Part shown: positions 1-64,000 of the stretch, one piece after another
Layout of the letters: each line of letters opens with the position of its first letter
Position numbering within the stretch: the stretch's first letter is position 1
Virus record (IMG/VR): IMGVR_UViG_3300009499_000096
Length of the DNA: 64,000 nucleotides
Source: an uncultured virus (IMG/VR IMGVR_UViG_3300009499_000096)
Taxonomy: Duplodnaviria; Heunggongvirae; Uroviricota; Caudoviricetes
Direction: 5' to 3' (one strand)
Translations under genes and position numbers: made by a program
Notes under the pieces: model-generated
Told to the model about the DNA's origin: nothing
What the model saw: the letters and a program-made list of their open reading frames with translations, nothing else
Database searches by the model: none

Positions 1-159
1 GACTTGGGAGCCAGTGGAAATGCCACTAGGACAACCTTGTTCACTAACACTTGGACTGGGCTCACCTTAGCATCAGTAGGGATCATTATCTCTGCTGCTG
101 TTGGTATCCTAGCACTTGTGTTATCTTCACTTGGAAGAGGAGCTGCTGGAGTAGCATAG
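1..159 (+). CDS. 5'-truncated ORF; candidate spindle-virus-type major capsid protein (C-terminal half)
   Basis: Frame 1 reads DLGASGNATRTTLFTNTWTGLTLASVGIIISAAVGILALVLSSLGRGAAGVA*: an N-A-T sequon in a turn followed by a long hydrophobic helix; followed by hairpin and T-tract; not in the ORF track. Confidence 0.55.
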   Translation, partial: DLGASGNATRTTLFTNTWTGLTLASVGIIISAAVGILALVLSSLGRGAAGVA

Positions 160-210
160 ACACACGACTGAAAATCTGAAGTTTGCCACAGCAAGAACAA
201 TAACACAATA

Positions 211-262
211 GTTGCTAGGGCTCTATCAGCCCAAGCAACAGCCTATCCCTTTCTTTTTTTTT
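211..262 (+). terminator. Stem-loop plus oligo-T terminator
   Basis: GTTGCTAGGGCT-ctatc-AGCCCAAGCAAC (211-239, one mismatch), then TTTCTTTTTTTTT (250-262). Confidence 0.6.
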
Positions 263-264
263 CA

Positions 265-278
265 ATAAATCTTATAAC
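265..278 (+). promoter_or_regulatory. Archaeal TATA-like box for the 303 ORF (probably leaderless)
   Basis: aataaatcTTATAA ending about 25 nt upstream of ATG 303. Confidence 0.5.
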
Positions 279-302
279 CAGAAGATGATGAAATAATAAG
301 GC

Positions 303-2708
303 ATGAACCTCTCAAGAGTGAAAAGCTCTTTTTTCATCTGCATCATCTTGTTATCCATCTTAACATCTATTCTAATGCTTGGAACCCAGATTTTACCAGT
401 CAAAGCAGCTTATGAAGATTTCACAACTTGGACAGAAGTAGATGTTGGAGCAGACAGAATCACTGTGACAGCTAATAATGTGGCTATTCATACTGAGAAT
501 GATGAGGATACTTATGTCTATAATGATTATGGAGCAGACTTCTTCACTGATTTTACTCATCAATTTGATGGAATGTGTGATGACGTTCAATCTGGAGTTC
601 CCAGTATGTCTGCATATCTCTATGGACAAGGAAATGTTGTAGATGATTTTTATGGTGGTTATCAACTTGGTAGTGCTGCTGATGGATTTGGAGTCATGTT
701 CTATGCAACTGCTGGAGCCCTTCTACGAATATATCTCAGAGAATGTTATGATGGAACACCATATGCAGATTGGACAGCCTTCAACACAGAGGATGTTTGG
801 TGTTATTTTGAACTCACTAAATCTGGAACTTCCTTGACTCTGGAAATCTACAGTTCTGATGCTCTTAGAACTGCTGGTGGTGGTGGAGACTATGACACAT
901 TAACTTTGACTCTCCATGAGGACTATAGTATGAGATACTTGTTTGCTCCATGGTGTTTCAATAATGCAAACAATGAATGGCAAGAAATAGAAGTAGCTAA
1001 CTTGGAATTTGTAATCACTTACCCTGCTTGTTTTGATTTTGGAGAAACTTCTCACCTTGCGAATACAGAGACTACTTTTTATGCAAATTGGACAGCAGGA
1101 ACATCTGAAAACATGAGCCATTGGATCATTGGATCAAACGTCAGTGGAACATTTACAAATACTACCTACAAATTTGATGTGCTAGAAGAAACTTTGCTAG
1201 AAAATGCTTCAACAGGTGGAACCAATGGATATGCTGATTTGAGGACAGGACATCCTTCTAGTGTTGCTGTGTTCAGTTCTACCTCTCAAGGTGTTAAGTT
1301 GAATTATGGTGACGTTGATTGTAACATAACGAAATATGGTGTTAGTTTGAGGAAGGGTTTTGGTTCTCCCAATGTAAATTTGACGATTGGTATTTATGAA
1401 GCTAGTGGTTCAAATCCAAATAGTTTTCCTAATAGTATTTGGAGCAGCATAGAAAACTCCACAAAACTCAATTCTACAACACTGACGACTTCTTTTGTAG
1501 CTTATAATTTTACGTTTGATGGAAGTTTTCAGATGGCTCATGGTTCCTATTATTTTTTCGCTGTTTTGGTTGTTGATGTAGTCTTGATTAATAGTGCGAA
1601 TACTGTGAGGGTTTTGTTCAATGACCAAACAGCTTTTCCAAATCCTTATGTTTATGGTAATGAAGCAACATATCATGATGATTCTTGGAGTGCTGAACCT
1701 GAAATATGGGATATGGACTTTAAACTTTATGGAGTTCCTATCTACGACACAACATGGGCAAATTATACAACAACTCTACCAATCATAGTAGGGCAAGTTA
1801 TACAATGGCAACAATGGGCTAATAACACAAAAGATGATTGGAATACAATAGGACTACAGACATTTACGATAACTGGAGTGAACTTCACTTTATACTTCAG
1901 TCATGATGGTTACTTCACAATTAATGCAATCTCAAGAATTGAAGAACCACTTTGGGCTGTGAATGGAACTGAATATGGCTTTGCCAATGGAACAGACATT
2001 AATCTTCTAGCGTCTCCCAAAAACGCAAGCTATTATTGGCTGAACTTTACATGGGATTCAGGTAACTCCATTGAGAACAATGTCATTCTCAATGTCATTT
2101 TACCTATGGAAGGATATGAATTTTGGTGTTACTTCAATTCCACACCTACTGCTGGAATAGGAGAAGTCTATCTTGTAGCAAGGTTCATGATGAACGTCTC
2201 CATACCAAACATTTACGATCCTATCTTGTTTGATGCCAGCACTTCTGAGAGCAGTTCAGCAATCTCATCTTACACTTGGGATTTTGGGGATGGAGACAGT
2301 GGATCAGGAGTTACAGCTACACATGATTATGAAGCCTATGGAAACCACACAGTTCAACTCACAGTAGTTTCTACTGATGGTTCAGATAGTCATTCCCAGT
2401 GGATCGTGGTAGGTGAACTTCCTCAGTGGCTTGGTGAATTTAACACATTACCTCTCAATCAAACAATCTTCCTTGTGATAATCGGTATCTTCTTCAGCTC
2501 TCTGTTCTTTAGCAGAAAAGAAGTTCCCTTTGGAGCTATCAGCTTTGGAGTGTGGCTAGTCACTGGAATGGTGTGGATTCTCATAACTCCAGTAGCTTAC
2601 ATGGCTTCTATGCTGTTCTTTGGGATAGCAATTATTATATTGATACTGACAATAATACAACAGTTCCACAACCTGAAAGTAGATCGGTATGGAGCAGATT
2701 TGATGTGA
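303..2708 (+). CDS. Large membrane-anchored surface glycoprotein with PKD domain (putative adhesin/virion protein)
   Basis: N-terminal signal peptide (..PVKA), beta-rich acidic body, many N-x-S/T sequons, PKD signature FDASTS..YTWDFGDG..HDY..G.HTVQLTV, three C-terminal TM segments. Confidence 0.8.
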   Translation: MNLSRVKSSFFICIILLSILTSILMLGTQILPVKAAYEDFTTWTEVDVGADRITVTANNVAIHTENDEDTYVYNDYGADFFTDFTHQFDGMCDDVQSGVPSMSAYLYGQGNVVDDFYGGYQLGSAADGFGVMFYATAGALLRIYLRECYDGTPYADWTAFNTEDVWCYFELTKSGTSLTLEIYSSDALRTAGGGGDYDTLTLTLHEDYSMRYLFAPWCFNNANNEWQEIEVANLEFVITYPACFDFGETSHLANTETTFYANWTAGTSENMSHWIIGSNVSGTFTNTTYKFDVLEETLLENASTGGTNGYADLRTGHPSSVAVFSSTSQGVKLNYGDVDCNITKYGVSLRKGFGSPNVNLTIGIYEASGSNPNSFPNSIWSSIENSTKLNSTTLTTSFVAYNFTFDGSFQMAHGSYYFFAVLVVDVVLINSANTVRVLFNDQTAFPNPYVYGNEATYHDDSWSAEPEIWDMDFKLYGVPIYDTTWANYTTTLPIIVGQVIQWQQWANNTKDDWNTIGLQTFTITGVNFTLYFSHDGYFTINAISRIEEPLWAVNGTEYGFANGTDINLLASPKNASYYWLNFTWDSGNSIENNVILNVILPMEGYEFWCYFNSTPTAGIGEVYLVARFMMNVSIPNIYDPILFDASTSESSSAISSYTWDFGDGDSGSGVTATHDYEAYGNHTVQLTVVSTDGSDSHSQWIVVGELPQWLGEFNTLPLNQTIFLVIIGIFFSSLFFSRKEVPFGAISFGVWLVTGMVWILITPVAYMASMLFFGIAIIILILTIIQQFHNLKVDRYGADLM

Positions 2709-2714
2709 TTAATC

Positions 2715-3008
2715 GTGTATGATTTTGAAGTCTATATACTTCTTATCATGGCATTATTCTTCACAACTCTCTACGAAATTGGTCACTCAAAGAAAAGAGA
2801 CTACCAGAACGATTATCTCTGGAGTGGCATCTTTGCTTCTATTATCTGGATTGTTATAGGCTTGACGTATTTTGTTGGAGCAGCCAGCAACACACCACAA
2901 CAGCCCTATGTGATAGCTTTATTACCTTGGGGAATCGGTATGTTCTACATCATCAGGTTCATGGTGGACTTAATTGATGTTAGGAGAATCAGTAGGGAAT
3001 TAACGTGA
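2715..3008 (+). CDS. Small 3-TM membrane protein
   Basis: Three hydrophobic segments; coupled to neighbours. Confidence 0.7.
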   Translation: MYDFEVYILLIMALFFTTLYEIGHSKKRDYQNDYLWSGIFASIIWIVIGLTYFVGAASNTPQQPYVIALLPWGIGMFYIIRFMVDLIDVRRISRELT

Positions 3009-3463
3009 CTTATCCACCTGTTAATATCAAAGATGAAATGCTGAGAGGAGTAATGCAAGGAGAATCCATGCAGCCAACTACTCCTGATGAACTGCAAGTT
3101 TACATGGGACAAGTTTACCACCTGTTGAAAGACGATGAAGTAATGAAGCTAGTCAAAGATGATGAAGATTTAACACCTATGTTGCCAACTATCAGCCATA
3201 TGCTCCGAACCAGCAACTTGGATAAGAAAACAAGGTTCGTTATGAAGCTTAGGGCAAGAAGGGCTTTAAGGTTACAACTGATGGTTTTAAAAACTCCCAA
3301 TTTAGTTAGCCAAGCCAAGTTTGACTCATGGCTAAACTTCATCTTTGCTGCTATAGACGACACCGATGCTGGCTGGAGAGGCAAATTAGTTACTGAAAGA
3401 ATCAAGAGCTACAAGGTAGAGATGTCTGGAGCTGGAAGAAAGAAGTTCCTAGGTGTATTCTAA
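3005..3463 (+). CDS. Hypothetical protein in the structural module
   Basis: 152 aa ORF, GTGA overlap with the upstream gene. Confidence 0.65.
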   Translation: MTYPPVNIKDEMLRGVMQGESMQPTTPDELQVYMGQVYHLLKDDEVMKLVKDDEDLTPMLPTISHMLRTSNLDKKTRFVMKLRARRALRLQLMVLKTPNLVSQAKFDSWLNFIFAAIDDTDAGWRGKLVTERIKSYKVEMSGAGRKKFLGVF

Positions 3464-3465
3464 CT

Positions 3466-4293
3466 ATGGTTTCAATCTGGGATTGGCTGAACTACGTTAT
3501 CATGCCTCTTGTCGGATACATCACTGTGTTCACAGTTCCATGGCTAATACCTCTGCTTTGGAAGAAGCTGTTACCTAGTGCTGCAAGGACAATGTTTTGG
3601 GCTGCAAGACGCAAGCAACCACCAGCCTTAATCTGTCATGACTCTGGAAGATCTCAATTCACTCTAGTTAAGGAGAGACGTGGTTCTGGTGTCGTCTTTA
3701 CTGACACTGGCAAATACAAGATACTGCCAAGATACAGGTTGAAAACCTCTACTGTTCAAAAGAAGAAAGAGGATGGAAAGACTACAAAACCTGTTCCTGA
3801 ACTTTCAGGTGATAAGAAGGAAATTCTCAAGCAAGTGCAAGGGAGACTTTCAGAGTTAAAAGACAGATACATTCTTGACTATACAGATTGGATTGTGAAG
3901 AGAAGTATGCTCATCGGTTTAGATCTTCCTTTGTTTGTTGGCTACTCAGGGAAACTTTGCCTATTAAACCCTGAAGCCTTAGCTCTCTATGAGGCTGGGG
4001 AGCTCTATATTAAAACTGAAGATGAAACCATGTTCAATCCTCATGAACTAGATGGTAAAGAAATGGAAGATGCTTTTCAACCATTAATGCTGATTGATCC
4101 AAGGAAGATTAAAGAAATCATTAACGATGGTTTTGATCAAGCTCAGATAGCAGCCATCGTAGTGGACTCAGAGCTCATTGGGCTTCAAGGTAGAGGAATG
4201 GGAAGATACTTGCCCTACTTCATGATTATAGGAGTAGTAATAGTTGCTCTCCTAGCAATCTTCCTTCTCCCCAGCATCCTTCCAATGGGATGA
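3466..4293 (+). CDS. Membrane protein with N- and C-terminal TM helices
   Basis: Hydrophobic termini, soluble core. Confidence 0.7.
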   Translation: MVSIWDWLNYVIMPLVGYITVFTVPWLIPLLWKKLLPSAARTMFWAARRKQPPALICHDSGRSQFTLVKERRGSGVVFTDTGKYKILPRYRLKTSTVQKKKEDGKTTKPVPELSGDKKEILKQVQGRLSELKDRYILDYTDWIVKRSMLIGLDLPLFVGYSGKLCLLNPEALALYEAGELYIKTEDETMFNPHELDGKEMEDAFQPLMLIDPRKIKEIINDGFDQAQIAAIVVDSELIGLQGRGMGRYLPYFMIIGVVIVALLAIFLLPSILPMG

Positions 4294-4501
4294 AAAACAT
4301 GATTGCCTACTTTGGAGTAGATGCAAACAAAACTCACTGTGCACAGGTTAGCAAGTTGAAGAAACTCCAACTCTATCTTATCAAATAACACTGTTTCGGT
4401 AGGGCTATTTGGCTTAAAAACCACTTGGCTACAAGGAGCACAATGGAATACTAGGTGATACTGGTGAGGCTGGTAAACCTTTGAATTAATCCATCACCAA
4501 G

Positions 4502-4855
4502 CTAGAAAATCGCAAGCTTTTTACCCTTCTTCTCCTCTTCCTTCTTCTTCTGTTCTTTAACTTTGCTGGATTTCTTCTTTGAACCCTTTTTCCTTGGTGT
4601 TCTCTCTATCTTCCAATTAATGTTAGTTAAAATATGAGGATGGTTGATGAAGAGAGTGCACAAGTGGAATAGAATGATGCAGAGAATGAAAGCAAGATAG
4701 TTGAAGGCTGCTGGCATAATACTATCAAGAAGCTCTTTTCTGTGAAGTATCACTTGGAAGTAGTAGCTCCAGTAGAAGAAGATCCCAGCTCCAATAAGGG
4801 AGCAGATTCTGATGAACCCGAATAAAAACTCTATTTGAATCTTAGTAAGTTTCAT
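4502..4855 (-). CDS. 2-TM protein with Lys-rich tail
   Basis: Two hydrophobic helices and a K/E-rich C-terminus. Confidence 0.6.
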   Translation of the reverse strand: MKLTKIQIEFLFGFIRICSLIGAGIFFYWSYYFQVILHRKELLDSIMPAAFNYLAFILCIILFHLCTLFINHPHILTNINWKIERTPRKKGSKKKSSKVKEQKKKEEEKKGKKLAIF

Positions 4856-4902
4856 GACAGCTTATTATACAATAAGGAATTTAAAAGTTTACTGACACTC
4901 CC

Positions 4903-5289
4903 CTATGCTTCCACTGGAGCTCTTATTGTGGAGCTACATTCAATTCTGAATGGGAATCTTATTATGTGTCCTTTTCTCTCCCAGTCTAAACCAAAACGTA
5001 GAGGCAAGCCAAGACTTCTCACATCAAACCTCTGCTTATGGTGATAGAAGAGGAAAGGAAGCTTAATCTTGACAACTTTCCCTACTCTGCATAATTCCCT
5101 CAAGGCTTTCTTAGGGAACTTTACGTGCTCTAAAACATGGTAGCATAACACAACATCAAACACTTGGTCTCTGAAAGGCAAATAATGAGCAGAAGCAGCT
5201 ATATTCCTAGCATCGGTTCTATTCAATTCTAATCTTATGTCAGCCCTAATCTTGCCACCACAACCAACATCTAAACTCTTTGCAAGCAT
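4903..5289 (-). CDS. Class I SAM-dependent methyltransferase (Methyltransf_11-like)
   Basis: LDVGCG motif; LPFRDQVFDVVLCYHVLEHV..P.KALRELCRV. Confidence 0.85.
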   Translation of the reverse strand: MLAKSLDVGCGGKIRADIRLELNRTDARNIAASAHYLPFRDQVFDVVLCYHVLEHVKFPKKALRELCRVGKVVKIKLPFLFYHHKQRFDVRSLGLPLRFGLDWERKGHIIRFPFRIECSSTIRAPVEA

Positions 5290-5512
5290 GGAATAACGCT
5301 ATTGTTTGATTGCCTATATTGTTTTTGAGAACAAATCTTTAAAAGCTGGAAAAACACTCTAGTATTTTATACCCAATGTCATATAGGAATTGAAATGCGA
5401 AAGCCCAAACATACCTTGTCGGGCATATGCCAGTGGCTAGACCTTGCAGATGGGTTTTGCTGAACTCTGCAAACGCTGATTAAATAGCCACTCTATCTTC
5501 TTCACAGAAATA

Positions 5513-5552
5513 TTCACTAAACACTCAAGTTTTTTAGTGAAAAATTTTATAA
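5513..5552 (+). promoter_or_regulatory. Inverted repeat (operator-like) next to a TATA-like box
   Basis: TTCACTAAA (5513-5521) ... TTTAGTGAA (5533-5541) immediately before TTTTATAA. Confidence 0.45.
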
Positions 5553-5644
5553 CCATAAATCAATAGAAGAAAGAGCCCTACACTTTGGAGCTCTCCTAAT
5601 CTTGCCAGACTCTGCTAATCATCATAACAGGATGTCATAATGGC

Positions 5645-6403
5645 TTGTATGACACCAGTAGAGAAGGTTCAATGAGACGAGAGATCAGAGCTCTTTTGAA
5701 TAAAAATCCATTGCTAACAGCCAAGCCGATATGTAAGATCCTTGGCATTGATTATAAGACGTATGGACATTATGTTAGAAATGAAAAATGTATCTGGAAA
5801 AAGTCATACAAAAATAGGCTACACCTAAAAGGCTTAACTGGAGATAACTTCAAGAATTGGAGAGGCTGGGTTTATGTTCAAAAGATTATTGATCGCAAGA
5901 AGGATTCTACTGTAACTGAGAGAGCTGTTGAAGCTGGATGGATCCTGACTAAAGCTAGGAATCGGTTTTTGCTGTGGAAGGATCCAAAGAGAGGTAGGCT
6001 TGAATGGTTTGAGACTGGTAGAGTCAAGATTTGGATAAGGAAACCAGCAAACAGAGGAAAAGCCAATGAGATACTGGTCAATAGTTTTCTAAGGACAGGG
6101 CTCATTAGTAACTTCAAGATTTTTGAGGCTTTGCTGAGATCGGTTAGGTTTAAGGGAGCAACTTTACTGATTCCAACTTCGATGAGGCTACCATATTTGA
6201 AGCTGGATCTTCTTAAGGAGAGTAATGGAGTAGTGTTCAAGATGGGAGATTTGAGTCATCCTGATTGCCTAGAGTTTAATTTTTTCTATCCTGATTGGGG
6301 AGAACATTCTGAAGCTGTTGTTGCAAGGTTTCATAAATTGCTGGGAGATGTGTTCAATCCCAAGACTCAAGATCCAAAGAAACCTTCCTTTTATGATACA
6401 TGA
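5645..6403 (+). CDS. Basic hypothetical protein with an N-terminal HTH-like segment; possible DNA-binding/replication protein
   Basis: LLNKNPLLTAKPICKILG HTH-like start; adjacent to a repeat tract; resembles, from memory only, hypothetical proteins of Bathyarchaeia. Confidence 0.55.
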   Translation: MYDTSREGSMRREIRALLNKNPLLTAKPICKILGIDYKTYGHYVRNEKCIWKKSYKNRLHLKGLTGDNFKNWRGWVYVQKIIDRKKDSTVTERAVEAGWILTKARNRFLLWKDPKRGRLEWFETGRVKIWIRKPANRGKANEILVNSFLRTGLISNFKIFEALLRSVRFKGATLLIPTSMRLPYLKLDLLKESNGVVFKMGDLSHPDCLEFNFFYPDWGEHSEAVVARFHKLLGDVFNPKTQDPKKPSFYDT

Positions 6404-6478
6404 GAGGAATGGATTGTATCTCTAATCCTTTTTTTATATTCGCCAGCTATGTTGTAAGATATACAGGGGATATAGTGT

Positions 6479-6660
6479 CATGTTGAACATCCCTGTGAAT
6501 ATCCATGTTGAACTTCATAGTTGAACTTCATGGTTATAATTCATGATTCAAACTGATGGAACAATAACAAAGTTATGGTTATGATCATAACATTATGCCT
6601 AAACTTCTTGGTTGAAATTAATGATTGAACTCATTAGTTTATCTTCAGGGTTAAACATAA
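6479..6660. repeat. Degenerate 12-13-bp tandem repeats, consensus about CATRGTTGAACTT
   Basis: catgttgaacat, catgttgaactt, catagttgaactt, catggttataatt, catgattcaaact, cttggttgaaatt, aatgattgaact, cagggttaaacat in a non-coding AT-rich gap. Confidence 0.65.
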
Positions 6661-6758
6661 CATATTGTTTTACTTTGGGGATAGACTATTGTTCTAGTGA
6701 ATTACTCCATATCGTTTAATAAGGCAAATCTGAACCATTTTCTTAGGAGAAATACAAA

Positions 6759-7244
6759 TTGGCTGAGTTAAATGAATTAGAGAAGAAAGAATTAAGGATG
6801 ATTTTGAGGTTATCAAACAATAGGATTTTGAACGCTATCTTCAAGAACCCTAAGAAGTCTGATAGGCAAATTGCTAAGGCAATTGGTATGTCTCAGCCAA
6901 CTGTCACTAGAACAAGAACTAAGTTTCTTGGAATGAGATTCTTCAAATATGCTGTAATCCCGAATTTAACAAAGTTTCGTTATAAAGTGGTTGCATGGTC
7001 TCAAGTGCCCTTTTTCAACATTAGTTTATCTGATGTAATGAATAAAGAGGTAATGTTGAAGAAGCTGAAAGAGGATGATCGCATTATCTTTGCTATGGAA
7101 GGGATGTTCAAGGTAATCATTGTTCTCAGCAAACATAAAAGTTACCAAGATTACTGTGATTTCTGTAGGCAATATGCTATTCTGGAAACTGTCTCCACGA
7201 CTCCAAGGGGAATCCTGAAACCAATCACATTCAATAAACCATGA
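6759..7244 (+). CDS. Lrp/AsnC-family transcriptional regulator
   Basis: wHTH SDRQIAKAIGMSQPTVTRTRTK followed by YAVIPNLTKFRY and a RAM-like C-domain. Confidence 0.8.
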   Translation: MAELNELEKKELRMILRLSNNRILNAIFKNPKKSDRQIAKAIGMSQPTVTRTRTKFLGMRFFKYAVIPNLTKFRYKVVAWSQVPFFNISLSDVMNKEVMLKKLKEDDRIIFAMEGMFKVIIVLSKHKSYQDYCDFCRQYAILETVSTTPRGILKPITFNKP

Positions 7245-7255
7245 GCTGAATTACC

Positions 7256-7761
7256 TTGAAGAGATACACCAAAGCAGAATACCACAACAAAATTCTTAAT
7301 TTCTATGTTTTCTCCACTACTGTTCCTTTTTTCATTCTAATGTTTGGCATCTTTCCAGTCTGGAATGTAGCTTCTGTTTGGATTGCTCTTCTTTGTCAAT
7401 GGCTCCCTTGTTTATTAACTTGGCAAGTCGTATTGAAGAAAATAGATCAGAGGTATAAGTGAACCATAAAGGTGGTGAGTTCATGGAAACAGAAGAGATA
7501 GCTGAAGAAGCAGAGAAGTTAGAACAAGAACGTGAGCAAAGAGATCAAGAGAGGAGAGACAAAATCATAACCAAGGAACTATGGAAAGTCTATAGCAATA
7601 AAGTTCTCAGATTCTTTGCTGTTGTAGGTATCATCTCCTTCATTATGGTGTCTGTTGGGCTGGCTCCTGTCTATCAAGGCAATGCTTTACTTATTGCTTT
7701 GATTCCCTTTGTAGCATCTATCCTAACAGGTTCTATAATGAGTGGAAAACTCAGGAAGTAG
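7256..7761 (+). CDS. Two small 2-TM membrane proteins (7256-7462, 7459-7761)
   Basis: Hydrophobic helix pairs; GGTGA RBS before an internal ATG of the second ORF. Confidence 0.55.
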
Positions 7762-7909
7762 CATAGTCATGGTGTCAAACCAAGTTATCCTTTCCGCAAA
7801 AGGAACCTTCTTCTCCTTCAGATTCTAAAGAAGCTGGGTTTCTCTTGGTTTGACATCTGACACCTTTATTAAGTTCCTCTACATTTTCTAGGCTTTAGTT
7901 GATGCAGAC

Positions 7910-8935
7910 TTGGCAAAAGGGTTTGATGCAAGAAGTTACTCTGCTGCTGAAACCTTCCCCATGAAGATTCTCACGAACCGAAACCTTTTGGAAACAGCTC
8001 TTAAGTTCAAGAAAATTGTTCCGATTCATCTTCAATTATGTCCAACTAACCGATGTAATTTTAGTTGCTCCATGTGCTCATGCAGCTCCAGAGATAAATC
8101 CTTAGAGATTCCTGTTGATCGAATTATAGATTTTATGAGGGAGTTCAAGCTTCTTGGTGGAGAATCAGTGACGATTACAGGTGGTGGAGAGCCACTATTT
8201 CATAAACACATTGGTAGTTTGGTAGATTCAATTATTGATTTAGGCATTAAGATTGGGATTGTCACTAATGGAAGTTTATGGCATAGAATTGTAGAGTCGT
8301 CTAGGAAGTTTGATAGGATAACTTGGATTCGTGTAAGCTCCTCTGATAGTTTACCTGATCAACTTGAAAGATTGGGTAAAGATTTCTCTTGGTGGATGCA
8401 GCAACAGGATAGCATTGTGAGAAAGTATCCGACTATTGACTGGGCTTTCAGCCATGTTGTCACTGAGGATGATCCACAATTTACACTTATTGGAAAATTG
8501 ATTCGCTTTGCAAACCAACATAAATTTACTCATGTGAGATTAGTTAGCAATATTCTAAGAGCAGAAGCACTTTCCAGTAAAATGGGAGAGATTAAGAAAT
8601 CTATGGGTTTGGATAGGATTGATGATAGTATTGTGAACTATCAGGATAGAGCAACCTACGTGAGAGGAACTAACCCATGTTTCATCAGTTTGCTGAAACC
8701 TGTCTTAGCTGCTGATGGTAAAATCTATCCTTGCTGTGGAGTCCAGTATGCTTTAAAGAAACCAAGCAGAGATTTTGAACCAACAATGAATATGGGTTCC
8801 ATGGATGAATTTACTGAAATGATTAACGCACAAAAGTTCTTTGATGGAAGCAGTTGTGTGAAATGCTACTACCATAACTACAATGATGCTTTGGGAACTC
8901 TTGTGAATGGCATCAAGCATAAGGAGTTTATCTGA
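7910..8935 (+). CDS. Radical SAM protein with C-terminal SPASM/twitch-like Cys cluster
   Basis: CNFSCSMC (CxxxCxxC), TGGGEP, VTNG; C-terminal C..ADGKIYPCC..CVKC. Confidence 0.9.
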   Translation: MAKGFDARSYSAAETFPMKILTNRNLLETALKFKKIVPIHLQLCPTNRCNFSCSMCSCSSRDKSLEIPVDRIIDFMREFKLLGGESVTITGGGEPLFHKHIGSLVDSIIDLGIKIGIVTNGSLWHRIVESSRKFDRITWIRVSSSDSLPDQLERLGKDFSWWMQQQDSIVRKYPTIDWAFSHVVTEDDPQFTLIGKLIRFANQHKFTHVRLVSNILRAEALSSKMGEIKKSMGLDRIDDSIVNYQDRATYVRGTNPCFISLLKPVLAADGKIYPCCGVQYALKKPSRDFEPTMNMGSMDEFTEMINAQKFFDGSSCVKCYYHNYNDALGTLVNGIKHKEFI

Positions 8936-8939
8936 TGTA

Positions 8940-9848
8940 ATGAGGATTCTTCATGTATGGGATCAAGCTGGAGTTAGTTGTCTCCTTGCTTTGTATCAGA
9001 GAAAGCTTGGTCATGTAGCCGACATTATAATGAGGGAAGAGTTCTCTGCTGGGATGATGGAGTATTATGGGCTCACTGAGAAGTATTTTTACATGGCTGA
9101 GAAAATAGACAAGACGACAACAAAACGTAAAGCCTACTACAAACTTCCCGAACCAATCAGGAACTATGTTAGATCAATTAAACGAAAGCTGAGAAGTATC
9201 AGATTCCATCTCAAAGTTAGGGAAGCAGCTAAGAACTATGACATCGTGCACATTCACAGTAGCTGGATTAGCCTCTTATTCATTCCTTTCAAGAAGAAAA
9301 TCATTCACTGGCATGGAGACGACTGTAGAAAACAACCTAGCCTCAAACCCAGATTCAAAAAATGGCTGACTAGACTATTCATTCTCATCTACAGCCGATT
9401 CCACACCATGTATGTTTCAACACCTGACTTACTCAGGGATGTTCCTAATGCAGAGTGGCTTCCTAACCCAGTGGACTTAGACCATTTCAGCAACAGAACT
9501 TCTTTTCATCCTAGAACAGCTCTTTACACTCATAGCTGGTATGAGTCTGGAGATCATGCAAAATTTCTGGCTGTATTATACGGTTTGAATCTTACTGTGT
9601 TGGATAGAACAATTCATACTAATTGGATTCCTCACAAGGACTTCCCAGTTTACTTGGGGAAGTTTGATGTGTTTATTGATAGGAAGGAGATTCCTTCACT
9701 GAGTAAAACTGGTTTAGAAGCTCTAGCTCTTGGGATGGTGGTGGTTCAAGGATGGGATTATAAGGTGATACAGGGCTTGGATCGTAAGCATCATCCAGAA
9801 ATTTGTGCGAAAAGAGTCATTGAAATTTATGAGGAAATTTTGAAATGA
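8940..9848 (+). CDS. GT-B fold glycosyltransferase (GT4-like)
   Basis: MRILHV start, YDIVHIHS, IIHWHGDD, LPNPVD, SKTGLEALALG; start placed at ATG 8940. Confidence 0.8.
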   Translation: MRILHVWDQAGVSCLLALYQRKLGHVADIIMREEFSAGMMEYYGLTEKYFYMAEKIDKTTTKRKAYYKLPEPIRNYVRSIKRKLRSIRFHLKVREAAKNYDIVHIHSSWISLLFIPFKKKIIHWHGDDCRKQPSLKPRFKKWLTRLFILIYSRFHTMYVSTPDLLRDVPNAEWLPNPVDLDHFSNRTSFHPRTALYTHSWYESGDHAKFLAVLYGLNLTVLDRTIHTNWIPHKDFPVYLGKFDVFIDRKEIPSLSKTGLEALALGMVVVQGWDYKVIQGLDRKHHPEICAKRVIEIYEEILK

Positions 9849-11608
9849 CAGAAGTATGTAGCCGATGTGTTTTGGATACGGATGATCCTAACATCAGCTT
9901 TGATGGGAAAGGAATCTGTAACTACTGTAAGCAGTTTGAGGAACATCCTGAAGGCTGGGGAATTACATCTAATGCTCTTCAGGTTTGGGCATATAAAATC
10001 TATCGAATGAAGGTTGAAGCCAGAGGGGAACATCATTGTATTCTAGGGATTAGTGGTGGAGTGGATAGTAGCTACTTATGTCATGTGGCTGAAGTGGCTG
10101 GGCTCAATCCTTTACTGGTTCATGTGGATGGTGGATTCGATGATCCTTTAGCTGTCAGAAACATGGAGAAATTGATTGAGCACACTGGATTTGAGCACAT
10201 CACCTACACGCTGGATCCAGATGAGTTTAGAAGTCTGTTGCTGGCTTATCTCAGATCCTCAGTGTTGGATACTGATATGCCATCCGATTACGGTATTGAA
10301 GTGTATCAACTGAGAACAGCGTTAAATCGCAAGATTCGCTATATCCTTACTGGATGGAACTATCATAATGAAGCTTTCATGCCAACAGCGTGGAACTACC
10401 CAAACAAACTAGACCACACTAACCTGAGAAACATTCACAATAAGTTTGGTGAAGGAATAGATATTCATAAACTATGGACTTGGGGAGCTTTCCAGCAACT
10501 CTACTACAAAAACCTGTTCAAAATCGAAAAGGTAGCTGCATTAAACTACATCAACTACTCTAAGAAGAAAGCAGTAAAGTGGTTGAAGAAGAACTGGGGA
10601 TGGAAAGAATACAGGGATAAGCATGGGGAAAACATCTTTACAAGATTATACCAGCGTCACATCCTCTATAGAAAATTTGGAATTGACAAAAGAAAAGCTC
10701 ACTACAGTAACCTCATCAGGTCAGGTGGAATGACAAGAGATGAAGCCTTGGAAGAGCTCAAGAATGATCCCTATGATCGTGAGCAATTCAAAGAGGACTT
10801 AGCCTTCACCTTAAGCAAGCTTAGATTATCAATGATAGAATGGAATGAAATCATGAATACTCCAAGGAGACCTCATGAAATCTTTGGCTCAGATGAACGC
10901 TGGTATCGTCTAGCTAGACTTTACTTGAGAGTCAAAAAGAAGCTTGCTAGGTTGAAAAGGAAGCTTCACAAGGCTCCCAAATTCAATACCAGCATGGAGC
11001 TTATGAAACACTGGATTGAAACAGACAGCTATGAACCAATCATGCAGAGGAAGATCAAGCAGTTGTCAGGAGATATTATGGTGGATGTTGGAGCAAACGC
11101 TGGCATCTATAGTATCATGATGAAAAACAAGTTCAGAGTAATCTATGCCTATGAGCCAGACAAAGCAGCTTACAGTCGGTTGCAATATTACCGTCAGAGA
11201 TTCAAAGCTACTAATGTTCAGCCACATAATTTTGCGATCTCCAACACGAATGGAACCCAGCTTTTTGCCAAATTAGATTACAAAAACAAAGGGATTGATC
11301 CCATCACTTCTATCCAACTGGGCTCCACAAAACACTTCCAAGAATACAAAGTTGGAGAAGTGGAACTTGGCTGCTACACTCTAGCTTCACTATTCAAACC
11401 CAGTGATCTGATTGATTTGGTGAAGGTGGATGTTGAAGGAAATGGGCTAAAAGTGTTAGAGGGAGCTATACCAATTATTCACCATATCAAATCTTGGCTC
11501 TTTGAGTTACATCCTTGCTGTGCAATAGACGTGGTGTATTTCCTACAGGATGAAGGCTACAATGTAGAATGGTTAAGCCCAGATTTCATCTATGGAGTGA
11601 GACGTTAA
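9845..11608 (+). CDS. N-acetyl sugar amidotransferase (WbpG-like, PP-loop) fused to an FkbM-family methyltransferase
   Basis: CSRCVLD..GICNYC, GISGGVDSS, KHGEN, IDKRKAHYSNLIRSG.MTRDEAL; C-terminal VDVGANAG, YEPD, LVKVDVEG. Confidence 0.9.
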   Translation: MTEVCSRCVLDTDDPNISFDGKGICNYCKQFEEHPEGWGITSNALQVWAYKIYRMKVEARGEHHCILGISGGVDSSYLCHVAEVAGLNPLLVHVDGGFDDPLAVRNMEKLIEHTGFEHITYTLDPDEFRSLLLAYLRSSVLDTDMPSDYGIEVYQLRTALNRKIRYILTGWNYHNEAFMPTAWNYPNKLDHTNLRNIHNKFGEGIDIHKLWTWGAFQQLYYKNLFKIEKVAALNYINYSKKKAVKWLKKNWGWKEYRDKHGENIFTRLYQRHILYRKFGIDKRKAHYSNLIRSGGMTRDEALEELKNDPYDREQFKEDLAFTLSKLRLSMIEWNEIMNTPRRPHEIFGSDERWYRLARLYLRVKKKLARLKRKLHKAPKFNTSMELMKHWIETDSYEPIMQRKIKQLSGDIMVDVGANAGIYSIMMKNKFRVIYAYEPDKAAYSRLQYYRQRFKATNVQPHNFAISNTNGTQLFAKLDYKNKGIDPITSIQLGSTKHFQEYKVGEVELGCYTLASLFKPSDLIDLVKVDVEGNGLKVLEGAIPIIHHIKSWLFELHPCCAIDVVYFLQDEGYNVEWLSPDFIYGVRR

Positions 11609-12016
11609 ATGTGGTCTTGGGTTCAGAGAAGATGGTGGGAGTTTAAAATGGGAGATAGCAGCTACTTAAGATATGGAATGAGCTTCTTCCAATTCATCCT
11701 CTTGACTTATGCTTTGGGTATAGAGAGGTTTCCAGCACTTGAAGGAATCTTCAGCCACTTGTGGATTTATGCTTTGGCATTCCTAGTTATCTATCCACCT
11801 TCTTCAATTATTCTTGGGCATCTGCATAGAAAGAGACAATTAAAAATTGACACGATCATAGCTATTGAGCAGAACGTAATTTCAGGTTATAATGCTTACA
11901 TTGGTATGACACAGTTCATCAGGTTCCTAGAAGCAAGCAACTTTCCTGTGATGCCAGAATACAGGGAGATGGCTGAATACTGGAAATCAATAGGGAAAAA
12001 TTGGAGACCACGATGA
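11609..12016 (+). CDS. Membrane protein (2 TM)
   Basis: Hydrophobic segments; inside the glycan operon. Confidence 0.6.
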   Translation: MWSWVQRRWWEFKMGDSSYLRYGMSFFQFILLTYALGIERFPALEGIFSHLWIYALAFLVIYPPSSIILGHLHRKRQLKIDTIIAIEQNVISGYNAYIGMTQFIRFLEASNFPVMPEYREMAEYWKSIGKNWRPR

Positions 12017-12684
12017 ACATTCAATCTTTAAAAATGAAACTAGCAGAGAGAACTTGTGATGTTCGCTTTAGGCTGATACAATGGCTATCTCCTAGCATCT
12101 GGAACCGTTCTCAAAATGTTGTTGAACCTGACCATTGGAACCTGTTTCATAATCAAGTTCCAAGAGCAAGCACTCTCTATGCTGAATCTTTCTTCAAGGG
12201 GAGAACAGTATCTTGTGCTGAACTTGGCGTGGCTCTTGCTGATAACGCTGCTTCCATCCTAAGCTTATTAAATGTTCAACATCTTTACTTGATAGATCCA
12301 TATGACACCTTTTTGATTAATTACAAGTGGAAACCCAAAATAATGCCTCTTCAGCTTCAGCAGAAAAGGCTTCTAATTGCTCAAAGAAAGTTGAAGAGAT
12401 GGACAAGTAAATGCACTTGGCTTAATATGCCTTCTAGGAAAGCTGTAGTCAGGATTCCTGATAATTCTCTTGACTTTATCTATATTGATGGTGATCATTC
12501 TTACCAAGGATTCTTTGAAGATTTAGCTCTCTATTTCCAGAAAATGAGGAAAAACAGTATCATTGCTGGACATGATTTTACAGGGGATTGGCTGGAACCT
12601 GTGAGGGCTGTTCTTGATTTTTCAAAGGAACATAACTTGGAATTGCTGACTAGACAAGCAGATTGGTGGATGGTTAAGAATTGA
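12001..12684 (+). CDS. Class I SAM methyltransferase (Methyltransf_24-like)
   Basis: AELGV, LYLIDPY, DFIYIDGDHSY, IIAGHDF. Confidence 0.85.
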   Translation: METTMNIQSLKMKLAERTCDVRFRLIQWLSPSIWNRSQNVVEPDHWNLFHNQVPRASTLYAESFFKGRTVSCAELGVALADNAASILSLLNVQHLYLIDPYDTFLINYKWKPKIMPLQLQQKRLLIAQRKLKRWTSKCTWLNMPSRKAVVRIPDNSLDFIYIDGDHSYQGFFEDLALYFQKMRKNSIIAGHDFTGDWLEPVRAVLDFSKEHNLELLTRQADWWMVKN

Positions 12685-13889
12685 AGGATGATGAATTATT
12701 GAAAATCAATAGCAAAAAATTGGAAACCCAACAGTTTATAGATCAAGCCTATCCACCAACAATGACCTTTGACGTGGATACTCTGGAACCTACCAAGGTT
12801 CTGAGGAAAAGAGTGAAGATCATCAAAGACAACTTCCCTACCTTCTTCAGTGGATTTCGATTACTGGACATCGGATGTAGCAAAGGCTGGTTTTCATTGT
12901 CGTCTAAACATCGGTTTCGTAGAATAAATGCCATAGACTCTGACGCAAAGAACATTGAATTATGCAAGCATTTTAACAGTAAAGTGGATTTCCAACACAC
13001 TTCCTTCAGAAACTACGTAGGGCATGGGCAATTCGATAAAATCTTTGTCGGGAATGTAGCTCACCATCTATTCATGGAAACAGAGGGCTGGGAGTGGATT
13101 CATAAACTAGCTGCTTTATCTTGTGGCTGTGTGCTGGTGGAAGGAGCTACTTCAACTCAGTGTAAGGACATGAAAGAGTATGTTCCAAAGGAGCTCCATA
13201 ACCAATTTAACAAGTTTCTCCCGAAAATGTATGAACACTTTAATTTGATAGCCAAGGTTCCCAGTGTTGTTTACACTCCTAATAGATACCTCATGTTCTT
13301 CAAGAAAAAACAGGTTCCAAAATATGACATCTATAAGCTTCCTGAGATGAAGATAATCAGAGTGAAGGACTTCAAAACTTACATGACCAAGCTCAAGTTC
13401 TGGAAAAAGGTTGTGGCTAAGGTCTGTATGAACAAACAATCTATCTGGAGAGACATGAATCGAATCCGAATAGCCTCATGTAGTCCTGTCAGTAATGGGA
13501 TGATTGGGGAGATCTACAGAGGCAAGGTGTGTGTTGGATGGCTGGAGAACTACAGCAGAAGAAAGAAATATCGGTATTTTGAAAACGAAAAGGAGCTCTT
13601 CAAAAGAGTATGTCAGCATAACATTTTCCTCTCTAAACTGGGCTATGTAGATTTGGATCCAGCTACCATCAACTTCTGGAAAGGCTCTAACAAACTCTTT
13701 GATAAGAGTTGTGTGTTTCCCATTAAAAGCTTGATAGAAGAATCGGCTGGAGCTTTTCCTCTATTATTCACTCAGAGCTACAACACGTTCAGCAGAGATG
13801 TAGGATTACAAGTAGCATCAGCTATCAGAACCAAGGATCCTGTGCAAGTGGAAAAAACTTTCAGGGAATTGTTGAAGTTATGCGATTAA
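12681..13889 (+). CDS. Methyltransferase with a C-terminal kinase-like region
   Basis: LLDIGCSKGWFS motif I; C-terminal VVAK...LGYVDLDPATINF..KLFDK resembling kinase catalytic loops. Confidence 0.7.
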   Translation: MKDDELLKINSKKLETQQFIDQAYPPTMTFDVDTLEPTKVLRKRVKIIKDNFPTFFSGFRLLDIGCSKGWFSLSSKHRFRRINAIDSDAKNIELCKHFNSKVDFQHTSFRNYVGHGQFDKIFVGNVAHHLFMETEGWEWIHKLAALSCGCVLVEGATSTQCKDMKEYVPKELHNQFNKFLPKMYEHFNLIAKVPSVVYTPNRYLMFFKKKQVPKYDIYKLPEMKIIRVKDFKTYMTKLKFWKKVVAKVCMNKQSIWRDMNRIRIASCSPVSNGMIGEIYRGKVCVGWLENYSRRKKYRYFENEKELFKRVCQHNIFLSKLGYVDLDPATINFWKGSNKLFDKSCVFPIKSLIEESAGAFPLLFTQSYNTFSRDVGLQVASAIRTKDPVQVEKTFRELLKLCD

Positions 13890-14896
13890 GATCATTACTA
13901 AGACCAATCAAGAAGAAGCTAATGCCCAGCAAATATATTCCATACCCAGAAGAGAAATTTGATTCATTCCAGACTTACTGGGATGTCTATACAGACCAGT
14001 TTCCCAGAAGAGCCGACATTGAAACCACCAACTTCTGTAATGCCCAATGCGTCTGCTGTTTGCAGCACACCATGAAGAAAGAAAGAGGTATAATGAGCCT
14101 AGATTCCTTCAAGACGATTGCCCAGAAACTCAAGGAACATAACGTGCTGATAAGAGGCTTCTACACTACTGGAGAGCCCTTGCTGGATCCAACTTTATTC
14201 CAGAAATATGCTGTTGCCAAAGAGATGGGGATTCTTGCAGATTACGTGAGTTTGAACACGAATGTTAGCTTGCTGACACCAGACAAGTGGAAGGAAATCT
14301 TAGATAATACTGAAACCATCACCTTGAGCTTCTTTAATGTTGGAAAAGCATATGAACGTATGACAGGTGGAAAGCTACGATGGAAAGACAGCTATGATAA
14401 TGCTAAAGGATTCATCATGTTCAGAGATGAATACAAACCTGACTATCGAATCTTCATCGGCTGTAATGCTGTCAAGGGCTCAAACCTAGCTGCTGTTAGG
14501 AGAGCCTTCAAAGGTTTCAAGATAGATAAATACGCTATTGATGCAGAGCTTAGATGGGCTGGAGCTGTAGTAACTGGTGTAGCTGATAGGGCTGTTATGT
14601 ATCCAAGCTTCAGATGTGATGGACACTTAGGAGTTCTTGAAATTAAATGGAATGGCAATGTAGAGGCTTGCAGCTACGATTTCAAAGAAGAAACATTATA
14701 CTCTAACATTCTCAAAGACTCATGGGATGAAATGTGTAGGAAATTCTTTGAACAATGGAAGAAGCCTTTTCCCCTGTGTGCAAGATGTGACTATTATCAC
14801 TTGTATTGGAGAGTGAAGAGAAACAAATTCAAATACGTGGAAGATTACTCTTGGCAAATACCTTTCCTGAAGAAAGGAGAAAAGCCTATTCGATGA
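13880..14896 (+). CDS. Radical SAM/SPASM protein
   Basis: IETTNFCNAQCVCC, GEPLLDP, LNTN; C-terminal C..WNGNVEACSYD..CARC. Confidence 0.9.
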   Translation: MRLRSLLRPIKKKLMPSKYIPYPEEKFDSFQTYWDVYTDQFPRRADIETTNFCNAQCVCCLQHTMKKERGIMSLDSFKTIAQKLKEHNVLIRGFYTTGEPLLDPTLFQKYAVAKEMGILADYVSLNTNVSLLTPDKWKEILDNTETITLSFFNVGKAYERMTGGKLRWKDSYDNAKGFIMFRDEYKPDYRIFIGCNAVKGSNLAAVRRAFKGFKIDKYAIDAELRWAGAVVTGVADRAVMYPSFRCDGHLGVLEIKWNGNVEACSYDFKEETLYSNILKDSWDEMCRKFFEQWKKPFPLCARCDYYHLYWRVKRNKFKYVEDYSWQIPFLKKGEKPIR

Positions 14897-15456
14897 AGTT
14901 AGTCTTATTAGGTTCACTTGATCGTGATGCTTCATTGTTCTGGGATTCTTTTGAAGGTGGAACAACTCATGGGCTGGAGATTGAATATAAGTATCACGTT
15001 ATTGCATTTTATGTTGAATCTATCCTACCTCAAAGCCTTGTGCTAGATCTTGGCTGTGGCTTTGGTAGAATGAACCAGTTTTACAATATCGGGAGATACT
15101 ATGGAGTAGATACGTCTCCAAGAATGATAGGTGAAGCCAGAGCATTAAACAAGAACAAGTCTAATGCTAAGTTCTTTCTGGTAAACGGACATTCCTTGAA
15201 GCTTTTTGAAGATGAGATGTTTGATGTAGTAATTTGCAGCACAGTGATACTTCACCTGAAGGTGAAAACTGTGAAAATATATGCTCAGGAAGTGTGGAGA
15301 ATCCTGAAGGGAAATGGTTTCTTCCTAGCTAATTTTCCAAAAAAATGTAACCTTGACATCTCCAAAGTGTTTGCTTCCTTTGACATCAAGAAAATAGATA
15401 ATCATTATCGTGGAACCGATAATGTGTTTATATTCCGAAAGAAGGTAAGTCAATGA
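14893..15456 (+). CDS. Class I SAM methyltransferase
   Basis: VLDLGCGFGR, GVDTSPRMI, FDVVICSTVILHL, RILKGNG; start placed at the ATGA overlap at 14893. Confidence 0.85.
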   Translation: MKLVLLGSLDRDASLFWDSFEGGTTHGLEIEYKYHVIAFYVESILPQSLVLDLGCGFGRMNQFYNIGRYYGVDTSPRMIGEARALNKNKSNAKFFLVNGHSLKLFEDEMFDVVICSTVILHLKVKTVKIYAQEVWRILKGNGFFLANFPKKCNLDISKVFASFDIKKIDNHYRGTDNVFIFRKKVSQ

Positions 15457-16295
15457 AGAAAATATCTGTTGTAGTTCCAGCTTATAATGCCACCAAGTAT
15501 CTGAGACACACGTTTTATTCTGTAGTTTGTCAAACAGTGGCTCCATGTGAGATCGTGGTGGTGGATGATTGTTCTACTGATGCTACATTGGATGTGGTGA
15601 GGTCTTGGAAGATCCTGTTCAAGTTTCCTCTGAAAATCATCACTCATGAAGAGAACATGGGCATTGGAGTATCCAGACAAGATGGAGCAATTGCAGCTAA
15701 AGGGGATTACGTCTGTTTCCTGAGCTCTGATGATGTTCTGCATCCCAAGTTTATAGAGTCGTCTATCCCATACTTAGATGGAACCCATGGAACCTTCACA
15801 GACTACTGGAGATGTGATGAGTTGCTGAAACCTACCAGTCCTTTCGTGGCTCCACATTTCACGAATGATGGAGAGTTCAGGATCCTAGCAATCAACTGGG
15901 CTCTCCAGAAAAATATGTTCGTAAACTTCAGCTCAGTAATTATACCTAAGTCCTTTTTCAAGAAAGTGGAGTTCGTGCCAGACCTGAGACATGGGGAAGA
16001 TCTCATTTTTCTCCTTGACACTTTGATCGCTGGGTTCTCATGGAGACATATTCCCAAGTTCCTTCTCAGCTACAGGATTCACAGCCAACAGGGAACAGCC
16101 TTACGTAACATCAAAGAGTGGCTACTGCTATGGAAATACCTGAAAATACGTCTCCAATCACTTGAGGTTCCCATGAGACGTATTAACCAAGCCTATGACG
16201 TGAACAAGATGCTGATGAGCACTCAAACTCCACCTGTGAAAAGGGTTCTGAGACGATTGAGGTTTCTGGTTAGGTCTGTTGGTTTAAAGATTTAG
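15453..16295 (+). CDS. GT2 family glycosyltransferase
   Basis: ISVVVPAYN, VVVDDCSTD, FLSSDD, GEDL. Confidence 0.9.
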   Translation: MKKISVVVPAYNATKYLRHTFYSVVCQTVAPCEIVVVDDCSTDATLDVVRSWKILFKFPLKIITHEENMGIGVSRQDGAIAAKGDYVCFLSSDDVLHPKFIESSIPYLDGTHGTFTDYWRCDELLKPTSPFVAPHFTNDGEFRILAINWALQKNMFVNFSSVIIPKSFFKKVEFVPDLRHGEDLIFLLDTLIAGFSWRHIPKFLLSYRIHSQQGTALRNIKEWLLLWKYLKIRLQSLEVPMRRINQAYDVNKMLMSTQTPPVKRVLRRLRFLVRSVGLKI

Positions 16296-16323
16296 ACCTG
16301 TGAAGTGTAGCTCAGGTTGATGG

Positions 16324-16419
16324 TAGCCGACTCCATAACTTCCTGCAGTTACCATGCTTTTACTGTATTTGTGTAGTATTATTATATAATAAGCTTTATT
16401 AGCCTAGCCGACTCTATAA
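16324..16419 (+). promoter_or_regulatory. Promoter region of the long small-ORF operon with a 15-bp direct repeat
   Basis: TAGCCGACTCYATAA at 16324-16338 and 16405-16419; TTATATAA and CTTTATTA boxes between them. Confidence 0.55.
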
Positions 16420-18371
16420 TTTATCGTAAATAGGAGTGGAAGAGTGAGTGTCCAAAAACAAGGATAAGAAAGCAATCCTTGAAGCAAAGAAAATGGCAAC
16501 AGATGTGCGAACCATCATTGCTATTGAACTGGCTAACTTACCAAGGCTCAATCAGATGCAACTAGAACTTTTAGAAGTTATAGACAAGACGGATCCAGTG
16601 GTTCATGCAATCCTGAAAACCTATGGAGTGAGGGCTCTGGAATGTTAGGAGCTAACATAGTAGCTACAATGCTCAATTATTTTGGAGTGAGTGTTGCGTG
16701 TGGACTTGGTGGTTTGTGCATCATTGCTACCCTAGTGAGATTGTATGGAAGATTAAGAGAAATGAGGAGAACTGTCTATTATGGCTAAGGCTCAGAAGAA
16801 CGTGAAAGTTAGTGCTTGGGCTTTCACAATCAATGATGATCAAGGCAAATTCCACAGCATCATCCGAATACGCACAATGAAACCTGAAGGCAAAAAGATG
16901 AAAGACTATCACAGGAGACCATACTAAAATGCAGAAAACTTACCATGTTCACCTGAACCCAAAAGCCAAAGAGGACTATCACTTTGGATCATACTATCAC
17001 GTTCAGAGGATGCACATAGACAAAGCAGAGAAATCAGAATATGGAACTATGGATTATGGAACCAACTCAAGAGTGAAACTGTTTTTACATCTGCTTAAGC
17101 TGAGGCTCCAAGGCTACAGAAAAGACCAGAGGAAATGGTGAAAATGCCAAAGGATATTGTGTGCAATTTTTGTGATGGAGTGCTTGGAGATGTGGAGAAG
17201 CAGCCTCATGACAATCCAAACTTTGCTGAATATCGAACTTGCCTAAAATGTGGTTATCAATGGGCTAAGGAGTATTGGGCTTGGCTTGCTAGAGTTCAAA
17301 ATGTCAAAGTAATGGGAGCTGTTCAGAAATGAGGAAGAAAGTGAGGGTTATCTGTAGATCAGATGATTACAAGGCTCATGTGATCTTCAATAATAATTTT
17401 CCTAATGCTCAATGGTTTAGAATCCCAAAAGGAGACAACATCAGAATCTTTGCAAGCAAAGTGTATTTTGATAGTGTTCCTGAGAGAATCAAAGAGATTC
17501 AGACTGGTAAAACTATAGTGATTGGCTACACACCTGAGATTACAATAATGGGCTTGATACCTGATGCAGACTTTGAACTCTTGAAAGAAAAGCTTTCTGA
17601 AGCCCTTAAAGAGTTTGTAACAATCACTGAAATGGAGCTGAAGGCATGAGTTACATGAAAGCTACTAATCCCGACTTCACACCTGAGCAAGCTGAAGTTG
17701 CTAGGGAAGTTTGTAAGGTGGAAAGCCATGAGTTTGGAGTTCATAAAAAGAAGGTCATGTGCTTGAGATGTGGCTTGATCTATCCTAAACCTGAAATGAG
17801 TGATTTTGTGGAAGTCACTGGAAAGTTCAGAGGCAAGAATATTGCTGGAGTCAATTATTTTGGTTATGCGAAAGCATTAGAGGATTACAATTCTGAGCTT
17901 GAGAGGTTGTTGCTGAAATGAGTGAACATTGTGTTCTCTCTCCTGAGTCTAAGTGCCTTGGTGGAAGAGACTGTGAAACGTGCATCGTCAATGAACCATT
18001 ATTTACTCCCAATGAACGTCACATACTCTCTCTGAGGAGAGAGGAGAGAGATGTTATGTATGAATTTACAGAATCCAAAACCATAGAGATCCTGAACAGC
18101 AAAAAAGAGGCTGACATCTTCTTTAGAGTAATTGTGCAACCTATGGAGCAGAATAGGAGACGACAACAGAAACGGAAGGAAGGGAGTGCTCCAGCAAAAT
18201 GAGTTGTAAAAACTGTGGTTCAGCAATTATAATTGAGCAAATGCGTTCAATCCAAGCAGAGATTAACGAATTACGTAATAAGCTTCACTCATTACTTCAA
18301 CGACAAGAAGCCATGGCAAATGGTTTTTGTGATTCATATTGTCAAAGTAATTTTAAAGGAGTAAATAAGAA

Positions 18372-19496
18372 ATGAGTCAAGTGTTAGCGAATGGTGAGAA
18401 CGGTTCCACTGTGCTTGTTGGCAAGCTACATGATCCTGATACTTTGGTTTCAGGAGAAGAGTTGAAAGGCTGGAACTACAGGGCTATGTGGAGCTTCCTG
18501 AGACTTCAATATAAACGAAATGAGATTGACGCTGAGATCTCTGTTGCCATGGATAAGAAAAGGGTAGAGCTAGGCATCAGTGTGGAGAAACCAAGGGGAA
18601 TTTTGCCCAGATACTACAGCCAGCAAGTGCTACGTAGAATTTTCATGAAGTATGGGAGCCCTGAAAAACCCAGAGAACTTCAATTCATCATGGGAAGAAC
18701 TGGAGTCATTAGAGCTGTAGCTACTCTTCAACATCTCTTACTGGAACCACAAAAAGTGTATGACGCTGCTAAAACCTTGATGGATAAAAATTATCCTCAT
18801 CTACAGCCTTTAAACGACTTTAACCTGTCTGGAATCTGCTATCAACTCAATGACTTGAACGACATGAAAATAGGACTCCAAATTCATGCTGGAACCATCA
18901 CAACAAGGCAAGCAGTTAGAGTAGCAATTTTAACCAGAGTCGAACAATGCCTCAATGCACTCAGTTGGCTGAACATTGGAAGCCTCAATCAATTCATGGG
19001 ATTTGGAGCTGGAGTTGGAGCCCTAGAGTATGAAAGAGTTTTGAGAATCAAGAAGGTCTCAGAGCTGATACCTAGACTTCAATCAGCCATCATATCCACC
19101 TTGGGCAAAGAAGGAGACGTGATCGCTAAGGTTGAAGCTGGCAAACAGGTGAAGGTTACTCCCCGAACAGCTAGAGTTCTGTTGTCGGCTATGGGCTTAA
19201 GCTACAGCCTAGGAGCTAAAACAATCATGCAAGTGCTAGACCAGTTCAAAGAGGAAGATCACACGCAATGGGGAATGTCTATGGCTGCTAGTTGGGTAGC
19301 CAAGCATGGTAGCTTCAAGAAGAGACCTGAGCAACAGAATAGGCTTGCCACTCAGAAACTCAGCACGATGGCTGCTGCATCCTTGATGATTAAGAATATT
19401 CCGAAAGCTAGAAAGTTCAGTCTGGCTTGGCTGAAACAGCACGTTAAAGGTGGCTGTGTCACGACAGTAGAGGAACTTCTTAAGGGCTTAGTGTAG
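18372..19496 (+). CDS. DUF932-like mobile-element protein
   Basis: IRAVAT...IGLQIHAG..AVRVAILTRVEQCLN pattern reminiscent of the DUF932 R..C.N motif. Confidence 0.4.
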   Translation: MSQVLANGENGSTVLVGKLHDPDTLVSGEELKGWNYRAMWSFLRLQYKRNEIDAEISVAMDKKRVELGISVEKPRGILPRYYSQQVLRRIFMKYGSPEKPRELQFIMGRTGVIRAVATLQHLLLEPQKVYDAAKTLMDKNYPHLQPLNDFNLSGICYQLNDLNDMKIGLQIHAGTITTRQAVRVAILTRVEQCLNALSWLNIGSLNQFMGFGAGVGALEYERVLRIKKVSELIPRLQSAIISTLGKEGDVIAKVEAGKQVKVTPRTARVLLSAMGLSYSLGAKTIMQVLDQFKEEDHTQWGMSMAASWVAKHGSFKKRPEQQNRLATQKLSTMAAASLMIKNIPKARKFSLAWLKQHVKGGCVTTVEELLKGLV

Positions 19497-21857
19497 GTGG
19501 TGAGACTTTGAGATTTGAAGAAGCTCAATACTACTTCATCAAAGTGCTGGATGCTGAAGAACGTCTTGTGGACTTGTGGAAAACACCACAAGCCATAGAC
19601 TTTGAGGATCGGAAGTAACTATGGGAACAAAAGAAGCCTTGGCTGAGATCAATCGGTTAGCTGCTGATATGGGAGTTGGAGTTTCAAGGCAAAGACATAA
19701 AATACTACTCTATCAAATCCCAGCAAACTGGATTGGCATTAAATATCAATTCGGCTACACACCTTGGAAAACCACGATAAAGGGGAAATCTGGTTTCTTC
19801 TTCCTCAAATACCATCTGAAACCTAATGGTTCACTGGCTCTGGTGAAGTCTGTCAGATGGAGACAAAGGAAAATTGCAAGTAAGAAAGCTTGGGAAGCAC
19901 ACCAGAAACACTACACTGATCCTGAACGATTGAAGCTCCAGCAAAAACGTCTCAATCTCAAAAAGGAGAAGCAAACTACAATAGATCTCATTCCCCTTCC
20001 TCTGAGAAGAGCAACATCAAGGCTAACTGAAGTGAGAAAAATCATTCAAACACATGAGGCTGGACTCAAGAAATCTGAAAAAGCTGTTAAACGCAAGAAG
20101 AAGCTCATACGCAAGTGGACTAAGAAAGAGCAGTATTACAAATTGAAGGTTCAGAAGCTGGGAAACGATCCTATGGGGAGACTTCAATGAGGCTACGTAG
20201 CATTTTGTCATACATCGTGGACTTGGTGAACGATGTGGTGTCGGCTACTTCAATGATGCTTGAGGAATCCCTTGATGAAGTGGAGTGGATGCTAGAATGA
20301 TAGTTGGCATGGAAGTAGATTGTTACGTATGTGCTGAACGCTTGACAAAATGGCTGCAAGAACACAAGGAAGAAATCAACAAGGTTCTTGCTACTGATCT
20401 GAAAGAAAGAGCAATTCCAGAAGAGCATGAAATTACGAAAATTGGAACTGTTACAACCACTGTTGAACTGGAGAAATCAACATGACAAAAATTCAGACGG
20501 TTCTATCTCTCTACAACAAAGAAATGCTAGGAGACCTCTGAAATGAAACTGCTGCAAAAGCTGAAGAAAATATGGAATACTCCAACTAATGAATTTAGAT
20601 TACGCAAGCCAAAGGAACCCTTCACTTTGAGCCTACCAAGTAGCAGACCAGAAAAAGACACCATAGGACTCTTCAACAAAGCCATAATCATCAGAATAGA
20701 AAGAGAGCTCACTCCAGAGTTCAACTACAACTACCATGATTCAGATGGGCAGATACTTGCTGACAAAATCAAAGTAGTCACTACCAAGGGAACTTTTCAA
20801 ATTAAGAGCTGCAATGAATGTGATGTGCTCTACTTCAGAGAAGGAGCTTAAAAAAATGGCTCTAAATGAAGGACATATTTGCATCATCAAACACAGCATT
20901 AAATATTACAAAAAGATGGCAAAGGCATTTCCCGATGAAGAGATATGGAAAATAGCGATTAAAGATTGTGAACGATTGTTAGCAGAAGAAGAGGCTTAAA
21001 AAAATGACTGATTTACTTGAGATATTTGTCACAAAACGTAGAAACATAGCTTATCATTGTTGGGTTGAACGATGGTTAGAAACTGAAATGTCCTCTGCAA
21101 GATTTGTTGAAGCTATGAAAGAAAATATTGAAAGATCCAAGGCAAGAGGGGAGATGAGAAAACGATGAAAGTAATTCCTAAAAGCAGTAGCACAGTGAGG
21201 ATCCTGATGGATAGTGGAGATGAACTGTATGTTAGTGATGGCTCTGATCCAAGAGTCAATCCCGATACATACATTACTATTCGACTAAACGCAAAAGATT
21301 CCCATAGTCCAGTTTCTAAGTTGCCTTTTAAAATAACGGTTCAAGACGCTGACTATAAGATTCATGTGCTAACGGTTCGGGAGATCCAAATCCGAAAAGA
21401 AGCAAGGAAAAACGATGATGAACTAGAGGGTTTAGGAGCTTTATTTAAATAGGTGTTTGGGGAAGTTTTAGTTTGCTGAATAGAGAAGAGGAGATAGTCT
21501 AATGCCCTTATGTCCTGACTGTTACGCTGAGGGTAGGCTAGAGGTCATGATTAATTTTCATGATGAAACAGTTAAAGGTAAACTATACGCTATTTTGGAG
21601 TGCATCTCTTGTGGTTCTTCTATTAGATTGCCAAAAAGGATACAAGCTGATGGTAAGGAGACGACACCATAAATGAAGGCATTTACTCCTACAGCCACAA
21701 CACTGACAAGAGAGAAACTAAAGAGTTTAGAAGGTAAATCTGCTGTAATATTTGTCAAGAATCGAAAGGGAGCTTTTGTTCTATCTATCGAAATACCGAT
21801 GAGCAAGGATAATGCTGTTTCTCTTTGCACAGGGCTAACAAAGGAGACGACAATAGA

Positions 21858-22199
21858 ATGATTAAGAAGATTTTTGTCTTAACTTCTATTCTCTTTGCTC
21901 TTACAATTCTTGATGTTGTCTCCACGATGCTAGTTCTAGGTAAAGGTGGAATTGAGGCAAATCCATTAGTAGTATATGTGTGGAATAACATAGGCTTCTT
22001 AAACAGCGTTATCTTGAAGATAGCTCTAATCTTATTCATGGGGATTATTGCGATCTTTGCGTATTGTTATGCCAAGAAATACAATCCAGCAGAATTGAAT
22101 AAGTGCTCTCTAATCATTAATGGGCTTCTCTACTTCCTACTAATCTATAACTCTGCTGTGGTGGCTAACAACTTTTACTGGTTTATGGTGATGGCTTAA
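21858..22199 (+). CDS. DUF5658-like membrane protein
   Basis: LDVVSTMLVLGKGGIEANPLV motif and three TM helices. Confidence 0.65.
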   Translation: MIKKIFVLTSILFALTILDVVSTMLVLGKGGIEANPLVVYVWNNIGFLNSVILKIALILFMGIIAIFAYCYAKKYNPAELNKCSLIINGLLYFLLIYNSAVVANNFYWFMVMA

Positions 22200-23077
22200 T
22201 GGGAAATCAAAGGAAATCCATTTTGACCAAAACAATGCGATGCTATCTTGATAAACGTAGAAAGTGTTTCCATCCTAGTCTAGCAAAGTTTTGTGAGAAT
22301 CAACTCAAAATATGTAATGAGATGAAACCTTTTTGTGAAGAATGGCATGAAATATTGGAATCTGAAACATTACTTAAAAAACATCCAGAATTACGTAATA
22401 AGCTACAAACTTTAGAGGAAATACAACAGGAGACAAGCTGAAATGGCTGATAAAATCGTAGTTTTTGAGATTACATATGATCCTAAAAAAATCGAATCTA
22501 CCACTCTTGAACATCAAATTAGAAGTATTCATGGTGTCATAAGTGTGAACTGGGGAAGAAAAACTGATGGAAATTAAATCATCTTATTGGCGTAGCAGAG
22601 GGCTCCATATCACGTTCAGGGGAATGAAGTATGAGTTCAAGGAGATTCTGAAACTGCTTGAGGGCAAGTTTGAGGTCAGAGAATTTACTAAAGAACAGAT
22701 GGATAGAGCCAAAGTGATTGTGGATGTGAACAAGGTTCCATTGCATCTGCATTTTGAGATTCCTAACTTACCTGATTGTGTCCTTGGAACTGATGGAACC
22801 AGTGAATGTAAGCATGATGAAAATGGTGGTTGCTCTAAAAAAGATGCTAGAAGCTATCCACCTGACTGTGATAGTTATAAACAGAACTCATGGAAGAACC
22901 CAGTATGAATCCTTTCGATACTAAACCTCTCAATATGTGTCCTAAATGCAACAACAAGGAGCTCAAGCAATCTGCTATTATCACTTCTTTTGTTTGCAAG
23001 CATTGTGGAGCACGTTATACTCTGGTGAAGGATGGAGACTCTGAGAAAGACAAAAAAGAAGCTATGGTGATTGCAGC

Positions 23078-24001
23078 TTGAAATACTCCATACTCATCCC
23101 ATTAGTGAATAAGATTCTCCAGCAGTATCCAACAATGAGGCTAACCTTGAGGCAAATCTACTATCGGCTGGTAGCTGAATATAATCTCCCGAACAAGAGA
23201 AGCAGTTATAATCAATTGAGTAGCCAACTGGTTACTGCAAGGGAGAAAGGAGAGGTTGATGAGAGAAGGATTGAGGATAGAACCAGAAGTTTGCTAGGTG
23301 GTTACACTTTCTCAGCTTTGACTTCAGAAGGAGTGAATCAATATCGTTCATTAGCTGGATGGAAGGACAACAGCACTTTTGCTGAAGAAGCTAAGGACTT
23401 CTTTCTCAGCTTTTGGGATACCTATGAGTTGGATATGTGGCAAGACCAGCCACAGTTTGTTGTCGTCTGGATAGAGAAAGATGCCTTGAGCAGAGTTGTG
23501 GCTGAAGCAGCTAACCCATGCAAAGTGCTCACAGCTCCAAGCAGAGGTTATGCCAGCTTCTCCTATATGAGACAAGCAGCTAGACGACTTCCCAAAGGCA
23601 AGCCTACTATAATTCTACACTTTGCTGACCATGATGCTAGTGGCTTGGACATGACCAGAGACATTCAAGAAAGGTTCAGGAAATATGGATCTGGTAGAAC
23701 CATCACAGTGGAGAGAATTGCCTTGACTTATGAGCAAGTGCAAGAGCATAATTTGATTCCAAACCCTACCAAAAACACTGACACCAGAGCAAAGGAATAC
23801 ATTGCCCAGTATGGAAATGAGTGTTGGGAGCTAGATGCTATAGAGCCAACAGAGCTGCAAAGGATGGTGAAAGAAGCCATAGACAACCATACAGACCTAG
23901 AACAGTGGAAGGAATCTGAGCAGCAAGAAGCAGAGGACAAGCAACAGCTTCAAGAGACCTTTGAAAAATGGGCTGATGTCATAGAGGATGTGGATGAGTA
24001 A
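23078..24001 (+). CDS. TOPRIM-domain protein (Topo VI-A/Spo11/JetD-like)
   Basis: LTLRQIYYRLV, VWIEKDAL, SRGY, FADHDASG (DxD), ERIALT, WELDA. Confidence 0.8.
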   Translation: MKYSILIPLVNKILQQYPTMRLTLRQIYYRLVAEYNLPNKRSSYNQLSSQLVTAREKGEVDERRIEDRTRSLLGGYTFSALTSEGVNQYRSLAGWKDNSTFAEEAKDFFLSFWDTYELDMWQDQPQFVVVWIEKDALSRVVAEAANPCKVLTAPSRGYASFSYMRQAARRLPKGKPTIILHFADHDASGLDMTRDIQERFRKYGSGRTITVERIALTYEQVQEHNLIPNPTKNTDTRAKEYIAQYGNECWELDAIEPTELQRMVKEAIDNHTDLEQWKESEQQEAEDKQQLQETFEKWADVIEDVDE

Positions 24002-27000
24002 TGGGGAATGTGCGTTCAGGAAAAATGATGCTTCGTAGTCCTACTGGTTCAATATATTGGACTCAAAAAAACCAAGTTCTTTGTAAGCAGCAAAAGTTTT
24101 GTCATTGACTTGCCAGACTGGTGGCATGATACTCTTGGCTTCAAAACTGTTAGTGCAAGGACTTTAGATGAAGTGGATGTTGCCTTTCATGAAGCCATGA
24201 TGGAGTATGAGGAGAGACAGACAAGCAAACGAAAAGTTATTTTATTCACTTTCAAAGCTTCAGCAGCCATCTGGTCATATAATAATGATGGCTCTATCAA
24301 AAAAGCTTTGTTCAGAGAAAAGGAAGTTACGTTTAGTGATGGAACAGCATTGGATTTCTGGTGGCTTGTCGGATATGAGCTTACCAGTAAAGTAAGAGAA
24401 AAGAAAACTTATACTAATTTAAATGGAGACTCCATCATGAATCCTGACAAGGTTATGGAGTGGAGTGAAAAACGTGAGCTATTCTTCCTTGCTCTTCAAC
24501 AGCGTCTTGAAACTCTAATCGTGCAAGCTCATACTTTCTTCAACTTAGAAATGGAGCAGATCACCAAAATGATTGAAACTCATGAAAACTTAGAGTCATT
24601 ACCCTATCTTACCAATGAGATTAAGGAGCCAACTACTTGAGCAATTTCTGTAGGTGTAAGGGGAAGAAGGTGTTAGGAGCCGACAATAAATGTGTGAAAT
24701 GTGGAAAACCAATCGGGAGAAAAGGCATGGCTAATGCTGGTGTCATAGAGGTTCCATGAATGAGTGAAGCTAAAAAGAAGAAAGAACCAAGTCCAGATGA
24801 GCTGCTGCTTGAGGGAAAAGACTTTCTCAGTGAAGATAACATCATCGGTTTTGTTTCAATTAAACAACTGGGTAATGCCCAGCAAGTCAGAGTAGATACA
24901 AAACGCTTTGCTAAGATTGCCAAGTTCCTAGGAAGCTTATCTGATATGGGCTTTCCAGTGGTTATTATCACTGTGCAAAACAAGAAACCTGTGGTTTTTG
25001 GTGGAAAAATCACTGGGATTGCTATAGCTCCAATGTTTACGGATGATGAAAAATGACTTCTAATTTAGACGACATATCTGATTTTCTGGAAGAAGAGTTG
25101 GCTGATTGGTTCATAGCGAACATTACTCATAGAGATGTTAAAGAAGATATGAGAAGAGTGAGTGTTAAAAAATGAAAACATCTCCAATATTTCTCAAAAA
25201 ATCCAATACAACTATACAATTTGTAGAAATTGGTAATGAATGTTATTTACTATGGGAAAATCATAACACTAATAAAATTAGTGTTGTTAAACAAGAACCT
25301 CTTAACTTAGATTTATTGAGATTGGACAGATTGAGGAGAACTTAAAAAATGACTGGGAAAATGAGTGAGTTTCAGGAATGGGAGAAGGAATCTAGGAGAA
25401 ATACTTTGATTCTTTCAACAGGGTTCTCTATATGTTTGCTGATTCTGGCTCTGGTTTTGAGGCTGATCTAATGAGCTACGTTCAACTGAGTTTCCCTGAC
25501 ATTAAGAACTTCATCAAGTATGTCTCAGAGAAAGTGATTACTAGAGTCGGGAAAGTGGTGATCAGTGGCATGGAGCAAGGGGAGAAGGAAGGGGAAGCTA
25601 CTTTGCATCTCTATTATCGGCTCACAGCTAAGGATGTGGTGAACACTGAAATTATCATCTGTGACTTCCTGTTCTATAAGAATACTTACCTTGGTGGAGA
25701 AGCTGAAGAGCAGAAAACTATTGATGAAGCCACCACGAAATTTGACGCTTGGTTGAAGAATGAACTTAGCCAATTTCTGAAGGCTGGTGGAGAACTCATA
25801 GATGGAGAGTTCAAAACCATGGGAGCTGAATAAGATGAGTAGCTGGCAAAAGAAGCTTCACAGCATAAGGTTCCCGAAACCTGTTCCATGCCCTTATTGC
25901 CCATTAGGAACCGAACCCTACAAGACAAGTCTAACTCTTATTCGTCACGTTTTGAATAATCATAACTGGAACAAGCAGTTCCTTGAAGGCTTTGAAATAG
26001 TGAAGGATACTGAGGAAATCATGGTTCTAAAGGAGAACAGAAAAAATGAGTAGAAGAGAGAACGTGAAGGTAAAGGAAGGGCATAAGCATGGAGAGTTTT
26101 GGAGAGAGGAGCATGGCTGCTGCCATAATCCTATTGCTGGTTGCTTCTGTTGTCGCTGTAAAGGCATTTTGTGTTCATGTCCATGCCACAAGAGGGCTGA
26201 GAAATGATGAGTAGAGAATACAAGTTGGCTATAGCCATAATCTTAACAGTAGTTTTTGGCTTCTATGGTTTTAATGTTGCTTTAGGTGGAATTATGGCTG
26301 GGTTTATGATTCATCAGCTTCTTCCATATAGTCTTGGAGCTTTGTTACCATTCGTTATTTGTCTAGTTATATCCTTAGATCAATATGGCAAGCTGAAAAA
26401 GGAGAAAACAAAAAATGAGTGAATTAGAAACTAGACTAGCCAAATATCAAATCAAACAGATTTCTACACCAAAAACTGTGAAGGAAGAAAAACTGTTCAA
26501 GAGATTAGGGTTTGATGCCAAAATAAAACAGTTAAATGATCAAAGAAAACTCTTTGAAAGAAGCAAACGATGGTTACTGTTGAAGAATCCAAGCTGGGAT
26601 GATATAGAGCTCCAGAAAAACTATCGTTATTACAGAGTGTCTGGGATTCCACTGGAGAAAAATAAGTTTAATGACTGGAGTAAGCCTTTAGTCAGACTCT
26701 GGGGATTCATTGTTCCTGTGATCTGGTTTTCAGTCTGGTTTGTTCTACCAGCCTTGATTTCTGCTGAGACATTTTTCATGGTTCTAGGTGTGGCTATTAT
26801 AGCCACATTCTTCTGTGCTATGGGCTGGGGATTGATTCTTGCTTGTATTCTGGAAACCTCTGTAAATTACAAGTGTCTGGTGAATACTCCTGTGGAGAGC
26901 TACAAGGGAGAAGTGCCTAAAGCTATTCTTCAAAGAGCAGTAGAGCAGCAAAAGGAGTTTGAAGGCTTCCGAATCTGGAGCATACTGAGACACAGTGAAA

Positions 27001-28407
27001 TTGCTGAGTTCGATCAAGGAACCTTGATGGCACTAGATCCTATTCTTGTTGGAACCTTCAAAGATGCTAATTACGTGGCTTTCATTGGATTATGGGGAGA
27101 CGACTTAGAGGAAATCAACACAGTGTTAGAGAGAGGAACCAAGCCTTGACCACTATTCAAACACCTACAAGCAAAATACCATTCCCTTATGCACAAACAG
27201 CAGATGCAATGGAATCATGGATACGAAAATTTGAAAGAGAACTGCAACAAATTCTCACAGGAGATTTTTCTCCCTGTAACGCTTGCACTCCTGAAACACA
27301 TGGAGATTGTAGGATCTGCATCAAGGACTTGTTGAAGGAGAAGTAATCAATGAAGATGTATAGAGAAAAGGTTGCAGCTCTTAAAAAAAGAGTTGAAGAA
27401 AACAGACAGGGAAAAATTATTTCAACAGAAATACACGGACAGGGAAAACAATGTCCTCACTGTTGTAGCATGAACCTTGAACATAACAACAAATATCCAA
27501 GATTCAGAAAAAAGACTTTCTTCAAAAAAACTGTTGTAATCTTCATGACTAAATGCCTAACTTGTGGCACTCTCTTTGACAAACCTGAAATATTGAAGGA
27601 TCCTTGGGTAATTTTTAGACTTGTAAAAGGTTATGAGGCTTATAATTTGAAGGAGACGACAACATAAAATGAGAATTTGGAGCTTTACTGAATGGATAGT
27701 TGAATGTATCTTAATATGGCACTTCTTTATTTTTGTATCAATAGTTGCATATCCTTACTCTGTTTGGCTAGGAACAATCTTTCTTTCAACTTCATTCATT
27801 TTAGGAACTATAACTTACTATTTTAAACTCCAAGAGAATCAAAAGCTAATGAAAGCATGGGATGATCTCACAAAATGAAGCATCAAACAATCTCTAAAGA
27901 TATTCAAGCCAAGGATATTGGATTTGAAGATGTGAAGAAAAATCTGCTGGAAGCTACAGGTCAATTTGAGAGCAAAGTAAAAATCCAGAGAATCAAGCTC
28001 AAAGTTACTTTCTACTGGAAGGAGAGGAAATAGAGAATGGGTAGATTTACTCCTCTGATTGTTGGTTTTCTTATTGGGCTCTGTATTGTGCTTTCTGTGT
28101 ATATCATACTTCAGAACTATGCTTCTTCAGAGAATATTATTGTGGTTAATGGAACCATCACAAGATTCTACTTAGGAGACGAAATATTCTCTATTGGTTA
28201 TCATCATTACTTTTTTCATGGGATCCAATGGGAAGGTATTAATGATAACCGACTGGTGATTAGTCATTTCTGGAAAGCAACCAATGAAGGTGGTTCATCA
28301 AATATGTATGTGCAACTCTATAAAGAAAGCACTTTTAGAATTAACTCTCAATCTTTTCTAGTGAATGATTTTGCTGATAGCTGGATTGACTTGGAGAAGG
28401 TCTTAGA

Positions 28408-29127
28408 ATGACTAGAAGAAGCAATATGTATAGCCTCAGTGTGAAGCAATGGAGACCTTTTGTTGGCTGTGAACATGATTGCGTTTATTGCAAGCCTAGT
28501 TTTCAAGCTCAAACTAAACGCTGGGCTGGAGCCATAGATAAGGAAACTGGGAAGAGACGCTGTGAAGCTTGCTACCAGTTTAAGCCTCATCTGCATCCTG
28601 AACGATTGGATCAGCCTCTCCCGAAAACCAGATTCATGCAGTTCATCTTCACCTGTAGTAGTGGAGATGTAGCTTTTTGCCCAACATATAATCTGAAAGC
28701 AATCATGGATCGTATCAGGAAGGAACCTGACAAAACCTTTCTCATCCAAAGCAAGAACCCTGACACGTTCAACAGAGTAAAGATTCCAAGGAATGTGGTG
28801 TTGGGAACCACCATTGAAACGAACAGGTCTATTACTGCAAAGTATTCTGAGGCTCCTTTAACGATTAGACGATACCAAGACTTCTTGGAAGTTAAGCATC
28901 CTTACAAGATGGTTACGATTGAGCCAGTAATGGAGTTTGACCATGATATGCTGGTGTCATGGATTCTGGCAATTGATCCTTTGATGGTGTGGCTGGGCTA
29001 CGATTCTAAGAACTGTAAGCTTCCTGAACCACCATTAGCACAGGTGAAACAGCTCTTCTTTACTCTGGCTGATCTGGGTTATGTTGTCGTCTTGAAAACA
29101 ATCAGGAGAGCATGGCATGAGCAATGA
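28408..29127 (+). CDS. DUF5131 (phage Gp37/Gp68-like) radical-SAM-type protein
   Basis: WRPFVGCEHDCVYC, FLIQSKNP, NVVLGTTIE, VTIEP. Confidence 0.8.
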   Translation: MTRRSNMYSLSVKQWRPFVGCEHDCVYCKPSFQAQTKRWAGAIDKETGKRRCEACYQFKPHLHPERLDQPLPKTRFMQFIFTCSSGDVAFCPTYNLKAIMDRIRKEPDKTFLIQSKNPDTFNRVKIPRNVVLGTTIETNRSITAKYSEAPLTIRRYQDFLEVKHPYKMVTIEPVMEFDHDMLVSWILAIDPLMVWLGYDSKNCKLPEPPLAQVKQLFFTLADLGYVVVLKTIRRAWHEQ

Positions 29128-32100
29128 TTCTAGGGAACTTGAACCTAACCTCAAAACCTTTCTTCCTGTTAGAATAGTTGTTCATCGTGATTCTCATGGT
29201 AAATTATTCATAGAAGAAGATGATTGTAGGAAATTAGGTTCAGGACTCAGAAACGATGAATCTATGTTTGTATATCTTGTGAACTATTCTCAAGTTGAAG
29301 GATTAAAGAAGGAACTGCAACACCGTCTTGACGAATGGATTCCTAAATTCAACCAAGAATTAGAGCATAACGATTACCAAAGGGGAAAACTTGACGGATA
29401 TAAAGAAGTGTTGGGGATTAAAATATGATAGAGCATAAAGTTAATCTAACTGATGGAAGCAAAAATGTTTCTGCTTACTACCTTGACAAAGTGGATAAAG
29501 AGGCATTTTTTGAAAACAGAACCATGATCTTAGGTTTCAAAAACAGGATTGAGTTTCTTGAGAATTTCACAGGATTATTAAGACGTATGGTGAAAGAGGA
29601 AGATGCACTTAGCTATTTCAGAAACGAAATAATGAAGAAGATACCAAAAGAAAAGAGTTTCCATGCTTCTGATATACGATGTAAAATAGAAGATACTGGA
29701 TTTGGACTTTTAGTATTAAGAGCATTTGAATCTTTAGTTTCTGATAGGGTTATTGAATATCGGGGTTCTGGTTGGTATCGTGAGAGGATGATTAAAAAAT
29801 GAGTTCATGTGACGACTTGTTCATATGTGAAGGAAAAGAAGAATCAGAACTCAGTTTATCGTGTATATGGAAAATAAATGCTGAAAAATGTGAACGTGGA
29901 AGAAAAGAACCACCGTTTGAAGGAATTAAAAAATGAAGCCTTTGAAAAGTCCTTGTCGTGAAGGTAGAAGGGCACATCGTTTTAGAAGTAGGAAAACTAG
30001 GGGAGAATTAACGATTAGAGATCATGGGGATGAAACTTGTTGGTGGTGTAAGAAAACTTTTCGACAAGTGCAAAGGGAGCAGAGAGGAGTGGAGACAGTT
30101 GGGAGTCCACTTAGCAGAGTTGTTAAAATAAACAAGACATATCCAATCAGTAAACATGGGAATATCAGGTATGAGCTGAAGTTGAAGTGTGGACACATTG
30201 TTTGGAGAACCTACAAACCAGATGTGGATCCTGTGAGTAAATATTGCAAGTGTATCTACTGCTTCATTAAGGAGAAAAAATTGAATGGTGAAGAAACGTA
30301 AGAGGAAGCTGGGTAGTAAGGTTCATTGCCATATTTGTCCATTGAAGGATAAATGTGAATGGGCTTCTCCACTGGAGAGCTGGAGATACCAGAAGTCTAT
30401 CCTTGGCGATTACATTTACCATGAGGGGAGAGATGAGTTTGTTAAGGATTTGGATGCTGTGATGCAAGCTACTCAAAATTGTCCATTAAAGAAAATCGTG
30501 TTGGAGACCACAACTTGCTGAGTGTTGATAAAATGTGGAATAGTGGCTGGAAAATAGATAAACTTCAGTTCCTTATGAACTTCCTCTGGGCATTTCTCAC
30601 CTATGTAATTCTCCCAATGATAGTTTGGAGTTTTAGTCAAGCAGCAGAAATCAACATTCAGATTGATACTAATACCTACTTTGCTGTGTTTGCAGTATTC
30701 CTCATCATCAGAATCTGTAGAAATCTGGTTCATCCACCAATGTATAGAATTATCAAAGAAGAGGATAAAATAATGGTTAGAGAGGAGAGAGCTTATTCTT
30801 GAAGTGGAGAGTTACTTGGTGGATCCATGCTTCAGGACAATTGAATGGTGGTTCTGACATTATAGAAACTGATGATCCTGATTGTTTCCCAGAGGATGTG
30901 GCTGAGAAGTTGATTGAACTGGACTTGGCAAGAACCTTGGGAGATCATGTAGGAACTAAATACAGTTTTCCATATAAATTTGAACCTAGTATGCCTAACT
31001 TCGTGAAAAAATATATTGACCTGAGTAATGCTGCAAGACACTCTGAGATTTCTAATTGGGGAATCCGATGTGTGAAAGCACTCAAGATGAAAACACATCC
31101 TTACAAAGCCTTGGAGACAACACAATGATGAGGAAATTGCCAACAATTGAGCAATGCTTTTTTAGAACAGAAGAAGGAAAATGTGTTAGTCTTGAGATCT
31201 ATCGCTTTAATCCTCATGTTGAAAAAACAGGGAATTGTGCACATCATCCAAAATCTGCTGCTTTTCTCAATGGAAAACTGCTTTGTTTAGAGTTTAGAAC
31301 TAAAACTGATTCTGAAGAAAGAAAGGAGACGACACAATAATGAGATTTGACAAACGACTGAGAAACATGGCTCTCCAACTCATTATTTTAGCAATTCCAT
31401 GTTTTCTATGTGATTTGCTCTCTGGGATCTTTGGAATGACATTCATTGGTTTTATCCTAGCTCTTTTTGGAGCTGTCTTTCTATGGTTTGCTTATGATGT
31501 GGAGAAGGCAAGAAAGGAGACGACACAATAATGACTGAAAAGACAACATTCAAAATGTTTTGGAAGATTTGCAAAGATGCTGATGTGAATATTATTCGTC
31601 TAGGTTTTGAGCAATCAGGTAAAGGAAAAATTAGAGCTGAAGTTGGAATAAAAGGCTCCTTACTTGAGATCTCTAAGAAATTGGATAAGTTAGTCAAGGG
31701 ATTAAAACCGTTCATTGATGATAAATTCTTTGGCAAGTGGTTGAACATCTCAGGTTCTATAGATCTCCATCAGTTCAATGGAATGTTGAATGTTGAAGTT
31801 GGCTTTAGAGGGATAGGGATAGAACTTGAGTGAAAAGGAAAACAAGAAAATAACTAAGGCTTTTGCTTTGATGCAAGTAGCTATTGAGACACTTCAGAAG
31901 GCAACAACTCTTCTAGCTGAATTTGAGATGGATGTTCCTGAATTAAATCATAAAGCTCTGAAGCTGATGGGAGATGCAACTAACTCCATAGAGAAGTCTA
32001 ATCAGTTCATCAGAAGCTTCATCAGACTGTCATTGTTGAAGCAAGTTGTCAAAATTAAACCACAGGAGACGACACCATAAATGGTGGATGATTGGACTTT

Positions 32101-35100
32101 TCCCGATAAGCTACCAGCCTTCAAGCCTTCTACTGATGTTTTGAGAAAAGTGTTCAAACACACTATCTCCTTGGTCACGTATGCCCAGTATAAGAGAGGA
32201 CACATTGTTGAAAAAAAAGAGGCTCCATGGCTTCCTCATTTTGCTTTGATGTTTTCTGGAGTAATTCAGGACTTAAGACTTGCTGGGAAACTGTCTTTTA
32301 AACTTGCTTTTGAAATATGGTTTCATTTATGGAAACAGAATCCAATGTTTCAAGGGATAGGATCTCATAGTGATAAAAAAAACTTCAGAAAAATGGTGAA
32401 GGCTATGATGCCTTTCATTAATGGTGAAAAAAGGCTTGTAGCTAAAGAATCAGAGATTGGAGAACACTATCTTGAAGTTCAAAATGTGGAAGAGAGGGAT
32501 GAAGTAGATGCCTAGATGGACTTGCCCTATTTGTATGGAAAAAGGGAAAATCAAAACCTTTGAATCAAGAACACTTGCAGGAGTTGGATTGCAGAGAAGT
32601 AACCATCTTAGAAGTCATGGGATCTCTACAAGTGGTATGCCATTATCCATGAAAACAGACAACAGACACTTGATTGCTATTCATCTTGCTCATCAGACTT
32701 TCCAGAAAGACTTGGAGAAAAGACGAAAGGAAAGGAAAAAATCTTGATGCCTCTCACTGTGTTTAATCGGGATAAAGTCTGCTTGTTCTGTGACAGGAAG
32801 AAGGATGATTGGAAGTCCAGTTTGCTTAGTATGATTCCATCAATGAAGGTTCCCTTGTTTGTTGTAACTGTGTGTCCTGAATGTCGAAAGAAGCATACGA
32901 TTCAGGAAATGTATGAGAAAATTACTACTCTGATGGGAATAGAGTTTAAAAACTATGTGGATGCTACACGAATGAGGAACATCTGCTACTTCCTGACAAC
33001 ACCTAAAGTTCAAGGAAAGGATAAGCCATGAGTCTTGATTTAGCTCCTAAGATAGTTGGCTGGAGTTTTAATCTAATCAGAATACCTCTTACCCGATGGT
33101 ATCTGGATTTAGTCTATGATAGTGGAAAACTAAGTTTGCAGCTTTGGAGACGTAGCTCATGAAGATGGAACTGATGAAGAAAGTGTGCTCTGAATATTCT
33201 GGTCAGAAAGTGAAGGTAATCTACATCACCAGCACAATCAGCTACTGGGAAGAGGGAATCCTGTTACCATTCAAGGAATCTAATGATGGCATACGGATCC
33301 AGACTCATGAACCTGTAGTTGTAGAAACTGTGTCGGGAACTGTGCATGATTCTGGCATCAGTCAAATTGACAAGAGGAAACTTTTGAAGATCCTTACTCC
33401 TGATGGCAAGACTTGGGAGAATCCAGCTAAAGAGCAGCTACGATTTAATAGATGCCCTTACCGAACTACCAAGAAAATTAATAGATGCCCTAAGTGTGGC
33501 GGTTTCATGAGGGGAAGATCCAGAGAAGGCAAGGAGCCAAGGAAGGTGGTCTCAATATGAGATGGAGATATAAAATTTTGCTTATAGAGCTATTTGCTTT
33601 TGTTATTCTCCAAGTAGCTGTGTTGGTTCCAGCATATACGCTGGGAAGATCACTGGGAATCTTCTTTCTAACTGGTCTGGGAATATTCTTGTCTGCTAAT
33701 GTTCTGGCTTTTAGTTTGATGTTATGGTATAATCGGGTTTTTCCAGAAGAGGAGACGACAACAAAATGATTTTCCAGCTTTCACCAATTGAAACTCTGTT
33801 CATAGGTGTTGTAGGTCTCATCTGTTTATTTGCTGGAGTCGGAACAGTGTTTTACTTTGGGTTTTTGGGTAGAACTGGTGGTCACATACATTCTATTGAA
33901 CCAATATCTAACCTTTATTGGCTCTGTATCCCCTTCTTCATCATGGCTTTTATTTTCTTTGAGCTTCTACTTAAATATGGATACAAAAAGGAGACGACAC
34001 CAGAATGAGTGCTTTTACTCAGATGTGGAAGGTGGATTCTGTGGAAGATATGAATAAGCTGCTGTCTGCTGGATGGAAATTTATTCAAGTAGTCTATGAG
34101 GCAAGAGACGTGTGGAGAGAAGGCTGGTGGAGTAATAAGGTAATTGGCTCTGCTAGAGAACCATACTACTTGATGGGAAAGCCTCAGAAGGTTTCACCAA
34201 GGATAAATGCTGAGAAGTTAAGTCGTGAATACCTATCAGATTATATGGAGAGAGTTAAACCTGAAAAGGAGACAACAAAATGAGTGGCTTCTTTACGAAA
34301 GTGAAAGTCGCTGGGCTCTTGCTCTTTGTCATAATCATTATGCTCATCATCTTGCTTCCTTACATTGGAGTGTTTCTACCAGCGAACATTACCAGTGGTG
34401 GAATCATACTAGCCATATTTCTAATCTTCATCGGGAGATTACTGGAAGGAGCTACAAGTAAATGATTACATGGACTCAAATCTACTTGGCTATATCTTTC
34501 ACTCTGGCTTTCTTTCTGTTGTCGGCTATTTTCTTTATAATGGCTCACAAATCTAAGATTGCTCTGCTACTGGACATCTTAAGACATCATAAAGATTCCT
34601 TGAGTGATGAAGAGAAGAACACCATTGTTTTGATAGAGGAAAAACTATGAAAGTTGAAATTACTCCAAGGATGATGATAAAGGCAAGATGGGAGTTTACA
34701 CGACTAATTACTACCTGTGCGTGTAGCAGAGCATCTATTGAAATTACTGAAAAAGAGGTTGCTGAAGCAAAAGGGAGAGACTTTGAATTAACTGTTCACA
34801 TCCCATCGTGCACACCTAAAAACTGCTTTCCAATTTTGTATAATCTTCTCTATCCTGATGGTGGTTTCAATAAAGTATCATATCTGGTAACGAATTATAG
34901 AAAACGTAAGAAAAGAGAGGGTTCAGACGAATGATTGCAAAGAGGCTTATTGATGAATGGGGAAAAGCTAAGTTAGCTAAGACTCTCACAGAAGGCAATA
35001 TTCCCAAGTTTATTGTAGCAGCCTCAATGGATTGTTTTGGGGATGGAGTATGGGTTGAATGTTCAAACAACTGTGGCAAAATGATAGTTGTTAGAAGTTG

Positions 35101-35597
35101 GCTTATGCCCATTGTGGAGAAGCATAAAATCCCAGTGATTTGCCTTTCATGTGTTCATAAGATTGATCCAGAAGAGTTCCATGCACAACTAAAAGACGAT
35201 TTAGAAAAAATCTTAAAGGAAGCTGATAAATGAGGTTTGAGGAATACTGGTATCTCTTCAACACGTTTGGAGCAAATTGCCAGCATAAGATGTTGTGGTT
35301 CTTCAATTCTACTGAAAATTATATGTGGAATGGATTTGTGGTGTGGAAATCAATATGACGAAAAAATACAAAGAATGTAATTATCCTGATTGCGATGGGG
35401 AAGATCCAGAGTGTGAAGGAAGAGAAGATTGTCCATGGGATGAACCAGAGGCTTCACCATGAAATTGAGATGTTTTGGTTTAGGGCTGGTTGTTGGAGCT
35501 TTCATTATACGGTATGTTTGGAATCCTACTTCACCACTTGTTCCTTTGGCTTCACTTTTTGGGTTAGGGCTTGTTTTTGGAGACTATTTTAGGGGAA

Positions 35598-35774
35598 ATG
35601 GGAATGACTAAGAAAGGAACTTCTAAGGTGTATAAGCATCTGAAATGTGACACCATGTATATTTCTGTTCCAGCTTTGGTAGCTTCTGATTCTACTTTTC
35701 CCTTTAAGAAAGGTGACAGAGTTCACATTGAGATTAAAGGAGAGAGTTTGAAGATTTGGAAGGTTGAAGAATGA
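35598..35774 (+). CDS. AbrB/SpoVT-like DNA-binding protein
   Basis: YISVPALVASDSTFPFKKGDRVHIEIKGESLKI. Confidence 0.7.
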   Translation: MGMTKKGTSKVYKHLKCDTMYISVPALVASDSTFPFKKGDRVHIEIKGESLKIWKVEE

Positions 35775-35982
35775 ATTGTCCTAAATGTGGTAGTGAAAAT
35801 CTTGGCATAACTCCAATGCAGTATGTGAAATGCAGAGATTGTGGTCATAATCTTGGACGAAAGAGGGTTTAAAGATGAAGTGTCCTTGTGGTAGCAGAAG
35901 GCTGGCTCAGACACCTGATCAAACAGTGTATTGCAGAGAGTGTGGAAGGAATCTGGGAGTCATTAGGGATATAGTGAAGTGA
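35771..35982 (+). CDS. Two tandem Zn-ribbon microproteins (35771-35872, 35875-35982)
   Basis: MNCPKCGSENLGITPMQYVKCRDCGHNLG.. and MKCPCGSRRLAQTPDQTVYCRECGRNLG..; translated by hand. Confidence 0.7.
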
Positions 35983-36510
35983 CTTTGGAAAGAAACATTA
36001 AGACACCTGATTTCTCTAAATACAAACAACCTGAGAAGCAGAAAAAAGGATTGCTGAATTACCTTGATGAAGATGGAGAACGGTTAAATTGGTGGTGTGG
36101 TCAATGTGGCAAAAAAGTGGAAGAAGGAGATCAAATACATCAAGTGAATGGGAGAGAGGGTTGTCCTACCTGTGGAAGAGTGCTGAGAAGAGGCTCCCGA
36201 AATGGTATGAATAGAAACAAGGATGTGTGGAGACTATGATTGACTGGGTAAAACTGAGGTTTCAGTATTTAAAAGAGTCTAATCCAACAGTTTCTGATGA
36301 GATTTTGCTCAGGAAAGCTAAAGAACAATTCAAAACAATTAGAATAACATTACCGAAAGCCCAAGCTCTTGCTTGGCAAAAAGAATTAGTTGAAAGGGAG
36401 ATAGAAGCCACAAAGAAACTTGCAAAAATGATGGGGAAGAGAAGAAAGTTACATTCTGTCATGCGATGGGCTGAGATGGTGGAAGAGGCAATGTTGAAGG
36501 AGCTGGGAAA

Positions 36511-36717
36511 ATGAATGTGGCTAAGTTTGCTTCATGCTTGAAGGAGCTGGGAATCACAGATCTGGGTTTTCATAATCGAAAGAAGCTCTGCAAACTTGCC
36601 TATTTACTTACTGTGTTTGGTGTTGATCTTGGCTTGCCTTTGAAATCGTTTAGATGGTATCTGCATGGAATCTACAATCCTGAAATCTCAGAGTTGATGA
36701 GAGGATTACAAAAATGA
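36511..36717 (+). CDS. Short Panacea/SocA-like (DUF4065-like) protein
   Basis: RKKLCKLAYLL..FRWYLHGIYNPEI resembles the KLQKLxY..F.W..GP motif. Confidence 0.45.
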   Translation: MNVAKFASCLKELGITDLGFHNRKKLCKLAYLLTVFGVDLGLPLKSFRWYLHGIYNPEISELMRGLQK

Positions 36718-37537
36718 GTGAATGTATTGTATGTGGAAGAACAGATAACCTAGTTGAAATAACATATGAAAATATTGATGGTAGTGAGGAAGTAGAATTT
36801 TATTGTGTAGAACATGGAAGATTAGAATTTCAGAAAGAATGGAAAAAGGTTAAGAGGATTTAAAAAATGACAAGTCCTAGACGATGGAGATTAGTTCGCT
36901 GTTTCATGGATCAGATTCATCCAGAGCTCAAAATTAGAGAGGAAAGGGCAAGGAAGTTCATTGCTGATCTTGCAGAGGATGGTTTTAAAGCCAGAATTTA
37001 TGCTCCTCTTCCCCGACACAGAACAAGTGGTCACACTCATGTTGTTGCTCTATGCACTCTTGAAGAGAAACTGCTTATTGGTGGTGTTTTCAAGAAAGTA
37101 GGTGATCGAATCAAAGTTGTTAATCGTGAGATTAGTTCAAAGCGTCTTAATGAGATTGCTGAATCTCTAAGGAAACAGCGTGGTTTTCTATATGTTGATG
37201 AAAGTGCTGAAAGTGCTGCTGCTGTGAGGTTACGAAAATGAGAGCTATGAATTTTACACTAGAGTATAGAGACGTTTTCATACAGATTCCTATAGATGAG
37301 AACTTCCCAGAATCAGTGGACTATGCTCTAGGCTGGCTCAGATTCGTGAAGCAATATGTGAAGGTGAAACAAGCTGACTTATGACATTGATTTTGACCAA
37401 GAAGATCATTTTGATGATCCAGAAAATGAGAATGATTGCTATTATGGGTTTGATCAATGTGTTGATTCTACTTGTCGGGATCGTGAGAGTTGTCTTGGAT
37501 GTTTTGTGATTGCTCCACCTAAAAAGGAGACATCAAA

Positions 37538-38239
37538 ATGACTTCAATTCTTAGTTTTGGTGGTGGTGTTAATTCAACAGCAATATTAGTGCTTCATGCT
37601 ATGGGGAAAATCAAGTTAGATGCCATTATTTTTGCTGATACAGGATCTGAGCTTCCTGAGACCTATGAATATATGGAAGAATATATCAAATCATTATGTG
37701 CTGGATTGCAGTTACCTTTTCATAGAGTTGCTAAAGGAGATTTGTTTCAATATTATTGGGAGAAAAAACTAATTCCTTTCCGAATACAGCGTCAATGCAC
37801 AGACAAATACAAGATTAGACCAATCAAAGCATTTATGAAAGAAAAATATCCTGATGCTATAACAGTAATCGGTATTGATTATGGAGAACGTCATAGGGCT
37901 GAAAGATTCAGAGGAGTTTTTGAGTTCCCTTTAATAGATATGGAGATTAATAGGGATAACTGTGAAAGGATCATACAAAACTATGGTTTGCCTATTCCTG
38001 TAAAAAGTGGTTGTTTCTTTTGTCCATTCACAAAAAAACAAGGATGGATTAATCTTCTAAGGGATCACAGAGATCTCTTCCTTAAAGCAGAATGCTTTGA
38101 ACAGAACAGCAAAAAATATCCGAAGTTTACCCTTACACGTAAACCATTACAGAGAATCAGGGAAAGCATAGAAAACCAACAAAGCTTATGCGATTGGATA
38201 GATCAAGAGGAGTCACCATGTCTTTTCTGTCACACATGA
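37538..38239 (+). CDS. PAPS-reductase-family (PP-loop) protein
   Basis: LSFGGGVNS, FADTGSELPETY, RQCTDKYKI.PI, KSGCFFCPF. Confidence 0.85.
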   Translation: MTSILSFGGGVNSTAILVLHAMGKIKLDAIIFADTGSELPETYEYMEEYIKSLCAGLQLPFHRVAKGDLFQYYWEKKLIPFRIQRQCTDKYKIRPIKAFMKEKYPDAITVIGIDYGERHRAERFRGVFEFPLIDMEINRDNCERIIQNYGLPIPVKSGCFFCPFTKKQGWINLLRDHRDLFLKAECFEQNSKKYPKFTLTRKPLQRIRESIENQQSLCDWIDQEESPCLFCHT

Positions 38240-41086
38240 GGCATCAGTTATGAAAGAACTGAATTTTAGAGGGGAAAAATTCTTTCATGATGAGGAGAAC
38301 AACATCTTGTCTTTTCATATTCGGGAACCTTTCTATTCTGCTGGCAAAGAGTTCAACTGGTTTGGAGCCACTGTAGGATTAGGCATTAATAGACCAGCTT
38401 TAGATTATGCCATTCAACATGGATTGATGATTAGAGTTACAGTGAAAGATAATAAAAATGCTTATGAAATCAGCCCTGAGTTTTGGTTGAACTGGGCTTT
38501 AAAACATAAGAGCATCAAAAAAAAGGGAACAACAGATTTGTTTGTATGCCAATGGTCAAGAGTTCAATTCAAAACAATTCAAAGGAGCTCCTAGCTTTGG
38601 TGATTATGTTTCAGGTGAAAGAGGCAAGGGAATACTTGCTAAAACATGGAAAGCTCTATACATTAAGAGCTCTAACTATGCTCAAGGAATTTCCTGAGAA
38701 CATCAAACTGATAGGTGATGCTTCATGATGCCAGCTCAGAGTTTGCAGCTTCTTAAAGAAAAATACCCTGAGTTCATTAAGAACTTAAAGTCTAGTGCTG
38801 AAGATGATAGACCTTTTGAAACTGAGGACTGTAAAAAATGTAAGTGTATCACATGGTTTTTTGCTGGCAATGATAGAGGGTTCTGTGGTGGATTTCCTCA
38901 GAAACCTAAACCTGAAGTGGATGTGATCAGATTCTGTTTAGTGAGTGGAACTGAAGCTGATTTTATTGATTTAAAATTAGGTGAAGCCTTGGAAATGTCG
39001 TGTGTTTTTGCTACTTGTGCTGAAGAATATATCACCAAGGTTTTGAAACCTAGAATCAAACTCATCAATCCAGATCTGGTGAGAAAAAACATGAAGAGAA
39101 GGACTAAGAGAAAGGTGGTGAATGAGAAGTGAGGCTGCTGAAGAAAATTGCCTTGATAGCAATTCCCATGCTTCCATTGTGCATACATTGGACTTGCTGT
39201 TTGCTGAGATTAATGTTCTGTCTGTAGGCAAGATTCTCCATGCAACTCACTACCCTTTTTTTCTACATTGAAAGGAGCTGTTCTTAATGATTAACGAACT
39301 TATAGACTTTATTGCTGACTTCTTTGGTGTCACTTGGAAATTCTATGCTTTTATGATAAGTCTCACAGTATCTCTTTACGTAGCCTTCACACCTTTTGGA
39401 ATCTTGGGAGCTCTTGCAGTTCACTCATGGGTTTTTATTCTAGTGATTCTTGAGTGGATTCGTGCTAACTTCTTCTTGCTCAAACCTAAAGATGGCTACG
39501 TGACTTCTGAAGCACGTAAGAAACAACTGATTGAAGCAGAGAAGGAAAGAAGGAAAACCAGAAGGGTAGCTACATAACTTTTTTCATCAAATACCCTACC
39601 CTAAACTGTTAAAAAGTGAAGTTTTCTCCTTTCCATGAGTAAATCTTAAAAGCATTATTGTATAATATGAACAGCGTGATTTCACATGGCTGGTATCCAA
39701 GTATATCTTTCTCATGAAGAATACCTGAGAGTAAGTGCAGTATGTGAAGCTCTTATTAAGAAAGGAACAGTGAAAGAAGGCAAAAAGGCTTTCAACCATT
39801 CTCTAAAACTCTGTCTTTTCACTCATGGGCTTCCTCACTGGGAGAAAGAGTTAGGTCTAAGCACAGAGGATTTAGTGGAATTAGTTAAAAAATACAAGGT
39901 GGTGAGTGATTAGAAATGGATACTCAAACTCATAAATTTCATGTGGCAAAGCACGTAACCTCAGAGGTCTCAGATAAGGATCCTAAGATAACTGTGGTTT
40001 TCAAGGGAAAGATTGACGATGCGTTAGCTGAGATCAAGCTGGTGACAACTGAAGAATCAATCAAAGACGTGTATCCTCTGAATGAAGATTTCAATGTGGC
40101 TATTGGATTTCATAAGATACAAGCAGAGCTGATGCCAAGGAAAGAAGAAGAAGAAAACAAGTTGGATGAAACTCTTGTGTAGGACTCTCAAGGCTTGTAG
40201 AAGGGAACTGGATGAATGGCTTTACAGGAGCTACACTAAACATCTGAACTTCCAATCATTGTGGAGAGCTAGACGTGGAATAAGAAACATTAGATTAATG
40301 CTGGGTATCTAATGAGAAACCCTTTTTCTATCATCTGGAAATGGCTCAATAAACCCTTGGTCAAGTGCAAGTATTGTAACAAGCCTTTCGTGGATAGACA
40401 GAAGCTAATCCAGCATCAGAGAGAGTGTAAACAGAAGAGGAAGAGAGAAAGGAAACTTAAGAAAAGGAGACAACACTAGAAAATGCCTAAAAAACCTTTG
40501 AAATCATGGACTTACAAACAGCTAGTATCCTTGATAGATCCGAAAACTGAGAGTGTTGCCTTCTCTGACAGTGATAAAGACAAGGATCAGAAATATGCTT
40601 GCATCGTGGATAATGAAAATGACAGGATGAAAGCTTTGTTTGTGAAGGGGAATAATGGAAGATATGTGCGTATGGAACTTGAGAAAATGCTGGAGTTCAT
40701 TGCTACCAAACTTGAGCCTCATTTTAACATAAAGGATTTTCTGAAGGAGTTTATTGCACTTAGAACTCCACCTGATCAAGTTGCTTCATTGTTTGAACGA
40801 CTACATAATCCAAAGGCTTCAGTGAAGCATCATAAGGACTGTTACACTTTGCGTATTGGTGGAGACAGAGGGTATCCAGAGGAATTGGTGTTGTGTCAAT
40901 GAGCACTAAGGCTGAGAAACTAATCCTCAAAAAAACCTATAAGTGCTCTGCAAGGATGCAGAAGATGTTGGAATTGGAGTTGAAATTGGATGGTTGTTCT
41001 TCTGAAGAAATTTCTGAAGCTCTTAAGAAACTGACAAAAGAAGGAGCAATTTACATCTGTAGAACGGATAACTGGATCAAAAAGGT

Positions 41087-41467
41087 TTGAAAGAGGGTAA
41101 TGAATCAACAATGAAGGAAGTTCATAGGGAGAAGCATAAGGTTATTTGTCTTGTTGGTTCCACTCAGACAAGGTGGAGAACTAGGTATCGCTTGGTGGAA
41201 GTGGCTCTCACTCATCTCAGGTATCTTGTGGTTACAGTGGTGTTTTTCAGAGATGAGCTTCCTGATTTTGGGAAGCATCGTAAGCTCATTGAAAGTATCC
41301 ACTTTCAGAAAATAGATATGGCTGATGCAGTTGTCCTCATTCACAAGGATGCACTCAGCAAACATTCTAAGATTGAAATAGAGTATGCCAAGGAAACTGG
41401 TAAGCCATTTTATGTTTTCGGTAGTATTGAGCAGATTGTTAAGGAGCTTGAGGGCTTAGAACTATGA
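41087..41467 (+). CDS. Nucleoside 2-deoxyribosyltransferase-like protein
   Basis: VICLVGS..HFQKIDMADAVV..SKIEIEYAKETGKP. Confidence 0.65.
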   Translation: MKEGNESTMKEVHREKHKVICLVGSTQTRWRTRYRLVEVALTHLRYLVVTVVFFRDELPDFGKHRKLIESIHFQKIDMADAVVLIHKDALSKHSKIEIEYAKETGKPFYVFGSIEQIVKELEGLEL

Positions 41468-42990
41468 GTGAAATTGAGGAACTGAAGAAGAGTGTTTCCT
41501 CAGTTGAAGAACAGTTTGCTAAGGTAGAGTCTGAAATAGATCGTATGAGAGAGAAACTGAAGAGTGATTTTGAGGGTTTACTGGACAAGCATCAATCAGG
41601 TCAAGTGGATAAGGAGTTTCTATCTGAGTTTATCAAAGAACCTTTTGTGATGTTGCCCAAGAGAGGGCATGAATGGTATGTGATTGTTCCAAAGTTCATG
41701 AAGATGCAAGTCGGCTACTTGGAGCATAGCACAAAGAGCTATAATATTTTTATCGTAAACAAATATGTCCAATGGCTCAGTGAAATCCCATCAAGCATCA
41801 AGGATAAGTTGAAGTTCCCGACACCTTACCCTTTCAAAGTTTATGATGGGATGCTTCTCACAGGAGAACAACATCAAAAGCAAGCTTGGGATCGGTTCAA
41901 AAACTATCTCCATGCAAGAGTTGGGAAAGACAGGATTCGTATTCGGAAAGGCTATGAGTTCAAGCTGATTGCCAAGCTGATTGAAGAAGGAACTTTACCT
42001 TTCATACCTAAAGAGGTTGCAGAGGATGATAGAAGAGATTGGTCTGGAGTCGGCTATGACAAATACGCTGCTATCTGCAACAAGAAAAACATCACAGGGC
42101 TCCAAGATAAAGCATGGTTGAAGTTCCTTGAGCATGGAGCTATGGGTATCTACTGGGCTTTTGGTGGTGGAAAAAGTCTCTTTGGACATAGACTTTGTGG
42201 CTGCATCACAGGGAATAAACTGGTGGTGGTTCCAACTATCACATTAAAGGAACAGTGGTTTGAACGACTTGAATTATTCAATCCTTTGACTAACCATGAA
42301 GTGCAAGTGGAAACCTACCATTCCTACAGTAAAGTGAAGGAGAAAGATTGGAAGCTGGTTATTTTTGATGAATGTCAGCATCTCCCAGCTAACACCTTCA
42401 TCAGATTAAGCACTTTGAAAACCAAATATCGAATAGGCTTCAGTGGTTCTCCCTTCAGAGAAGATGGAAGAGAAAACTACATTTTTGCTCTTACTGGATA
42501 CCCAATGGGAATTGCTTGGGAAGATCTCTTAAGATTAAAGGCTGTGAGAGCTCCACAATTCCGACTCTACGTTTTTGATTCTAAACGTGAGAAGGATCAG
42601 AAGCTTGAGGAACTGCTGCAAATACCAATTAAAACCATAGTTTTCTGTGACAGCCTAGATTATGGAGAGCAAATCAGCAAGAAGTTTGAGATACCTTTCG
42701 TGTATTCAGCTACTAAGGATAGATTGGATATTATCAGAAATTCACTAATCAGTGTAGTGAGCAGAGTTGGCGATCAGGGAATCAGCATCCTAGACTTGGA
42801 GAGAGTTATTGAAGTAGCTTTTCTCTATGGAAGTCGGATGCAAGAAAGCCAGCGTTTTGGTAGATTAATGCACTCATCTAAAAAAGCCCAGCACATCATA
42901 CTAATGACCAGAAAGGAGTTTGAGAAATATCAAAAACGTCTTAAAGCTATTCTTCAGAGAGGTTTCAAGATTGAATATGTTGGAGTTTAG
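41464..42990 (+). CDS. SF2 DNA helicase, XPB/Rad25-like
   Basis: GGGKS (Walker A), VVVPT, IFDECQH, SGSPFREDG, QRFGRLMH. Confidence 0.9.
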   Translation: MSEIEELKKSVSSVEEQFAKVESEIDRMREKLKSDFEGLLDKHQSGQVDKEFLSEFIKEPFVMLPKRGHEWYVIVPKFMKMQVGYLEHSTKSYNIFIVNKYVQWLSEIPSSIKDKLKFPTPYPFKVYDGMLLTGEQHQKQAWDRFKNYLHARVGKDRIRIRKGYEFKLIAKLIEEGTLPFIPKEVAEDDRRDWSGVGYDKYAAICNKKNITGLQDKAWLKFLEHGAMGIYWAFGGGKSLFGHRLCGCITGNKLVVVPTITLKEQWFERLELFNPLTNHEVQVETYHSYSKVKEKDWKLVIFDECQHLPANTFIRLSTLKTKYRIGFSGSPFREDGRENYIFALTGYPMGIAWEDLLRLKAVRAPQFRLYVFDSKREKDQKLEELLQIPIKTIVFCDSLDYGEQISKKFEIPFVYSATKDRLDIIRNSLISVVSRVGDQGISILDLERVIEVAFLYGSRMQESQRFGRLMHSSKKAQHIILMTRKEFEKYQKRLKAILQRGFKIEYVGV

Positions 42991-43737
42991 AACTCTAAGC
43001 AAAGAGTCTATCCTCATCATATTCTGCTTTATCAGTTTCATAGTAATGGTTGTTGCTTGGGTTTTAATGGAATACGCTGAAATGAGAGCCATTCTGTTTC
43101 CAGACGATGAAAATATGTATGAGGACTAAAAATGGTCAAAGAAGCCTTGTTAGTTAGGAGAGGAAGCCCAATTGGATTCTACAGGAAATTAGAACCTATC
43201 TGTTATCAATGTCAAAGAATCCTTGATTCTCACAAGTATATCTGTAATGCAAGAAAGGATGATCAACAATATTCTGAGCCATGCACAGAACTGGAATGGG
43301 AAATATGCCCTTTAAACCCTGAGAGGTCTATCATTGCCAAGGAGAAGAAAAAGCTCTAAAATCCCTGTTGCTTTCCCAGAGAACGTGAAGAACCTTCTCT
43401 TTGAGAAAATTGGAAAATATCAGGTCTCAGCTTTCATCAGAGATTTAGTTCAAATAGAACTATTCAGATGCCATAGAATGATTTGTGTTCACTGTGGTTC
43501 TAAGCTCATTAAAATGGAAATCAAAAGCAAAGAATACATGACTGGTTATAAATGTCATGGCTGTGGAAAGCAGACTTTTGATCATCGGGAAATGGATGAT
43601 GTGTTCGTGGAACACATCAATGAACACCTTAAGGTGATGTTTACACCTGAAGCTAATGCTAAAGTCTGCTGTAAAATCTGTGGTGAGACTTTGGAGAGAA
43701 TTTACAGGGATTGGAAGAGGAAGAAGATGAGGGAACA

Positions 43738-43950
43738 ATGAAATATTTTACCAAGGCTAGATTCATTCGATTAGTAAAGTTCTGTTTCTCAGCTCTCATT
43801 CTTTACATTCTTAAGGCTCCAATCCAAGTGCTCCTAACTGATTTCATCCACATTCATTATTTGATCAGTGGAGCTGTAGCTGGAGCTGTCATTACTTTAG
43901 CTCAGTTCTTACCTGTTGAACATTGGATTTGGAAAGGTGGAAAGAAATGA
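43738..43950 (+). CDS. GtrA-like small membrane protein (half-size)
   Basis: RLVKF..LLTD..HIHYLIS..VA....QFL...WIWK pattern typical of one GtrA repeat. Confidence 0.6.
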   Translation: MKYFTKARFIRLVKFCFSALILYILKAPIQVLLTDFIHIHYLISGAVAGAVITLAQFLPVEHWIWKGGKK

Positions 43951-44238
43951 TCATTTCAATATTAGCCATAGTTCTGAGTATATCTAGTTTAGTTCTACTG
44001 TATCTCTCTGAGAGAATGAAGGAGCCAAGGAGACGACACCATAAATGACTAGGAAAGCTAAAATCGTTTTTATAATTGTAATGACTGGACTAGGAGCCTT
44101 TCTTGGCTTAATCCTTGAGCTGATGGTTCAGTATTTTCAGAAAATTAATCATGATCCTTTGATTGTTGTTTTGCTTCCTACAGCTCTGTTGTTTATTTCT
44201 TCTTTATTATCAATTGGTATATTGGATCGGAAAAAACC

Positions 44239-44778
44239 ATGATTTATCGAACTATTCTGATGGATCCACCTTGGATGGAGAAAGGAGCTGGAAAATGTAA
44301 GAGGGGAGCTGATAAACACTACCAGCTAATGACTTCAGAGGAGATTATTGAAGCAATTGTGAATTGTCCAATGTTTACTCCTTCTGTGACTGGTTGCCAT
44401 CTTTACTTGTGGACTACTAACAATTTTCTTAAGGATGCTTTGAAGGTGATGGAGAAGATTGGATTCAGATACATCACTAATATTGTCTGGGTTAAGGATC
44501 GCTTTGGACTTGGGCAATACTTTAGACAGCAACATGAGCTCTGCTTGTTTGGTGTCAAGGGTAAGCTCATGACTAGAACTAAGAAAGTTTCTAGTGTCGT
44601 CTGTGAGAGAAAAAGGAAGCACTCTGAGAAGCCTAGACGAATGTATGAGCTCATCGAAAAACAAAGCCATCCACCTAGATTGGAGATGTTTTCTAGGACT
44701 AGAAGGGAAGGCTGGGATGTTTGGGGAGCTGAGGTTCCCAGTATGGAGCAAAGAGTTTTAGGAGTTGAACCTGATTGA
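44239..44778 (+). CDS. MT-A70-family adenine methyltransferase
   Basis: ILMDPPW, HLYLWTTN, GFRY..VWVK, GLGQYFR..HE.CLFG, HSEKP, LEMFSR..REGW..WG. Confidence 0.9.
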   Translation: MIYRTILMDPPWMEKGAGKCKRGADKHYQLMTSEEIIEAIVNCPMFTPSVTGCHLYLWTTNNFLKDALKVMEKIGFRYITNIVWVKDRFGLGQYFRQQHELCLFGVKGKLMTRTKKVSSVVCERKRKHSEKPRRMYELIEKQSHPPRLEMFSRTRREGWDVWGAEVPSMEQRVLGVEPD

Positions 44779-45845
44779 ATCTTAAACCTCTCCAGCTTGC
44801 AATGATCTATCTTGTAATCATCGTGTTTGGTTACATGGTGATGCTGACTGTTCAAACTCCTTACCCTAATGGAAGAGACTCAATGTTCCACATTCTAGTG
44901 GCTAGAGCATGGCATAAGGGAATGAATGGTATGATCAGCCCAGTGGTTATGGACATCAACAAGCTTCCTTATCCACCAATGTATCATATTCTACTTGCTC
45001 CCTTCACCTACTCACAGGAATCAGCGATCATAGCTCAGAAAGCTCTCCAATGCCTCTTCTACCCAATTGGATTACTGTTGAATATGCTTCTTGCTAGGAA
45101 ATACAAAGGAGATAAAATAGCTATTCTCTATGGGTTACTGCTGACAGGAACTTACTATGCTTTCGGGATGATGCAAGCTAGACCTCAAAGCCTAGAAGTG
45201 CTACTGTTCCCTGTAGCTGTCTGGGCTCTCTTAGAGAAGAAGAAGCTGTTTTTCTTCATCTCAGTGGCTTCTATGTTCTACTTGCATAGTCCACTGAGTC
45301 TAGCTTTGTCGGCTGGTTTATTCATTTACGGTATCGCAAGGGATAAGAAAGACCTTGGTATCTGGCTCACATTGCTCTTTGTAGCTCCCATGGTATTGTA
45401 TCAAGGAAGCTTCATGCTGAACCAGTCTTTCCTAGACAGATGGGTTACGTCAGGAGACTTAGGAATCTACACTGAAACCATGGACTTCATAGCAGATCCA
45501 GCTTATTGGTTAATCAATGGACTAGGAATGTCAGTTGTCGGATTCTTTGCGATCCCAGTTAGGCTCATCTGGTGGAGAAACCAATCAGAACTGGATAAGC
45601 TCATGGTCTATAGTTTCCTAGGATTCTTAATTGCCACTCCTATTTGGTATATGAGAGTGTTCCACTTTGCCATTATGCCCTTAGCTTTCTTCACAGCAGT
45701 TTTCATCAATAACTCCATCAAAAATTCTAAGAGCAAATACTTGACAGTTCTCCTAGTCGGTTTACTGCTTGTGCAAGTTGTCTGGTTCATGATTAACCCA
45801 GTGTTCTGGATGAGTCCACCACCATACATGGAGCAATACTGGTAA
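44775..45845 (+). CDS. Polytopic membrane protein, GT-C-like glycosyltransferase
   Basis: First loop GRDSMFH..YPPMYH, about 10 TM helices, RPQSL. Confidence 0.65.
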   Translation: MNLKPLQLAMIYLVIIVFGYMVMLTVQTPYPNGRDSMFHILVARAWHKGMNGMISPVVMDINKLPYPPMYHILLAPFTYSQESAIIAQKALQCLFYPIGLLLNMLLARKYKGDKIAILYGLLLTGTYYAFGMMQARPQSLEVLLFPVAVWALLEKKKLFFFISVASMFYLHSPLSLALSAGLFIYGIARDKKDLGIWLTLLFVAPMVLYQGSFMLNQSFLDRWVTSGDLGIYTETMDFIADPAYWLINGLGMSVVGFFAIPVRLIWWRNQSELDKLMVYSFLGFLIATPIWYMRVFHFAIMPLAFFTAVFINNSIKNSKSKYLTVLLVGLLLVQVVWFMINPVFWMSPPPYMEQYW

Positions 45846-46000
45846 TGAAACTGATTACTCTACATCTTCCTGAGCCAATGATTAAGAGTATAGATAAATT
45901 AGTTCCAAAATTCTACCCAAACAGAGCTGAAGCTATCAGAAATGCTTGTAAAGACCTATTAAATCTCCATGAACAACACCTGAAAGGAAGCCTAGAATGA
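45845..46000 (+). CDS. Ribbon-helix-helix (CopG-like) regulator
   Basis: MKLITLHLPEPMIKSIDKLVPKFYPNRAEAIRNACKDLL..; 51 aa, translated by hand. Confidence 0.8.
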   Translation: MKLITLHLPEPMIKSIDKLVPKFYPNRAEAIRNACKDLLNLHEQHLKGSLE

Positions 46001-46659
46001 ACGTCTCCATTATTATCCCAGCATTTAATGAAGAGGAAAGATTACCCAAACTGCTCTTTTGGCTTTGTCCTGTTGCTGAAGTGTCTGGCTATGAGGTTCT
46101 TGTAGCTTGTGATGGTAGCACAGATCATACAAGAGAGATTGCTAAAGCATGGAGAACTAAGCCTATTGGATCCACTGAACGACTGGGGAAAGGTGGTGGA
46201 ATTATTAAAGCTGCTAAAGAAGCTCAGGGAGAAACAATTATGACTATGGATGTGGATTTCCCTCATCCTCTGCTCATAAGCTACTACTATGGATACTTCA
46301 TAGGCTGTGGAGCTGATTTTCTCATCGGAAAAAGAAGTGCTAATGAATCTTTTACTAGACGTTTAGCTTCTTGGCTATTCAAAGAATATACTGAAGCCTT
46401 GTTCGGTTCTCTTCCCGATACCCAGAGTGGTTTTAAGATTATTAATCGTGAGCTCTTTCTCAAAGTTGCTGATGATATTACTATCAAAGGTTATGCTTGG
46501 GATGTGGAACTGTGTTTGAGGCTGAAGGAGCTGGGTTTGAAAATAGAGGAGATGCCTTTTGATTCCAAGTCTGGAAGTAAGGTTCATGTTCTTGAGGATG
46601 GAATCAAGATGGGTTCCAATTTGTTGAAGTTATGGTATAGGAGACGACACCAAAAATGA
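45997..46659 (+). CDS. GT2 polyprenol-phosphate glycosyltransferase (DPM1/GtrB-like)
   Basis: SIIIPAFNEE, DGSTD, GKGGG, MDVD, DTQSGFK, WDVEL. Confidence 0.9.
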   Translation: MNVSIIIPAFNEEERLPKLLFWLCPVAEVSGYEVLVACDGSTDHTREIAKAWRTKPIGSTERLGKGGGIIKAAKEAQGETIMTMDVDFPHPLLISYYYGYFIGCGADFLIGKRSANESFTRRLASWLFKEYTEALFGSLPDTQSGFKIINRELFLKVADDITIKGYAWDVELCLRLKELGLKIEEMPFDSKSGSKVHVLEDGIKMGSNLLKLWYRRRHQK

Positions 46660-47496
46660 TAGAGGTTCTACTTTATCTCAGTTTTGGAATAGTAGTTGGT
46701 TTTATTATTGCAGTTGTTCTCCTTATTTATATTGCAACAAAGAAACCAAGCAAAAAACTCAAGGAATTTGAAAGTTCATGTGATAAAATTACAGCAGCCT
46801 TCAAGGAGTTGAAGAAAGAGGATAAGTGGATGGAGACACGTTATGAGGTAGTTCGTCAAACTGCAATGCTTTCACAACAGTTCCCGACATTTAAGAATCT
46901 CTTGAAGGCTTATAGTGAGTTTTTTGATTATTATGGACAAAAAGCTTTCTTTGTTGGTAAAGAGATGCGTTTGTTTCAGCTCTATTTAATTGAATTACAA
47001 AAAACAATGGCATTTATGCTGGGCTTGTTGATAGAAAAATGAGAAAGGTAAAAAGTCGTGAAATTACCGTTAATATAAGAACGGATATTGCAAAGGAAAC
47101 TGTGGAATTTCTTATGAATCGTAAGTCATTCTTCCTGTTCAAACCTCATCTGTCACATGAAGATGTTTGTCATAATGAAGGCTCAAAACATTGTTTAGAA
47201 TGTGAAGAACCTGAATGTGATTCTGCTAAAGGGTTGTTTAAAAAATGACTAAGATATTCTATGATGGAAAAGAACTCTCAAAAAGAGAAAAGGGGATTGC
47301 CCTTTGTGGTCTTGGGATCGGGTTAGGGCTTGGTATAATCCTTTTGTTTGTTATTGATACTTTGCTGAAAATGAGTGCTTAAAATGACTGCTCCATGCAA
47401 TCACTGTTTTGAAAGAGGTAACGAATACCACTATCCAGAATGTAAAAGAATCTGTGCAGACTTCAAAAAATACTGCAAAGACAAGGTGATTAAAAA

Positions 47497-47577
47497 ATGA
47501 AGAGGATTGAACTTTTAGCATTGTTTCTATGGATTACTTTAGCTCTTTTAATAATCCGTTTTGTTTGGAGTGCTTAA
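47497..47577 (+). CDS. 26-aa TM micropeptide, copy 1
   Basis: MKRIELLALFLWITLALLIIRFVWSA*; near-identical copy at 49225. Confidence 0.65.
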   Translation: MKRIELLALFLWITLALLIIRFVWSA

Positions 47578-48551
47578 AAAATGAGATTGCCACATTGTTA
47601 TCTTTGTCACAAAGAAGGGGATTGCAGTAAGGGAACTATGAAAAGTTTTGAAGTTGAAGAAGGAATCTCAGTGTATTTATGCTCTGACCATTTTAATTCT
47701 ACACAAGAAGCTATCGAATTATATTATGCACAAAAAAAGGGTTGAAAAATGATTGAAGAGGAGATTTGTAACTACACTGGTGAAGTCTGTCATGGAGAGT
47801 CTGATTTCTGTGAAGAATGTGATGTGGTCTTAGATGAGTAAACCAACTAGGCAACCTGATATTGGCTTCTGGTTTGATGGAAAAGGATTCTATTATGTCA
47901 GGGTTCAGAAAAGTGTGGAGCACGATGATTTATGTGTGGCTCTAGTTGATTTGTTGGCTAAGGCTATTGAATCAACAAAGAATATTAACATTGGAGAGGA
48001 TGGTCACAAGAAACCATGAGTAAATGTAATTGCTACGTAACAGGAAATACTAGGGAGAGAAAAGAGTTCTTCAAAGCTGTATGCACGAATGGACAAATCC
48101 CAGTTATATGCCCTATTCCTCTTGGGAGATTCAATCATAAGGATCTCAAGGAGCCTCAAGCCTTCACGAAAGTTGCTTTAGATCGTCTGAGTGCTGATGA
48201 GACAGAACGATTAGTGAAGGTGATGATGAAGAAGTTTTCTTTACCCAAAGTTATTGTTGAACATGATTTGGAGACTAAGGGTTGCCCAATTCGGCTGGAT
48301 TTATCTGTGAATACAGTCTGGTGTTCTCTTCACTCAAGGATGGTGATGATGTGACTGAGGAATTTTACTGTGCTATGGCTGTTAAATGGTGTAACAGGAA
48401 GGTATGTGATTTTGATCCATTAACAGGTGAGGGTTGTGAGGATTGAAAATGACTTTTGAAGAATTTTATTATTGGGCTAACACTTTCGGTGATGGCTGGA
48501 CTATGCTAAGATGGAATTTGTATATGAGTGAAAATCTATGAGGTTTGAAAA

Positions 48552-48890
48552 ATGACTAAGACTTTGGTTTTTCGGATTCGGAAAAGATACTTTGATGATA
48601 TTGTGGCTGGTAAGAAGAAGGTGGAGTATCGTAGGAACTCTCCTTACTGGAGAGCCAGATTGTTTGGTGGTAATACTCCTTTGAATCATGTAAGGGGAAG
48701 GCATCTGTTTTTTGAGAAAACTGGTGATTTCTTTGAAGGCTTACTTCTCTGTGGTAAACGCAAGCATAGTTTAAAGATTTGGGCTGTGGAAAAGCTTGCG
48801 ACTCCCAATTACTTCAGTGACCAAGGAAAGAAGGATGTGGATACTCCTACTTGCTTTGGGTTCCATCTTGGAGACGTGATTTTAATATGA
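48552..48890 (+). CDS. ASCH/PUA-like domain protein
   Basis: YFDDIVAGKKKVEYR..YWRARL. Confidence 0.8.
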   Translation: MTKTLVFRIRKRYFDDIVAGKKKVEYRRNSPYWRARLFGGNTPLNHVRGRHLFFEKTGDFFEGLLLCGKRKHSLKIWAVEKLATPNYFSDQGKKDVDTPTCFGFHLGDVILI

Positions 48891-49224
48891 ATCCTCTGAT
48901 GTTTGACTTGGGTTTATGCTTGATGATGTTCGGATTGTTGTGTCTCTTTATGGCTGTTATGTGGCAATGGAAGAAGAAGAGGAGAATCAATCAAAAATGA
49001 GTGAGAAGAATAGGCTGTTGTTGAAAGAATGTGCTGAGATATTGAAGGATCCTAAAGTGTTTGAATGGTATTCTCTGAACATGGTGAATAAGAATCAAGG
49101 AGATACTGTTAATCACCTTCTTCAAGGAGTAGAGGAAGGTCACTTGACTGTTAGACAAGCATTGTTGATAGCTCTCTTAGTTGGTTTTCAATGGTCTGTG
49201 GATTTTGAAAAGGATGCTTAAAAA

Positions 49225-49305
49225 ATGAAACCTGTCAAACTTTTAGCATTACTTCTATGGATTACTTTAGCTCTTTTGATAATTCGTTTTGTTTGGAGTG
49301 CTTAA
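49225..49305 (+). CDS. 26-aa TM micropeptide, copy 2
   Basis: MKPVKLLALLLWITLALLIIRFVWSA*. Confidence 0.65.
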   Translation: MKPVKLLALLLWITLALLIIRFVWSA

Positions 49306-50060
49306 AAAATGAATGGTGGAGTAATTTCATTCGGATTGTTTTTCTTTGGCATCTTTAGCTTTGGCTTTTGTTGTGGTGTTATTGTGGCTCTTTTATTTAG
49401 AGCTTTGGGAGTAATATGAACGTAGAAGTGTTTAAAAAATGACTATTCTTAATCATCAGCAAGCTAAGGACTGGATGAAGAAATGGAAAGAGGATCATCC
49501 TGAAGAGGCTGAGAAGTTTGATCGTGAAGTAGAGGTTATGATGAAGGATCCTGAGCTGCTGAAGAAATGGCTGGAGAAGAAAGGTTTTCATTTTCCTGAA
49601 GAGGTTGCTTGCCAGTATTCTAATAAGTTGGTGGAGAATGAAGAAAAGCTGTTCAAGGCTGGGAGACGCTGTGTGATTACCCAGAGAATGTGTTGGAACT
49701 GGAGTAAACCAGAAGCTGTGTTAGATTGTCAGGTGAGGAAGGAGCTTGGAGCAAAACAAGAATCAGAGTGAAAGGTCACTATCGAACTGTGACAAGGGAT
49801 TCCAGAGGGAGATTTGTTAAAGTTGAAAAATGGAGCAGCAAGCAACCAGAAGAATAATGTTAATGATAATGTTAAGAGTAATCTTGAGAATAACATTGAT
49901 GATAAGAGTAAGCCTAACATTTTTCAAGTATGCAAAGAGCTGAAAATCAGTCCAATGGAGCTTTTAGACTTCCCATTACCATGGGCTTCAGACTCTATGA
50001 AGATAACACTTATTTTGACATGGAGAGCTATTGAAGAAGCAAGGAGACGACACCATAAAG

Positions 50061-50552
50061 ATGGTAAAAGGTTTCAACCTCAGTGACTTAGCTCCACTAG
50101 CTATAGCTGCTGTGATGCTTCCAGTTATGGCTCTAATCTCAGTTTCTTTGATTGGAGCTTTCTTGTCTGGTGAAGCAATGAACCGAATAGATAACACTAA
50201 CACTATTGGGAATACAGCCGATATGCAGAGCTTTGGTTCCTCAGTTTTCTGGGATAGCAACCGACAAACTGAAGTTACAGGTATTGATTGGGGAATCCTT
50301 ACTCCTGATTCAAGGAATCCTATTACAACTTACATTCGCAATGATGGGAACCAGCCTATCCAATTGGATATGACTACTTATAATTGGAAGCCAGCTAATG
50401 CCTCATACTACATTATTCTTTCATGGAACTACAGTGACGCTGTTCTCTATCCTCTTCAAATTATCCCAGTGTCATGGGAGCTTTACGTGAGCCCTTCTAT
50501 CCAAGGTATTGAAAACTTCACTTTCGATATTAGTGTTGGCGTTAGGGCTTGA
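50061..50552 (+). CDS. Membrane-anchored/secreted Ig-like beta-sandwich protein
   Basis: N-terminal TM; IDWG.L.P..YIRNDGN..LSWNY..FTFDI pattern, recalled as an expanded family in Bathyarchaeia. Confidence 0.6.
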   Translation: MVKGFNLSDLAPLAIAAVMLPVMALISVSLIGAFLSGEAMNRIDNTNTIGNTADMQSFGSSVFWDSNRQTEVTGIDWGILTPDSRNPITTYIRNDGNQPIQLDMTTYNWKPANASYYIILSWNYSDAVLYPLQIIPVSWELYVSPSIQGIENFTFDISVGVRA

Positions 50553-50916
50553 AGGAACTGGTTTATGTTGTCGTCTTAAGTGCCATAGGAATCTTTCTAT
50601 TCTACCACAGCCAAGACCTTGGGGAATCACTGACTGTTTGGAACCCTTTTAAAACAATCCAGTATATTGCAGAGAAATGGTTTGGGCTTCTACTCATCTC
50701 ATCTGCTTTCGGATATTCCTACAGTAAAGTGCCCTGTAACCCTAAGCCATTGGATCAACAGGACTGGGCTATTCTCATCTTTATCTTGTTGATGGCTCCT
50801 TTGTTTGAAGTGTTGGCTGTGGATATTTGGCTCTATGTTCTCATCATCGTGCTTCCATCAGTTTGTGTTGTCGGCTATCGCAAAAGTTAAACATTTATCA
50901 ACTAGATTAGGGGAGC

Positions 50917-51699
50917 ATGATTAGCTTGGTGATGCCCTGTCATGATGAGGAGCATCTTCTTCCATACGTTTTACCTTCAATTCAAGCTAGTCCAATAGAT
51001 GAATTAGTTGTCGTCTTAGATAGATGCACAGACCACTCAGAGCAGATTCTTGATAGATGCAGTTTTCCCTTTAAAGTCAGGAAGGTGGTGAAGAAGAATC
51101 AGAGCTGGAGTTGTCCAACTGCTGAAGTGTTTGAGTTAGGCTTCCAAGAGGCAAGGGGAGACTTGTTGTTCACTACTGCTGCTGATATGGTTTTGGATCC
51201 ACACCAGTTCAAAGCCAGCTTCTTTAACGATGCTGATTTCATGAGCTTCTTCTACTACAACATGGATGTTGGCTCCTACAGTGGCTTCCGACATATTCGA
51301 CAATGGTATGAGAATTTTCTTACAAGGTTCCAAGTGTCACGTTTTCTGAAGGGAGCCTTGGGAAAGCAAACTGGTCACATGGCTTTAACTAAGGAGTGCT
51401 GGGAGAAGCTTCATGTGAAGGATACTCCAAGTGAATTTGATGATTTCAAAGAACGTGCTTTAGATGCTGGGTTCAAATACAGATGGCATGGTGAGACTAG
51501 GAACTTTCACTTGAGAGCTGGGCTTTCAAGGAATAGGCAACTTTTACAGGGCATCAGTCGATCTCAGAGAAAAGTGAATCCATTGATGGTTCTTGGTCAC
51601 AGTGTCTTACATTTCAAACCTTCTGTTTTCCTTGGTTACTTGCAAGAAAAGAAACATCATGTTTTCAGTCAGAGGCAATGGTCTAAAGAAAAAAACTAA
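50917..51699 (+). CDS. GT2 family glycosyltransferase
   Basis: ISLVMPCHDEE, VVVLDRCTD, AADMVL. Confidence 0.8.
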   Translation: MISLVMPCHDEEHLLPYVLPSIQASPIDELVVVLDRCTDHSEQILDRCSFPFKVRKVVKKNQSWSCPTAEVFELGFQEARGDLLFTTAADMVLDPHQFKASFFNDADFMSFFYYNMDVGSYSGFRHIRQWYENFLTRFQVSRFLKGALGKQTGHMALTKECWEKLHVKDTPSEFDDFKERALDAGFKYRWHGETRNFHLRAGLSRNRQLLQGISRSQRKVNPLMVLGHSVLHFKPSVFLGYLQEKKHHVFSQRQWSKEKN

Positions 51700-52394
51700 A
51701 CTAATCCCTTCTTCATTAGTTTTGGGAAATACCTTCTCCAAGCCAGATGCAAATATGTGTCAAGTTGCCCAGAGCCCATTCCCATACCACCAAACGTAGT
51801 TCTAAAAGTCCAGCCTGAATAAGCTGTAATATCAAAGGGATCAAACCCATAGTGAGAAACCAGATGAGTAATTCTAAAATGCCTCAAAGAGTGGCTGTGG
51901 ATCTTAGGATCCAGCTCTCTCAAGTTCTCCCTTACAATATGATTAATCCAGTGTCTAGTCAAGTTGAAGCTGAGGCATCCATACTTCTTAATATGTTTCA
52001 GCAAATCCATTGTCCATGGCTCAAACTGCTGGCTACAGGGTAATGCAATTATTTTATGAACCATTTTCTGCTTCTGTTTTTCACTGAGCTCTTTTCCCAG
52101 ATGCCCTTTGATTCTCAAACTTCTCTTAGCAACAGCCATTGTCAGCAACAGAGCCTTCTCTTTCACTTTTCCTTCCAGATAATCCTGAAGAACCCAGTTC
52201 ATATATTTCCCATAACCCTTACTCCTGTTATTTTTCAGCTCAGAAGGAATTGCTTTAGTCACAACCTCAGAAACTCTTGCAGCAGTTAGATACATCACCT
52301 TGCAAATCATACTGGCTCTATAACCTGTGATCCCATCAACTGCTTCTCTGAACTTTCTTAAATTCGGAACCATTGACAATGCAAAGAACCTCAA
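51696..52394 (-). CDS. Tyrosine recombinase (catalytic domain only)
   Basis: Catalytic R (AARVSE), HSLRH, SGW and Y (DTYLH); no obvious N-terminal binding domain. Confidence 0.85.
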   Translation of the reverse strand: MRFFALSMVPNLRKFREAVDGITGYRASMICKVMYLTAARVSEVVTKAIPSELKNNRSKGYGKYMNWVLQDYLEGKVKEKALLLTMAVAKRSLRIKGHLGKELSEKQKQKMVHKIIALPCSQQFEPWTMDLLKHIKKYGCLSFNLTRHWINHIVRENLRELDPKIHSHSLRHFRITHLVSHYGFDPFDITAYSGWTFRTTFGGMGMGSGQLDTYLHLAWRRYFPKLMKKGLV

Positions 52395-52607
52395 TGGGAG
52401 AGTAGGTGAAGGTATCGGGAGTTCTAGTGAGTGTCCATACCCATTCAGAACATGACACCATCACCTGTCTCCAAGTCCATATATGCGATGAACATAGTAT
52501 ATTAAATTAACACATTAGCTGAAGTGTTAATGTTGATGGACATGAACAAGACGACAACACAAAGATAAGGTTAATTTGTCAGCACTACCTATAGACTCAA
52601 TAATACG

Positions 52608-53444
52608 ATGGAGATAACCATGAGAGGCAAGAAGAGTAAGGTGGTTCGTAAATATAACAAATTAGCGTGGAGAATCAATGATGAATACCTCTTTGATGGT
52701 TTCGCTGGGATAGTTGTAGAGGGTAGGCAAAGGGTAGGGAAGAGCAGTTATGTTAGTCAAGCTCTTGCCTCTGCTTTCGGGGAATGGGAATACAAACCTG
52801 AGATTAGATGTGTGCAACCTAACTTTGAAGCAGTAAAACCTTGGATGGTGTTTCCACCTAAAGAGTTCCTTGAGCTAGTGTTGAATCAGACTAAGAAGGA
52901 GAAGGCTGTGATATGGGATGATGCTGGCTTCTGGTTGTTCGCATTGGACTGGTATGAGCCCTTTGTTAAAAGCGTGTCACGATACATTCAGCTTGCTGGT
53001 AGGCAATTTGCTTTCCTCATCTTAACTACTCCTAATAAGAATTTGATCTCCAGCAAAGTTTTAGCTGCTCTTCCCTCAATGTATGTCTGCAAAGTAGTTC
53101 GGAACAGGGCTTATGGGAGAGACAGCTACAAGTTCAGACCTAGAATAGCTAAGGTTTATGAGAAATGGGATTACCCAGATGGTAAGAAAGGTGGAGTTAA
53201 AACCAGATGGAAAGACAACTTCAACTGTATTCTTGACGATAGTTTCTATGAATGGTATAAGCCTAAGTCTGAGCACTACATGGATATTGGCTTGGAGATT
53301 CTGAGAAGAGAAGTGAACAAGATTACTAAGAAGATGGATCGTAAAGATGAAGAGGAGAAAATGGAGAAAGTGTTTCAAGTCACTGGGAATCCAGAGAAAC
53401 TTAATGAGCTGGATGAAGTTATTAAAAACTTGGAAACTGTGTGA
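52608..53444 (+). CDS. P-loop ATPase (Zot/viral morphogenesis-like)
   Basis: Walker A GRQRVGKS, Walker B VIWDDAG, LILTTP. Confidence 0.8.
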   Translation: MEITMRGKKSKVVRKYNKLAWRINDEYLFDGFAGIVVEGRQRVGKSSYVSQALASAFGEWEYKPEIRCVQPNFEAVKPWMVFPPKEFLELVLNQTKKEKAVIWDDAGFWLFALDWYEPFVKSVSRYIQLAGRQFAFLILTTPNKNLISSKVLAALPSMYVCKVVRNRAYGRDSYKFRPRIAKVYEKWDYPDGKKGGVKTRWKDNFNCILDDSFYEWYKPKSEHYMDIGLEILRREVNKITKKMDRKDEEEKMEKVFQVTGNPEKLNELDEVIKNLETV

Positions 53445-53552
53445 TTGCCTAAGAGAATCTTGATCAAGGAATACAAGAGAAAGAAGAAAGGTGGAAAACG
53501 TAAAACCAGAATAGTTCGGGAGCATAGAAGAAGGAGACCAAGATCAAGATAA
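53445..53552 (+). CDS. 35-aa very basic peptide
   Basis: TTG start directly after the ATPase stop; MPKRILIKEYKRKKKGGKRKTRIVREHRRRRPRSR*. Confidence 0.55.
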   Translation: MPKRILIKEYKRKKKGGKRKTRIVREHRRRRPRSR

Positions 53553-53671
53553 TGGTTCATACGGTTTGATTTCACAGTAATCCTTCATGAAAACATCACT
53601 TTCTACCAGATTTACCCTACCCTAACCTGTAACTTTTTCAAGTTTTTCCTATAAGGCTCTGCTCTGACCAA

Positions 53672-54485
53672 CTACGTTTTTCCTTGAAGCTTATCTCTAG
53701 CTTTCATGTGTTCTTGCCAGCCAGCAGCGAACCCTTCATCAGCAAAATCTACAGCTTCCATGTAGCCTCTTTCCTGAAGAGTAGTGCTGAGATCAGTTAT
53801 GAGCTTGTGTAATTTCAGTTCTGAATAAGCCCTCAAGATTTTCTGTTTATAACGTCTCCTTTGAAAAGCATCTGGAATATCTGCAATCTGCTTCATTCCA
53901 CCTGAAGTAATCATGTTAAGGCTGTGCAATATCTCATCTGCTGTCTTTGTGAAATCCTCTTTGATGCCTTTAGGTAAATATGCGATCAATGTGGCTGCAA
54001 GCTTCAAAGCTATTTCACTATTGCCGTCTGTCTGAGCTTTCCTGATTAAGCCTATGTTAGACCATAGAAACGCAAGGTAGTTGAAACTAACTCCCTTTAC
54101 TTTCCTGACTTCAGACAACTATGATTCCATCTTCCAAACCCTTAAGTTCATTTAACATAGCTGTTTTACTCTGGTCTGGCTCTAACAGGAGACCTTTATG
54201 CCAGTCAGCACTTAGATTAAAAAACTCTTGATCCACCTGTTTCTCAGGGTTCACCAGTTTAGCTACAATGGTGTGGTCTTGGTGTTCAATCCAGTGTCGT
54301 GCTGTTGCAATATACCATTTCTGGGTTCTTGGGTTCCAACTGGATTTTTTTGATCCAAATAGTAGCTGGTTCATGACTTCTAATGGCTGGTTGAAAAACT
54401 CCAGATTACAGGTTTCGCATTGAACTATGTAGTCTGTTTTCTGATGCCACTTTGCAAGTTCCTGTTTAGTTGGAAGGAAACTCAC
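53672..54485 (-). CDS. Two coupled hypothetical ORFs (54111-54485, 53672-54118)
   Basis: Overlapping minus-strand ORFs with no competing + strand ORF. Confidence 0.65.
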
Positions 54486-54523
54486 GTAACCAAGACCACA
54501 CTTTAGTAAATTCCATGGAAAGT

Positions 54524-54558
54524 GTTATAAAGTTTGTTGCTGTTAGAATTTTCTAACA
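54524..54558. promoter_or_regulatory. Divergent promoter: TATA-like box plus perfect palindrome
   Basis: GTTATAAA at 54524-54531; TGTTAGAA-tt-TTCTAACA at 54541-54558. Confidence 0.6.
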
Positions 54559-54579
54559 AGTTATTTTGGTTGAATTGGT

Positions 54580-57500
54580 ATGGGCAAAACAACTCATTAT
54601 GGGAAACCAAAAACATATCCATTCTTCTTTAGAGCTGAGAGAGGCAAAGGAGACACATTCATCAGTGGAACCTTCAAGACAAAGAAAGCTTGTAGGGCTG
54701 CTTCTAAAACCTATCCAAGTGCAAAATCCAACTCAAACTATCGAATCAGAATCATAGATAGGAGAAAATAACCATGGGTAAGCAACCAAAACCAAGAAGC
54801 AAAAAATCATGGACTTTTGTGCATACAAACCAAGAAACCAGAGAGACCTACCGTTTTAGGAAGATGGCTAATGGAACTATCAAGACAGAGAAATTTCTAG
54901 GCTGGAGAACTCCAAAGGGGAAAATCATTCCACCAAGGGGAAAATGACCATGGGGAAAAAAACATCAATAGGTAAAAGAACAATCCATGCTCTTATCTAT
55001 GGAACAAACAAAACTAAGACATTCAAAAGTAAGGTCATTCGTGAACAAACTTTGGCAAAAGGGTATCCTGTCTACCACTTCACTACCCCTAGTGGTGAGC
55101 ATAGAAATACCTCAAGAAAGGGCATCTATGGTGGTGTAGTTCTTACCAAATCAGAAGCAAGAACGAAAAGAAAGAGGAGAAAATAACAATGGTTCAAAGA
55201 AGTTATAAACCAACAAAGGTGGATGGTAGAAAAGTAGTATTTGTTGTTCGTGATGGAAGAATATGGGCAAGAGTTCCTTCACTTTCAAAAAAGCAGTTCT
55301 TAGGAATGGGCTCTACCAAGACTGAAACGATTGCAGATGTCAGAAAAGCCATGAAACACATCAAAGTTACTGCAAAGGGAAAAAGAAGGAGACGATAGAA
55401 ATGGGTAAGTTTAGACCTTCTGGAGCAACTTTACATAAAACCAAAATTAGAGCCCAGAAAGAAGCTAAGGCTCTAAGGAAGATAGGCTGGAGAGCAGAAG
55501 TTCAGCCTTCCACTAAGACAACACAGAAAAGAAGTCCAACTCTAAAATGGGTTTGCCACATAGGGCAAAAAAAGAAAAGGTGATTTTCTTGAGTAAACAA
55601 TCTCCAGTTTATGATAAGAAACCATCTAGGAAACTTTTGGAGTCGGCTGCATCCACTCACAAAACATTGTTCCATGCTGTTGTGGAAGGCATGATTGAGA
55701 GGGAAGAGAAGAAGAGGAAGAAAAGGAGATTCTGGTAAAAATGCCTTGTAGAACTAAGAGAAAAAAGAAGAATCTACTCCAAAAACATCTCTCAGAGAAA
55801 GTAATGTTTGGTGGAATTTTGGTTACTAGAGGAAAAATGGTTGCTGAGTTGCAGAGGATAGCTAAGATACAATTTCCCAAGGATACACTTAGACAAACTA
55901 GGGTAGTTAATATTTACCTTGCTGGGAAAGGGAGACGATAATCATGGGCAAGAAAATGAAATTAAGTCCAATTCAGCGAAAAGTGCTCACTAAAATCAAG
56001 AAGAGACAAATCAAGAACATAGAGAGACCAATAAGGATTGGTGGAAAACAAGCTCTCTCTCCCAAAGGCAAACCATTGAAGGCATCATTCCTGAATATCC
56101 CTAACAAGGAAGCTACTACATTCAGAACCTTGGAGAAGAAAGGGTTGATCTCAGCCTTTGGAAAAACTGAATACTACACAAATTTCAGACTCACTCAGAA
56201 AGGGAAAGCACAATTCAACATGAGGAAATAACCTTGCCTAAAAAACTCACTATATTTGAAAAACATCAATTGGCGATAGCTAAGAGGACATTGAAGATGC
56301 CTAATGTAATGGCTGCTGTGATGGGTGGCATGACTAAGGCTGAAGCCAAGCGTATTGTTAATAGGCTTGGTTCTAAAAGGAGAGGAAAATAACCATGGGT
56401 AAGAAAATGAAGTTTGTCTTGATCAGGAGAACCAAGATAGGACAAACGACTCAGCGATTTACCACTAAGAAGAGAGCCAGTGACATAGCTCTGAAGTGGA
56501 TTCGATACAGAGAAGGTATTGAAGGTGGAGTTCTCAGCATGACTTCCACAGCTCAGGTGTTGCCTATCGGGGAGTTTAACCGACAGCAAAAAGCTCTCCT
56601 TGAGAGAGATAGACGCATTGATGAGAGTAGAAGGCTGAGAATGAAGGCTGCAAGAACTGGCAAAGTGCAAGTTGGCAAAGGACTTGGTAATCTCCTCAAA
56701 GAGAAGAAGATGGCTTGTGGTTGCCCATCAGGAAAACACAAACCTTGGTGTCCATTCCACAAACCAAGCAAAGCTGAAAGAGAGAGAGTTCGTAAAGCAG
56801 AACAACATTGGGAAAGGAGTTTGGGAATACGATGAAGAAAAAGAGAGCTCCTAGAAAGAAGTGGCTTTCTCCCTCTATGAACCCAAGAAAACTGTTTGAT
56901 GTAGAACTCTTGGATACTAGACCATCACCAAGTAGAACAATCTTGAAAGTTACCAGAAGTGGAACACATCAGATGCAAGCAGTTAGAAAAGCTGCTAAAA
57001 TTCTTCCACCTTCTATCAACTTACAGGAATGGAGAGATCCAAGGGAGAAGAAGTATTCAAGATATGTCTTTTTGACAGGAGAATTGAAGTAAGATGCCAA
57101 GGGCTGTTAGTAGAAAAACGAAAAAACCTCTTCTAGCTAAACGGAAGTCTCATGCACATGATTTGCTGCTTGAAATGAAAGAAGCTAATGAAAGAAGTGT
57201 CAAAAAAGGTGTTGCTACGAAACTCTCATACAGAGTAGTTAAGCTCCAAAAAGGTTATGGAATTTACTACAAGAAAACTGGAAGATGGAGATAATCAAAA
57301 TGAAATTGAAAAACCACAAGAGGGCTCAGAAACTTGTTGGAACAACCATTGAGTTTGTTCCATGGTATCAGACGTTCAGAAAAGACACTACAATGACTGG
57401 AAAATTAATGAGAATCAGAGGAGCTATGGGTAGTAAAAGAGGGAGACCAGCAAAATCAGCAGACAAGATGATGGTCATTAAACCTACTGGGAAAACTAAG

Positions 57501-60500
57501 AAATGGCTCAAGGATATTGGGCTCATGAAACCAAAGCAGAAAACTATTGTTCGGCTTCTTACTGGGCATAAAGTCAGAAGCCAAACCAAACTGAAGAGGG
57601 GAAAATAACCATGAAGGGAAATCATAAGAAAATAGCCAGTGAACGTGAAACTATCCGAAAAGGTATAAGCCAACTGCTCAAGGAGATTGGGATGTCTAGT
57701 GCCAGCAAAACAGTGTTACAGGTCAAGAAACCAGAGGATTTGAGCACGTTCATCCGAACTGCTCAGGGAAGATTCAAGCAGATGGGAGCTGGAGCTCCAC
57801 CTAAGATTCAGAAATCTGTATCAACTGCTGTTCAGATGCTGGCTCAGTTGGAGAAGAAATACAAAAAACCCTTGAAGTATGAGCTTACAAAAATCTGGTG
57901 ATTGACATGGCTAAGAAGAAAGACAAGAAGAAAGAGAAGAAGAAGAAAAAGGACAAGGGGAAAGATAAGAAGAAATCCTTGGTCTCAGTAGAAAAAACTA
58001 CTGATTCTGGAAAATTGAAAAAGAGCAAGAAGAAAGGAAAGAAAAAAGGCAAGAAAAAAGGCAAGAAGAAATCTGGGCTCTCAGTAGCTGAAGCTATTGG
58101 TTTGGGAGAATTTAAACTGAAACCTCCAAGTGAAGTATTGTTTGAAGAGGTATGACAGATGGCTAAGAAGAAACTGAGTGAAATGAGTTACAGTGAGATA
58201 CTTCAGAGAAACATAGATCGTCATAATCGGAAGAGAGCTAAAAGCTTGGCTATGTTCCAAGCTGAACAGAAGAGGCAAGGAAAGAAAGCTAATGAGCCCA
58301 TAGACTTGATGAAAATGGTAATGGGTAGGTGATTGTGAATGGGAACACGTATTAGAAAGCATGGAGAAAAATCTTGGGAAGTTTATGGAACTGGATTTCC
58401 AGTGTTTATAGCACAATCAAAGAAAAAAGCTGATTCTGTCGCTAAAAGACGAAGGACAATTCTCAAAAATCGTAGAAAGAAGAGGAGACGATAGAAGATG
58501 AGTGCTGAACAGATTGGTGGAGTTGCTATGATGGGGATGGCTTTAGCTTCTCAAGCATTTGTGGTGGATATGGCAAGTAGTCTCATCACAGGGCAAACTA
58601 GGCTTACAACATTCAGCAGAAGGAGACCTAAAAGCAAGATTGCCAGAACTAAAGCTGGAAAACCATACTTCAGAATCATAGCTTATGAGAGTAGCCGACA
58701 TGGATTAATAATTCCTAAAAGAAGAATTGCAAGGCTCCCAAAAACAGCTATCTCAGCTATGGGAACCTTCTTTGATCCCGACACACATCATACAATCGTG
58801 GAAAGGGCTGCTAGACTTCAAAAGGGTAAGAAGAGAAAGAGCCAAATCAAATCAGCCAGAGTTACCCTACCAGCAAGCACAGTTAGTAAAATGATATTTG
58901 GATAGGATGAAAAATGACAAGATACTACACAATCAGAGACAGATACACTAGCAAGGACTTGGTTCTCACCAAAGCTGAGGCTATGAGAGCTCATGAGAGA
59001 GCTAAAGCAATGAAGAAGAAAGTGGTTAAGAACTTGGAGAAAATAACATTCTCTAAAGTGAAGGGAGTCAGTGAAAGGTCTCTGTTTGAGCTGCAAGGAG
59101 TGTTACGTTATCAAAAAGGACTCAAGAAGGGGAGAAGCTGACCATGGGCTACGTGCTATATGTTCATAACAAGTTTGGCTCAGGTAAACGCAAAGGAAAA
59201 CCGAAAGGATATGGACAATGGCATCCATCAAAAGCCTCTGCTGAACGACATAGAAAGAATCAGAGAGATACCTACAAAGATAATCCCAAGGATTTGATGG
59301 GAACCAGAATCGTGAAAGTTAAAGCTAATCATTCAAGGTTATCCTCAAAACAAATCAGAAAAAAATCTTTGGAAAGTGAATGAAAATGGGTAAGAAACTT
59401 AAAGCTTTGAAACGTAAAATCAAAACTCTCAAGAAAGACGTGGAGAAGGACTATCGGAAAACGAAAAAGGAGCTCCAGAAGCAGAAGAAGAAGGCTGAGA
59501 AGAGATATGCTGGTGTCGGGAAGAAAGTTGCAAAGGTTCAGAAAACTGCTCAAGCATGGTCTCTTAAGGTTCCTACTACTGCTGAACTTATTGGATTGGA
59601 TGAACTCACGAAAAAGAAGAAGAGGAGACGACACTAGAAATGTCTAAGAAATATGGCTACTTAGTAAGAGGAAAGAAGGTGAAACAGGGAAAATTCTGCA
59701 AGACTTTAGGTGAGGCTGGTAGAGAATTAGTTAGACAGTTACGTGCTGGTGTGGAAAATGTTAAGGTTTCACCAATTAAAAATAAGAAAATGGCTGACCA
59801 GTATTCAAAGAAAATCATTAGAAAGAGGAAGGGGAAATAACCATGGTTAGAACTTTGAAGGAAACAAAATCAAGTTATGAAAGACCAAAAGGCTGGGGAA
59901 TGTTCCATACACATTACGGAAAGAAAACTCTTGCTGAACGTCATGCTAAAAGACTTGAGAGAACTGACCTCTTGACCACAGCTATAGTTAAAACTCCTAA
60001 AGGCTGGAATGTTCTTCATAAATCCAATAAGAGAAGTCTGGAATTGGTCAGAAAACAAGTCGCAAAGAGGGGATAAATCATGCCAAAGAGACATTCAGGT
60101 TTTCTTTCAGTAGGTGTAGAGATAGATAAGAGTATCAAAAATCTTAGAAAGACTCTCAGGAAAGAAGGCATCCCTATTGTAGCCATTAAAAGAGCATCGC
60201 CACATCCACTTTTTGACTTGGATTTACCAAAGGGTTCTCATAGATACCTTGTCTCTGTTCCAGCAGCATATCTATATGGTCAAAGAGCTGAGTCTCTATC
60301 TGGTCTGAGGAAAAAAAAAGGGGAAATAATCATGCCTAAGAAAAGAAAGAAGAAAGTAGAGGAAGAGGAAAAACAATCAAGAGTTAGCCGATTACTAGGC
60401 TTGCCTCTGAAAGCCATGATGAAGCTTGGAGACTGGGAGAGAAAACAGATTGACAAAATCAAAGCTAACAGGATACAAGATGATGCTTTGAAAGCTGAGT

Positions 60501-61038
60501 TGAAGGTGATTGAGGATGCAGCTTACAAGGAAGAATCCAAGAAACTGGCAAAGCAGAGGGGAAAGAAGAAAGCCCATCAAAAGGGGAAGGGAACTGGGTT
60601 CTTTGGCGGTGTTAATCTGAAGATGCCAAACCTCATGGAAGGTATTGATGATCCTTTCAAAACTGATGGAGTGGACAATATGCTGGACACCACAGATAGA
60701 AATGCTGACGAATGGCAAGGTAAAAGGAGACGTGAGAAGAATTGACACCAAAGAAGCCGACAACAAAACGTAAACCCTACAGGACAACTAGACGAATCAA
60801 AACTAAGAAGAAAACCACTACTGAAGATGGTAAGAGGGAGTATCAGAGGAAATTGATGAGGGAAAGACGCAAGGAGCAGAAAGCCCTAATCAACTTTAGA
60901 CCACCATCTCAAACAGTGTTCGGTCACTCTTTTGCCACTGAAGTTACAGGATTTCACCATCCTAGAGACAGCATCATCGCTGATATGATGGGCTTACAGG
61001 GCTTCAATGAGAAGAAGAAGAGGGTTAGCAAGAAATGA
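54580..61038 (+). other. Array of about 25 small Lys/Arg-rich ORFs
   Basis: ORF-track genes plus hand-translated 54774-54947, 56234-56392, 58159-58332, 58339-58494; stereotyped stop-NN-start junctions. Confidence 0.85.
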
Positions 61039-61123
61039 GCAAGGAAATGAACCTAGGTAACAAGAGGGAACAAGCTTCCATCCACAAGATAGACCTATCT
61101 CATGATCTTTTGGCTCAGATTAG

Positions 61124-62134
61124 ATGGACTGTGAGAGCCCAGAAGGAAGCTTTGAAGAGCAAGGAAGTGTTGAAGGAAAAATGAGCAAACTTCACGTAAA
61201 GAAACTGAGAATTAGAATCAAGAAGTTCGATGCAAGTAAGAAAGTTAAAGCTATGTCACGACAGCAAAGAGCTGTAGCTAGGAAAAAAATGATCACTGAA
61301 TCCATGGCTTTTCAGATGTGGTGGAACGCACGATCAACCCTTAGACCAATCCCATCCGATCCCTACAGAGCCTTCATGATAGACATAGCTCTGTATGCTA
61401 AACCTCATCACCAAGAAGTGTGGAAGCATAGAACAAACCGATTGGATTATCCACCTGTTGATTTCCCGAAAGGATTTCCCCGAAAAAGAAGGAGACTTCC
61501 ACCAAGGAAAGATATTAAGAGATTCAAGAAGATCCCGAAAGCAGCCCAGAAAAGAAAACTCACTCCAGCAGAAAAATCTGTTGTGCAAGAAGTGGAGCAG
61601 TTCAACCTCAAATACCATCTTCCTGAAACAAGAGTAGTGTTCCAAGAAAAAGTGAGTGGTGGAGCCCAATATGTTCATAGTGTTTTTGGTGGTATTCCAG
61701 CTATGATTCTTTTGCCATCTCCTCTGATAGCTGGTATGGAAAAAGGCAAAGGATGGAAACAGCAAGCTGAAGGAACAATATTCCATGAACTAGGACACCA
61801 TGCTCACGTAGCCTATGGATACAGTATTCCAACAACAAGTCCTTTGAGTAAAGCCATTCCGAAAGCATACTACTCTGTCAGCCGAAAGGAGAAAGAGAAA
61901 ATAGCTTGGGGAGTTGCAAGGAGACACATTGAACGTGAGAAAGAAACTGGCTGGACACCTGTAATGGGCTGGTCAAAGAAAACTTTTCTAGGAACTTATC
62001 TTGGAACCACACCATTTATGCAAGTTGTTCCTGAAGATTACCAAGTTCCTAAAATGCCTCAGATTCCTAAGAGATACAGGGTTCCTAGTCAGAAGAAGAA
62101 AACTGGAAAGAAAGGTTCCTTGTTATGGACATAG
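61124..62134 (+). CDS. Basic protein with a zincin HExxH motif (putative metalloprotease)
   Basis: GTIFHELGHHAH followed by a downstream E..AW; true start possibly 61181. Confidence 0.6.
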   Translation: MDCESPEGSFEEQGSVEGKMSKLHVKKLRIRIKKFDASKKVKAMSRQQRAVARKKMITESMAFQMWWNARSTLRPIPSDPYRAFMIDIALYAKPHHQEVWKHRTNRLDYPPVDFPKGFPRKRRRLPPRKDIKRFKKIPKAAQKRKLTPAEKSVVQEVEQFNLKYHLPETRVVFQEKVSGGAQYVHSVFGGIPAMILLPSPLIAGMEKGKGWKQQAEGTIFHELGHHAHVAYGYSIPTTSPLSKAIPKAYYSVSRKEKEKIAWGVARRHIEREKETGWTPVMGWSKKTFLGTYLGTTPFMQVVPEDYQVPKMPQIPKRYRVPSQKKKTGKKGSLLWT

Positions 62135-62178
62135 GCTTAAGGGAGCATCAGTATTAGATTAAATATGAGTTGAATCCA

Positions 62179-64000
62179 ATGCCAATGAAAGTAATTGCAG
62201 CAAAGAAAGAGATTACTACATCTGGCTTGACTCCCGAACAACAGGAAGCTTTCAATCCAGTAGCTGAAGAGTTCTGGACTCAAGTTGATGTGGAAGCTGC
62301 AAAGTCTCAAGAAGAGTTTGAAGCTCAGTTAGCTGGAGCTAAGAAAGAGGCATTGGCAACTTGGCAAGCAGAACTTCAAGGACAAGTTAGTAAGTCAGAG
62401 TTTGAAGCTGAAATCGCCAAGATGGAGCAAGAGCAGAGAGCTAAGTTTACAGGTGAAGTAGGAACCAAGGAATCTGAAGCTAGAGCAAAGTTTGAAGCTG
62501 AACTGGCTGAGAAACGATCAGAGTTTCTGAGTGGACTTGAAACAGCTAAGAGAGCTGGTAAAAGACAGTGGCTTGCAACTTATAGACGACATTGGACACC
62601 AAGAGAAATGCGTTCTTGGGTAGTGGAGCAGAAAACTGGTTTTGAATCTGCTGTAGCTGGAGAACGTGAAGCCTTTGAATCACATCTAGGTGAATGGAAA
62701 GGTCTTGAATCACAAGCCTTTGAAAAGGGCTTAACTTCATGGAAGGAAGAACAGCTTGGAACATGGACTACACAAGCAGAACTATTGGCTGAAGGGCAAG
62801 AGCAGAGAATGAAGCTGGAAATGGCTTCATGGGAGTTTGCTGAAAGAGAGAAATGGACTAGCAAAATGCTTTCTTATCGTGAACAGCAAGCTAAGGTTCT
62901 TGAAGGATACAAGCTAGGTGAGTTCAAGGAAACAGCAAAGCCTCAGCCGACTAGCCTCAGCCAGCAAATCCTAGCATGGACACCACCTGACCTACCAGAG
63001 TGGAAAATAGAATTTCCCTTCTCAATCCCAGTGAAAGGTGGAGCTGTCCAGATAGGGTTTGATGTTGGAAAGTTCTTTGAAGGCTTGGCTAAAGGTGGAG
63101 CTGAAGCTGGAGCTGGAGTGATTGCTAGTGGAGAATCATTAGTGTATGGTGTAGGTGGATTGCTTGGTTTGCAAACACCAGCTCCACCACCTACTCTAAC
63201 TGCTTCCCTACTACGATCAGGTGTGAAAGGGTTAGGTGAAGCAACTGGACAGTGGAAAACAAGTTGGGAGTATGATGTTGGAGACATATTCATGGAACAG
63301 GGAGCTCCTTATGCTCTTGGAACATTGCTTGGAGACGTGTTGATGTTCTGGGCTGGAACCAAAGTGGAGAAAGCTGTAACAACAAGAGTAATCCCCAAGG
63401 TGAAGCAAGTTGTGTCACCTGTAACTCAGAAAGTCAGCCAAGCTTGGAGACTGTCAAAAACTGGTATAGCCTTGGAGAAGTCAAAGATCGCATTAAGAAC
63501 AGCTATGCCACATTGGAAAGGAAGCAGACTGGAAAGCTGGATTATTCAAAGGGGAATTAAACCATCCACTGAAACATTGGCTATTCACCAGCAACTAGGT
63601 AAATATTCAGCAAGGACATCTATTGGAGTTCCCAAATACACTGGTTACGCTGCTAAAGCAACCAGACAGATGGCTCCATCAGTCATAGATATTCCTGAAC
63701 TGGCTAGAGCTCATGCACTTGCTCAGAGAGGAGTTGTTACAGGAGCACAACTTCAAGCAGAAGCTGGAGCATGGGAAATGACCTTGTTCCCAAGAGCCAC
63801 TGGTCAATTAATAACTAAAGGTGTAGCTCCAAGTGTGCTTGGAACAGCAGCCGAAATTGGACTAACAGAGTTTGCTAAGGGAGCTGTTGTTGGTGGATTG
63901 AAAATGACAGATCTCTCAAAGAGGATAACTTCTTGGAAGGTAAGAGCCTTAGCTAAACCACCAAAAGGATTCCTTGAGCCAGTGGTAGGTGGAAAACAAG
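62179..64000 (+). CDS. 3'-truncated large coiled-coil protein (>600 aa)
   Basis: Frame 1 open from ATG 62179 to the window end (hand-translated); E/A/K-rich helical repeats then a Gly-rich hydrophobic region; missing from the ORF track because it has no stop. Confidence 0.8.
   Translation, partial: MPMKVIAAKKEITTSGLTPEQQEAFNPVAEEFWTQVDVEAAKSQEEFEAQLAGAKKEALATWQAELQGQVSKSEFEAEIAKMEQEQRAKFTGEVGTKESEARAKFEAELAEKRSEFLSGLETAKRAGKRQWLATYRRHWTPREMRSWVVEQKTGFESAVAGEREAFESHLGEWKGLESQAFEKGLTSWKEEQLGTWTTQAELLAEGQEQRMKLEMASWEFAEREKWTSKMLSYREQQAKVLEGYKLGEFKETAKPQPTSLSQQILAWTPPDLPEWKIEFPFSIPVKGGAVQIGFDVGKFFEGLAKGGAEAGAGVIASGESLVYGVGGLLGLQTPAPPPTLTASLLRSGVKGLGEATGQWKTSWEYDVGDIFMEQGAPYALGTLLGDVLMFWAGTKVEKAVTTRVIPKVKQVVSPVTQKVSQAWRLSKTGIALEKSKIALRTAMPHWKGSRLESWIIQRGIKPSTETLAIHQQLGKYSARTSIGVPKYTGYAAKATRQMAPSVIDIPELARAHALAQRGVVTGAQLQAEAGAWEMTLFPRATGQLITKGVAPSVLGTAAEIGLTEFAKGAVVGGLKMTDLSKRITSWKVRALAKPPKGFLEPVVGGKQ

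What the first reader, a model, noticed from the sequence alone, without database searches (positions are those of the whole stretch)
1..64000. Possible large spindle-shaped virus of an uncultured TACK archaeon (Bathyarchaeia-like)
Seen: a capsid-like hydrophobic C-terminus with a sequon (1-159), an adjacent PKD adhesin and membrane proteins, a Zot-like ATPase, many glycosyltransferases, and no recognisable terminase, portal or HK97 capsid in 64 kb. Established: spindle-shaped archaeal viruses use a two-helix hydrophobic, often glycosylated capsid protein and encode a P-loop ATPase; fuselloviruses are much smaller than this window. Inference: an unusually large genome of that morphotype whose structural module may wrap from 62 kb around to position 1. 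The host guess rests on my recollection of the 5645 and 50061 families.
Basis: inference. Interest (0 to 1): 0.72.

Follow-up and report, generated by a model that had tools for sequence, protein, structure and literature searches.

The report
Large spindle-type archaeal virus genome
This window is most of the roughly 73-kb circular genome of an undescribed archaeal virus that carries the small two-helix coat proteins typical of lemon-shaped viruses, probably infects sediment-dwelling Bathyarchaeia, and has an odd block of about two dozen tiny, very basic proteins.

Summary
It belongs to the fusellovirus B251 'DnaA-like' AAA+ family: 27 of 27 matching phage-collection records are spindle viruses.

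The ORF ending at 159 is the C-terminal half of a roughly 90-aa protein with two hydrophobic helices and a sequon-bearing loop. A profile of its family hits the predicted capsid protein of Nitrosopumilaceae spindle-shaped virus NYM1 (E 3.6e-11). The link to Fuselloviridae VP1/VP3 is inconclusive (hhalign 45%).

A syntenic contig, and the assembly graph of the source run, both show two tandem capsid-gene copies followed by the 801-aa PKD glycoprotein. Contig lengths and graph arithmetic give a circular map of about 73.3 kb. The structural module therefore wraps from 62 kb to position 1, through about 9 kb that I could not see.

No terminase, portal or HK97 capsid was found in the 64 kb.

A Bathyarchaeia host is favoured but not settled. 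A chromosomal island in one such genome holds the integrase, the '5645' gene and a capsid-gene fragment.

Predicted spindle viruses of this size are already in print (72.6 kb). This is a new lineage of a known kind. Its most unusual feature is a 6.5-kb operon-like block of 24 very basic small proteins.

The parts
1..159 (+). C-terminal half (52 aa) of the second of two tandem major-capsid-protein genes. It holds the sequon N-A-T and the second hydrophobic helix.
   Evidence: full-length relatives of 92-107 aa; a 132-nt two-copy repeat at the window start; family HMM E 2.1e-18 for this ORF.
303..2708 (+). 801-aa heavily sequon-rich surface glycoprotein with a PKD domain and a C-terminal membrane anchor. 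Candidate host-recognition or terminal-fibre protein.
   Evidence: PKD_4, E 3.4e-15; 22 sequons; 41% identity over 580 aa to the 1074-aa protein that follows the capsid genes in L003.
2715..3008 (+). 97-aa membrane protein conserved in the structural module.
   Evidence: 51% identity to L003 5947-6210, same position.
3005..3463 (+). 152-aa conserved module protein, function unknown.
   Evidence: 51% identity to L003 6228-6398, same position.
3466..4293 (+). 275-aa protein with N- and C-terminal hydrophobic segments, function unknown.
   Evidence: no family.
5645..6403 (+). 252-aa '5645 family' protein, a host-linked gene of unknown function.
   Evidence: 17 of 401 genomes of the class of G002, up to 49% identity; 1 of 371 in another class; beside the integrase homologue in L004.
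7910..16295 (+). Glycan and modification gene cluster: radical SAM, GT4, a 587-aa protein (weak N-terminal Asn_synthase/NAD_synthase and PHROG PAPS-reductase hits; FkbM methyltransferase domain), methyltransferases, radical SAM/SPASM and GT2.
21825..22199 (+). DUF5658 membrane protein. SSV1 and SSV2 genes are annotated with this family.
   Evidence: E 4.2e-8, above the cutoff; annotations; phmmer E 5.1e-4 to His1 ORF13.
23078..24001 (+). Small topoisomerase-like protein (PHROG 6247).
   Evidence: E 1e-75; 78 phage records at 33-37% identity.
37538..38239 (+). PAPS-reductase-like protein.
   Evidence: phrog_424, E 1.7e-39.
41464..42990 (+). Superfamily-2 DNA helicase.
   Evidence: phrog_16, E 5.4e-20.
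44239..44778 (+). MT-A70 DNA methyltransferase.
   Evidence: (also present in NYM1).
45997..46659 (+). GT2 glycosyltransferase.
   Evidence: E 1.4e-18.
50917..51699 (+). GT2 glycosyltransferase.
   Evidence: E 9.4e-9.
51696..52394 (-). Short (232-aa) tyrosine-recombinase-like integrase.
   Evidence: below the Pfam cutoff; phrog_1, E 3.5e-7; three homologues at 34-38% identity on the Bathyarchaeia contig G002:C5.
52608..53444 (+). AAA+ ATPase of the fusellovirus B251 'DnaA-like' family.
   Evidence: E 1.7e-17; 27 of 27 matching records are spindle viruses; SSV1 E 1.6e-9, APSV1 E 6.5e-8.
54580..61038 (+). Block of 24 tightly packed genes for small (51-221 aa), very basic proteins. Proposed DNA-condensing or virion-internal proteins (inference).
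   Evidence: pI 10.0-12.0, K+R 19-40%; gaps mostly 1-3 nt or overlaps; purine-rich GGAG-type sequence before the starts.
61124..62134 (+). 336-aa basic protein with an H-E-x-x-H motif. Candidate zincin metallopeptidase.
   Evidence: motif; weak zincin hits, E 0.06-0.1; M48/M56 structural neighbours, TM 0.35-0.42; a lead only.
62170..63999 (+). First 610 aa of an 849-aa protein with a coiled coil and Gly/Ala-rich hydrophobic stretches, and no sequons. Candidate internal virion protein.
   Evidence: P0130, 849 aa, 100% identical; 0 sequons.

Best explanation
The window is 64 kb of a circular dsDNA genome of about 73.3 kb. It belongs to an uncultivated archaeal virus whose coat is built from small alpha-hairpin proteins of the spindle-virus type.

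Shown:
- Two tandem capsid-gene copies lie at the window start. The 801-aa PKD glycoprotein and conserved membrane proteins follow them.
- The ATPase is of the family otherwise seen only in spindle viruses.
- The genome also carries a tyrosine integrase, a helicase, a small topoisomerase-like protein, methyltransferases, four glycosyltransferases and two radical SAM enzymes.
- The gene map closes on itself.

Inferred:
- The hairpin proteins assemble into a lemon-shaped shell with their glycosylated loop facing out.
- The virus's own sugar-modification cluster decorates the capsid proteins and the 801-aa adhesin, which sits at one pole and binds the host.
- The 24 small basic proteins encoded just upstream of the structural genes neutralise and condense the unusually long DNA inside the shell.
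- The H-E-x-x-H protein trims virion proteins.
- The integrase allows a proviral state.

The most likely host is a member of the Bathyarchaeia. My sub-probabilities are: virus 0.9, spindle-type capsid module 0.7, circular map of about 73 kb 0.8, Bathyarchaeia host 0.55.
For: Capsid family:
- Full-length relatives are 92-107 aa with two hydrophobic helices.
- The family has 104 cluster representatives at E<=1e-3.
- Of the 93 I aligned, 87 have exactly two hydrophobic segments and 89 have a sequon between them.
- The AlphaFold2 model has two long helices, 3-39 and 44-91, at pLDDT 89.
- The family HMM hits the 89-aa ORF of NYM1 at E 3.6e-11 among 1226 ORFs. Ni et al. name an 89-aa protein as that virus's predicted MCP (PMC10866085, passages).
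- The best-scoring SSV1 ORF for the same HMM is VP3 (E 0.42, not significant). An 88-aa ORF of APSV1 scores E 0.004.

Synteny: L003 carries, in order, a large glycoprotein, a 95-aa MCP, an 88-aa MCP, a homologue of the 801-aa protein, and homologues of 2715-3008 and 3005-3463.

Tandem copies and circle: Logan contigs of the source run include a 132-nt node at depth 18.6, against 11.8 for its neighbours. A 327-nt loop returns to it. A 34,916-nt contig enters it from upstream and a 37,944-nt contig leaves it. The path sums to about 73,301, against contig lengths of 73,423 and 73,017.

ATPase: PHROG 5484. All 27 matching phage-collection records are Fuselloviridae or APSV1.

DUF5658. SSV1 and SSV2 carry the same annotation.

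No terminase, portal or HK97 hit in 139 ORFs.

Host:
- The contig G002:C5 comes from a MAG titled Bathyarchaeia. It is cellular, with CODH/ACS, Fwd, Ftr and CysRS genes.
- It holds three integrase homologues, two 5645 homologues and a capsid-gene fragment with 21 of 21 residues identical.
- The 5645 family is in 17 of 401 genomes of that class and in 1 of 371 of the other class.

A near-identical virus is present in four runs of a second study.
Against: No significant link was obtained to any capsid protein proven by experiment.
- hhalign of the family against ten fusellovirus VP1/VP3 sequences gave 44.6% probability. A reversed-template control gave 9.3%.
- Against His1 VP21 the probability was 2%.
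- The NYM1 capsid protein is itself only a prediction.

About 9.3 kb of the genome was not seen. The 849-aa ORF and the capsid genes account for about 1.2 kb of it.

The window's DUF5658 protein did not hit phrog_7761, the PHROG of its SSV1 and His1 counterparts, at E<=1.

phmmer found only the ATPase shared with SSV1 and APSV1. With NYM1 it found only MT-A70 and one small protein besides the MCP.

Host:
- The closest syntenic relative, L003, is binned in a MAG of a different class, one of small genomes.
- The broad MCP family is as frequent in that class (15 of 371) as in the class of G002 (13 of 401).
- The ATPase was found in only 4 of 401 genomes of the class of G002. Its two strong hits lie on short contigs that share nothing else with the window.

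The basic proteins show no significant similarity to SSV1-type VP2. The best E is 0.036.
Confidence: 0.68

Rival explanations
1. The virus uses the same hairpin protein but forms another particle type: a rod or bacilliform particle, or an enveloped pleomorphic vesicle in which the small two-helix protein and the anchored glycoprotein sit in a lipid membrane.
For: The architecture of a small hydrophobic protein, a large C-terminally anchored glycoprotein and an NTPase is not unique to lemon-shaped particles. The structure searches could not tell the hairpin from any other helical hairpin. The fusellovirus MCP link is only 45% by hhalign. Ni et al. also considered a rod shape for their viruses (PMC10866085, passages).
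Against: The ATPase family is found only in spindle viruses in the phage collection (27 of 27). Two tandem MCP copies match the VP1/VP3 pattern of SSV1. Ni et al. argue that larger genomes favour spindles over rods. A 73-kb genome is far above the rod-shaped clavavirus, whose size I recall rather than tested.
Confidence: 0.15
2. It is a head-tailed virus (Caudoviricetes) whose capsid, portal and terminase genes lie in the unseen ~9 kb. On this reading the 849-aa coiled-coil, Gly-rich protein is a tape measure.
For: About 8 kb is unaccounted for. The 849-aa protein has a coiled coil and Gly/Ala-rich stretches. Several replication and modification genes have phage relatives.
Against: No tail, portal, terminase or HK97 hit was found in 139 ORFs. 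The 849-aa protein hits no tape-measure family. In the syntenic contig L003, a large glycoprotein lies upstream of the capsid genes, not a head gene. The unseen stretch must also hold that glycoprotein and one MCP copy.
Confidence: 0.04
3. It is a large plasmid or integrative element and not a virus. The hairpin proteins are then ordinary small membrane proteins.
For: It has an integrase, many methyltransferases and glycosyltransferases, and no capsid family recognised by Pfam or PHROGs. MCP-family genes also occur on very small integrated units.
Against: No conjugation, partition or plasmid replication gene was found. Gene order is conserved from the capsid-like genes through the adhesin to the membrane proteins. 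The family matches a predicted viral MCP. The ATPase is of the spindle-virus type.
Confidence: 0.05
4. The virus is as described, but its host is not a Bathyarchaeia member. It could be a small-genome archaeon of the class that holds G001, or an ammonia oxidiser like the hosts proposed for NYM1.
For: The closest syntenic relative, L003, lies in a MAG of another class. The MCP family is in 15 of 371 genomes of that class. The named virus with the nearest MCP is assigned to Nitrosopumilaceae.
Against: L003 is a 6.4-kb contig in a 2.0-Mb bin, within a class whose listed genomes are 0.3-1.2 Mb, so the binning is doubtful. The 5645 family is in 17 of 401 genomes against 1 of 371. The Bathyarchaeia chromosome contig holds three marker genes together.
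Confidence: 0.35

Closest known systems
[quoted passage not shown]
   Same: The capsid protein family is shared: the family HMM hits the 89-aa predicted MCP at E 3.6e-11. Both have an MT-A70 methyltransferase. Both have sequons in the hairpin loop. Both are mesophilic, metagenome-only viruses with predicted morphology.
   Different: NYM1-type genomes are 27-38 kb (PMC10866085, passages), against about 73 kb here. phmmer found no shared ATPase or other core gene. The NYM1 record is linear, whereas the map here is circular. The proposed host differs.
Fuselloviridae (SSV1, SSV2, SSV6, ASV1, SMF1) and APSV1
   Same: B251-type AAA+ ATPase beside a tyrosine integrase. Two tandem ~90-aa two-helix capsid genes with sequons, like VP1/VP3. 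A large protein of about 800 aa next to them, like the end-filament protein C792. A DUF5658 gene. A circular genome.
   Different: Fuselloviridae genomes here are 15-24 kb and APSV1 is 38 kb. Capsid homology is inconclusive (45%). No other core gene was found by phmmer. No VP2 homologue was found. The integrase is only 232 aa, and SSV-type features were not tested.
Huangdiviridae (Bathyarchaeia provirus, Xuanyuanvirus yandi)
   Same: A predicted spindle virus of Bathyarchaeia with two hairpin capsid proteins bearing sequons, an AAA+ ATPase, a tyrosine integrase and a glycosyltransferase (PMC10541130, passages).
   Different: Huangdivirus has a clear SSV1 VP2 homologue (HHblits 99.5% in that paper), and none was found here.
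Large predicted spindle viruses of ANME-1 (Tepeuviridae PBV144, 72.6 kb; Itzamnaviridae)
   Same: Genome size. Some have two MCP genes and circular genomes. They split into a structural and an enzymatic arm, and carry auxiliary genes such as PAPS reductase and asparagine synthase (PMC9894754, passages).
   Different: That paper says pletoitzamnaviruses and tepeuviruses encode family B DNA polymerases, and none was found in the window. Their records are not in the collections at hand, so membership could not be tested.

Membership tests
Spindle-virus alpha-hairpin major capsid proteins | Small protein (about 70-100 aa when mature) made of two hydrophobic helices joined by a short turn. | tested here: met
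   Relatives are 92-107 aa. Of 93 family members, 87 have exactly two hydrophobic segments. The AlphaFold2 model has helices 3-39 and 44-91 at pLDDT 89.
Spindle-virus alpha-hairpin major capsid proteins | N-glycosylation sequon in or next to the turn. | tested here: met
   N-A-T in the window ORF. Of 93 members, 89 have a sequon between the helices. Glycosylation itself was not shown.
Spindle-virus alpha-hairpin major capsid proteins | Detectable homology to an MCP proven by experiment (SSV1 VP1/VP3, His1 VP21). | tested here: inconclusive
   hhalign against ten VP1/VP3 sequences gave 44.6% (reversed control 9.3%). Against His1 VP21 it gave 2%. The HMM E-value for SSV1 VP3 was 0.42, the best of the SSV1 ORFs. 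For scale, His1 VP21 itself hits the SSV VP1 PHROG only at E 0.029.
Spindle-virus alpha-hairpin major capsid proteins | Structural match to the solved spindle capsid proteins. | tested here: inconclusive
   Foldseek against the PDB and BFVD gave nothing at E<=0.001. The top BFVD row was a Nitrosopumilus spindle-shaped virus protein at E about 1. VIA-align lists only generic helical hairpins.
Spindle-virus alpha-hairpin major capsid proteins | Lemon-shaped particle containing the protein. | not testable with these tools
   Needs microscopy and proteomics.
Nipumfusiviridae | Shares the family's MCP. | tested here: met
   HMM E 3.6e-11 to the NYM1 89-aa ORF.
Nipumfusiviridae | Shares the other conserved genes named by Ni et al.: the ATPase, a Zn-binding protein and three proteins of unknown function. 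| tested here: not met
   phmmer of all window proteins against NYM1 ORFs found only MT-A70 and one small protein besides the MCP. This is a single-sequence method, so distant homology could be missed.
Fuselloviridae | B251-type DnaA-like AAA+ ATPase. | tested here: met
   phrog_5484, E 1.7e-17. 27 of 27 matching records are spindle viruses.
Fuselloviridae | Remaining core genes (VP4/C792, B277 and the others) and a genome of about 15-24 kb. | tested here: not met
   phmmer against SSV1 and APSV1 ORFs found the ATPase only. The genome is about 73 kb.
Caudoviricetes | HK97-fold capsid protein, large terminase and portal. | tested here: not met
   0 of 139 ORFs in Pfam or PHROGs. The unseen ~9 kb was not tested.
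Huangdiviridae, Tepeuviridae, Itzamnaviridae | Shared gene content with the exemplar genomes. | not testable with these tools
   The exemplar records are absent from the collections.

The most novel reading that the evidence does not exclude
The 6.5-kb block of 24 small, extremely basic proteins (54580-61038) is a virus-encoded set of protamine- or histone-like proteins. On this reading they are packaged with the DNA, and they let a hairpin-protein spindle capsid hold a 73-kb genome. That would be a packaging solution not described for any spindle virus.

A second, linked reading concerns the very small integrase-plus-capsid-gene units scattered in Bathyarchaeia chromosomes (L004, G288:C1). 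These could be satellites that use large viruses of this kind as helpers.
Probability: 0.25. Interest if true: 0.75.

Novelty: new variant of a known kind. Interest (0 to 1): 0.55.

Why it matters
Bathyarchaeia are among the most abundant archaea in sediments, yet ICTV lists only four families of their viruses and a single spindle-type one, a provirus (PMC12451623, passages). This genome would be a second, unrelated and much larger spindle-type lineage for that host group. It is complete enough to design probes and to search for spacers.

It also ties the capsid family proposed for ammonia-oxidiser viruses to viruses of other archaeal classes. That points to one widespread mesophilic capsid family.

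The block of basic proteins offers a concrete, testable idea for how a simple hairpin-protein shell copes with a long genome.

None of this changes the known picture of spindle viruses. It extends it.

Tried and rejected
Flank retrieval failed.
- Exact 40-mers from both window ends are not in viral contigs.
- Protein-guided scans found no relative of the 610-aa, ATPase or MCP (A1) queries in viral contigs, nor of the 801-aa protein in metagenome contigs.
- No whole genome is held for the window.
- megablast of 1-20000 against the phage collection found nothing.
- The A2 alignment was too divergent for a pattern scan.

tblastn of two family members against the phage collection found nothing.

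Shallow hhalign runs against single sequences gave 2-22%.

The VP2 profile against the window gave a best E of 0.036. BLASTP of the H-E-x-x-H protein against the APSV1 M48 protease found no similarity.

A 'longer' search for the 610-aa fragment found nothing. The 'near' search then gave the 849-aa full length.

The protein-atlas look-up of the 5645 protein gave no usable hit.

Contigs carrying the nearest 5645 homologues share nothing else with the window. The contigs with the ATPase or with distant MCPs share almost nothing else.

Rfam found no family and ARAGORN found no tRNA.

Four accessions were not in the collection.

I considered a CRISPR mini-array and found none among the tandem repeats.

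Full report
**What the window is.**
- The 64 kb hold about 139 ORFs covering 88% of the sequence, 122 of them on the + strand.
- There is no tRNA and no Rfam family.
- G+C is 37-44%, and cumulative GC skew rises without a turn.
- Only 17 of 139 ORFs hit a PHROG at E<=0.001.
- The recognisable genes are those of a virus or mobile element:
  - a small topoisomerase-like protein (phrog_6247, E 1e-75), which has relatives at 33-37% identity in 78 phage records;
  - a DUF5131 protein, a PAPS-reductase-like protein, an SF2 helicase and an MT-A70 methyltransferase;
  - a weak tyrosine integrase and an AAA+ ATPase;
  - a cluster at 7910-16295 with two radical SAM enzymes, methyltransferases and glycosyltransferases.
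- No cellular housekeeping gene, terminase, portal or HK97 capsid was found.
- Exact look-up places the window's proteins on contigs of 73,423 and 73,017 bases. About 9 kb of the replicon is therefore outside the window.

**The capsid candidate.**
- ORF 1-159 is a 52-aa C-terminus with N-A-T and one hydrophobic helix.
- A search for longer proteins found eight relatives of 92-107 aa. Each has an N-terminal hydrophobic helix, a polar loop with sequons and the same C-terminal helix.
- A profile search of 1.84 billion representatives returned 104 proteins at E<=0.001, mostly 76-140 aa.
- Of the 93 I aligned, 87 have exactly two hydrophobic segments, 92 have a sequon, and 89 have one between the segments.
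- AlphaFold2 gives a two-helix hairpin at pLDDT 89.
- The same HMM gave E 0.004 for an 88-aa APSV1 ORF and E 0.42 for SSV1 VP3. VP3 was the top SSV1 ORF but is not significant.
- Profile-profile comparison with ten fusellovirus VP1/VP3 sequences gave 44.6% probability, against 9.3% for a reversed template. When extended, the alignment was collinear, helix to helix.
- I call the fusellovirus link inconclusive. For scale, the proven His1 capsid protein hits the SSV VP1 PHROG only at E 0.029.
- Fold searches cannot discriminate a helical hairpin and are recorded as uninformative.

**The structural module and the circle.**
- The only close relative with context is L003, a 6.4-kb contig. It carries, in order:
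  - a large sequon-rich glycoprotein with a C-terminal anchor;
  - two tandem MCP genes of 95 and 88 aa;
  - a 1074-aa homologue of the window's 801-aa PKD protein (41% identity over 580 aa);
  - homologues of 2715-3008 and 3005-3463.
- In the source run, Logan's contigs show a 132-nt node that overlaps the window start, at depth 18.6 against 11.8 for its neighbours.
- A 327-nt contig leaves that node and re-enters it. It resembles positions 94-162 with 7 differences.
- A 34,916-nt contig enters the node from upstream, and a 37,944-nt contig leaves it to window position 38,037.
- This is the signature of two tandem MCP genes that share a 132-nt identical stretch.
- The 34.9 kb upstream of position 1 cannot fit in a linear 73-kb contig that already holds the 64-kb window. 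That upstream contig must therefore contain the window's own 3' part.
- The closed path sums to about 73,301 bases, within 0.4% of both contig lengths.
- The 3'-open ORF is 849 aa in full. About 8 kb therefore remains unaccounted for. By synteny it should hold at least one large glycoprotein and the first MCP copy.

**Other links to spindle viruses.**
- The ATPase at 52608-53444 matches the PHROG of the fusellovirus 'DnaA-like' protein (E 1.7e-17).
- By tblastn it matches 27 phage-collection records, all of them Fuselloviridae or APSV1. phmmer gives E 1.6e-9 to SSV1 B251.
- It lies next to the integrase, as in SSV1, though divergently rather than convergently.
- The protein at 21825-22199 passes Pfam DUF5658. 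SSV1 and SSV2 genes are annotated with that family, and phmmer links it weakly to His1 ORF13 (E 5.1e-4). It did not hit the PHROG of those proteins.
It has no Pfam hit at E<=0.01.

**The basic-protein block.**
- From 54580 to 61038 there are 24 consecutive + strand ORFs of 51-221 aa, with pI 10.0-12.0 and 19-40% Lys+Arg. The 336-aa protein that follows them is also basic.
- Elsewhere only 3 ORFs reach the joint cut I applied, pI 10.5 with 22% K+R.
- The genes are separated mostly by 1-3 nt or overlap. Many start M-G-K and end in Arg/Lys runs, and the codons of those runs form a GGAG-type purine tract just before the next start.
- This packing argues for real, co-translated genes. Only one pair is detectably paralogous (E 1e-4).
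- A profile of four fusellovirus VP2 proteins gave no significant hit (best E 0.036).
- The block sits just upstream of the structural genes, and the genome is long for a hairpin-protein shell. From this I infer DNA-condensing or internal virion proteins. This is inference only.

**Host.**
- The genome scan with the MCP alignment found two loci.
- L004 lies on a 123-kb contig of a MAG titled 'uncultured Candidatus Bathyarchaeia archaeon'. That contig is cellular, with CODH/ACS subunits, formylmethanofuran dehydrogenase, Ftr, CysRS and Pol IV.
- Between about 9 and 35 kb the contig holds integrases and defence-like genes. It contains:
  - three homologues of the window's integrase (34-38% identity);
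  - two homologues of the 5645 protein (32-40%);
  - beside one such pair, a roughly 100-nt capsid-gene fragment with 21 of 21 residues identical to the window and both helices missing.
- The 5645 family occurs in 17 of 401 sampled genomes of that class, often on contigs of 0.2-2.5 Mb. It occurs in 1 of 371 genomes of the class that holds L003's MAG.
- Evidence against a Bathyarchaeia host:
  - L003 itself is binned in that other class of small genomes.
  - The broad MCP family is equally frequent in both classes (13 of 401 and 15 of 371).
  - The ATPase is in only 4 of 401 genomes.
- I put the Bathyarchaeia host at about 0.55.

**What is known.**
- Passages read in four papers show that spindle viruses with hairpin MCPs now include Fuselloviridae, Halspiviridae, Thaspiviridae, Nipumfusiviridae, Eurekaviridae (two MCP copies) and Huangdiviridae (PMC12451623, PMC10541130).
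- Huangdiviridae is a single Bathyarchaeia provirus with VP1-3, an ATPase, an integrase and a glycosyltransferase.
- Predicted spindle viruses of ANME-1 reach 72.6 kb, with structural and enzymatic arms (PMC9894754).
- Neither the size nor the host group is therefore new in kind.
- The lineage has no close relative of the queries I tried in IMG/VR or the phage collection. It fails the gene-content tests for Fuselloviridae and Nipumfusiviridae.
- I rate it a new variant of a known kind.
- A preprint on capsid-bearing satellites of spindle viruses was seen only as a search listing (10.1101/2025.02.15.638363).
- Earlier notes of this scan describe small capsid-bearing integrated elements in Bathyarchaeia. 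These are unchecked leads. They fit what I saw in L004 and G288:C1.

Noticed in passing
window 54580-61038: 24 consecutive small genes encode proteins of pI 10.0-12.0 with 19-40% Lys+Arg. Gaps between them are mostly 1-3 nt or overlaps. Many begin M-G-K and end in Arg/Lys runs. AT skew rises to 0.17-0.30 from 54 kb on.
   Followed up: partly
window, e.g. 21843, 31325, 31516, 32065, 33751, 33990, 44029, 46640, 50043, 59624: The motif GGAGACGACA (up to 1 mismatch) occurs 26 times against 1.9 expected, 25 of them on the + strand. In the repeat families it lies a few bases before an ATG. It looks like an extended ribosome-binding or start signal.
   Followed up: partly
window 47487-47584 and 49215-49312: Two copies of a 98-nt direct repeat at 88% identity, 1.7 kb apart, in a stretch of small ORFs.
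   Followed up: no
window 23078-24001: A 307-aa protein of PHROG 6247, annotated 'DNA topoisomerase'. It is 33-37% identical to proteins of 78 phage records, including Pseudomonas, Xylella and Microbacterium phages. From memory it resembles the small Topo VI-A-like 'mini-A' proteins of mobile elements.
   Followed up: partly
L065-L067 (G288:C1 near 126 kb, 188 kb and 283 kb): Three copies, 85-96% identical over about 1-1.2 kb, of a unit that holds an MCP-family gene and lies beside an integrase-like ORF. They sit on a 1.46-Mb contig of a genome in the class of G002. They may be remnants or capsid-bearing mini-elements.
   Followed up: partly
L004 / G002:C5 about 9-35 kb: The capsid-gene fragment lies in an island with three integrases, a fused DarT-DarG-like protein and ATPases with weak PtuA- and MAD3-like matches.
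   Followed up: partly
P0024, P0025 (MCP-family members from other contigs): Their N-termini read like archaeal pilin-type leaders: basic residues, then G-S, then the hydrophobic helix. This hints that some members are matured by a prepilin-type peptidase. An earlier scan note raises the same idea.
   Followed up: no
window 7243-7469, 7620-7859, 17311-17646: In runs of a second study the near-identical virus lacks or replaces these short stretches, which cover small ORFs such as 7256-7462. Elsewhere it differs by scattered substitutions.
   Followed up: no
window 61124-62134: A basic 336-aa protein with H-E-L-G-H. The atlas's structural neighbours are M48/M56 peptidases (TM 0.35-0.42), one cluster of them from Bathyarchaeota. 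APSV1 also encodes an M48 protease, but the two show no sequence similarity.
   Followed up: partly

Follow-up and report, generated by a model that had tools for sequence, protein, structure and literature searches.

A Shine-Dalgarno core fused to a separate 13-nt element recurs at gene starts in a probably archaeal virus-like element

Introduction

The motif described here has its closest analogues in mycobacteriophages, namely the Start-Associated Sequences (SAS) of cluster K and the stoperators of cluster A. SAS are 13 bp in length, occur in 11–19 copies, contain AGGAG and lie 3–7 bp before start codons (Pope et al., 2011, PMC3203893; survey PMC12699233). Their conserved positions are described as unable to pair with 16S rRNA (PMC3203893), and only single reverse copies per genome and a few intragenic matches are recorded (PMC3203893, PMC12699233). 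Stoperators, the sites of L5 gp71-type repressors, are asymmetric 13-mers in short intergenic spaces, and repressor binding has been shown for them (PMC9283540). PeSL cassettes of T4-type phages (Arbiol et al., 2010, PMC2839356) set a promoter and a terminator stem-loop among small ORFan genes that are non-essential. Where genes overlap in pairs, archaea and bacteria show termination-reinitiation assisted by the Shine-Dalgarno (SD) sequence (Huber et al., 2019, PMC6728339).

Here, a recurrent gene-start motif was analyzed in a window of 64,000 nucleotides, the whole stretch of DNA under IMG/VR record IMGVR_UViG_3300009499_000096, which is a virus-like, probably archaeal element.

Results

Motif Copies and Start Codons

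The 11-mer AGGAGACGACA occurred 13 times in the window, always on the plus strand, vs 0.00 copies expected from 100 dinucleotide shuffles. A sequence-only reading of this DNA had reported the same copies and placed nearly all of them 5–8 nt before a start codon; an ATG was indeed found 5–8 nt past the 11-mer in 12 of the 13, each opening an ORF of at least 60 codons. These copies were located at 21656..21666 (ATG 21673; the upstream gene ends K-E-T-T-P-stop within the motif), 21842..21852 (ATG 21858), 27651..27661 (ATG 27669), 31324..31334 (ATG 31340), 31515..31525 (ATG 31531), 32064..32074 (ATG 32081), 33750..33760 (ATG 33766), 33989..33999 (ATG 34005), 44028..44038 (ATG 44045; in a 94-nt intergenic gap), 46639..46649 (ATG 46656; the upstream glycosyltransferase reads R-R-R-H), 50042..50052 (ATG 50061) and 59623..59633 (ATG 59640). 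The thirteenth, at 18155..18165 inside ORF 17918-18202, had ACG (18172-18174) where the spacing predicts an ATG, and this codon is in frame with gene 18199-18375.

The distance from GGAG to ATG was 11 nt in five exact copies, 12 nt in five, 13 nt in one and 14 nt in one (50042). At its shortest, 11 nt, this distance is just as long as the part of the element that follows GGAG (see below), and the element was thus always intact before the ATG, the start codon following it by 0–3 nt in 12 of the 13 copies. Conservation at the nucleotide level, as proposed earlier, was borne out by the upstream genes, which read the motif in frame 1 (K/x-E-T-T) at 10 sites and in frame 2 (R-R-R-H and similar) at seven. 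The 22-mer at 21655 was identical to that at 44027, again as reported, and a 25-mer at 31318 was identical to that at 31509, thus joining the copies at 31324 and 31515. The genes flanking the copies were not paralogues, with only two unrelated pairs returned by all-against-all blastp of 160 ORFs.

All eight variants that had been listed earlier were confirmed, and one more was found at 55930, giving nine start-linked variants: AGGAGACCATA at 16913..16923 (ATG 16929), GGAGACAAG at 22428..22438 (ATG 22443), TGGAGACAACA at 31112..31122 (ATG 31125; listed as 31113), AGGAGACAACA at 34267..34277 (ATG 34280) and 40465..40475 (ATG 40483), AGGAGACATCA at 37525..37535 (ATG 37538), AGGAGACGATA at 55387..55397 (ATG 55401) and 58483..58493 (ATG 58498), and the new GGGAGACGATA at 55930..55940 (ATG 55944), all on the plus strand. 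The start codon was ATG at all 21 listed start-linked sites. Association with starts followed a dose-response, a start being present behind 12/13 exact, 4/7 one-mismatch and 9/23 two-mismatch plus-strand copies (background 15%); minus-strand counts of the 11-mer were 0, 0 and 7 at 0, 1 and 2 mismatches. Sister forms were also present. AGGAGCCGACA at 24675..24685 on the plus strand was followed by ATAA-ATG with no ORF of at least 40 codons behind it, and AGCCGACAACAGA at 19178..19190 and 34515..34527 on the minus strand was the reverse of a plus-strand repeat, TGTTGTCGGCTAT. Other recurrent junction types in the window were TTAAAAAATG (11 copies) and GAAAATAACCATG (three copies).

Two-Part Anatomy

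The motif AGGAGACGACA is a GGAG Shine-Dalgarno core fused to a separate, asymmetric 13-nt element, AGACGACA-MHADA, i.e., AGACGACA-[A/C][A/C/T]A[A/G/T]A. The element shares its first two bases with the last ones of the SD, while the spacer between SD and ATG is formed by the A-rich tail of the element. The earlier assignment of GGAG as an SD core was correct. GGAG is the general SD of the window, carried by most genes at a similar distance from the start. Upstream of the 139 starts without GGAGAC, the sequences AGGAG, GAGGT and GTGAT were enriched, a usage that implies a canonical anti-SD and agrees with the earlier view that the part behind GGAG is left unexplained by such an anti-SD. The genome's own GGAG-to-start mode was 8–12 (starts being chosen with an SD bias), so the motif's 11–14 lies at the long end.

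Overlap of the motif with upstream gene ends, also reported before, was reflected in tight stop/start junctions, with a gap of -4 to +5 at 13 of the 16 scored motif junctions; one of the remaining three (21858) was a gene-call artefact. Gaps of -4 to +5 nt were found at 78 of 142 junctions beyond 16.4 kb. Predicted accessibility did not differ between motif-bearing initiation regions and others (0.56 vs 0.50, p = 0.10). Folding around the copies revealed no RNA or DNA structure explaining the repeat of the motif. In unrelated IMG/VR contigs, the 14-mer AGGAGACGACACCA ran directly into ATG in 39/95 contexts vs 20/86 in one shuffled control (p = 0.012), a hint that the sequence could be no more than a favorable initiation region.

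The 13-nt Element Away from Initiation Regions

The 12-nt core GACGACAMHADA had 19 matches vs 0.02 expected, comprising the 13 SD-linked copies and one other on the plus strand and five on the minus strand; GACGACA alone had 25 vs 1.68 expected. With the SD copies masked, AGACGAC (17 occurrences) ranked first and GACGACA (12) joint second of 100 composition-matched 7-mers, for which the mean was 2.17. While SD-linked copies were all co-oriented, the SD-less GACGACA copies were divided into five on the plus and seven on the minus strand. Five of the nine minus-strand AGACGAC copies had at least six further bases in common with a start-linked copy (null 0.3%). Within gene interiors, the 12-mer occurred four times on the minus and three times on the plus strand, vs 0.029 and 0.16 expected, and neither count was reached in any of 1000 synonymous shuffles. 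The core is thus in excess without SD or ATG and beyond what protein sequence and codon usage account for, and pairing with the ribosome is therefore unlikely to explain the conserved part.

Allowing one mismatch, the 13-mer had 28 sites, 18 on the plus and 10 on the minus strand, most of them at gene junctions. SD-less plus-strand sites included an interior copy at 3355, one at 9112..9124 inside gene 8940-9848, and one with a single mismatch at 52549..52561, in the 213-nt intergenic stretch that separates the recombinase gene from gene 52608, a possible operator position. SD-less minus-strand copies were found at 3685..3697 (inside plus-strand gene 3466-4293), 23456..23468 (inside the phrog_6247 gene, peptide F-V-V-V-W), 29080..29092 (inside the DUF5131 gene, peptide Y-V-V-V-L), 44590..44602 (inside the MT-A70 methyltransferase gene) and 50564..50576 (near the 5' end of gene 50549-50890), and a one-mismatch copy at 51004..51016 (inside gene 50917-51699).

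The five minus-strand copies with the exact pattern were all in one codon phase (V-V), indicating that coding tolerance shapes their placement. In two of them the family consensus was already V-V-[I/V] or S-V-hydrophobic. A third carried an E-to-V change at a column conserved in 80/80 homologues; the protein concerned differs at 36/113 such conserved columns, so this change is not special.

Gene Turnover in Close Relatives

In integrons, the attC site is an imperfect inverted repeat, some tens of bases long, that folds in single-stranded form, and attC arrays adjoin the IntI integrase with attI and Pc. The window resembles such arrays in its co-oriented single genes, mostly promoterless and split by a recurring sequence, and differs from them in that the motif is 11–20 nt long and unstructured. 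Neither an integron integrase such as IntI nor an attC-like repeat was found in the window. No extra folding was detected around the 13 copies, 130-nt DNA segments being equivalent to random ones on both strands (p = 0.65, 0.85). There was no stem-loop at the motif, and sigma-70-like and terminator-like sites were not above shuffles (40–60 kb). The only recombinase was a 232-aa tyrosine recombinase (51696-52394), inside the array, with weak Phage_integrase and XerA matches below the cut-off.

The relatives compared were all within 95–99% identity and carried many gene-sized indels. With 15 of 24 joints listed, 22/28 breakpoints lay within 25 nt of a start codon (p = 1e-10), and 4/22 junction breakpoints fell at the motif, vs a motif share of 14% (p = 0.39). 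Among the joints listed there was no motif-to-motif joint. The breakpoint lay 5' of the motif twice and 3' of it once, without a fixed crossover, and microhomology was present at start contexts, e.g., 10 nt at 25048/25345. Gene 27669-27878 was absent in relatives X3 and X4, where the motif leads the next gene, and the block 31317-31811, to which the copy at 31324 belongs, was missing or replaced in X2-X4. Between 21 and 41 kb, 4/8 motif-led genes were missing or replaced in a relative vs 10/61 others (p = 0.048), a weak argument in favor of the cassette idea; the four genes stem from only three events. The proposal that the motif is an integron-like recombination junction, or a special gene-swapping site, was not supported, the breakpoints (with 15 of 24 joints listed) being unenriched at the motif and attC-like folds and an integron integrase being missing from the window.

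Discussion

The motif resembles SAS in being a short asymmetric repeat, here with 13 exact copies and nine start-linked variants, that contains AGGAG a few bases before a start codon that is nearly always ATG, precedes unrelated genes, sometimes overlaps the upstream stop codon, and is confined to the non-structural, ORFan-rich part of the genome. Positions that would not pair with 16S rRNA may be a further likeness, judging from the SD usage of non-motif genes. In contrast, the consensus sequences are unrelated (GGGATAGGAGCCC in SAS vs AGGAGACGACA here), the virus-like element itself, with archaeal-type helicase relatives, is unrelated to the cluster K phages, and its host is probably an archaeon rather than a Mycobacterium. 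The window showed no inverted-repeat ESAS partner, and the non-SD part is also found inside genes, on either strand, with neither SD nor ATG. The motif seems SAS-like in its working but is not a member of that class. Like stoperators, which exceed 20 copies genome-wide in promoter regions and very short intergenic spaces and mostly follow the direction of transcription, the element is an asymmetric 13-mer with 28 sites, of which 18 are on the plus strand. Unlike stoperators, about a third of the copies point the other way, the fusion to an SD at constant distance from ATG is fixed, and the binding repressor is a putative one.

A sequence-specific trans-acting factor may bind the 13-nt element and gate the genes behind it in an operator- or stoperator-like manner, a reading that we prefer tentatively and at somewhat less than an even chance. 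It retains one half of the earlier proposal, a binding site for a regulator, and drops the other, a recombination junction. The factor would most likely be a protein of the element itself that reads duplex DNA. Small genes are chained on one strand via stop/start junctions of the termination-reinitiation type, and about a fifth of the genes carry the site within their initiation region, such that its occupancy would gate the gene behind and could result in operator- or stoperator-like control along long co-directional arrays. The two-part anatomy is observed here, as are the occurrence of the element apart from the SD and its surplus on plus and minus strands alike, which point to a sequence-specific reader and not to rRNA pairing; the existence of the factor, its reading of DNA rather than mRNA, and an effect on expression are inferred. 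Counting against a DNA-binding factor, an RNA-level role in translation accounts equally well or better for the fixed register with GGAG and ATG, and minus-strand copies are few (five of exact pattern, 10 with up to one mismatch). The window encodes RHH, C2H2 zinc-finger and wHTH proteins, which are candidate factors only.

That register also suits a rather less likely account, in which the whole stretch of 19–20 nt would act purely at the RNA level, as a start-associated module for translation (re)initiation that is read on mRNA by the ribosome or by an initiation or repressor protein (cf. the role proposed for cluster K SAS and the T4 RegA-type translational operators), with the intragenic copies as by-products. 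It is consistent with the GGAG-ATG register fixed in 12/13 copies, with ATG at every start-linked site, with tight stop/start at 13/16 junctions and with the same 14-mer often preceding ATG in unrelated viral contigs. Besides SAS, a precedent exists in archaeal termination-reinitiation aided by SD motifs (PMC6728339). The window shares with that process its ATGA/TAATG overlaps or few-base gaps, with the SD lying in the upstream gene's 3' end, whereas the process needs only an SD, and an invariant 13-nt sequence behind the SD is not among its predictions. Moreover, an RNA-level module leaves unexplained the minus-strand copies (4 vs 0.029 by synonymous shuffle) and the SD-less intergenic copy at 52549; nor are motif-bearing initiation regions predicted to differ from others in accessibility, and the spacing of 11–14 nt falls at the long end of the genome's own range (mode 8–12), itself subject to SD-biased start choice. 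We consider it very unlikely that there is no function beyond the SD, the extension being inherited junction sequence or a favored A/C-rich spacer that decays to a generic SD. The gradation of sites, from exact copies down to those with GGAGAC alone, the two further junction types (TTAAAAAATG and GAAAATAACCATG) and the common use of the 14-mer as ribosome-site context elsewhere would agree with this; 13 error-free copies before unrelated genes, and a core in excess inside genes on both strands beyond codon-level expectation, argue against it. RegB-like endoribonucleases cut polycistronic mRNA at SD regions, and a processing signal of this kind, or start/anti-start pairs that sequester the start region, is highly improbable here. 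The exact complement of the element does occur at five places on the plus-strand mRNA, four of them 0.3–1.5 kb downstream of a plus-strand copy (27651/29092, 44028/44602, 50042/50576 and 3355/3697), but this proximity is about the chance level (roughly 1.8/9, a hand estimate) and no local structure was found around the copies.

It is improbable, in our judgment, that the motif is a portable junction adaptor or recombination substrate of PeSL type, in which identical junctions provide short homologies for gene gain, loss or swapping and the motif spreads with the cassettes. As in PeSL (PMC2839356), a conserved regulatory sequence lies amid small non-essential ORFans, and whole genes are inserted, deleted or replaced between close relatives. 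The clustering of breakpoints near starts (22/28), the microhomology there, the copy pairs identical over 22–25 nt and the greater variability of motif-led genes (p = 0.048) would fit such an adaptor. Unlike PeSL, the motif has neither a stem-loop nor a promoter consensus, nor an attC-like fold, and with 15 of 24 joints listed the breakpoints are not concentrated at it (4/22 vs 14%, p = 0.39), no listed joint connects motif to motif, and the crossover is not fixed.

To return to the trans-acting factor, a bolder form of that reading, which we regard as quite unlikely in its entirety, is that AGACGACA-MHADA is a genome-wide 13-nt 'address', fused to the SD and read on duplex DNA in either orientation by one virus factor that gates a fifth of the genes, with copies created in coding sequence by codon choice and with a bias imposed on cassette loss and replacement. 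If true, the address would amount to an archaeal version of silencing by stoperators, or to a new network of translational operators.

Whole-gene turnover at start-codon contexts in general, seen with 15 of 24 joints listed, tempers the view of any recurrent junction motif as a recombination site. Start-associated motifs have been known in phages since 2011 without a mechanism; the present one belongs to a virus-like element that is probably archaeal. It offers a usable handle, as its conserved part is separable from the ribosome-binding site and is found inside genes, on either strand, more often than codon usage would predict. If a reader were found, the element would act as a portable and compact switch for many genes at once and give a first case of this kind of control among archaeal viruses.

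Motif copies and start codons

The 11-mer AGGAGACGACA, in which a GGAG Shine-Dalgarno (SD) core is fused to a further conserved element, was found in 13 copies in the window, all on the plus strand, with none expected. In 12 of the 13 it was followed by an ATG opening an ORF, at a GGAG-to-ATG spacing of 11 nt (n = 5), 12 nt (n = 5), 13 nt (n = 1) or 14 nt (n = 1). Behind the remaining copy, at 18155, an ACG occurred at a spacing of 12, in frame with gene 18199–18375 and with no intervening stop, and we infer that it is a former or non-canonical start. Start linkage was 12/13 for exact copies, 4/7 with one mismatch and 9/23 with two, against a background of 15%. Upstream genes crossed the motif in two reading frames, and no paralogy was detected among the genes flanking it. 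The sequence-only reading was therefore confirmed in its description of the exact copies, the listed variants, the placement before starts and the two-frame reading; one further variant was found at 55930. The glycosyltransferase upstream of the 46639 copy had relatives at only 36–37%, so its C-terminus was uninformative on motif conservation. An exact 20-mer scan of viral contigs returned no match, and the exact 20-mer matches in genome and metagenome collections were dismissed as single chance hits, one in an RTX-like repeat (L081) and one in a coding site (L082).

An element recurring without the SD

The pattern GACGACA[A/C][A/C/T]A[A/G/T]A, which contains neither SD nor start codon, matched 19 times against 0.02 expected. 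These matches comprised the 13 SD copies, one more plus-strand copy (9113) and five minus-strand copies (3685, 23456, 29080, 44590, and 50564), the latter inside plus-strand genes. GACGACA alone had 25 matches (18 plus, 7 minus) against 1.68 expected. With the 13 SD copies masked, AGACGAC (17) ranked first and GACGACA (12) joint second among 100 7-mers of the same composition with one CpG, for which the mean was 2.17. Five of the nine minus-strand AGACGAC copies shared 6–8 more bases with a start-linked copy (13–15 nt in total; null 0.3%). Allowing one mismatch or fewer to AGACGACAMHADA, 18 plus-strand and 10 minus-strand sites were found, compared with 2.0 expected under a third-order Markov model. 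Synonymous codons were also shuffled within each gene (n = 1000), keeping every protein and the per-gene codon usage; 12-mer matches in gene interiors numbered 4 on the minus strand (0.029 expected) and 3 on the plus strand (0.16 expected), and none of the 1000 shuffles reached either value. In the exact copies the SD-to-ATG distance never fell below 11 nt, which is as long as the element is behind GGAG, and the element is therefore always whole before the ATG.

A sister form, AGCCGACAACA, was present at 24675 and 60755 on the plus strand and in three minus-strand copies (reading TGTTGTCGGCTAT on the plus strand). Two unrelated genes also shared 17 identical nucleotides, CGACAACAAAACGTAAA, in their interiors (9109–9131 and 60752–60774), overlapping SD-less element copies or the sister form.

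The five minus-strand copies all lay in a single codon phase (xxT GTC GTC Txx, Val-Val), indicating that protein coding limits the positions open to the element. At the DUF5131 site the family consensus is G-F-V-V-[I/V]-L-K (119 homologues), and at the MT-A70 site the stretch is variable but hydrophobic; at both, codon choice creates the motif. The copy in the phrog_6247 protein coincided with an E-to-V change in a column that was E in 80/80 homologues. A DNA-level override was rejected as the reading of this change, since 36 of the 113 columns conserved at ≥95% are altered in the same protein.

Gene content and probable host

The window had a G+C content of 39% and a GC skew that was positive throughout, and its genes, mostly small ORFans, were nearly all on the plus strand. 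Genes of virus or mobile-element type encoded a phrog_6247 ‘topoisomerase’ family protein, DUF5131, an MT-A70 methyltransferase, a PAPS-reductase-like protein, a DnaA-like replication initiator (by PHROG), a tyrosine recombinase and a DUF932-like protein. An XPB/Rad25-type helicase (41464–42990) had unnamed relatives at 64–74% identity, and every relative bearing a name was an archaeal MAG (‘archaeon’, Heimdallarchaeaceae, Bathyarchaeia, Thermoproteota, and others). A single-protein search of IMG/VR found no relatives of the helicase; a profile search found it encoded by five IMG/VR viral contigs at 40–68% identity. The helicase was the only gene these contigs had in common with the window, plus DUF5131 in one, and they contained neither the motif nor any other strongly repeated 10–12-mer. 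The window also encoded C2H2 zinc-finger (40312–40479), RHH (45845–46000) and wHTH (6759–7244) proteins, which, with the minus-strand genes at 53672–54485, are its small DNA-binding candidates, and in its 40–60 kb part the counts of sigma-70-like promoters and intrinsic terminators were not above those in shuffles. Based on the archaeal helicase relatives, the C2H2 and RHH proteins and the promoter and terminator counts, the window is read as a virus or provirus-like element whose host is probably an archaeon. One DUF5131 relative carried a planctomycete name. Megablast of 20 kb of the window against phage GenBank gave no match, no tRNA was found in the window, and a tandem-repeat search of it returned nothing relevant.

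Positions 1–16400 formed a block of larger enzyme genes, encoding a PKD-domain protein (801 aa), two radical SAM proteins, GT2 and GT4 glycosyltransferases, several methyltransferases and an AsnB-like/FkbM fusion. In this block the SD was weak or absent, TTG and GTG starts were many and the start-linked motif was absent; the block could represent a module for glycan or DNA modification with a separate origin. Apart from the tyrosine recombinase and two small ORFs at 51696–54485, no gene lay clearly on the minus strand. These three genes flanked the DnaA-like gene (by PHROG), with a palindrome-rich 213-nt intergenic region at 52395–52607. This stretch is likely a lysogeny and replication control region. 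The 213-nt region, which separates the recombinase gene from gene 52608 and is an expected place for an operator, contained an SD-less copy of the element. Of the minus-strand copies, those at 50576 and 51016 were situated 0.7–1.1 kb downstream of the recombinase gene, along its direction of transcription.

The ordinary SD and other junction types

Upstream of the 139 longest-ORF starts without GGAGAC, enrichment was found for AGGAG (23 vs. 4.75 expected), GAGGT (7 vs. 1.0) and GTGAT (10 vs. 2.5). Judged by sequence, these belong to the canonical GGAGGTGAT family, and GGAG appears to be the ordinary SD of this genome. The spacer among GGAG-bearing starts was mostly 8–12 nt, the starts having been chosen with an SD bias. 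Beyond 16.4 kb, 78 of 142 co-directional junctions had a gap of −4 to +5 nt, and the motif sits in such junctions. In Haloferax and E. coli, termination-reinitiation has been demonstrated at junctions of this architecture, the SD contributing to a variable extent (PMC6728339).

Another junction sequence that recurred, (C)TTAAAAAATG(A), had 11 exact 10-mer copies between 25165 and 49441 (e.g., 25342, 29792, 36860, 47574, and 49302). Here A-rich bases separated the TAA stop of the upstream gene from the next ATG, often with GGAG or GAGG a few nucleotides before. A local duplication of ∼100 nt (47490–47590 and 49218–49320), containing a hydrophobic mini-ORF of ∼27 codons, directly preceded genes 47581 and 49309, with TTAAAAAATG at both ends. 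The third type, GGAGAAAATAACC-ATG, spanned 54761–59845, with three copies of GAAAATAACC; GAAAATAACCATG had three copies within 54.7–57.7 kb, and the shorter AAATAACCATG had four, the fourth at 59.8 kb. It occurred only in the operon that begins after the recombinase and regulatory region. Junction types thus seem to go with modules.

Gene turnover in close relatives

Contigs from four sequencing runs containing a close relative (X2–X5) were aligned to 21000–40999. The relatives were syntenic at ∼95–99% identity, with many whole-gene deletions, insertions and replacements; for example, the PAPS-reductase block at 37363–38591 was replaced by 177 nt, and 388 nt were inserted at 25833. These relatives, which come from a second study, had at least 24 joints in the 20 kb, a hyperplastic ORFan region. 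Of 28 breakpoints (15 of 24 joints), 22 had a candidate start codon no more than 25 nt away, a zone covering 21% of the sequence (p = 1e-10). The motif accounted for just 4 of these 22 junction breakpoints, and its junctions made up 14% of all junctions (p = 0.39). Breakpoints at the motif fell 5–8 nt upstream of it (21837 and 31316) or just downstream (27665), and hence there was no fixed crossover. Several events had microhomology at generic start contexts, with AAAAATGACT shared at 25048/25345 and AAATGA shared at 27665/27873. Turnover of genes is thus tied to start-codon contexts as a class.

Possible modes of action

The reading placed first, although tentatively, is that a putative sequence-specific factor would read the element as duplex DNA, in an operator- or stoperator-like manner. 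The model for this reading is the stoperator, a repressor-bound asymmetric 13-mer that is oriented with transcription and occurs in promoters and in short spaces between genes (PMC9283540). A DNA reader is preferred because it would cover start-linked, minus-strand and SD-less copies alike. Fusion to the SD could be explained by the gaps of 0–5 nt, where the SD-to-ATG spacer would be the only room for a 13-nt site without coding cost. An RNA-level start-associated element, placed second, is rather doubtful: a factor pairing with or binding mRNA only would cover the start-linked copies but leave the minus-strand and SD-less ones without account. Counting against the DNA reader, the motif sequence may be no more than a favorable region for initiation. 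In unrelated, mostly high-GC IMG/VR viral contigs (L088–L205), 39 of the 95 distinct contexts of the 14-mer AGGAGACGACACCA had TG immediately next, completing ACC-ATG, compared with 20 of 86 for one shuffled-spacer control (p = 0.012). All contigs from this 14-mer scan of IMG/VR were unrelated to the window, and the sole contig with two matches carries a duplicated high-GC gene. An archaeal BRE/TATA or phage-type promoter with leaderless mRNA was ruled out by reasoning on geometry, since the motif ends 0–3 nt before the ATG and its tail varies (ACAAA, CCAGA, and CTAGAA). The idea that GACGACA pairs with some other conserved stretch of 16S rRNA was also set aside, since chance alone should supply a 7-nt complement somewhere in an rRNA of 1.5 kb.

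It is unlikely that the motif is a junction adaptor acting as a recombination substrate, for which PeSLs are the model (PMC2839356). Within 21000–40999, genes led by GGAGACGAC were missing or replaced in some relative more often than others (4/8 vs. 10/61, p = 0.048; the four genes stem from only three events), an excess that weakly favors the cassette idea. The integron-like cassette junction proposed earlier was not supported, given breakpoints not enriched at the motif (15 of 24 joints), no fixed crossover and no fold, and a PeSL-like site-specific junction was rejected on motif-proportional breakpoints in these joints, variable crossover and absent structure. DNA folding around the motif was equal to that of random windows on both strands, with no hairpins. 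Still less probable is a motif without function beyond the SD; the earlier suggestion of more than an SD was borne out, as the conserved part recurs without an SD on both strands. RNA processing or start/anti-start pairing is very improbable; predicted initiation-region RNA accessibility was 0.56 for motif starts vs. 0.50 for others (p = 0.10), and an Rfam search of the motif returned no family.

Relation to known start-associated motifs

In behavior, the closest match to the window motif is the Start-Associated Sequence (SAS) of cluster K mycobacteriophages, which differs in sequence and host group. SAS is described as a 13-bp asymmetric motif with 11–19 copies, 3–7 bp ahead of start codons (mostly ATG) in unrelated non-structural genes, combining AGGAG with conserved positions unable to pair with 16S rRNA, its function being given as unknown (PMC3203893) and, in 2025, still as untested (PMC12699233). 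By this comparison the window motif is an analogue of SAS, not a member. In literature on archaeal-virus SD or conserved intergenic motifs, the matches listed included promoter-type repeats (HF2 intergenic repeats and Acr-linked regulatory sequences) and no start-associated motif. Start-associated motifs are a kind already known yet unexplained, and the window motif is a form of that kind; its part behind GGAG recurs as an element in its own right on both strands, which is a new and testable property.

Follow-up and report, generated by a model that had tools for sequence, protein, structure and literature searches.

The window analysed here, a stretch of DNA of 64,000 nucleotides, belongs to an uncultured subsurface virus-like element, probably an archaeal one. 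From position 54580 to 61038 it is filled by 25 consecutive open reading frames (ORFs) on the + strand (26 in relatives), which are listed below together with the adjoining g26. Heads and tails are the residues encoded directly after the start and directly before the stop codon.

54580..54771, +, g01: 63 aa, pI 10.7, MGK head, RRK tail
54774..54947, +, g02: 57 aa, pI 11.5; small family, predicted all-beta, also in other dark-matter contigs
54950..55186, +, g03: MGKK head, RRK tail, 78 aa when started at the second ATG and 80 aa when started at 54944
55189..55398, +, g04: 69 aa, pI 11.9
55401..55583, +, g05: 60 aa, pI 11.8, MGK head
55547..55738, +, g06: 63 aa (ATG 55547) or 52 aa (GTG 55580, in a GTGA overlapping the g05 stop)
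55741..55941, +, g07: 66 aa, sits after g11 in relatives
55944..56231, +, g08: 95 aa; 15 synonymous and 5 non-synonymous differences among those listed
56234..56392, +, g09: 52 aa, TTG start
56395..56835, +, g10: 146 aa, predicted beta-beta-alpha-beta domain and long helix, conserved CxC..H..C knuckle
56832..57092, +, g11: 86 aa, ATGA overlap with g10
57094..57294, +, g12: 66 aa
57300..57608, +, g13: 102 aa, AT-hook-like KRGRPAK
57611..57901, +, g14: 96 aa
57907..58155, +, g15: 82 aa, lysine-rich low complexity, K+R 40%
58159..58332, +, g16: 57 aa
58339..58494, +, g17: 51 aa, pI 12.0, 223 other nt in its place in two runs
58498..58905, +, g18: 135 aa
58914..59141, +, g19: 75 aa
59144..59383, +, g20: 79 aa, paralogue of g23, one outside homologue (61% identity)
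59386..59637, +, g21: 83 aa, MGKK head, lysine-rich
59640..59840, +, g22: 66 aa, body swapped for 171 other nt in three runs
59843..60076, +, g23: 77 aa, matches its paralogue g20 at 41% over 44 aa (E 8e-5)
60080..60745, +, g24: 221 aa, in this contig a fusion of two cassettes (~82 aa and ~137 aa)
60311..60319, +, run of nine A inside g24, one A fewer in the runs of all four relatives
60742..61038, +, g25: 98 aa, TTG start overlapping the g24 stop
61035..61184, +, g26: 49 aa, pI 9.8, ATGA overlap

Two look-ups of 10 array ORFs each found the exact form in public gene calls for 9 and for 6 of them; g03 appears there in the longer form starting at 54944, neither candidate start of g06 was matched, and the exact form of g09 is absent from the public protein collection.

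All 25 encoded proteins are strongly basic, with pI values of 10.0–12.0 and a K+R content of 19–40%, and a pI profile along the window sets them apart from the medians of 7.6–9.9 obtained in 4-kb bins across the rest of it. They are also small (51–221 aa, no longer than 146 aa in 24 of the 25). The spacing of the genes is regular compared with the rest of the window: a 2-nt spacer is present at 13 of 26 array junctions versus 1 of 99 outside, a −4 overlap at 5 of 26 versus 33 of 99, and a Shine–Dalgarno sequence lies ahead of nearly every array start. The row of about 25 basic ORFs noted in the first-pass annotation is thus borne out, as are the MGK heads, carried after start refinement by seven ORFs (g01, g02, g03, g05, g08, g10 and g21), and the RRK, RGK and RRR tails, to which GRR can be added. 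Within 53400–64000 no + strand terminator-like site was detected, and promoter-like sites were not above shuffles (in fact below the shuffle mean); T5+ runs occur at 0.40 per kb in the array versus 1.26 per kb elsewhere. The segment 54580–61038, continuing into g26–g28, is best read as one translationally coupled operon, and it does lie behind a palindrome-bearing intergenic region, as had been proposed. The features on its two sides are:

51696–52394, −, tyrosine-recombinase-like gene, 232 aa, 2.2 kb upstream of the array
52608–53444, replication-initiator-like gene near the array control region
53672..54118, −, ORF of 148 aa divergent from the array, possible regulator, no family match
54111..54485, −, ORF of 124 aa directly upstream and divergent, possible regulator, no family match
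54525..54532, +, TATA-like TTATAAAG, about 47 nt before the g01 ATG, candidate archaeal-type promoter element
54541..54558, perfect 8-2-8 palindrome TGTTAGAA-TT-TTCTAACA, 100% complementary, candidate operator
61181..62134, +, g27: 317 aa, basic, HELGH motif, ATGA-coupled to the array
62179..64000, +, g28: 849 aa in full, running beyond the window end, coiled-coil N-terminus and Gly/Ala-rich hydrophobic centre

The promoter scan reported no sigma-70-like site at the TATA-like element. The palindrome recorded in the first-pass annotation is real. The recombinase-like ORF matched Pfam Phage_integrase at E 2.3e-4 and the NCBIfam XerA/integron-integrase model at E 1e-3, both below cut-off, and g27 had no Pfam match to protease families above cut-off. 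Since family searches over the whole 64 kb turned up neither a capsid gene nor one for a portal or terminase, the viral nature of the element is unproven and a structural neighbourhood can only be presumed.

One might ask whether the array is simply open, purine-rich, low-complexity sequence that encodes no real proteins. The + strand is indeed purine-rich (62.7% versus 55.2% elsewhere), g15 is a lysine-codon repeat that draws unrelated contigs, and family matches are lacking. This explanation is nevertheless scarcely credible and already contradicted. Outside homologues, conserved and of equal length, exist for all three members searched: three full-length proteins of 75–79% identity for g10, the single homologue already listed for g20, and, for the g02 family, 12 representatives that reach E ≤ 1e-3 in a search of 1.84 billion. 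Glutamate is scarce (E 5.0% versus K 18.1%) even though its codons consist only of purines, the two folds that were tried were both predicted with confidence, and Shine–Dalgarno sequences and spacing are regular. Synonymous and third-position changes are in excess among 39 listed single-gene variant sites in the relatives' contigs (23 synonymous, 16 non-synonymous; 23 at codon position 3), in a sample dominated by g08 because 40 of about 290 differences were listed; in g01, g05 and g06 the non-synonymous sites listed equal or outnumber the synonymous ones. The array ORFs, about 26 in number, are real genes for small, very basic proteins.

Whether these proteins form one family is a separate matter. 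The first-pass annotation saw in them an expanded, diversified family of beta-beta-alpha nucleic-acid-binding microproteins with a common helix start, [ST]KxxA, a pattern that was chosen after the fact. It is present in 8 of 25 array proteins where 2.6–2.8 are expected (ratio 2.9 over shuffles, P about 0.005). However, the non-array small ORFs of the window are also enriched over shuffles (ratio 2.5, P 0.014), and the motif fits a generic Ser/Thr helix cap in helices rich in K, A, E and R. When an unbiased motif sampler was given the real set and shuffles under equal settings, the real set did not clearly exceed the shuffles, scoring 202.9 against 199.4 ± 6.1 with full proteins (8 of 30 shuffles as high) and 210.2 against 198.1 ± 5.3 with trimmed ends (2 of 30 as high). 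In pairwise comparison g20/g23 is the sole pair of 300 at E < 1e-3; a g20/g23 profile found no other array member above decoys, and profile–profile alignment (hhalign) of the g10, g02 and g20 families gave probabilities of 0.1–0.4%.

AP2-like and integrase arm-type domains consist of a beta-hairpin and then a helix starting near T-K-x-x-A. Residues 7–42 of g10 are likewise predicted to form a beta-hairpin with a helix opening at TKKRA, in a fold of beta-beta-alpha-beta plus a long helix (pLDDT 72.6). The other of the two proteins folded (of about 26), g02, is predicted in contrast as an all-beta three-strand meander without helix (pLDDT 83.5), which argues against a common beta-then-helix fold. 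The Atlas neighbours of the 60 N-terminal residues of g10 are DUF1659-like and SPOR-like small domains, with TM values of 0.7–0.8 that mean little for so short a stretch. No AP2 or arm-binding family came up among the Pfam matches at E ≤ 1 (28 proteins searched) or among the results of the fold searches. A local stretch resembling W/F-H-x-SKAxAER is common to g20, g23, the C-terminal part of g10 and L002:2128-2328 (L002 is one of two related contigs introduced below), and would fit a single family. Taken with the motif count and the predicted start of g10, this still leaves that explanation unlikely: the array proteins lack common ancestry and are mostly unrelated, with only g20 and g23 detectably related.

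What the genes do share is found in the DNA at their borders. A conserved joint of about 15–30 nt places the Shine–Dalgarno sequence within the last upstream codons, followed by the stop, usually 2 nt, and then ATGGGNAAR. Joint A occurs six times in the 64 kb, always inside the array, where 0.10 occurrences would be expected. The repeat families D3–D5, D7 and D18–19 also sit at gene borders, and a CCATGG palindrome is present in joints.

54762..54776, +, joint A (GGRRAAATRAYCATG), g01/g02
54938..54952, +, joint A, g02/g03
56383..56397, +, joint A, g09/g10, deletion end point with 14 shared nt
57599..57613, +, joint A, g13/g14, deletion end point
59831..59845, +, joint A, g22/g23
60320..60334, +, joint A, within g24 (g24a/g24b)
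55388..55397, +, joint B (GGAGACGAYA), g04/g05
55931..55940, +, joint B, g07/g08
58484..58493, +, joint B, g17/g18
59624..59633, +, joint B, g21/g22

In the case of the copy within g24, with one A fewer, as in the runs of all four relatives, the first half ends ...RKKKGK followed by TAA TC ATG, which is a standard joint. The RRK, RGK and RRR tails are explained not as a protein-level signature but by the ribosome-binding site of the next gene, which is written in the last codons, and the MGK heads by joint DNA encoding ATG GGN AAR. In this way the joints would impose both heads and tails on otherwise dissimilar proteins.

Comparison of the array with the relatives, using contigs (not reads) from four runs of one second study, revealed nine well-supported joints at which whole genes had been lost, replaced, inserted or moved. 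Thus g02–g03 are deleted, as are g09/g10–g13, once with 14 shared nt; g02–g04, g07–g08, g17 and g22 are replaced by 171–223 other nt; 188 nt are inserted after g08; and g11 is directly followed by g07, a moved order. Each of the 18 ends of these nine joints is at most 20 nt away from a start codon, with a median of 7; only 16.6% of positions are that close (P ≤ 9e-8 for 18 of 18). Six more joints off gene borders were set aside for short sides, odd depth or a position in the g15 lysine-codon repeat. The deletion ends share 4–14 nt, and since this is shorter than the 31-nt assembly words, misassembly from repeats is unlikely. Among close relatives, then, there is whole-gene turnover at standardised borders. 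Together with the joints this makes the array a hyperplastic cassette region and not a paralogous family.

Such turnover at joints is what is new here, and turnover of whole genes is also seen in an unrelated element represented by two contigs, L001 and L002, which are 96–99% alike and carry a g02 homologue. What distinguishes them is an inserted cassette (194 nt, 17 shared nt) and a replaced one, both at gene borders, although joints of the array type are absent. The g02 homologue stands there in a group of five to eight basic mini-genes, flanked by small membrane proteins on one side and on the other by a 1361-aa protein, which has a C-terminal anchor and twice as many N-x-S/T sequons as expected.

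Precise cassette ends, the CCATGG palindrome within joints and a tyrosine-recombinase-like gene 2.2 kb upstream on the opposite strand could point to integron-like capture, in which the recombinase inserts and excises cassettes site-specifically at the joints. The array also resembles an integron in its promoterless, swappable cassettes behind one upstream promoter. It differs in that no attC or other inverted-repeat element was found between its genes; with spacers of 2 nt, set in ribosome-binding sequence, there is no room for one. Exchange looks homology-driven, as the 4–14 nt shared at deletion ends would predict, L001 and L002 turn over likewise without such joints, and the recombinase match is weak (below cut-off). 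We therefore regard integron-like capture as rather improbable.

The reading we prefer, with a probability of roughly one half, is that of a hyperplastic, translationally coupled cassette operon for redundant nucleic-acid-binding proteins, perhaps packaged with the genome. The joints would act as short direct repeats at which recombination deletes, replaces, inserts or moves whole genes, and after an exchange each surviving gene would be in frame with its own start signal. Because all array proteins are basic yet each is individually dispensable, they could constitute a redundant, DNA-binding and charge-neutralising pool. Nucleic-acid binding, also assumed in the first-pass annotation, is plausible from the charge, through which it would most likely occur, from the AT-hook-like KRGRPAK of g13, where Pfam AT_hook scored 15.0 bits against a cut-off of 17.4, and from the knuckle of g10; the common family or fold assumed along with it was not supported. 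By analogy with T4 internal proteins or SSV1 VP2, the proteins would most likely be made with the genome and packaged beside it, and some may have specific extra tasks after entry. Packaging is consistent with the ATGA coupling of the array to g27, upstream of the coiled-coil, Gly-rich g28, and with the place of the g02 homologue of L001/L002 near membrane-protein genes and the sequon-rich 1361-aa protein.

More tentatively, the array might be seen as a rack of interchangeable, individually dispensable, DNA-condensing (protamine-like) mini-proteins whose joints amount to an integrase-free recombination system. Any two joints could then recombine, each product being in frame and expressed, so that the array could become shorter or longer and exchange cassettes with other viruses. 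An example of such exchange might be g02, which this array has in common with the otherwise unrelated L001/L002.

The array starts behind the divergent palindrome-bearing region, beside the integrase-like and initiator-like genes, and this position speaks against packaging. Temperate phages keep early accessory genes beside integration and replication genes, and fast cassette turnover is a hallmark of anti-defence loci too. The array could thus be an early accessory operon, read from the divergent promoter, for host-takeover or anti-defence effectors and regulators that are not packaged, comparable to T4 hyperplastic-region ORFans, the lambdoid nin region or anti-CRISPR loci. Turnover of whole genes between near-identical genomes and the DNA-binding-like small features of g13 and g10 would fit, as would the T4-type hyperplastic regions with PeSL cassettes, which Arbiol et al. 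2010 (PMC2839356) describe as home to numerous small, non-essential genes that are reshuffled at conserved motifs. For effectors with different targets, however, extreme basicity throughout all 25 proteins would be unexpected. No anti-defence match was obtained with PADLOC, Pfam or PHROGs: PADLOC yielded nothing beyond a coiled-coil match of 12.6 bits for g21, and PHROGs at E ≤ 0.01 only a family of unknown function for g24 among the 25 proteins. The downstream coupling to the large g27 and g28 proteins and the membrane and glycoprotein-like context in L001/L002 also argue against an early operon, which we consider possible but doubtful.

T4-type hyperplastic regions and their PeSL cassettes were reportedly treated by Comeau et al. 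in 2014 (PMC4122927). The array resembles such regions as a block of small, non-essential, mostly ORFan genes, in the insertion, deletion and replacement of whole genes between near-identical genomes, and in exchange at short flanking motifs that carry expression signals, here joints A and B. A PeSL, however, is a promoter plus stem-loop terminator, so that each gene flanked by it is a transcription unit of its own, whereas the array joint is translational (Shine–Dalgarno in the upstream codons, stop, 2 nt, ATG). The 2-nt spacers leave no room for a PeSL, in keeping with the promoter and terminator scans, and the array differs further in that its products are all basic.

According to PMC3012670, the T4 internal proteins IPI–IPIII are a diverse packaged set with only a targeting leader in common, their lysines contact DNA phosphates, they are ejected to counter host defence, and their locus is polymorphic. 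Diverse small proteins with only a short common N-terminal element, here the MGK(K) heads of seven members, are the point of likeness with the set as described there. The array nevertheless shows no sequence relation to these proteins in PHROGs, its gene number is far larger, its MGK(K) head is part of a DNA joint, and no head genes were recognised in the 64 kb; with regard to a targeting leader removed by a maturation protease, there are those heads and the HELGH of g27, a protein that matched no protease family above cut-off. SSV1 VP2, according to PMC3367457, is a DNA-binding component of the virion that the virus can do without and whose distribution is patchy. On that description the likeness lies in a small, basic, dispensable and patchy archaeal-virus protein encoded beside structural genes; VP2 is however a single gene as opposed to an array, and no similarity to it was found in PHROGs or by blastn of the region against phage records. 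Open-access full text contained nothing comparable to an array of small basic proteins in archaeal viruses, which does not prove its absence.

T4 hyperplastic regions use promoter–terminator cassettes and integrons use attC sites. If our reading is true, the array would represent a second design for plug-and-play genes, connected by nothing other than the module of ribosome-binding site, stop and start; both frame and translational coupling would then survive shuffling. It would also point to two dozen or more unrelated, very basic mini-proteins without known family, in a virus lineage without match in the IMG/VR viral contig collection or in phage and plasmid records. Their function, be it genome condensing, co-entry or host disarming, would bear on DNA packaging without recognisable capsid machinery, probably in archaeal viruses, and on the recruitment of new small proteins.

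No match was obtained by blastn of 54400–62200 against phage and plasmid records or by tblastn of g27 and g28 against phages. Viral contig scans with g27, g28, the initiator-like protein, g10 and the g02-family and g28 alignments revealed no relative, and scans of metagenome and genome contigs with the g10 alignment, and of genome contigs with a sugar amidotransferase as a clue to the host, were equally negative. PDB sequence searches with the g02 family, g27, g28 and g08 gave nothing below E 0.01, so that a winged helix in g08, an idea formed by eye, found no support there. Among the 13 loci of the g02 scan, L001 and L002 are true; the other 11 (L003–L013) are out-of-frame matches inside a bacterial gene of 405–415 aa. 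A repeat protein of 1318 aa (P0018) also scored with the g02 profile, by way of 13 weak stretches similar to F-x-G-F/Y-x-T-A/P-x-G-K. In the g02 family proline mostly stands at the alanine position, and the resulting likeness to BRC repeats was treated as coincidence.

The array at 54580–61038 (+) consists of 25 ORFs in tandem (g01–g25), encoding proteins of 51–221 aa. All 25 have a pI of 10.0–12.0, with 19–40% lysine plus arginine and 3–14% aspartate plus glutamate, so the first-pass annotation was right in describing about 25 consecutive K/R-rich small ORFs. The pI profile along the window, computed from a rough map of its genes, agrees: the median is 10.7–10.9 in the two bins covering most of the array and 7.6–9.9 in every other bin. 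Small ORFs are abundant in the non-array part of the window too, but they are non-basic and many are membrane proteins, while the hydropathy threshold used for the membrane ORFs of the window is passed by none of the 25 array ORFs. At 16000–51000 lie about 100 + strand ORFs (median 70–110 aa), of which many span the membrane once or twice and almost none has a family. Lysine accounts for 18.1% of residues in the array versus 9.7% outside, and arginine for 9.7% versus 5.5%. The purine content of the array is 62.7% versus 55.2% elsewhere. However, purine richness alone does not account for the charge, since glutamate, despite its purine-only codons, makes up just 5.0% of the array proteins.

We conclude that the array ORFs are real genes. 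After refinement of six array starts, a 2-nt spacer was counted at 13 of 26 array junctions and a −4 overlap at 5, versus 1 and 33 of the 99 junctions between + strand ORFs at 16–51 kb, and nearly all array starts are preceded by an AGGAG- or GGGGA-type ribosome-binding sequence. Exact array products occur in public gene calls in 9/10 cases in one look-up set and 6/10 in another; those absent are g09 and four alternative start forms. Three full-length homologues (75–79% identity) and a partial one were found for g10, and one (61% identity) for g20. A search of 1.84 billion proteins at E ≤ 1e-3 gave 12 representatives of the g02 family, 11 of them small. With these homologues, the regular spacing and the ribosome-binding sites, it is hardly credible that the ORFs are low-complexity purine-rich sequence without homologues rather than genes, an artefact that the first-pass annotation had envisaged. 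Forty differences from the relatives described below were listed out of about 290, and 39 are confined to a single gene; 23 of the 39 are synonymous and 23 fall at codon position 3. Among the differences listed, the synonymous excess comes from g08 (15 synonymous, 5 non-synonymous), with none in g01, g05 and g06. The twelfth g02-family match, a 1318-aa repeat protein (P0018), is regarded as spurious. The family profile scores its repeats, which we take to resemble BRC repeats, via F-x-G-F/Y-x-T-A/P-x-G-K (g02 residues 31–52). This likeness is probably a coincidence, being weak per repeat and with the key alanine mostly proline in the g02 family.

The array proteins are not one family, contrary to the proposal of an expanded set of nucleic-acid-binding microproteins sharing an [ST]KxxA helix motif. 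Only one of 300 pairs in an all-against-all BLASTP comparison reached E < 1e-3 (g20/g23). A profile of this pair picked up no further array member, and scored slightly over decoys (12.1 vs 9.6 bits) at L002:2128–2328, on a contig of an otherwise unrelated element. Profile–profile comparison of the g10, g02 and g20 families gave probabilities of just 0.1–0.4%, and no array protein received a Pfam, PHROG, NCBIfam or PADLOC assignment. AlphaFold2 models from shallow alignments differ: g10 is predicted to form strands at 7–12 and 17–22, a helix at 25–42, and a strand at 52–57 followed by a long helix (pLDDT 72.6), and g02 a helix-free three-strand meander (pLDDT 83.5). Fold searches with both models gave no match above background. 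The [ST]KxxA motif itself is present in 8/25 array proteins versus about 2.7 expected, but its enrichment is almost as strong in the non-array small ORFs of the window (ratio 2.5), and an unbiased motif sampler run with equal settings did not score the real set clearly higher than shuffled ones. Its occurrence resembles that of a generic Ser/Thr helix cap where helices are rich in K, A, E and R. Hints at nucleic-acid binding in single members come from lysine-rich tracts in g15 and g21 and from two motifs:

57300–57608 (+), g13: AT-hook-like KRGRPAK, 15.0 bits against a Pfam cut-off of 17.4
56395–56835 (+), g10, residues 105–124: CxCx5Hx3C knuckle, kept in three full-length homologues

The MGK heads and RGK*/RRK*/RRR* tails noticed earlier do exist, although not as a trait of the proteins. 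The RRK*, RGK*, RRR* and GRR* tails arise where the upstream reading frame runs through the ribosome-binding site of the next gene (as in AGG AGA AAA TAA CC ATG), and the downstream portion of the same conserved joint, ATGGGTAAGAAA (repeat families D3–D5, D7 and D9), encodes the MGK(K) heads. Joint type A, GGRRAAATRAYCATG, has six copies in 64 kb, all within the array, with 0.10 expected. Type B, GGAGACGAYA, has 16 copies (0.08 expected), all on the + strand, four in the array and 12 elsewhere, and an ATG follows within 3–8 nt at 15 of the 16 sites. Examples outside the array are:

27652–27661 (+), type B joint sequence
31325–31334 (+), type B joint sequence
33751–33760 (+), type B joint sequence
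44029–44038 (+), type B joint sequence
46640–46649 (+), type B joint sequence

GGAGACGAYA fits a canonical anti-Shine–Dalgarno tail in GGAG..GA only, and across the genome it may serve as an extended motif for initiation or for gene junctions. Short-distance translational coupling by termination–reinitiation works in both archaea and bacteria.

The window is a metagenome contig, and the sequencing run that best matches its DNA is a subsurface metagenome. Four runs of one second study (X2–X5) contain 27–44% of the words of the region, and their contigs were aligned at ≥ 80% likeness. Comparing array content in this way revealed that the relatives are piecewise 88–99.9% identical to the window, yet differ from it by whole genes lost, replaced, inserted or moved at gene borders (+ strand positions):

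54773>55189, g02–g03 lost (X3, X4)
54778>55401, 173 letters in place of g02–g04 (X2)
55743>56239, 180 letters in place of g07–g08 (X3)
56218/56225, insertion of 188 letters (X2)
56218>57597, g09–g13 lost (X3, X4)
56383>57600, g10–g13 lost, 14 shared letters (X2)
57083 rejoined to 55741, g11 before g07 (all four runs)
58325>58495, 223 letters in place of g17 (X3, X4)
59642>59823, 171 letters in place of the g22 body (X2, X3, X4)

In these nine joints, all 18 ends lie at most 20 nt from a start codon (median 7), as do 16.6% of array positions (P ≤ 9e-8 even with each joint counted once). Six further joints, with ends mostly away from gene borders, were excluded because of sides of 20–38 letters, foreign depth, intervening unknown letters or a position within the g15 repeat. 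The lysine-codon repeats of g15 (57907–58155; periods of 12 nt) draw contigs of unrelated organisms (depth 100–240 vs about 10), so that depth and joints within this gene are unreliable. Repeat-driven misassembly is unlikely, since the shared letters (≤ 14) are shorter than the 31-letter words of the assemblies. The whole-gene differences mean that at least three array configurations exist (window; X2; X3/X4). In all four runs the nine-A run at 60311–60319 has one A fewer, by which g24 becomes two standard cassettes with ...GK* TAA TC ATG between them; g24 of the window is either a true fusion or an assembly slip, a homopolymer error common to both source-sample assemblies.

A contig scan with P0008, a variant 90% identical to g02, brought up two contigs of a second lineage (L001 and L002), whose g02 homologue is about 51% identical to g02 and which have nothing else in common with the window at E ≤ 1e-3. 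Here too the gene lies within 5–8 basic mini-ORFs (pI 10.1–11.1), with small membrane proteins on one side and, on the other, a 1361-aa protein that has a C-terminal anchor and 56 N-x-S/T sequons (26.5 ± 4.6 expected). L001 and L002 are 96–99% identical and differ by an inserted cassette (194 nt, 17 letters common to its ends) and a replacement (322 nt vs 148 nt), both at gene borders:

L001 8679–9163 versus L002 2137–2987, region of the inserted and replaced basic mini-gene

The inserted mini-gene has the same initial MPY codons as its neighbour. Two g02-family proteins, P0024 and P0022, are 137-aa fusions, one with an extra basic domain in front and the other with an acidic tail behind, which fits cassette fusion after loss of the joint stop, as in g24.

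The array is a single tightly coupled block with standardised joints, whole-gene turnover at these joints in two lineages, and basic, unrelated products. We propose that genes are deleted, duplicated and exchanged through homology between the short direct repeats at the joints, and that frame and start signals would survive each such event. The products would bind nucleic acid through their charge and share a redundant bulk task such as charge neutralisation and condensation of the genome, probably within the particle. Redundancy in such a task best explains uniform basicity together with individual dispensability. Precedents for such a task are the diverse internal proteins that T4 packages (PMC3012670) and SSV1 VP2, which is dispensable and patchily distributed (PMC3367457). 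The main rival, an early accessory operon whose effectors are not packaged, is less likely; it is favoured by the position of the array behind a divergent control region. Upstream of the array, one ORF (−) resembles an integrase (the recombinase at 51696–52394) and another an initiator (phrog_5484, E 1.7e-17); two small (−) ORFs also lie there, and the 94-nt intergenic region contains a TATA-like TTATAAAG and, as noted in the first-pass annotation, a palindrome (54541–54558). ATGA overlaps connect g25 to g26 and g26 to g27 (317 aa, HELGH). A 44-nt gap separates g27 from g28, which starts at ATG 62179 (public gene call); its full-length product of 849 aa has a coiled-coil N-terminus, a Gly/Ala-rich centre, a single homologue at 33% identity and no family. 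No + strand terminator-like site was seen at 53400–64000, and searches of the window brought up no recognisable gene for a capsid, portal or terminase protein.

Of the systems described so far, the T4-type hyperplastic region comes closest; there, PeSL motifs mediate modular shuffling (PMC2839356). Turnover behaviour is common to both. However, the connector is translational in the array and a promoter plus terminator in the T4-type region, and the cargo of the array is, unlike that of T4, uniformly basic. An integron reading was rejected (no attC, 2-nt spacers), and full-text searches of an open-access library turned up no description of a comparable array.

Weak hints at an archaeal host come from an XPB-type helicase, the XerA-type best match of the recombinase, a C2H2 finger, a sequon-rich surface protein and the TATA-like box. 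The phrog_6247 protein at 23078–24001 (PHROG label 'DNA topoisomerase') is 33–37% identical to proteins of phages from many bacterial genera, and DUF5131, MT-A70 and PAPS reductase genes are also phage-like. Likewise phage-like is the 374-aa product of 18372–19496, which resembles DUF932 clusters (Atlas score 0.96) that derive largely from tailed viruses. Small C2H2 zinc-finger, ribbon–helix–helix and Lar-like zinc-ribbon proteins are encoded at 40312–40479, 45845–46000 and 22890–23081. A sugar- and cofactor-modifying cluster at 7910–16295 comprises two radical SAM enzymes, several methyltransferases and glycosyltransferases and a WbuX-type N-acetyl sugar amidotransferase–FkbM methyltransferase fusion (E 7e-71); it is adjoined by an 801-aa PKD-domain surface protein (303–2708) with N-x-S/T sequons at twice expectation.
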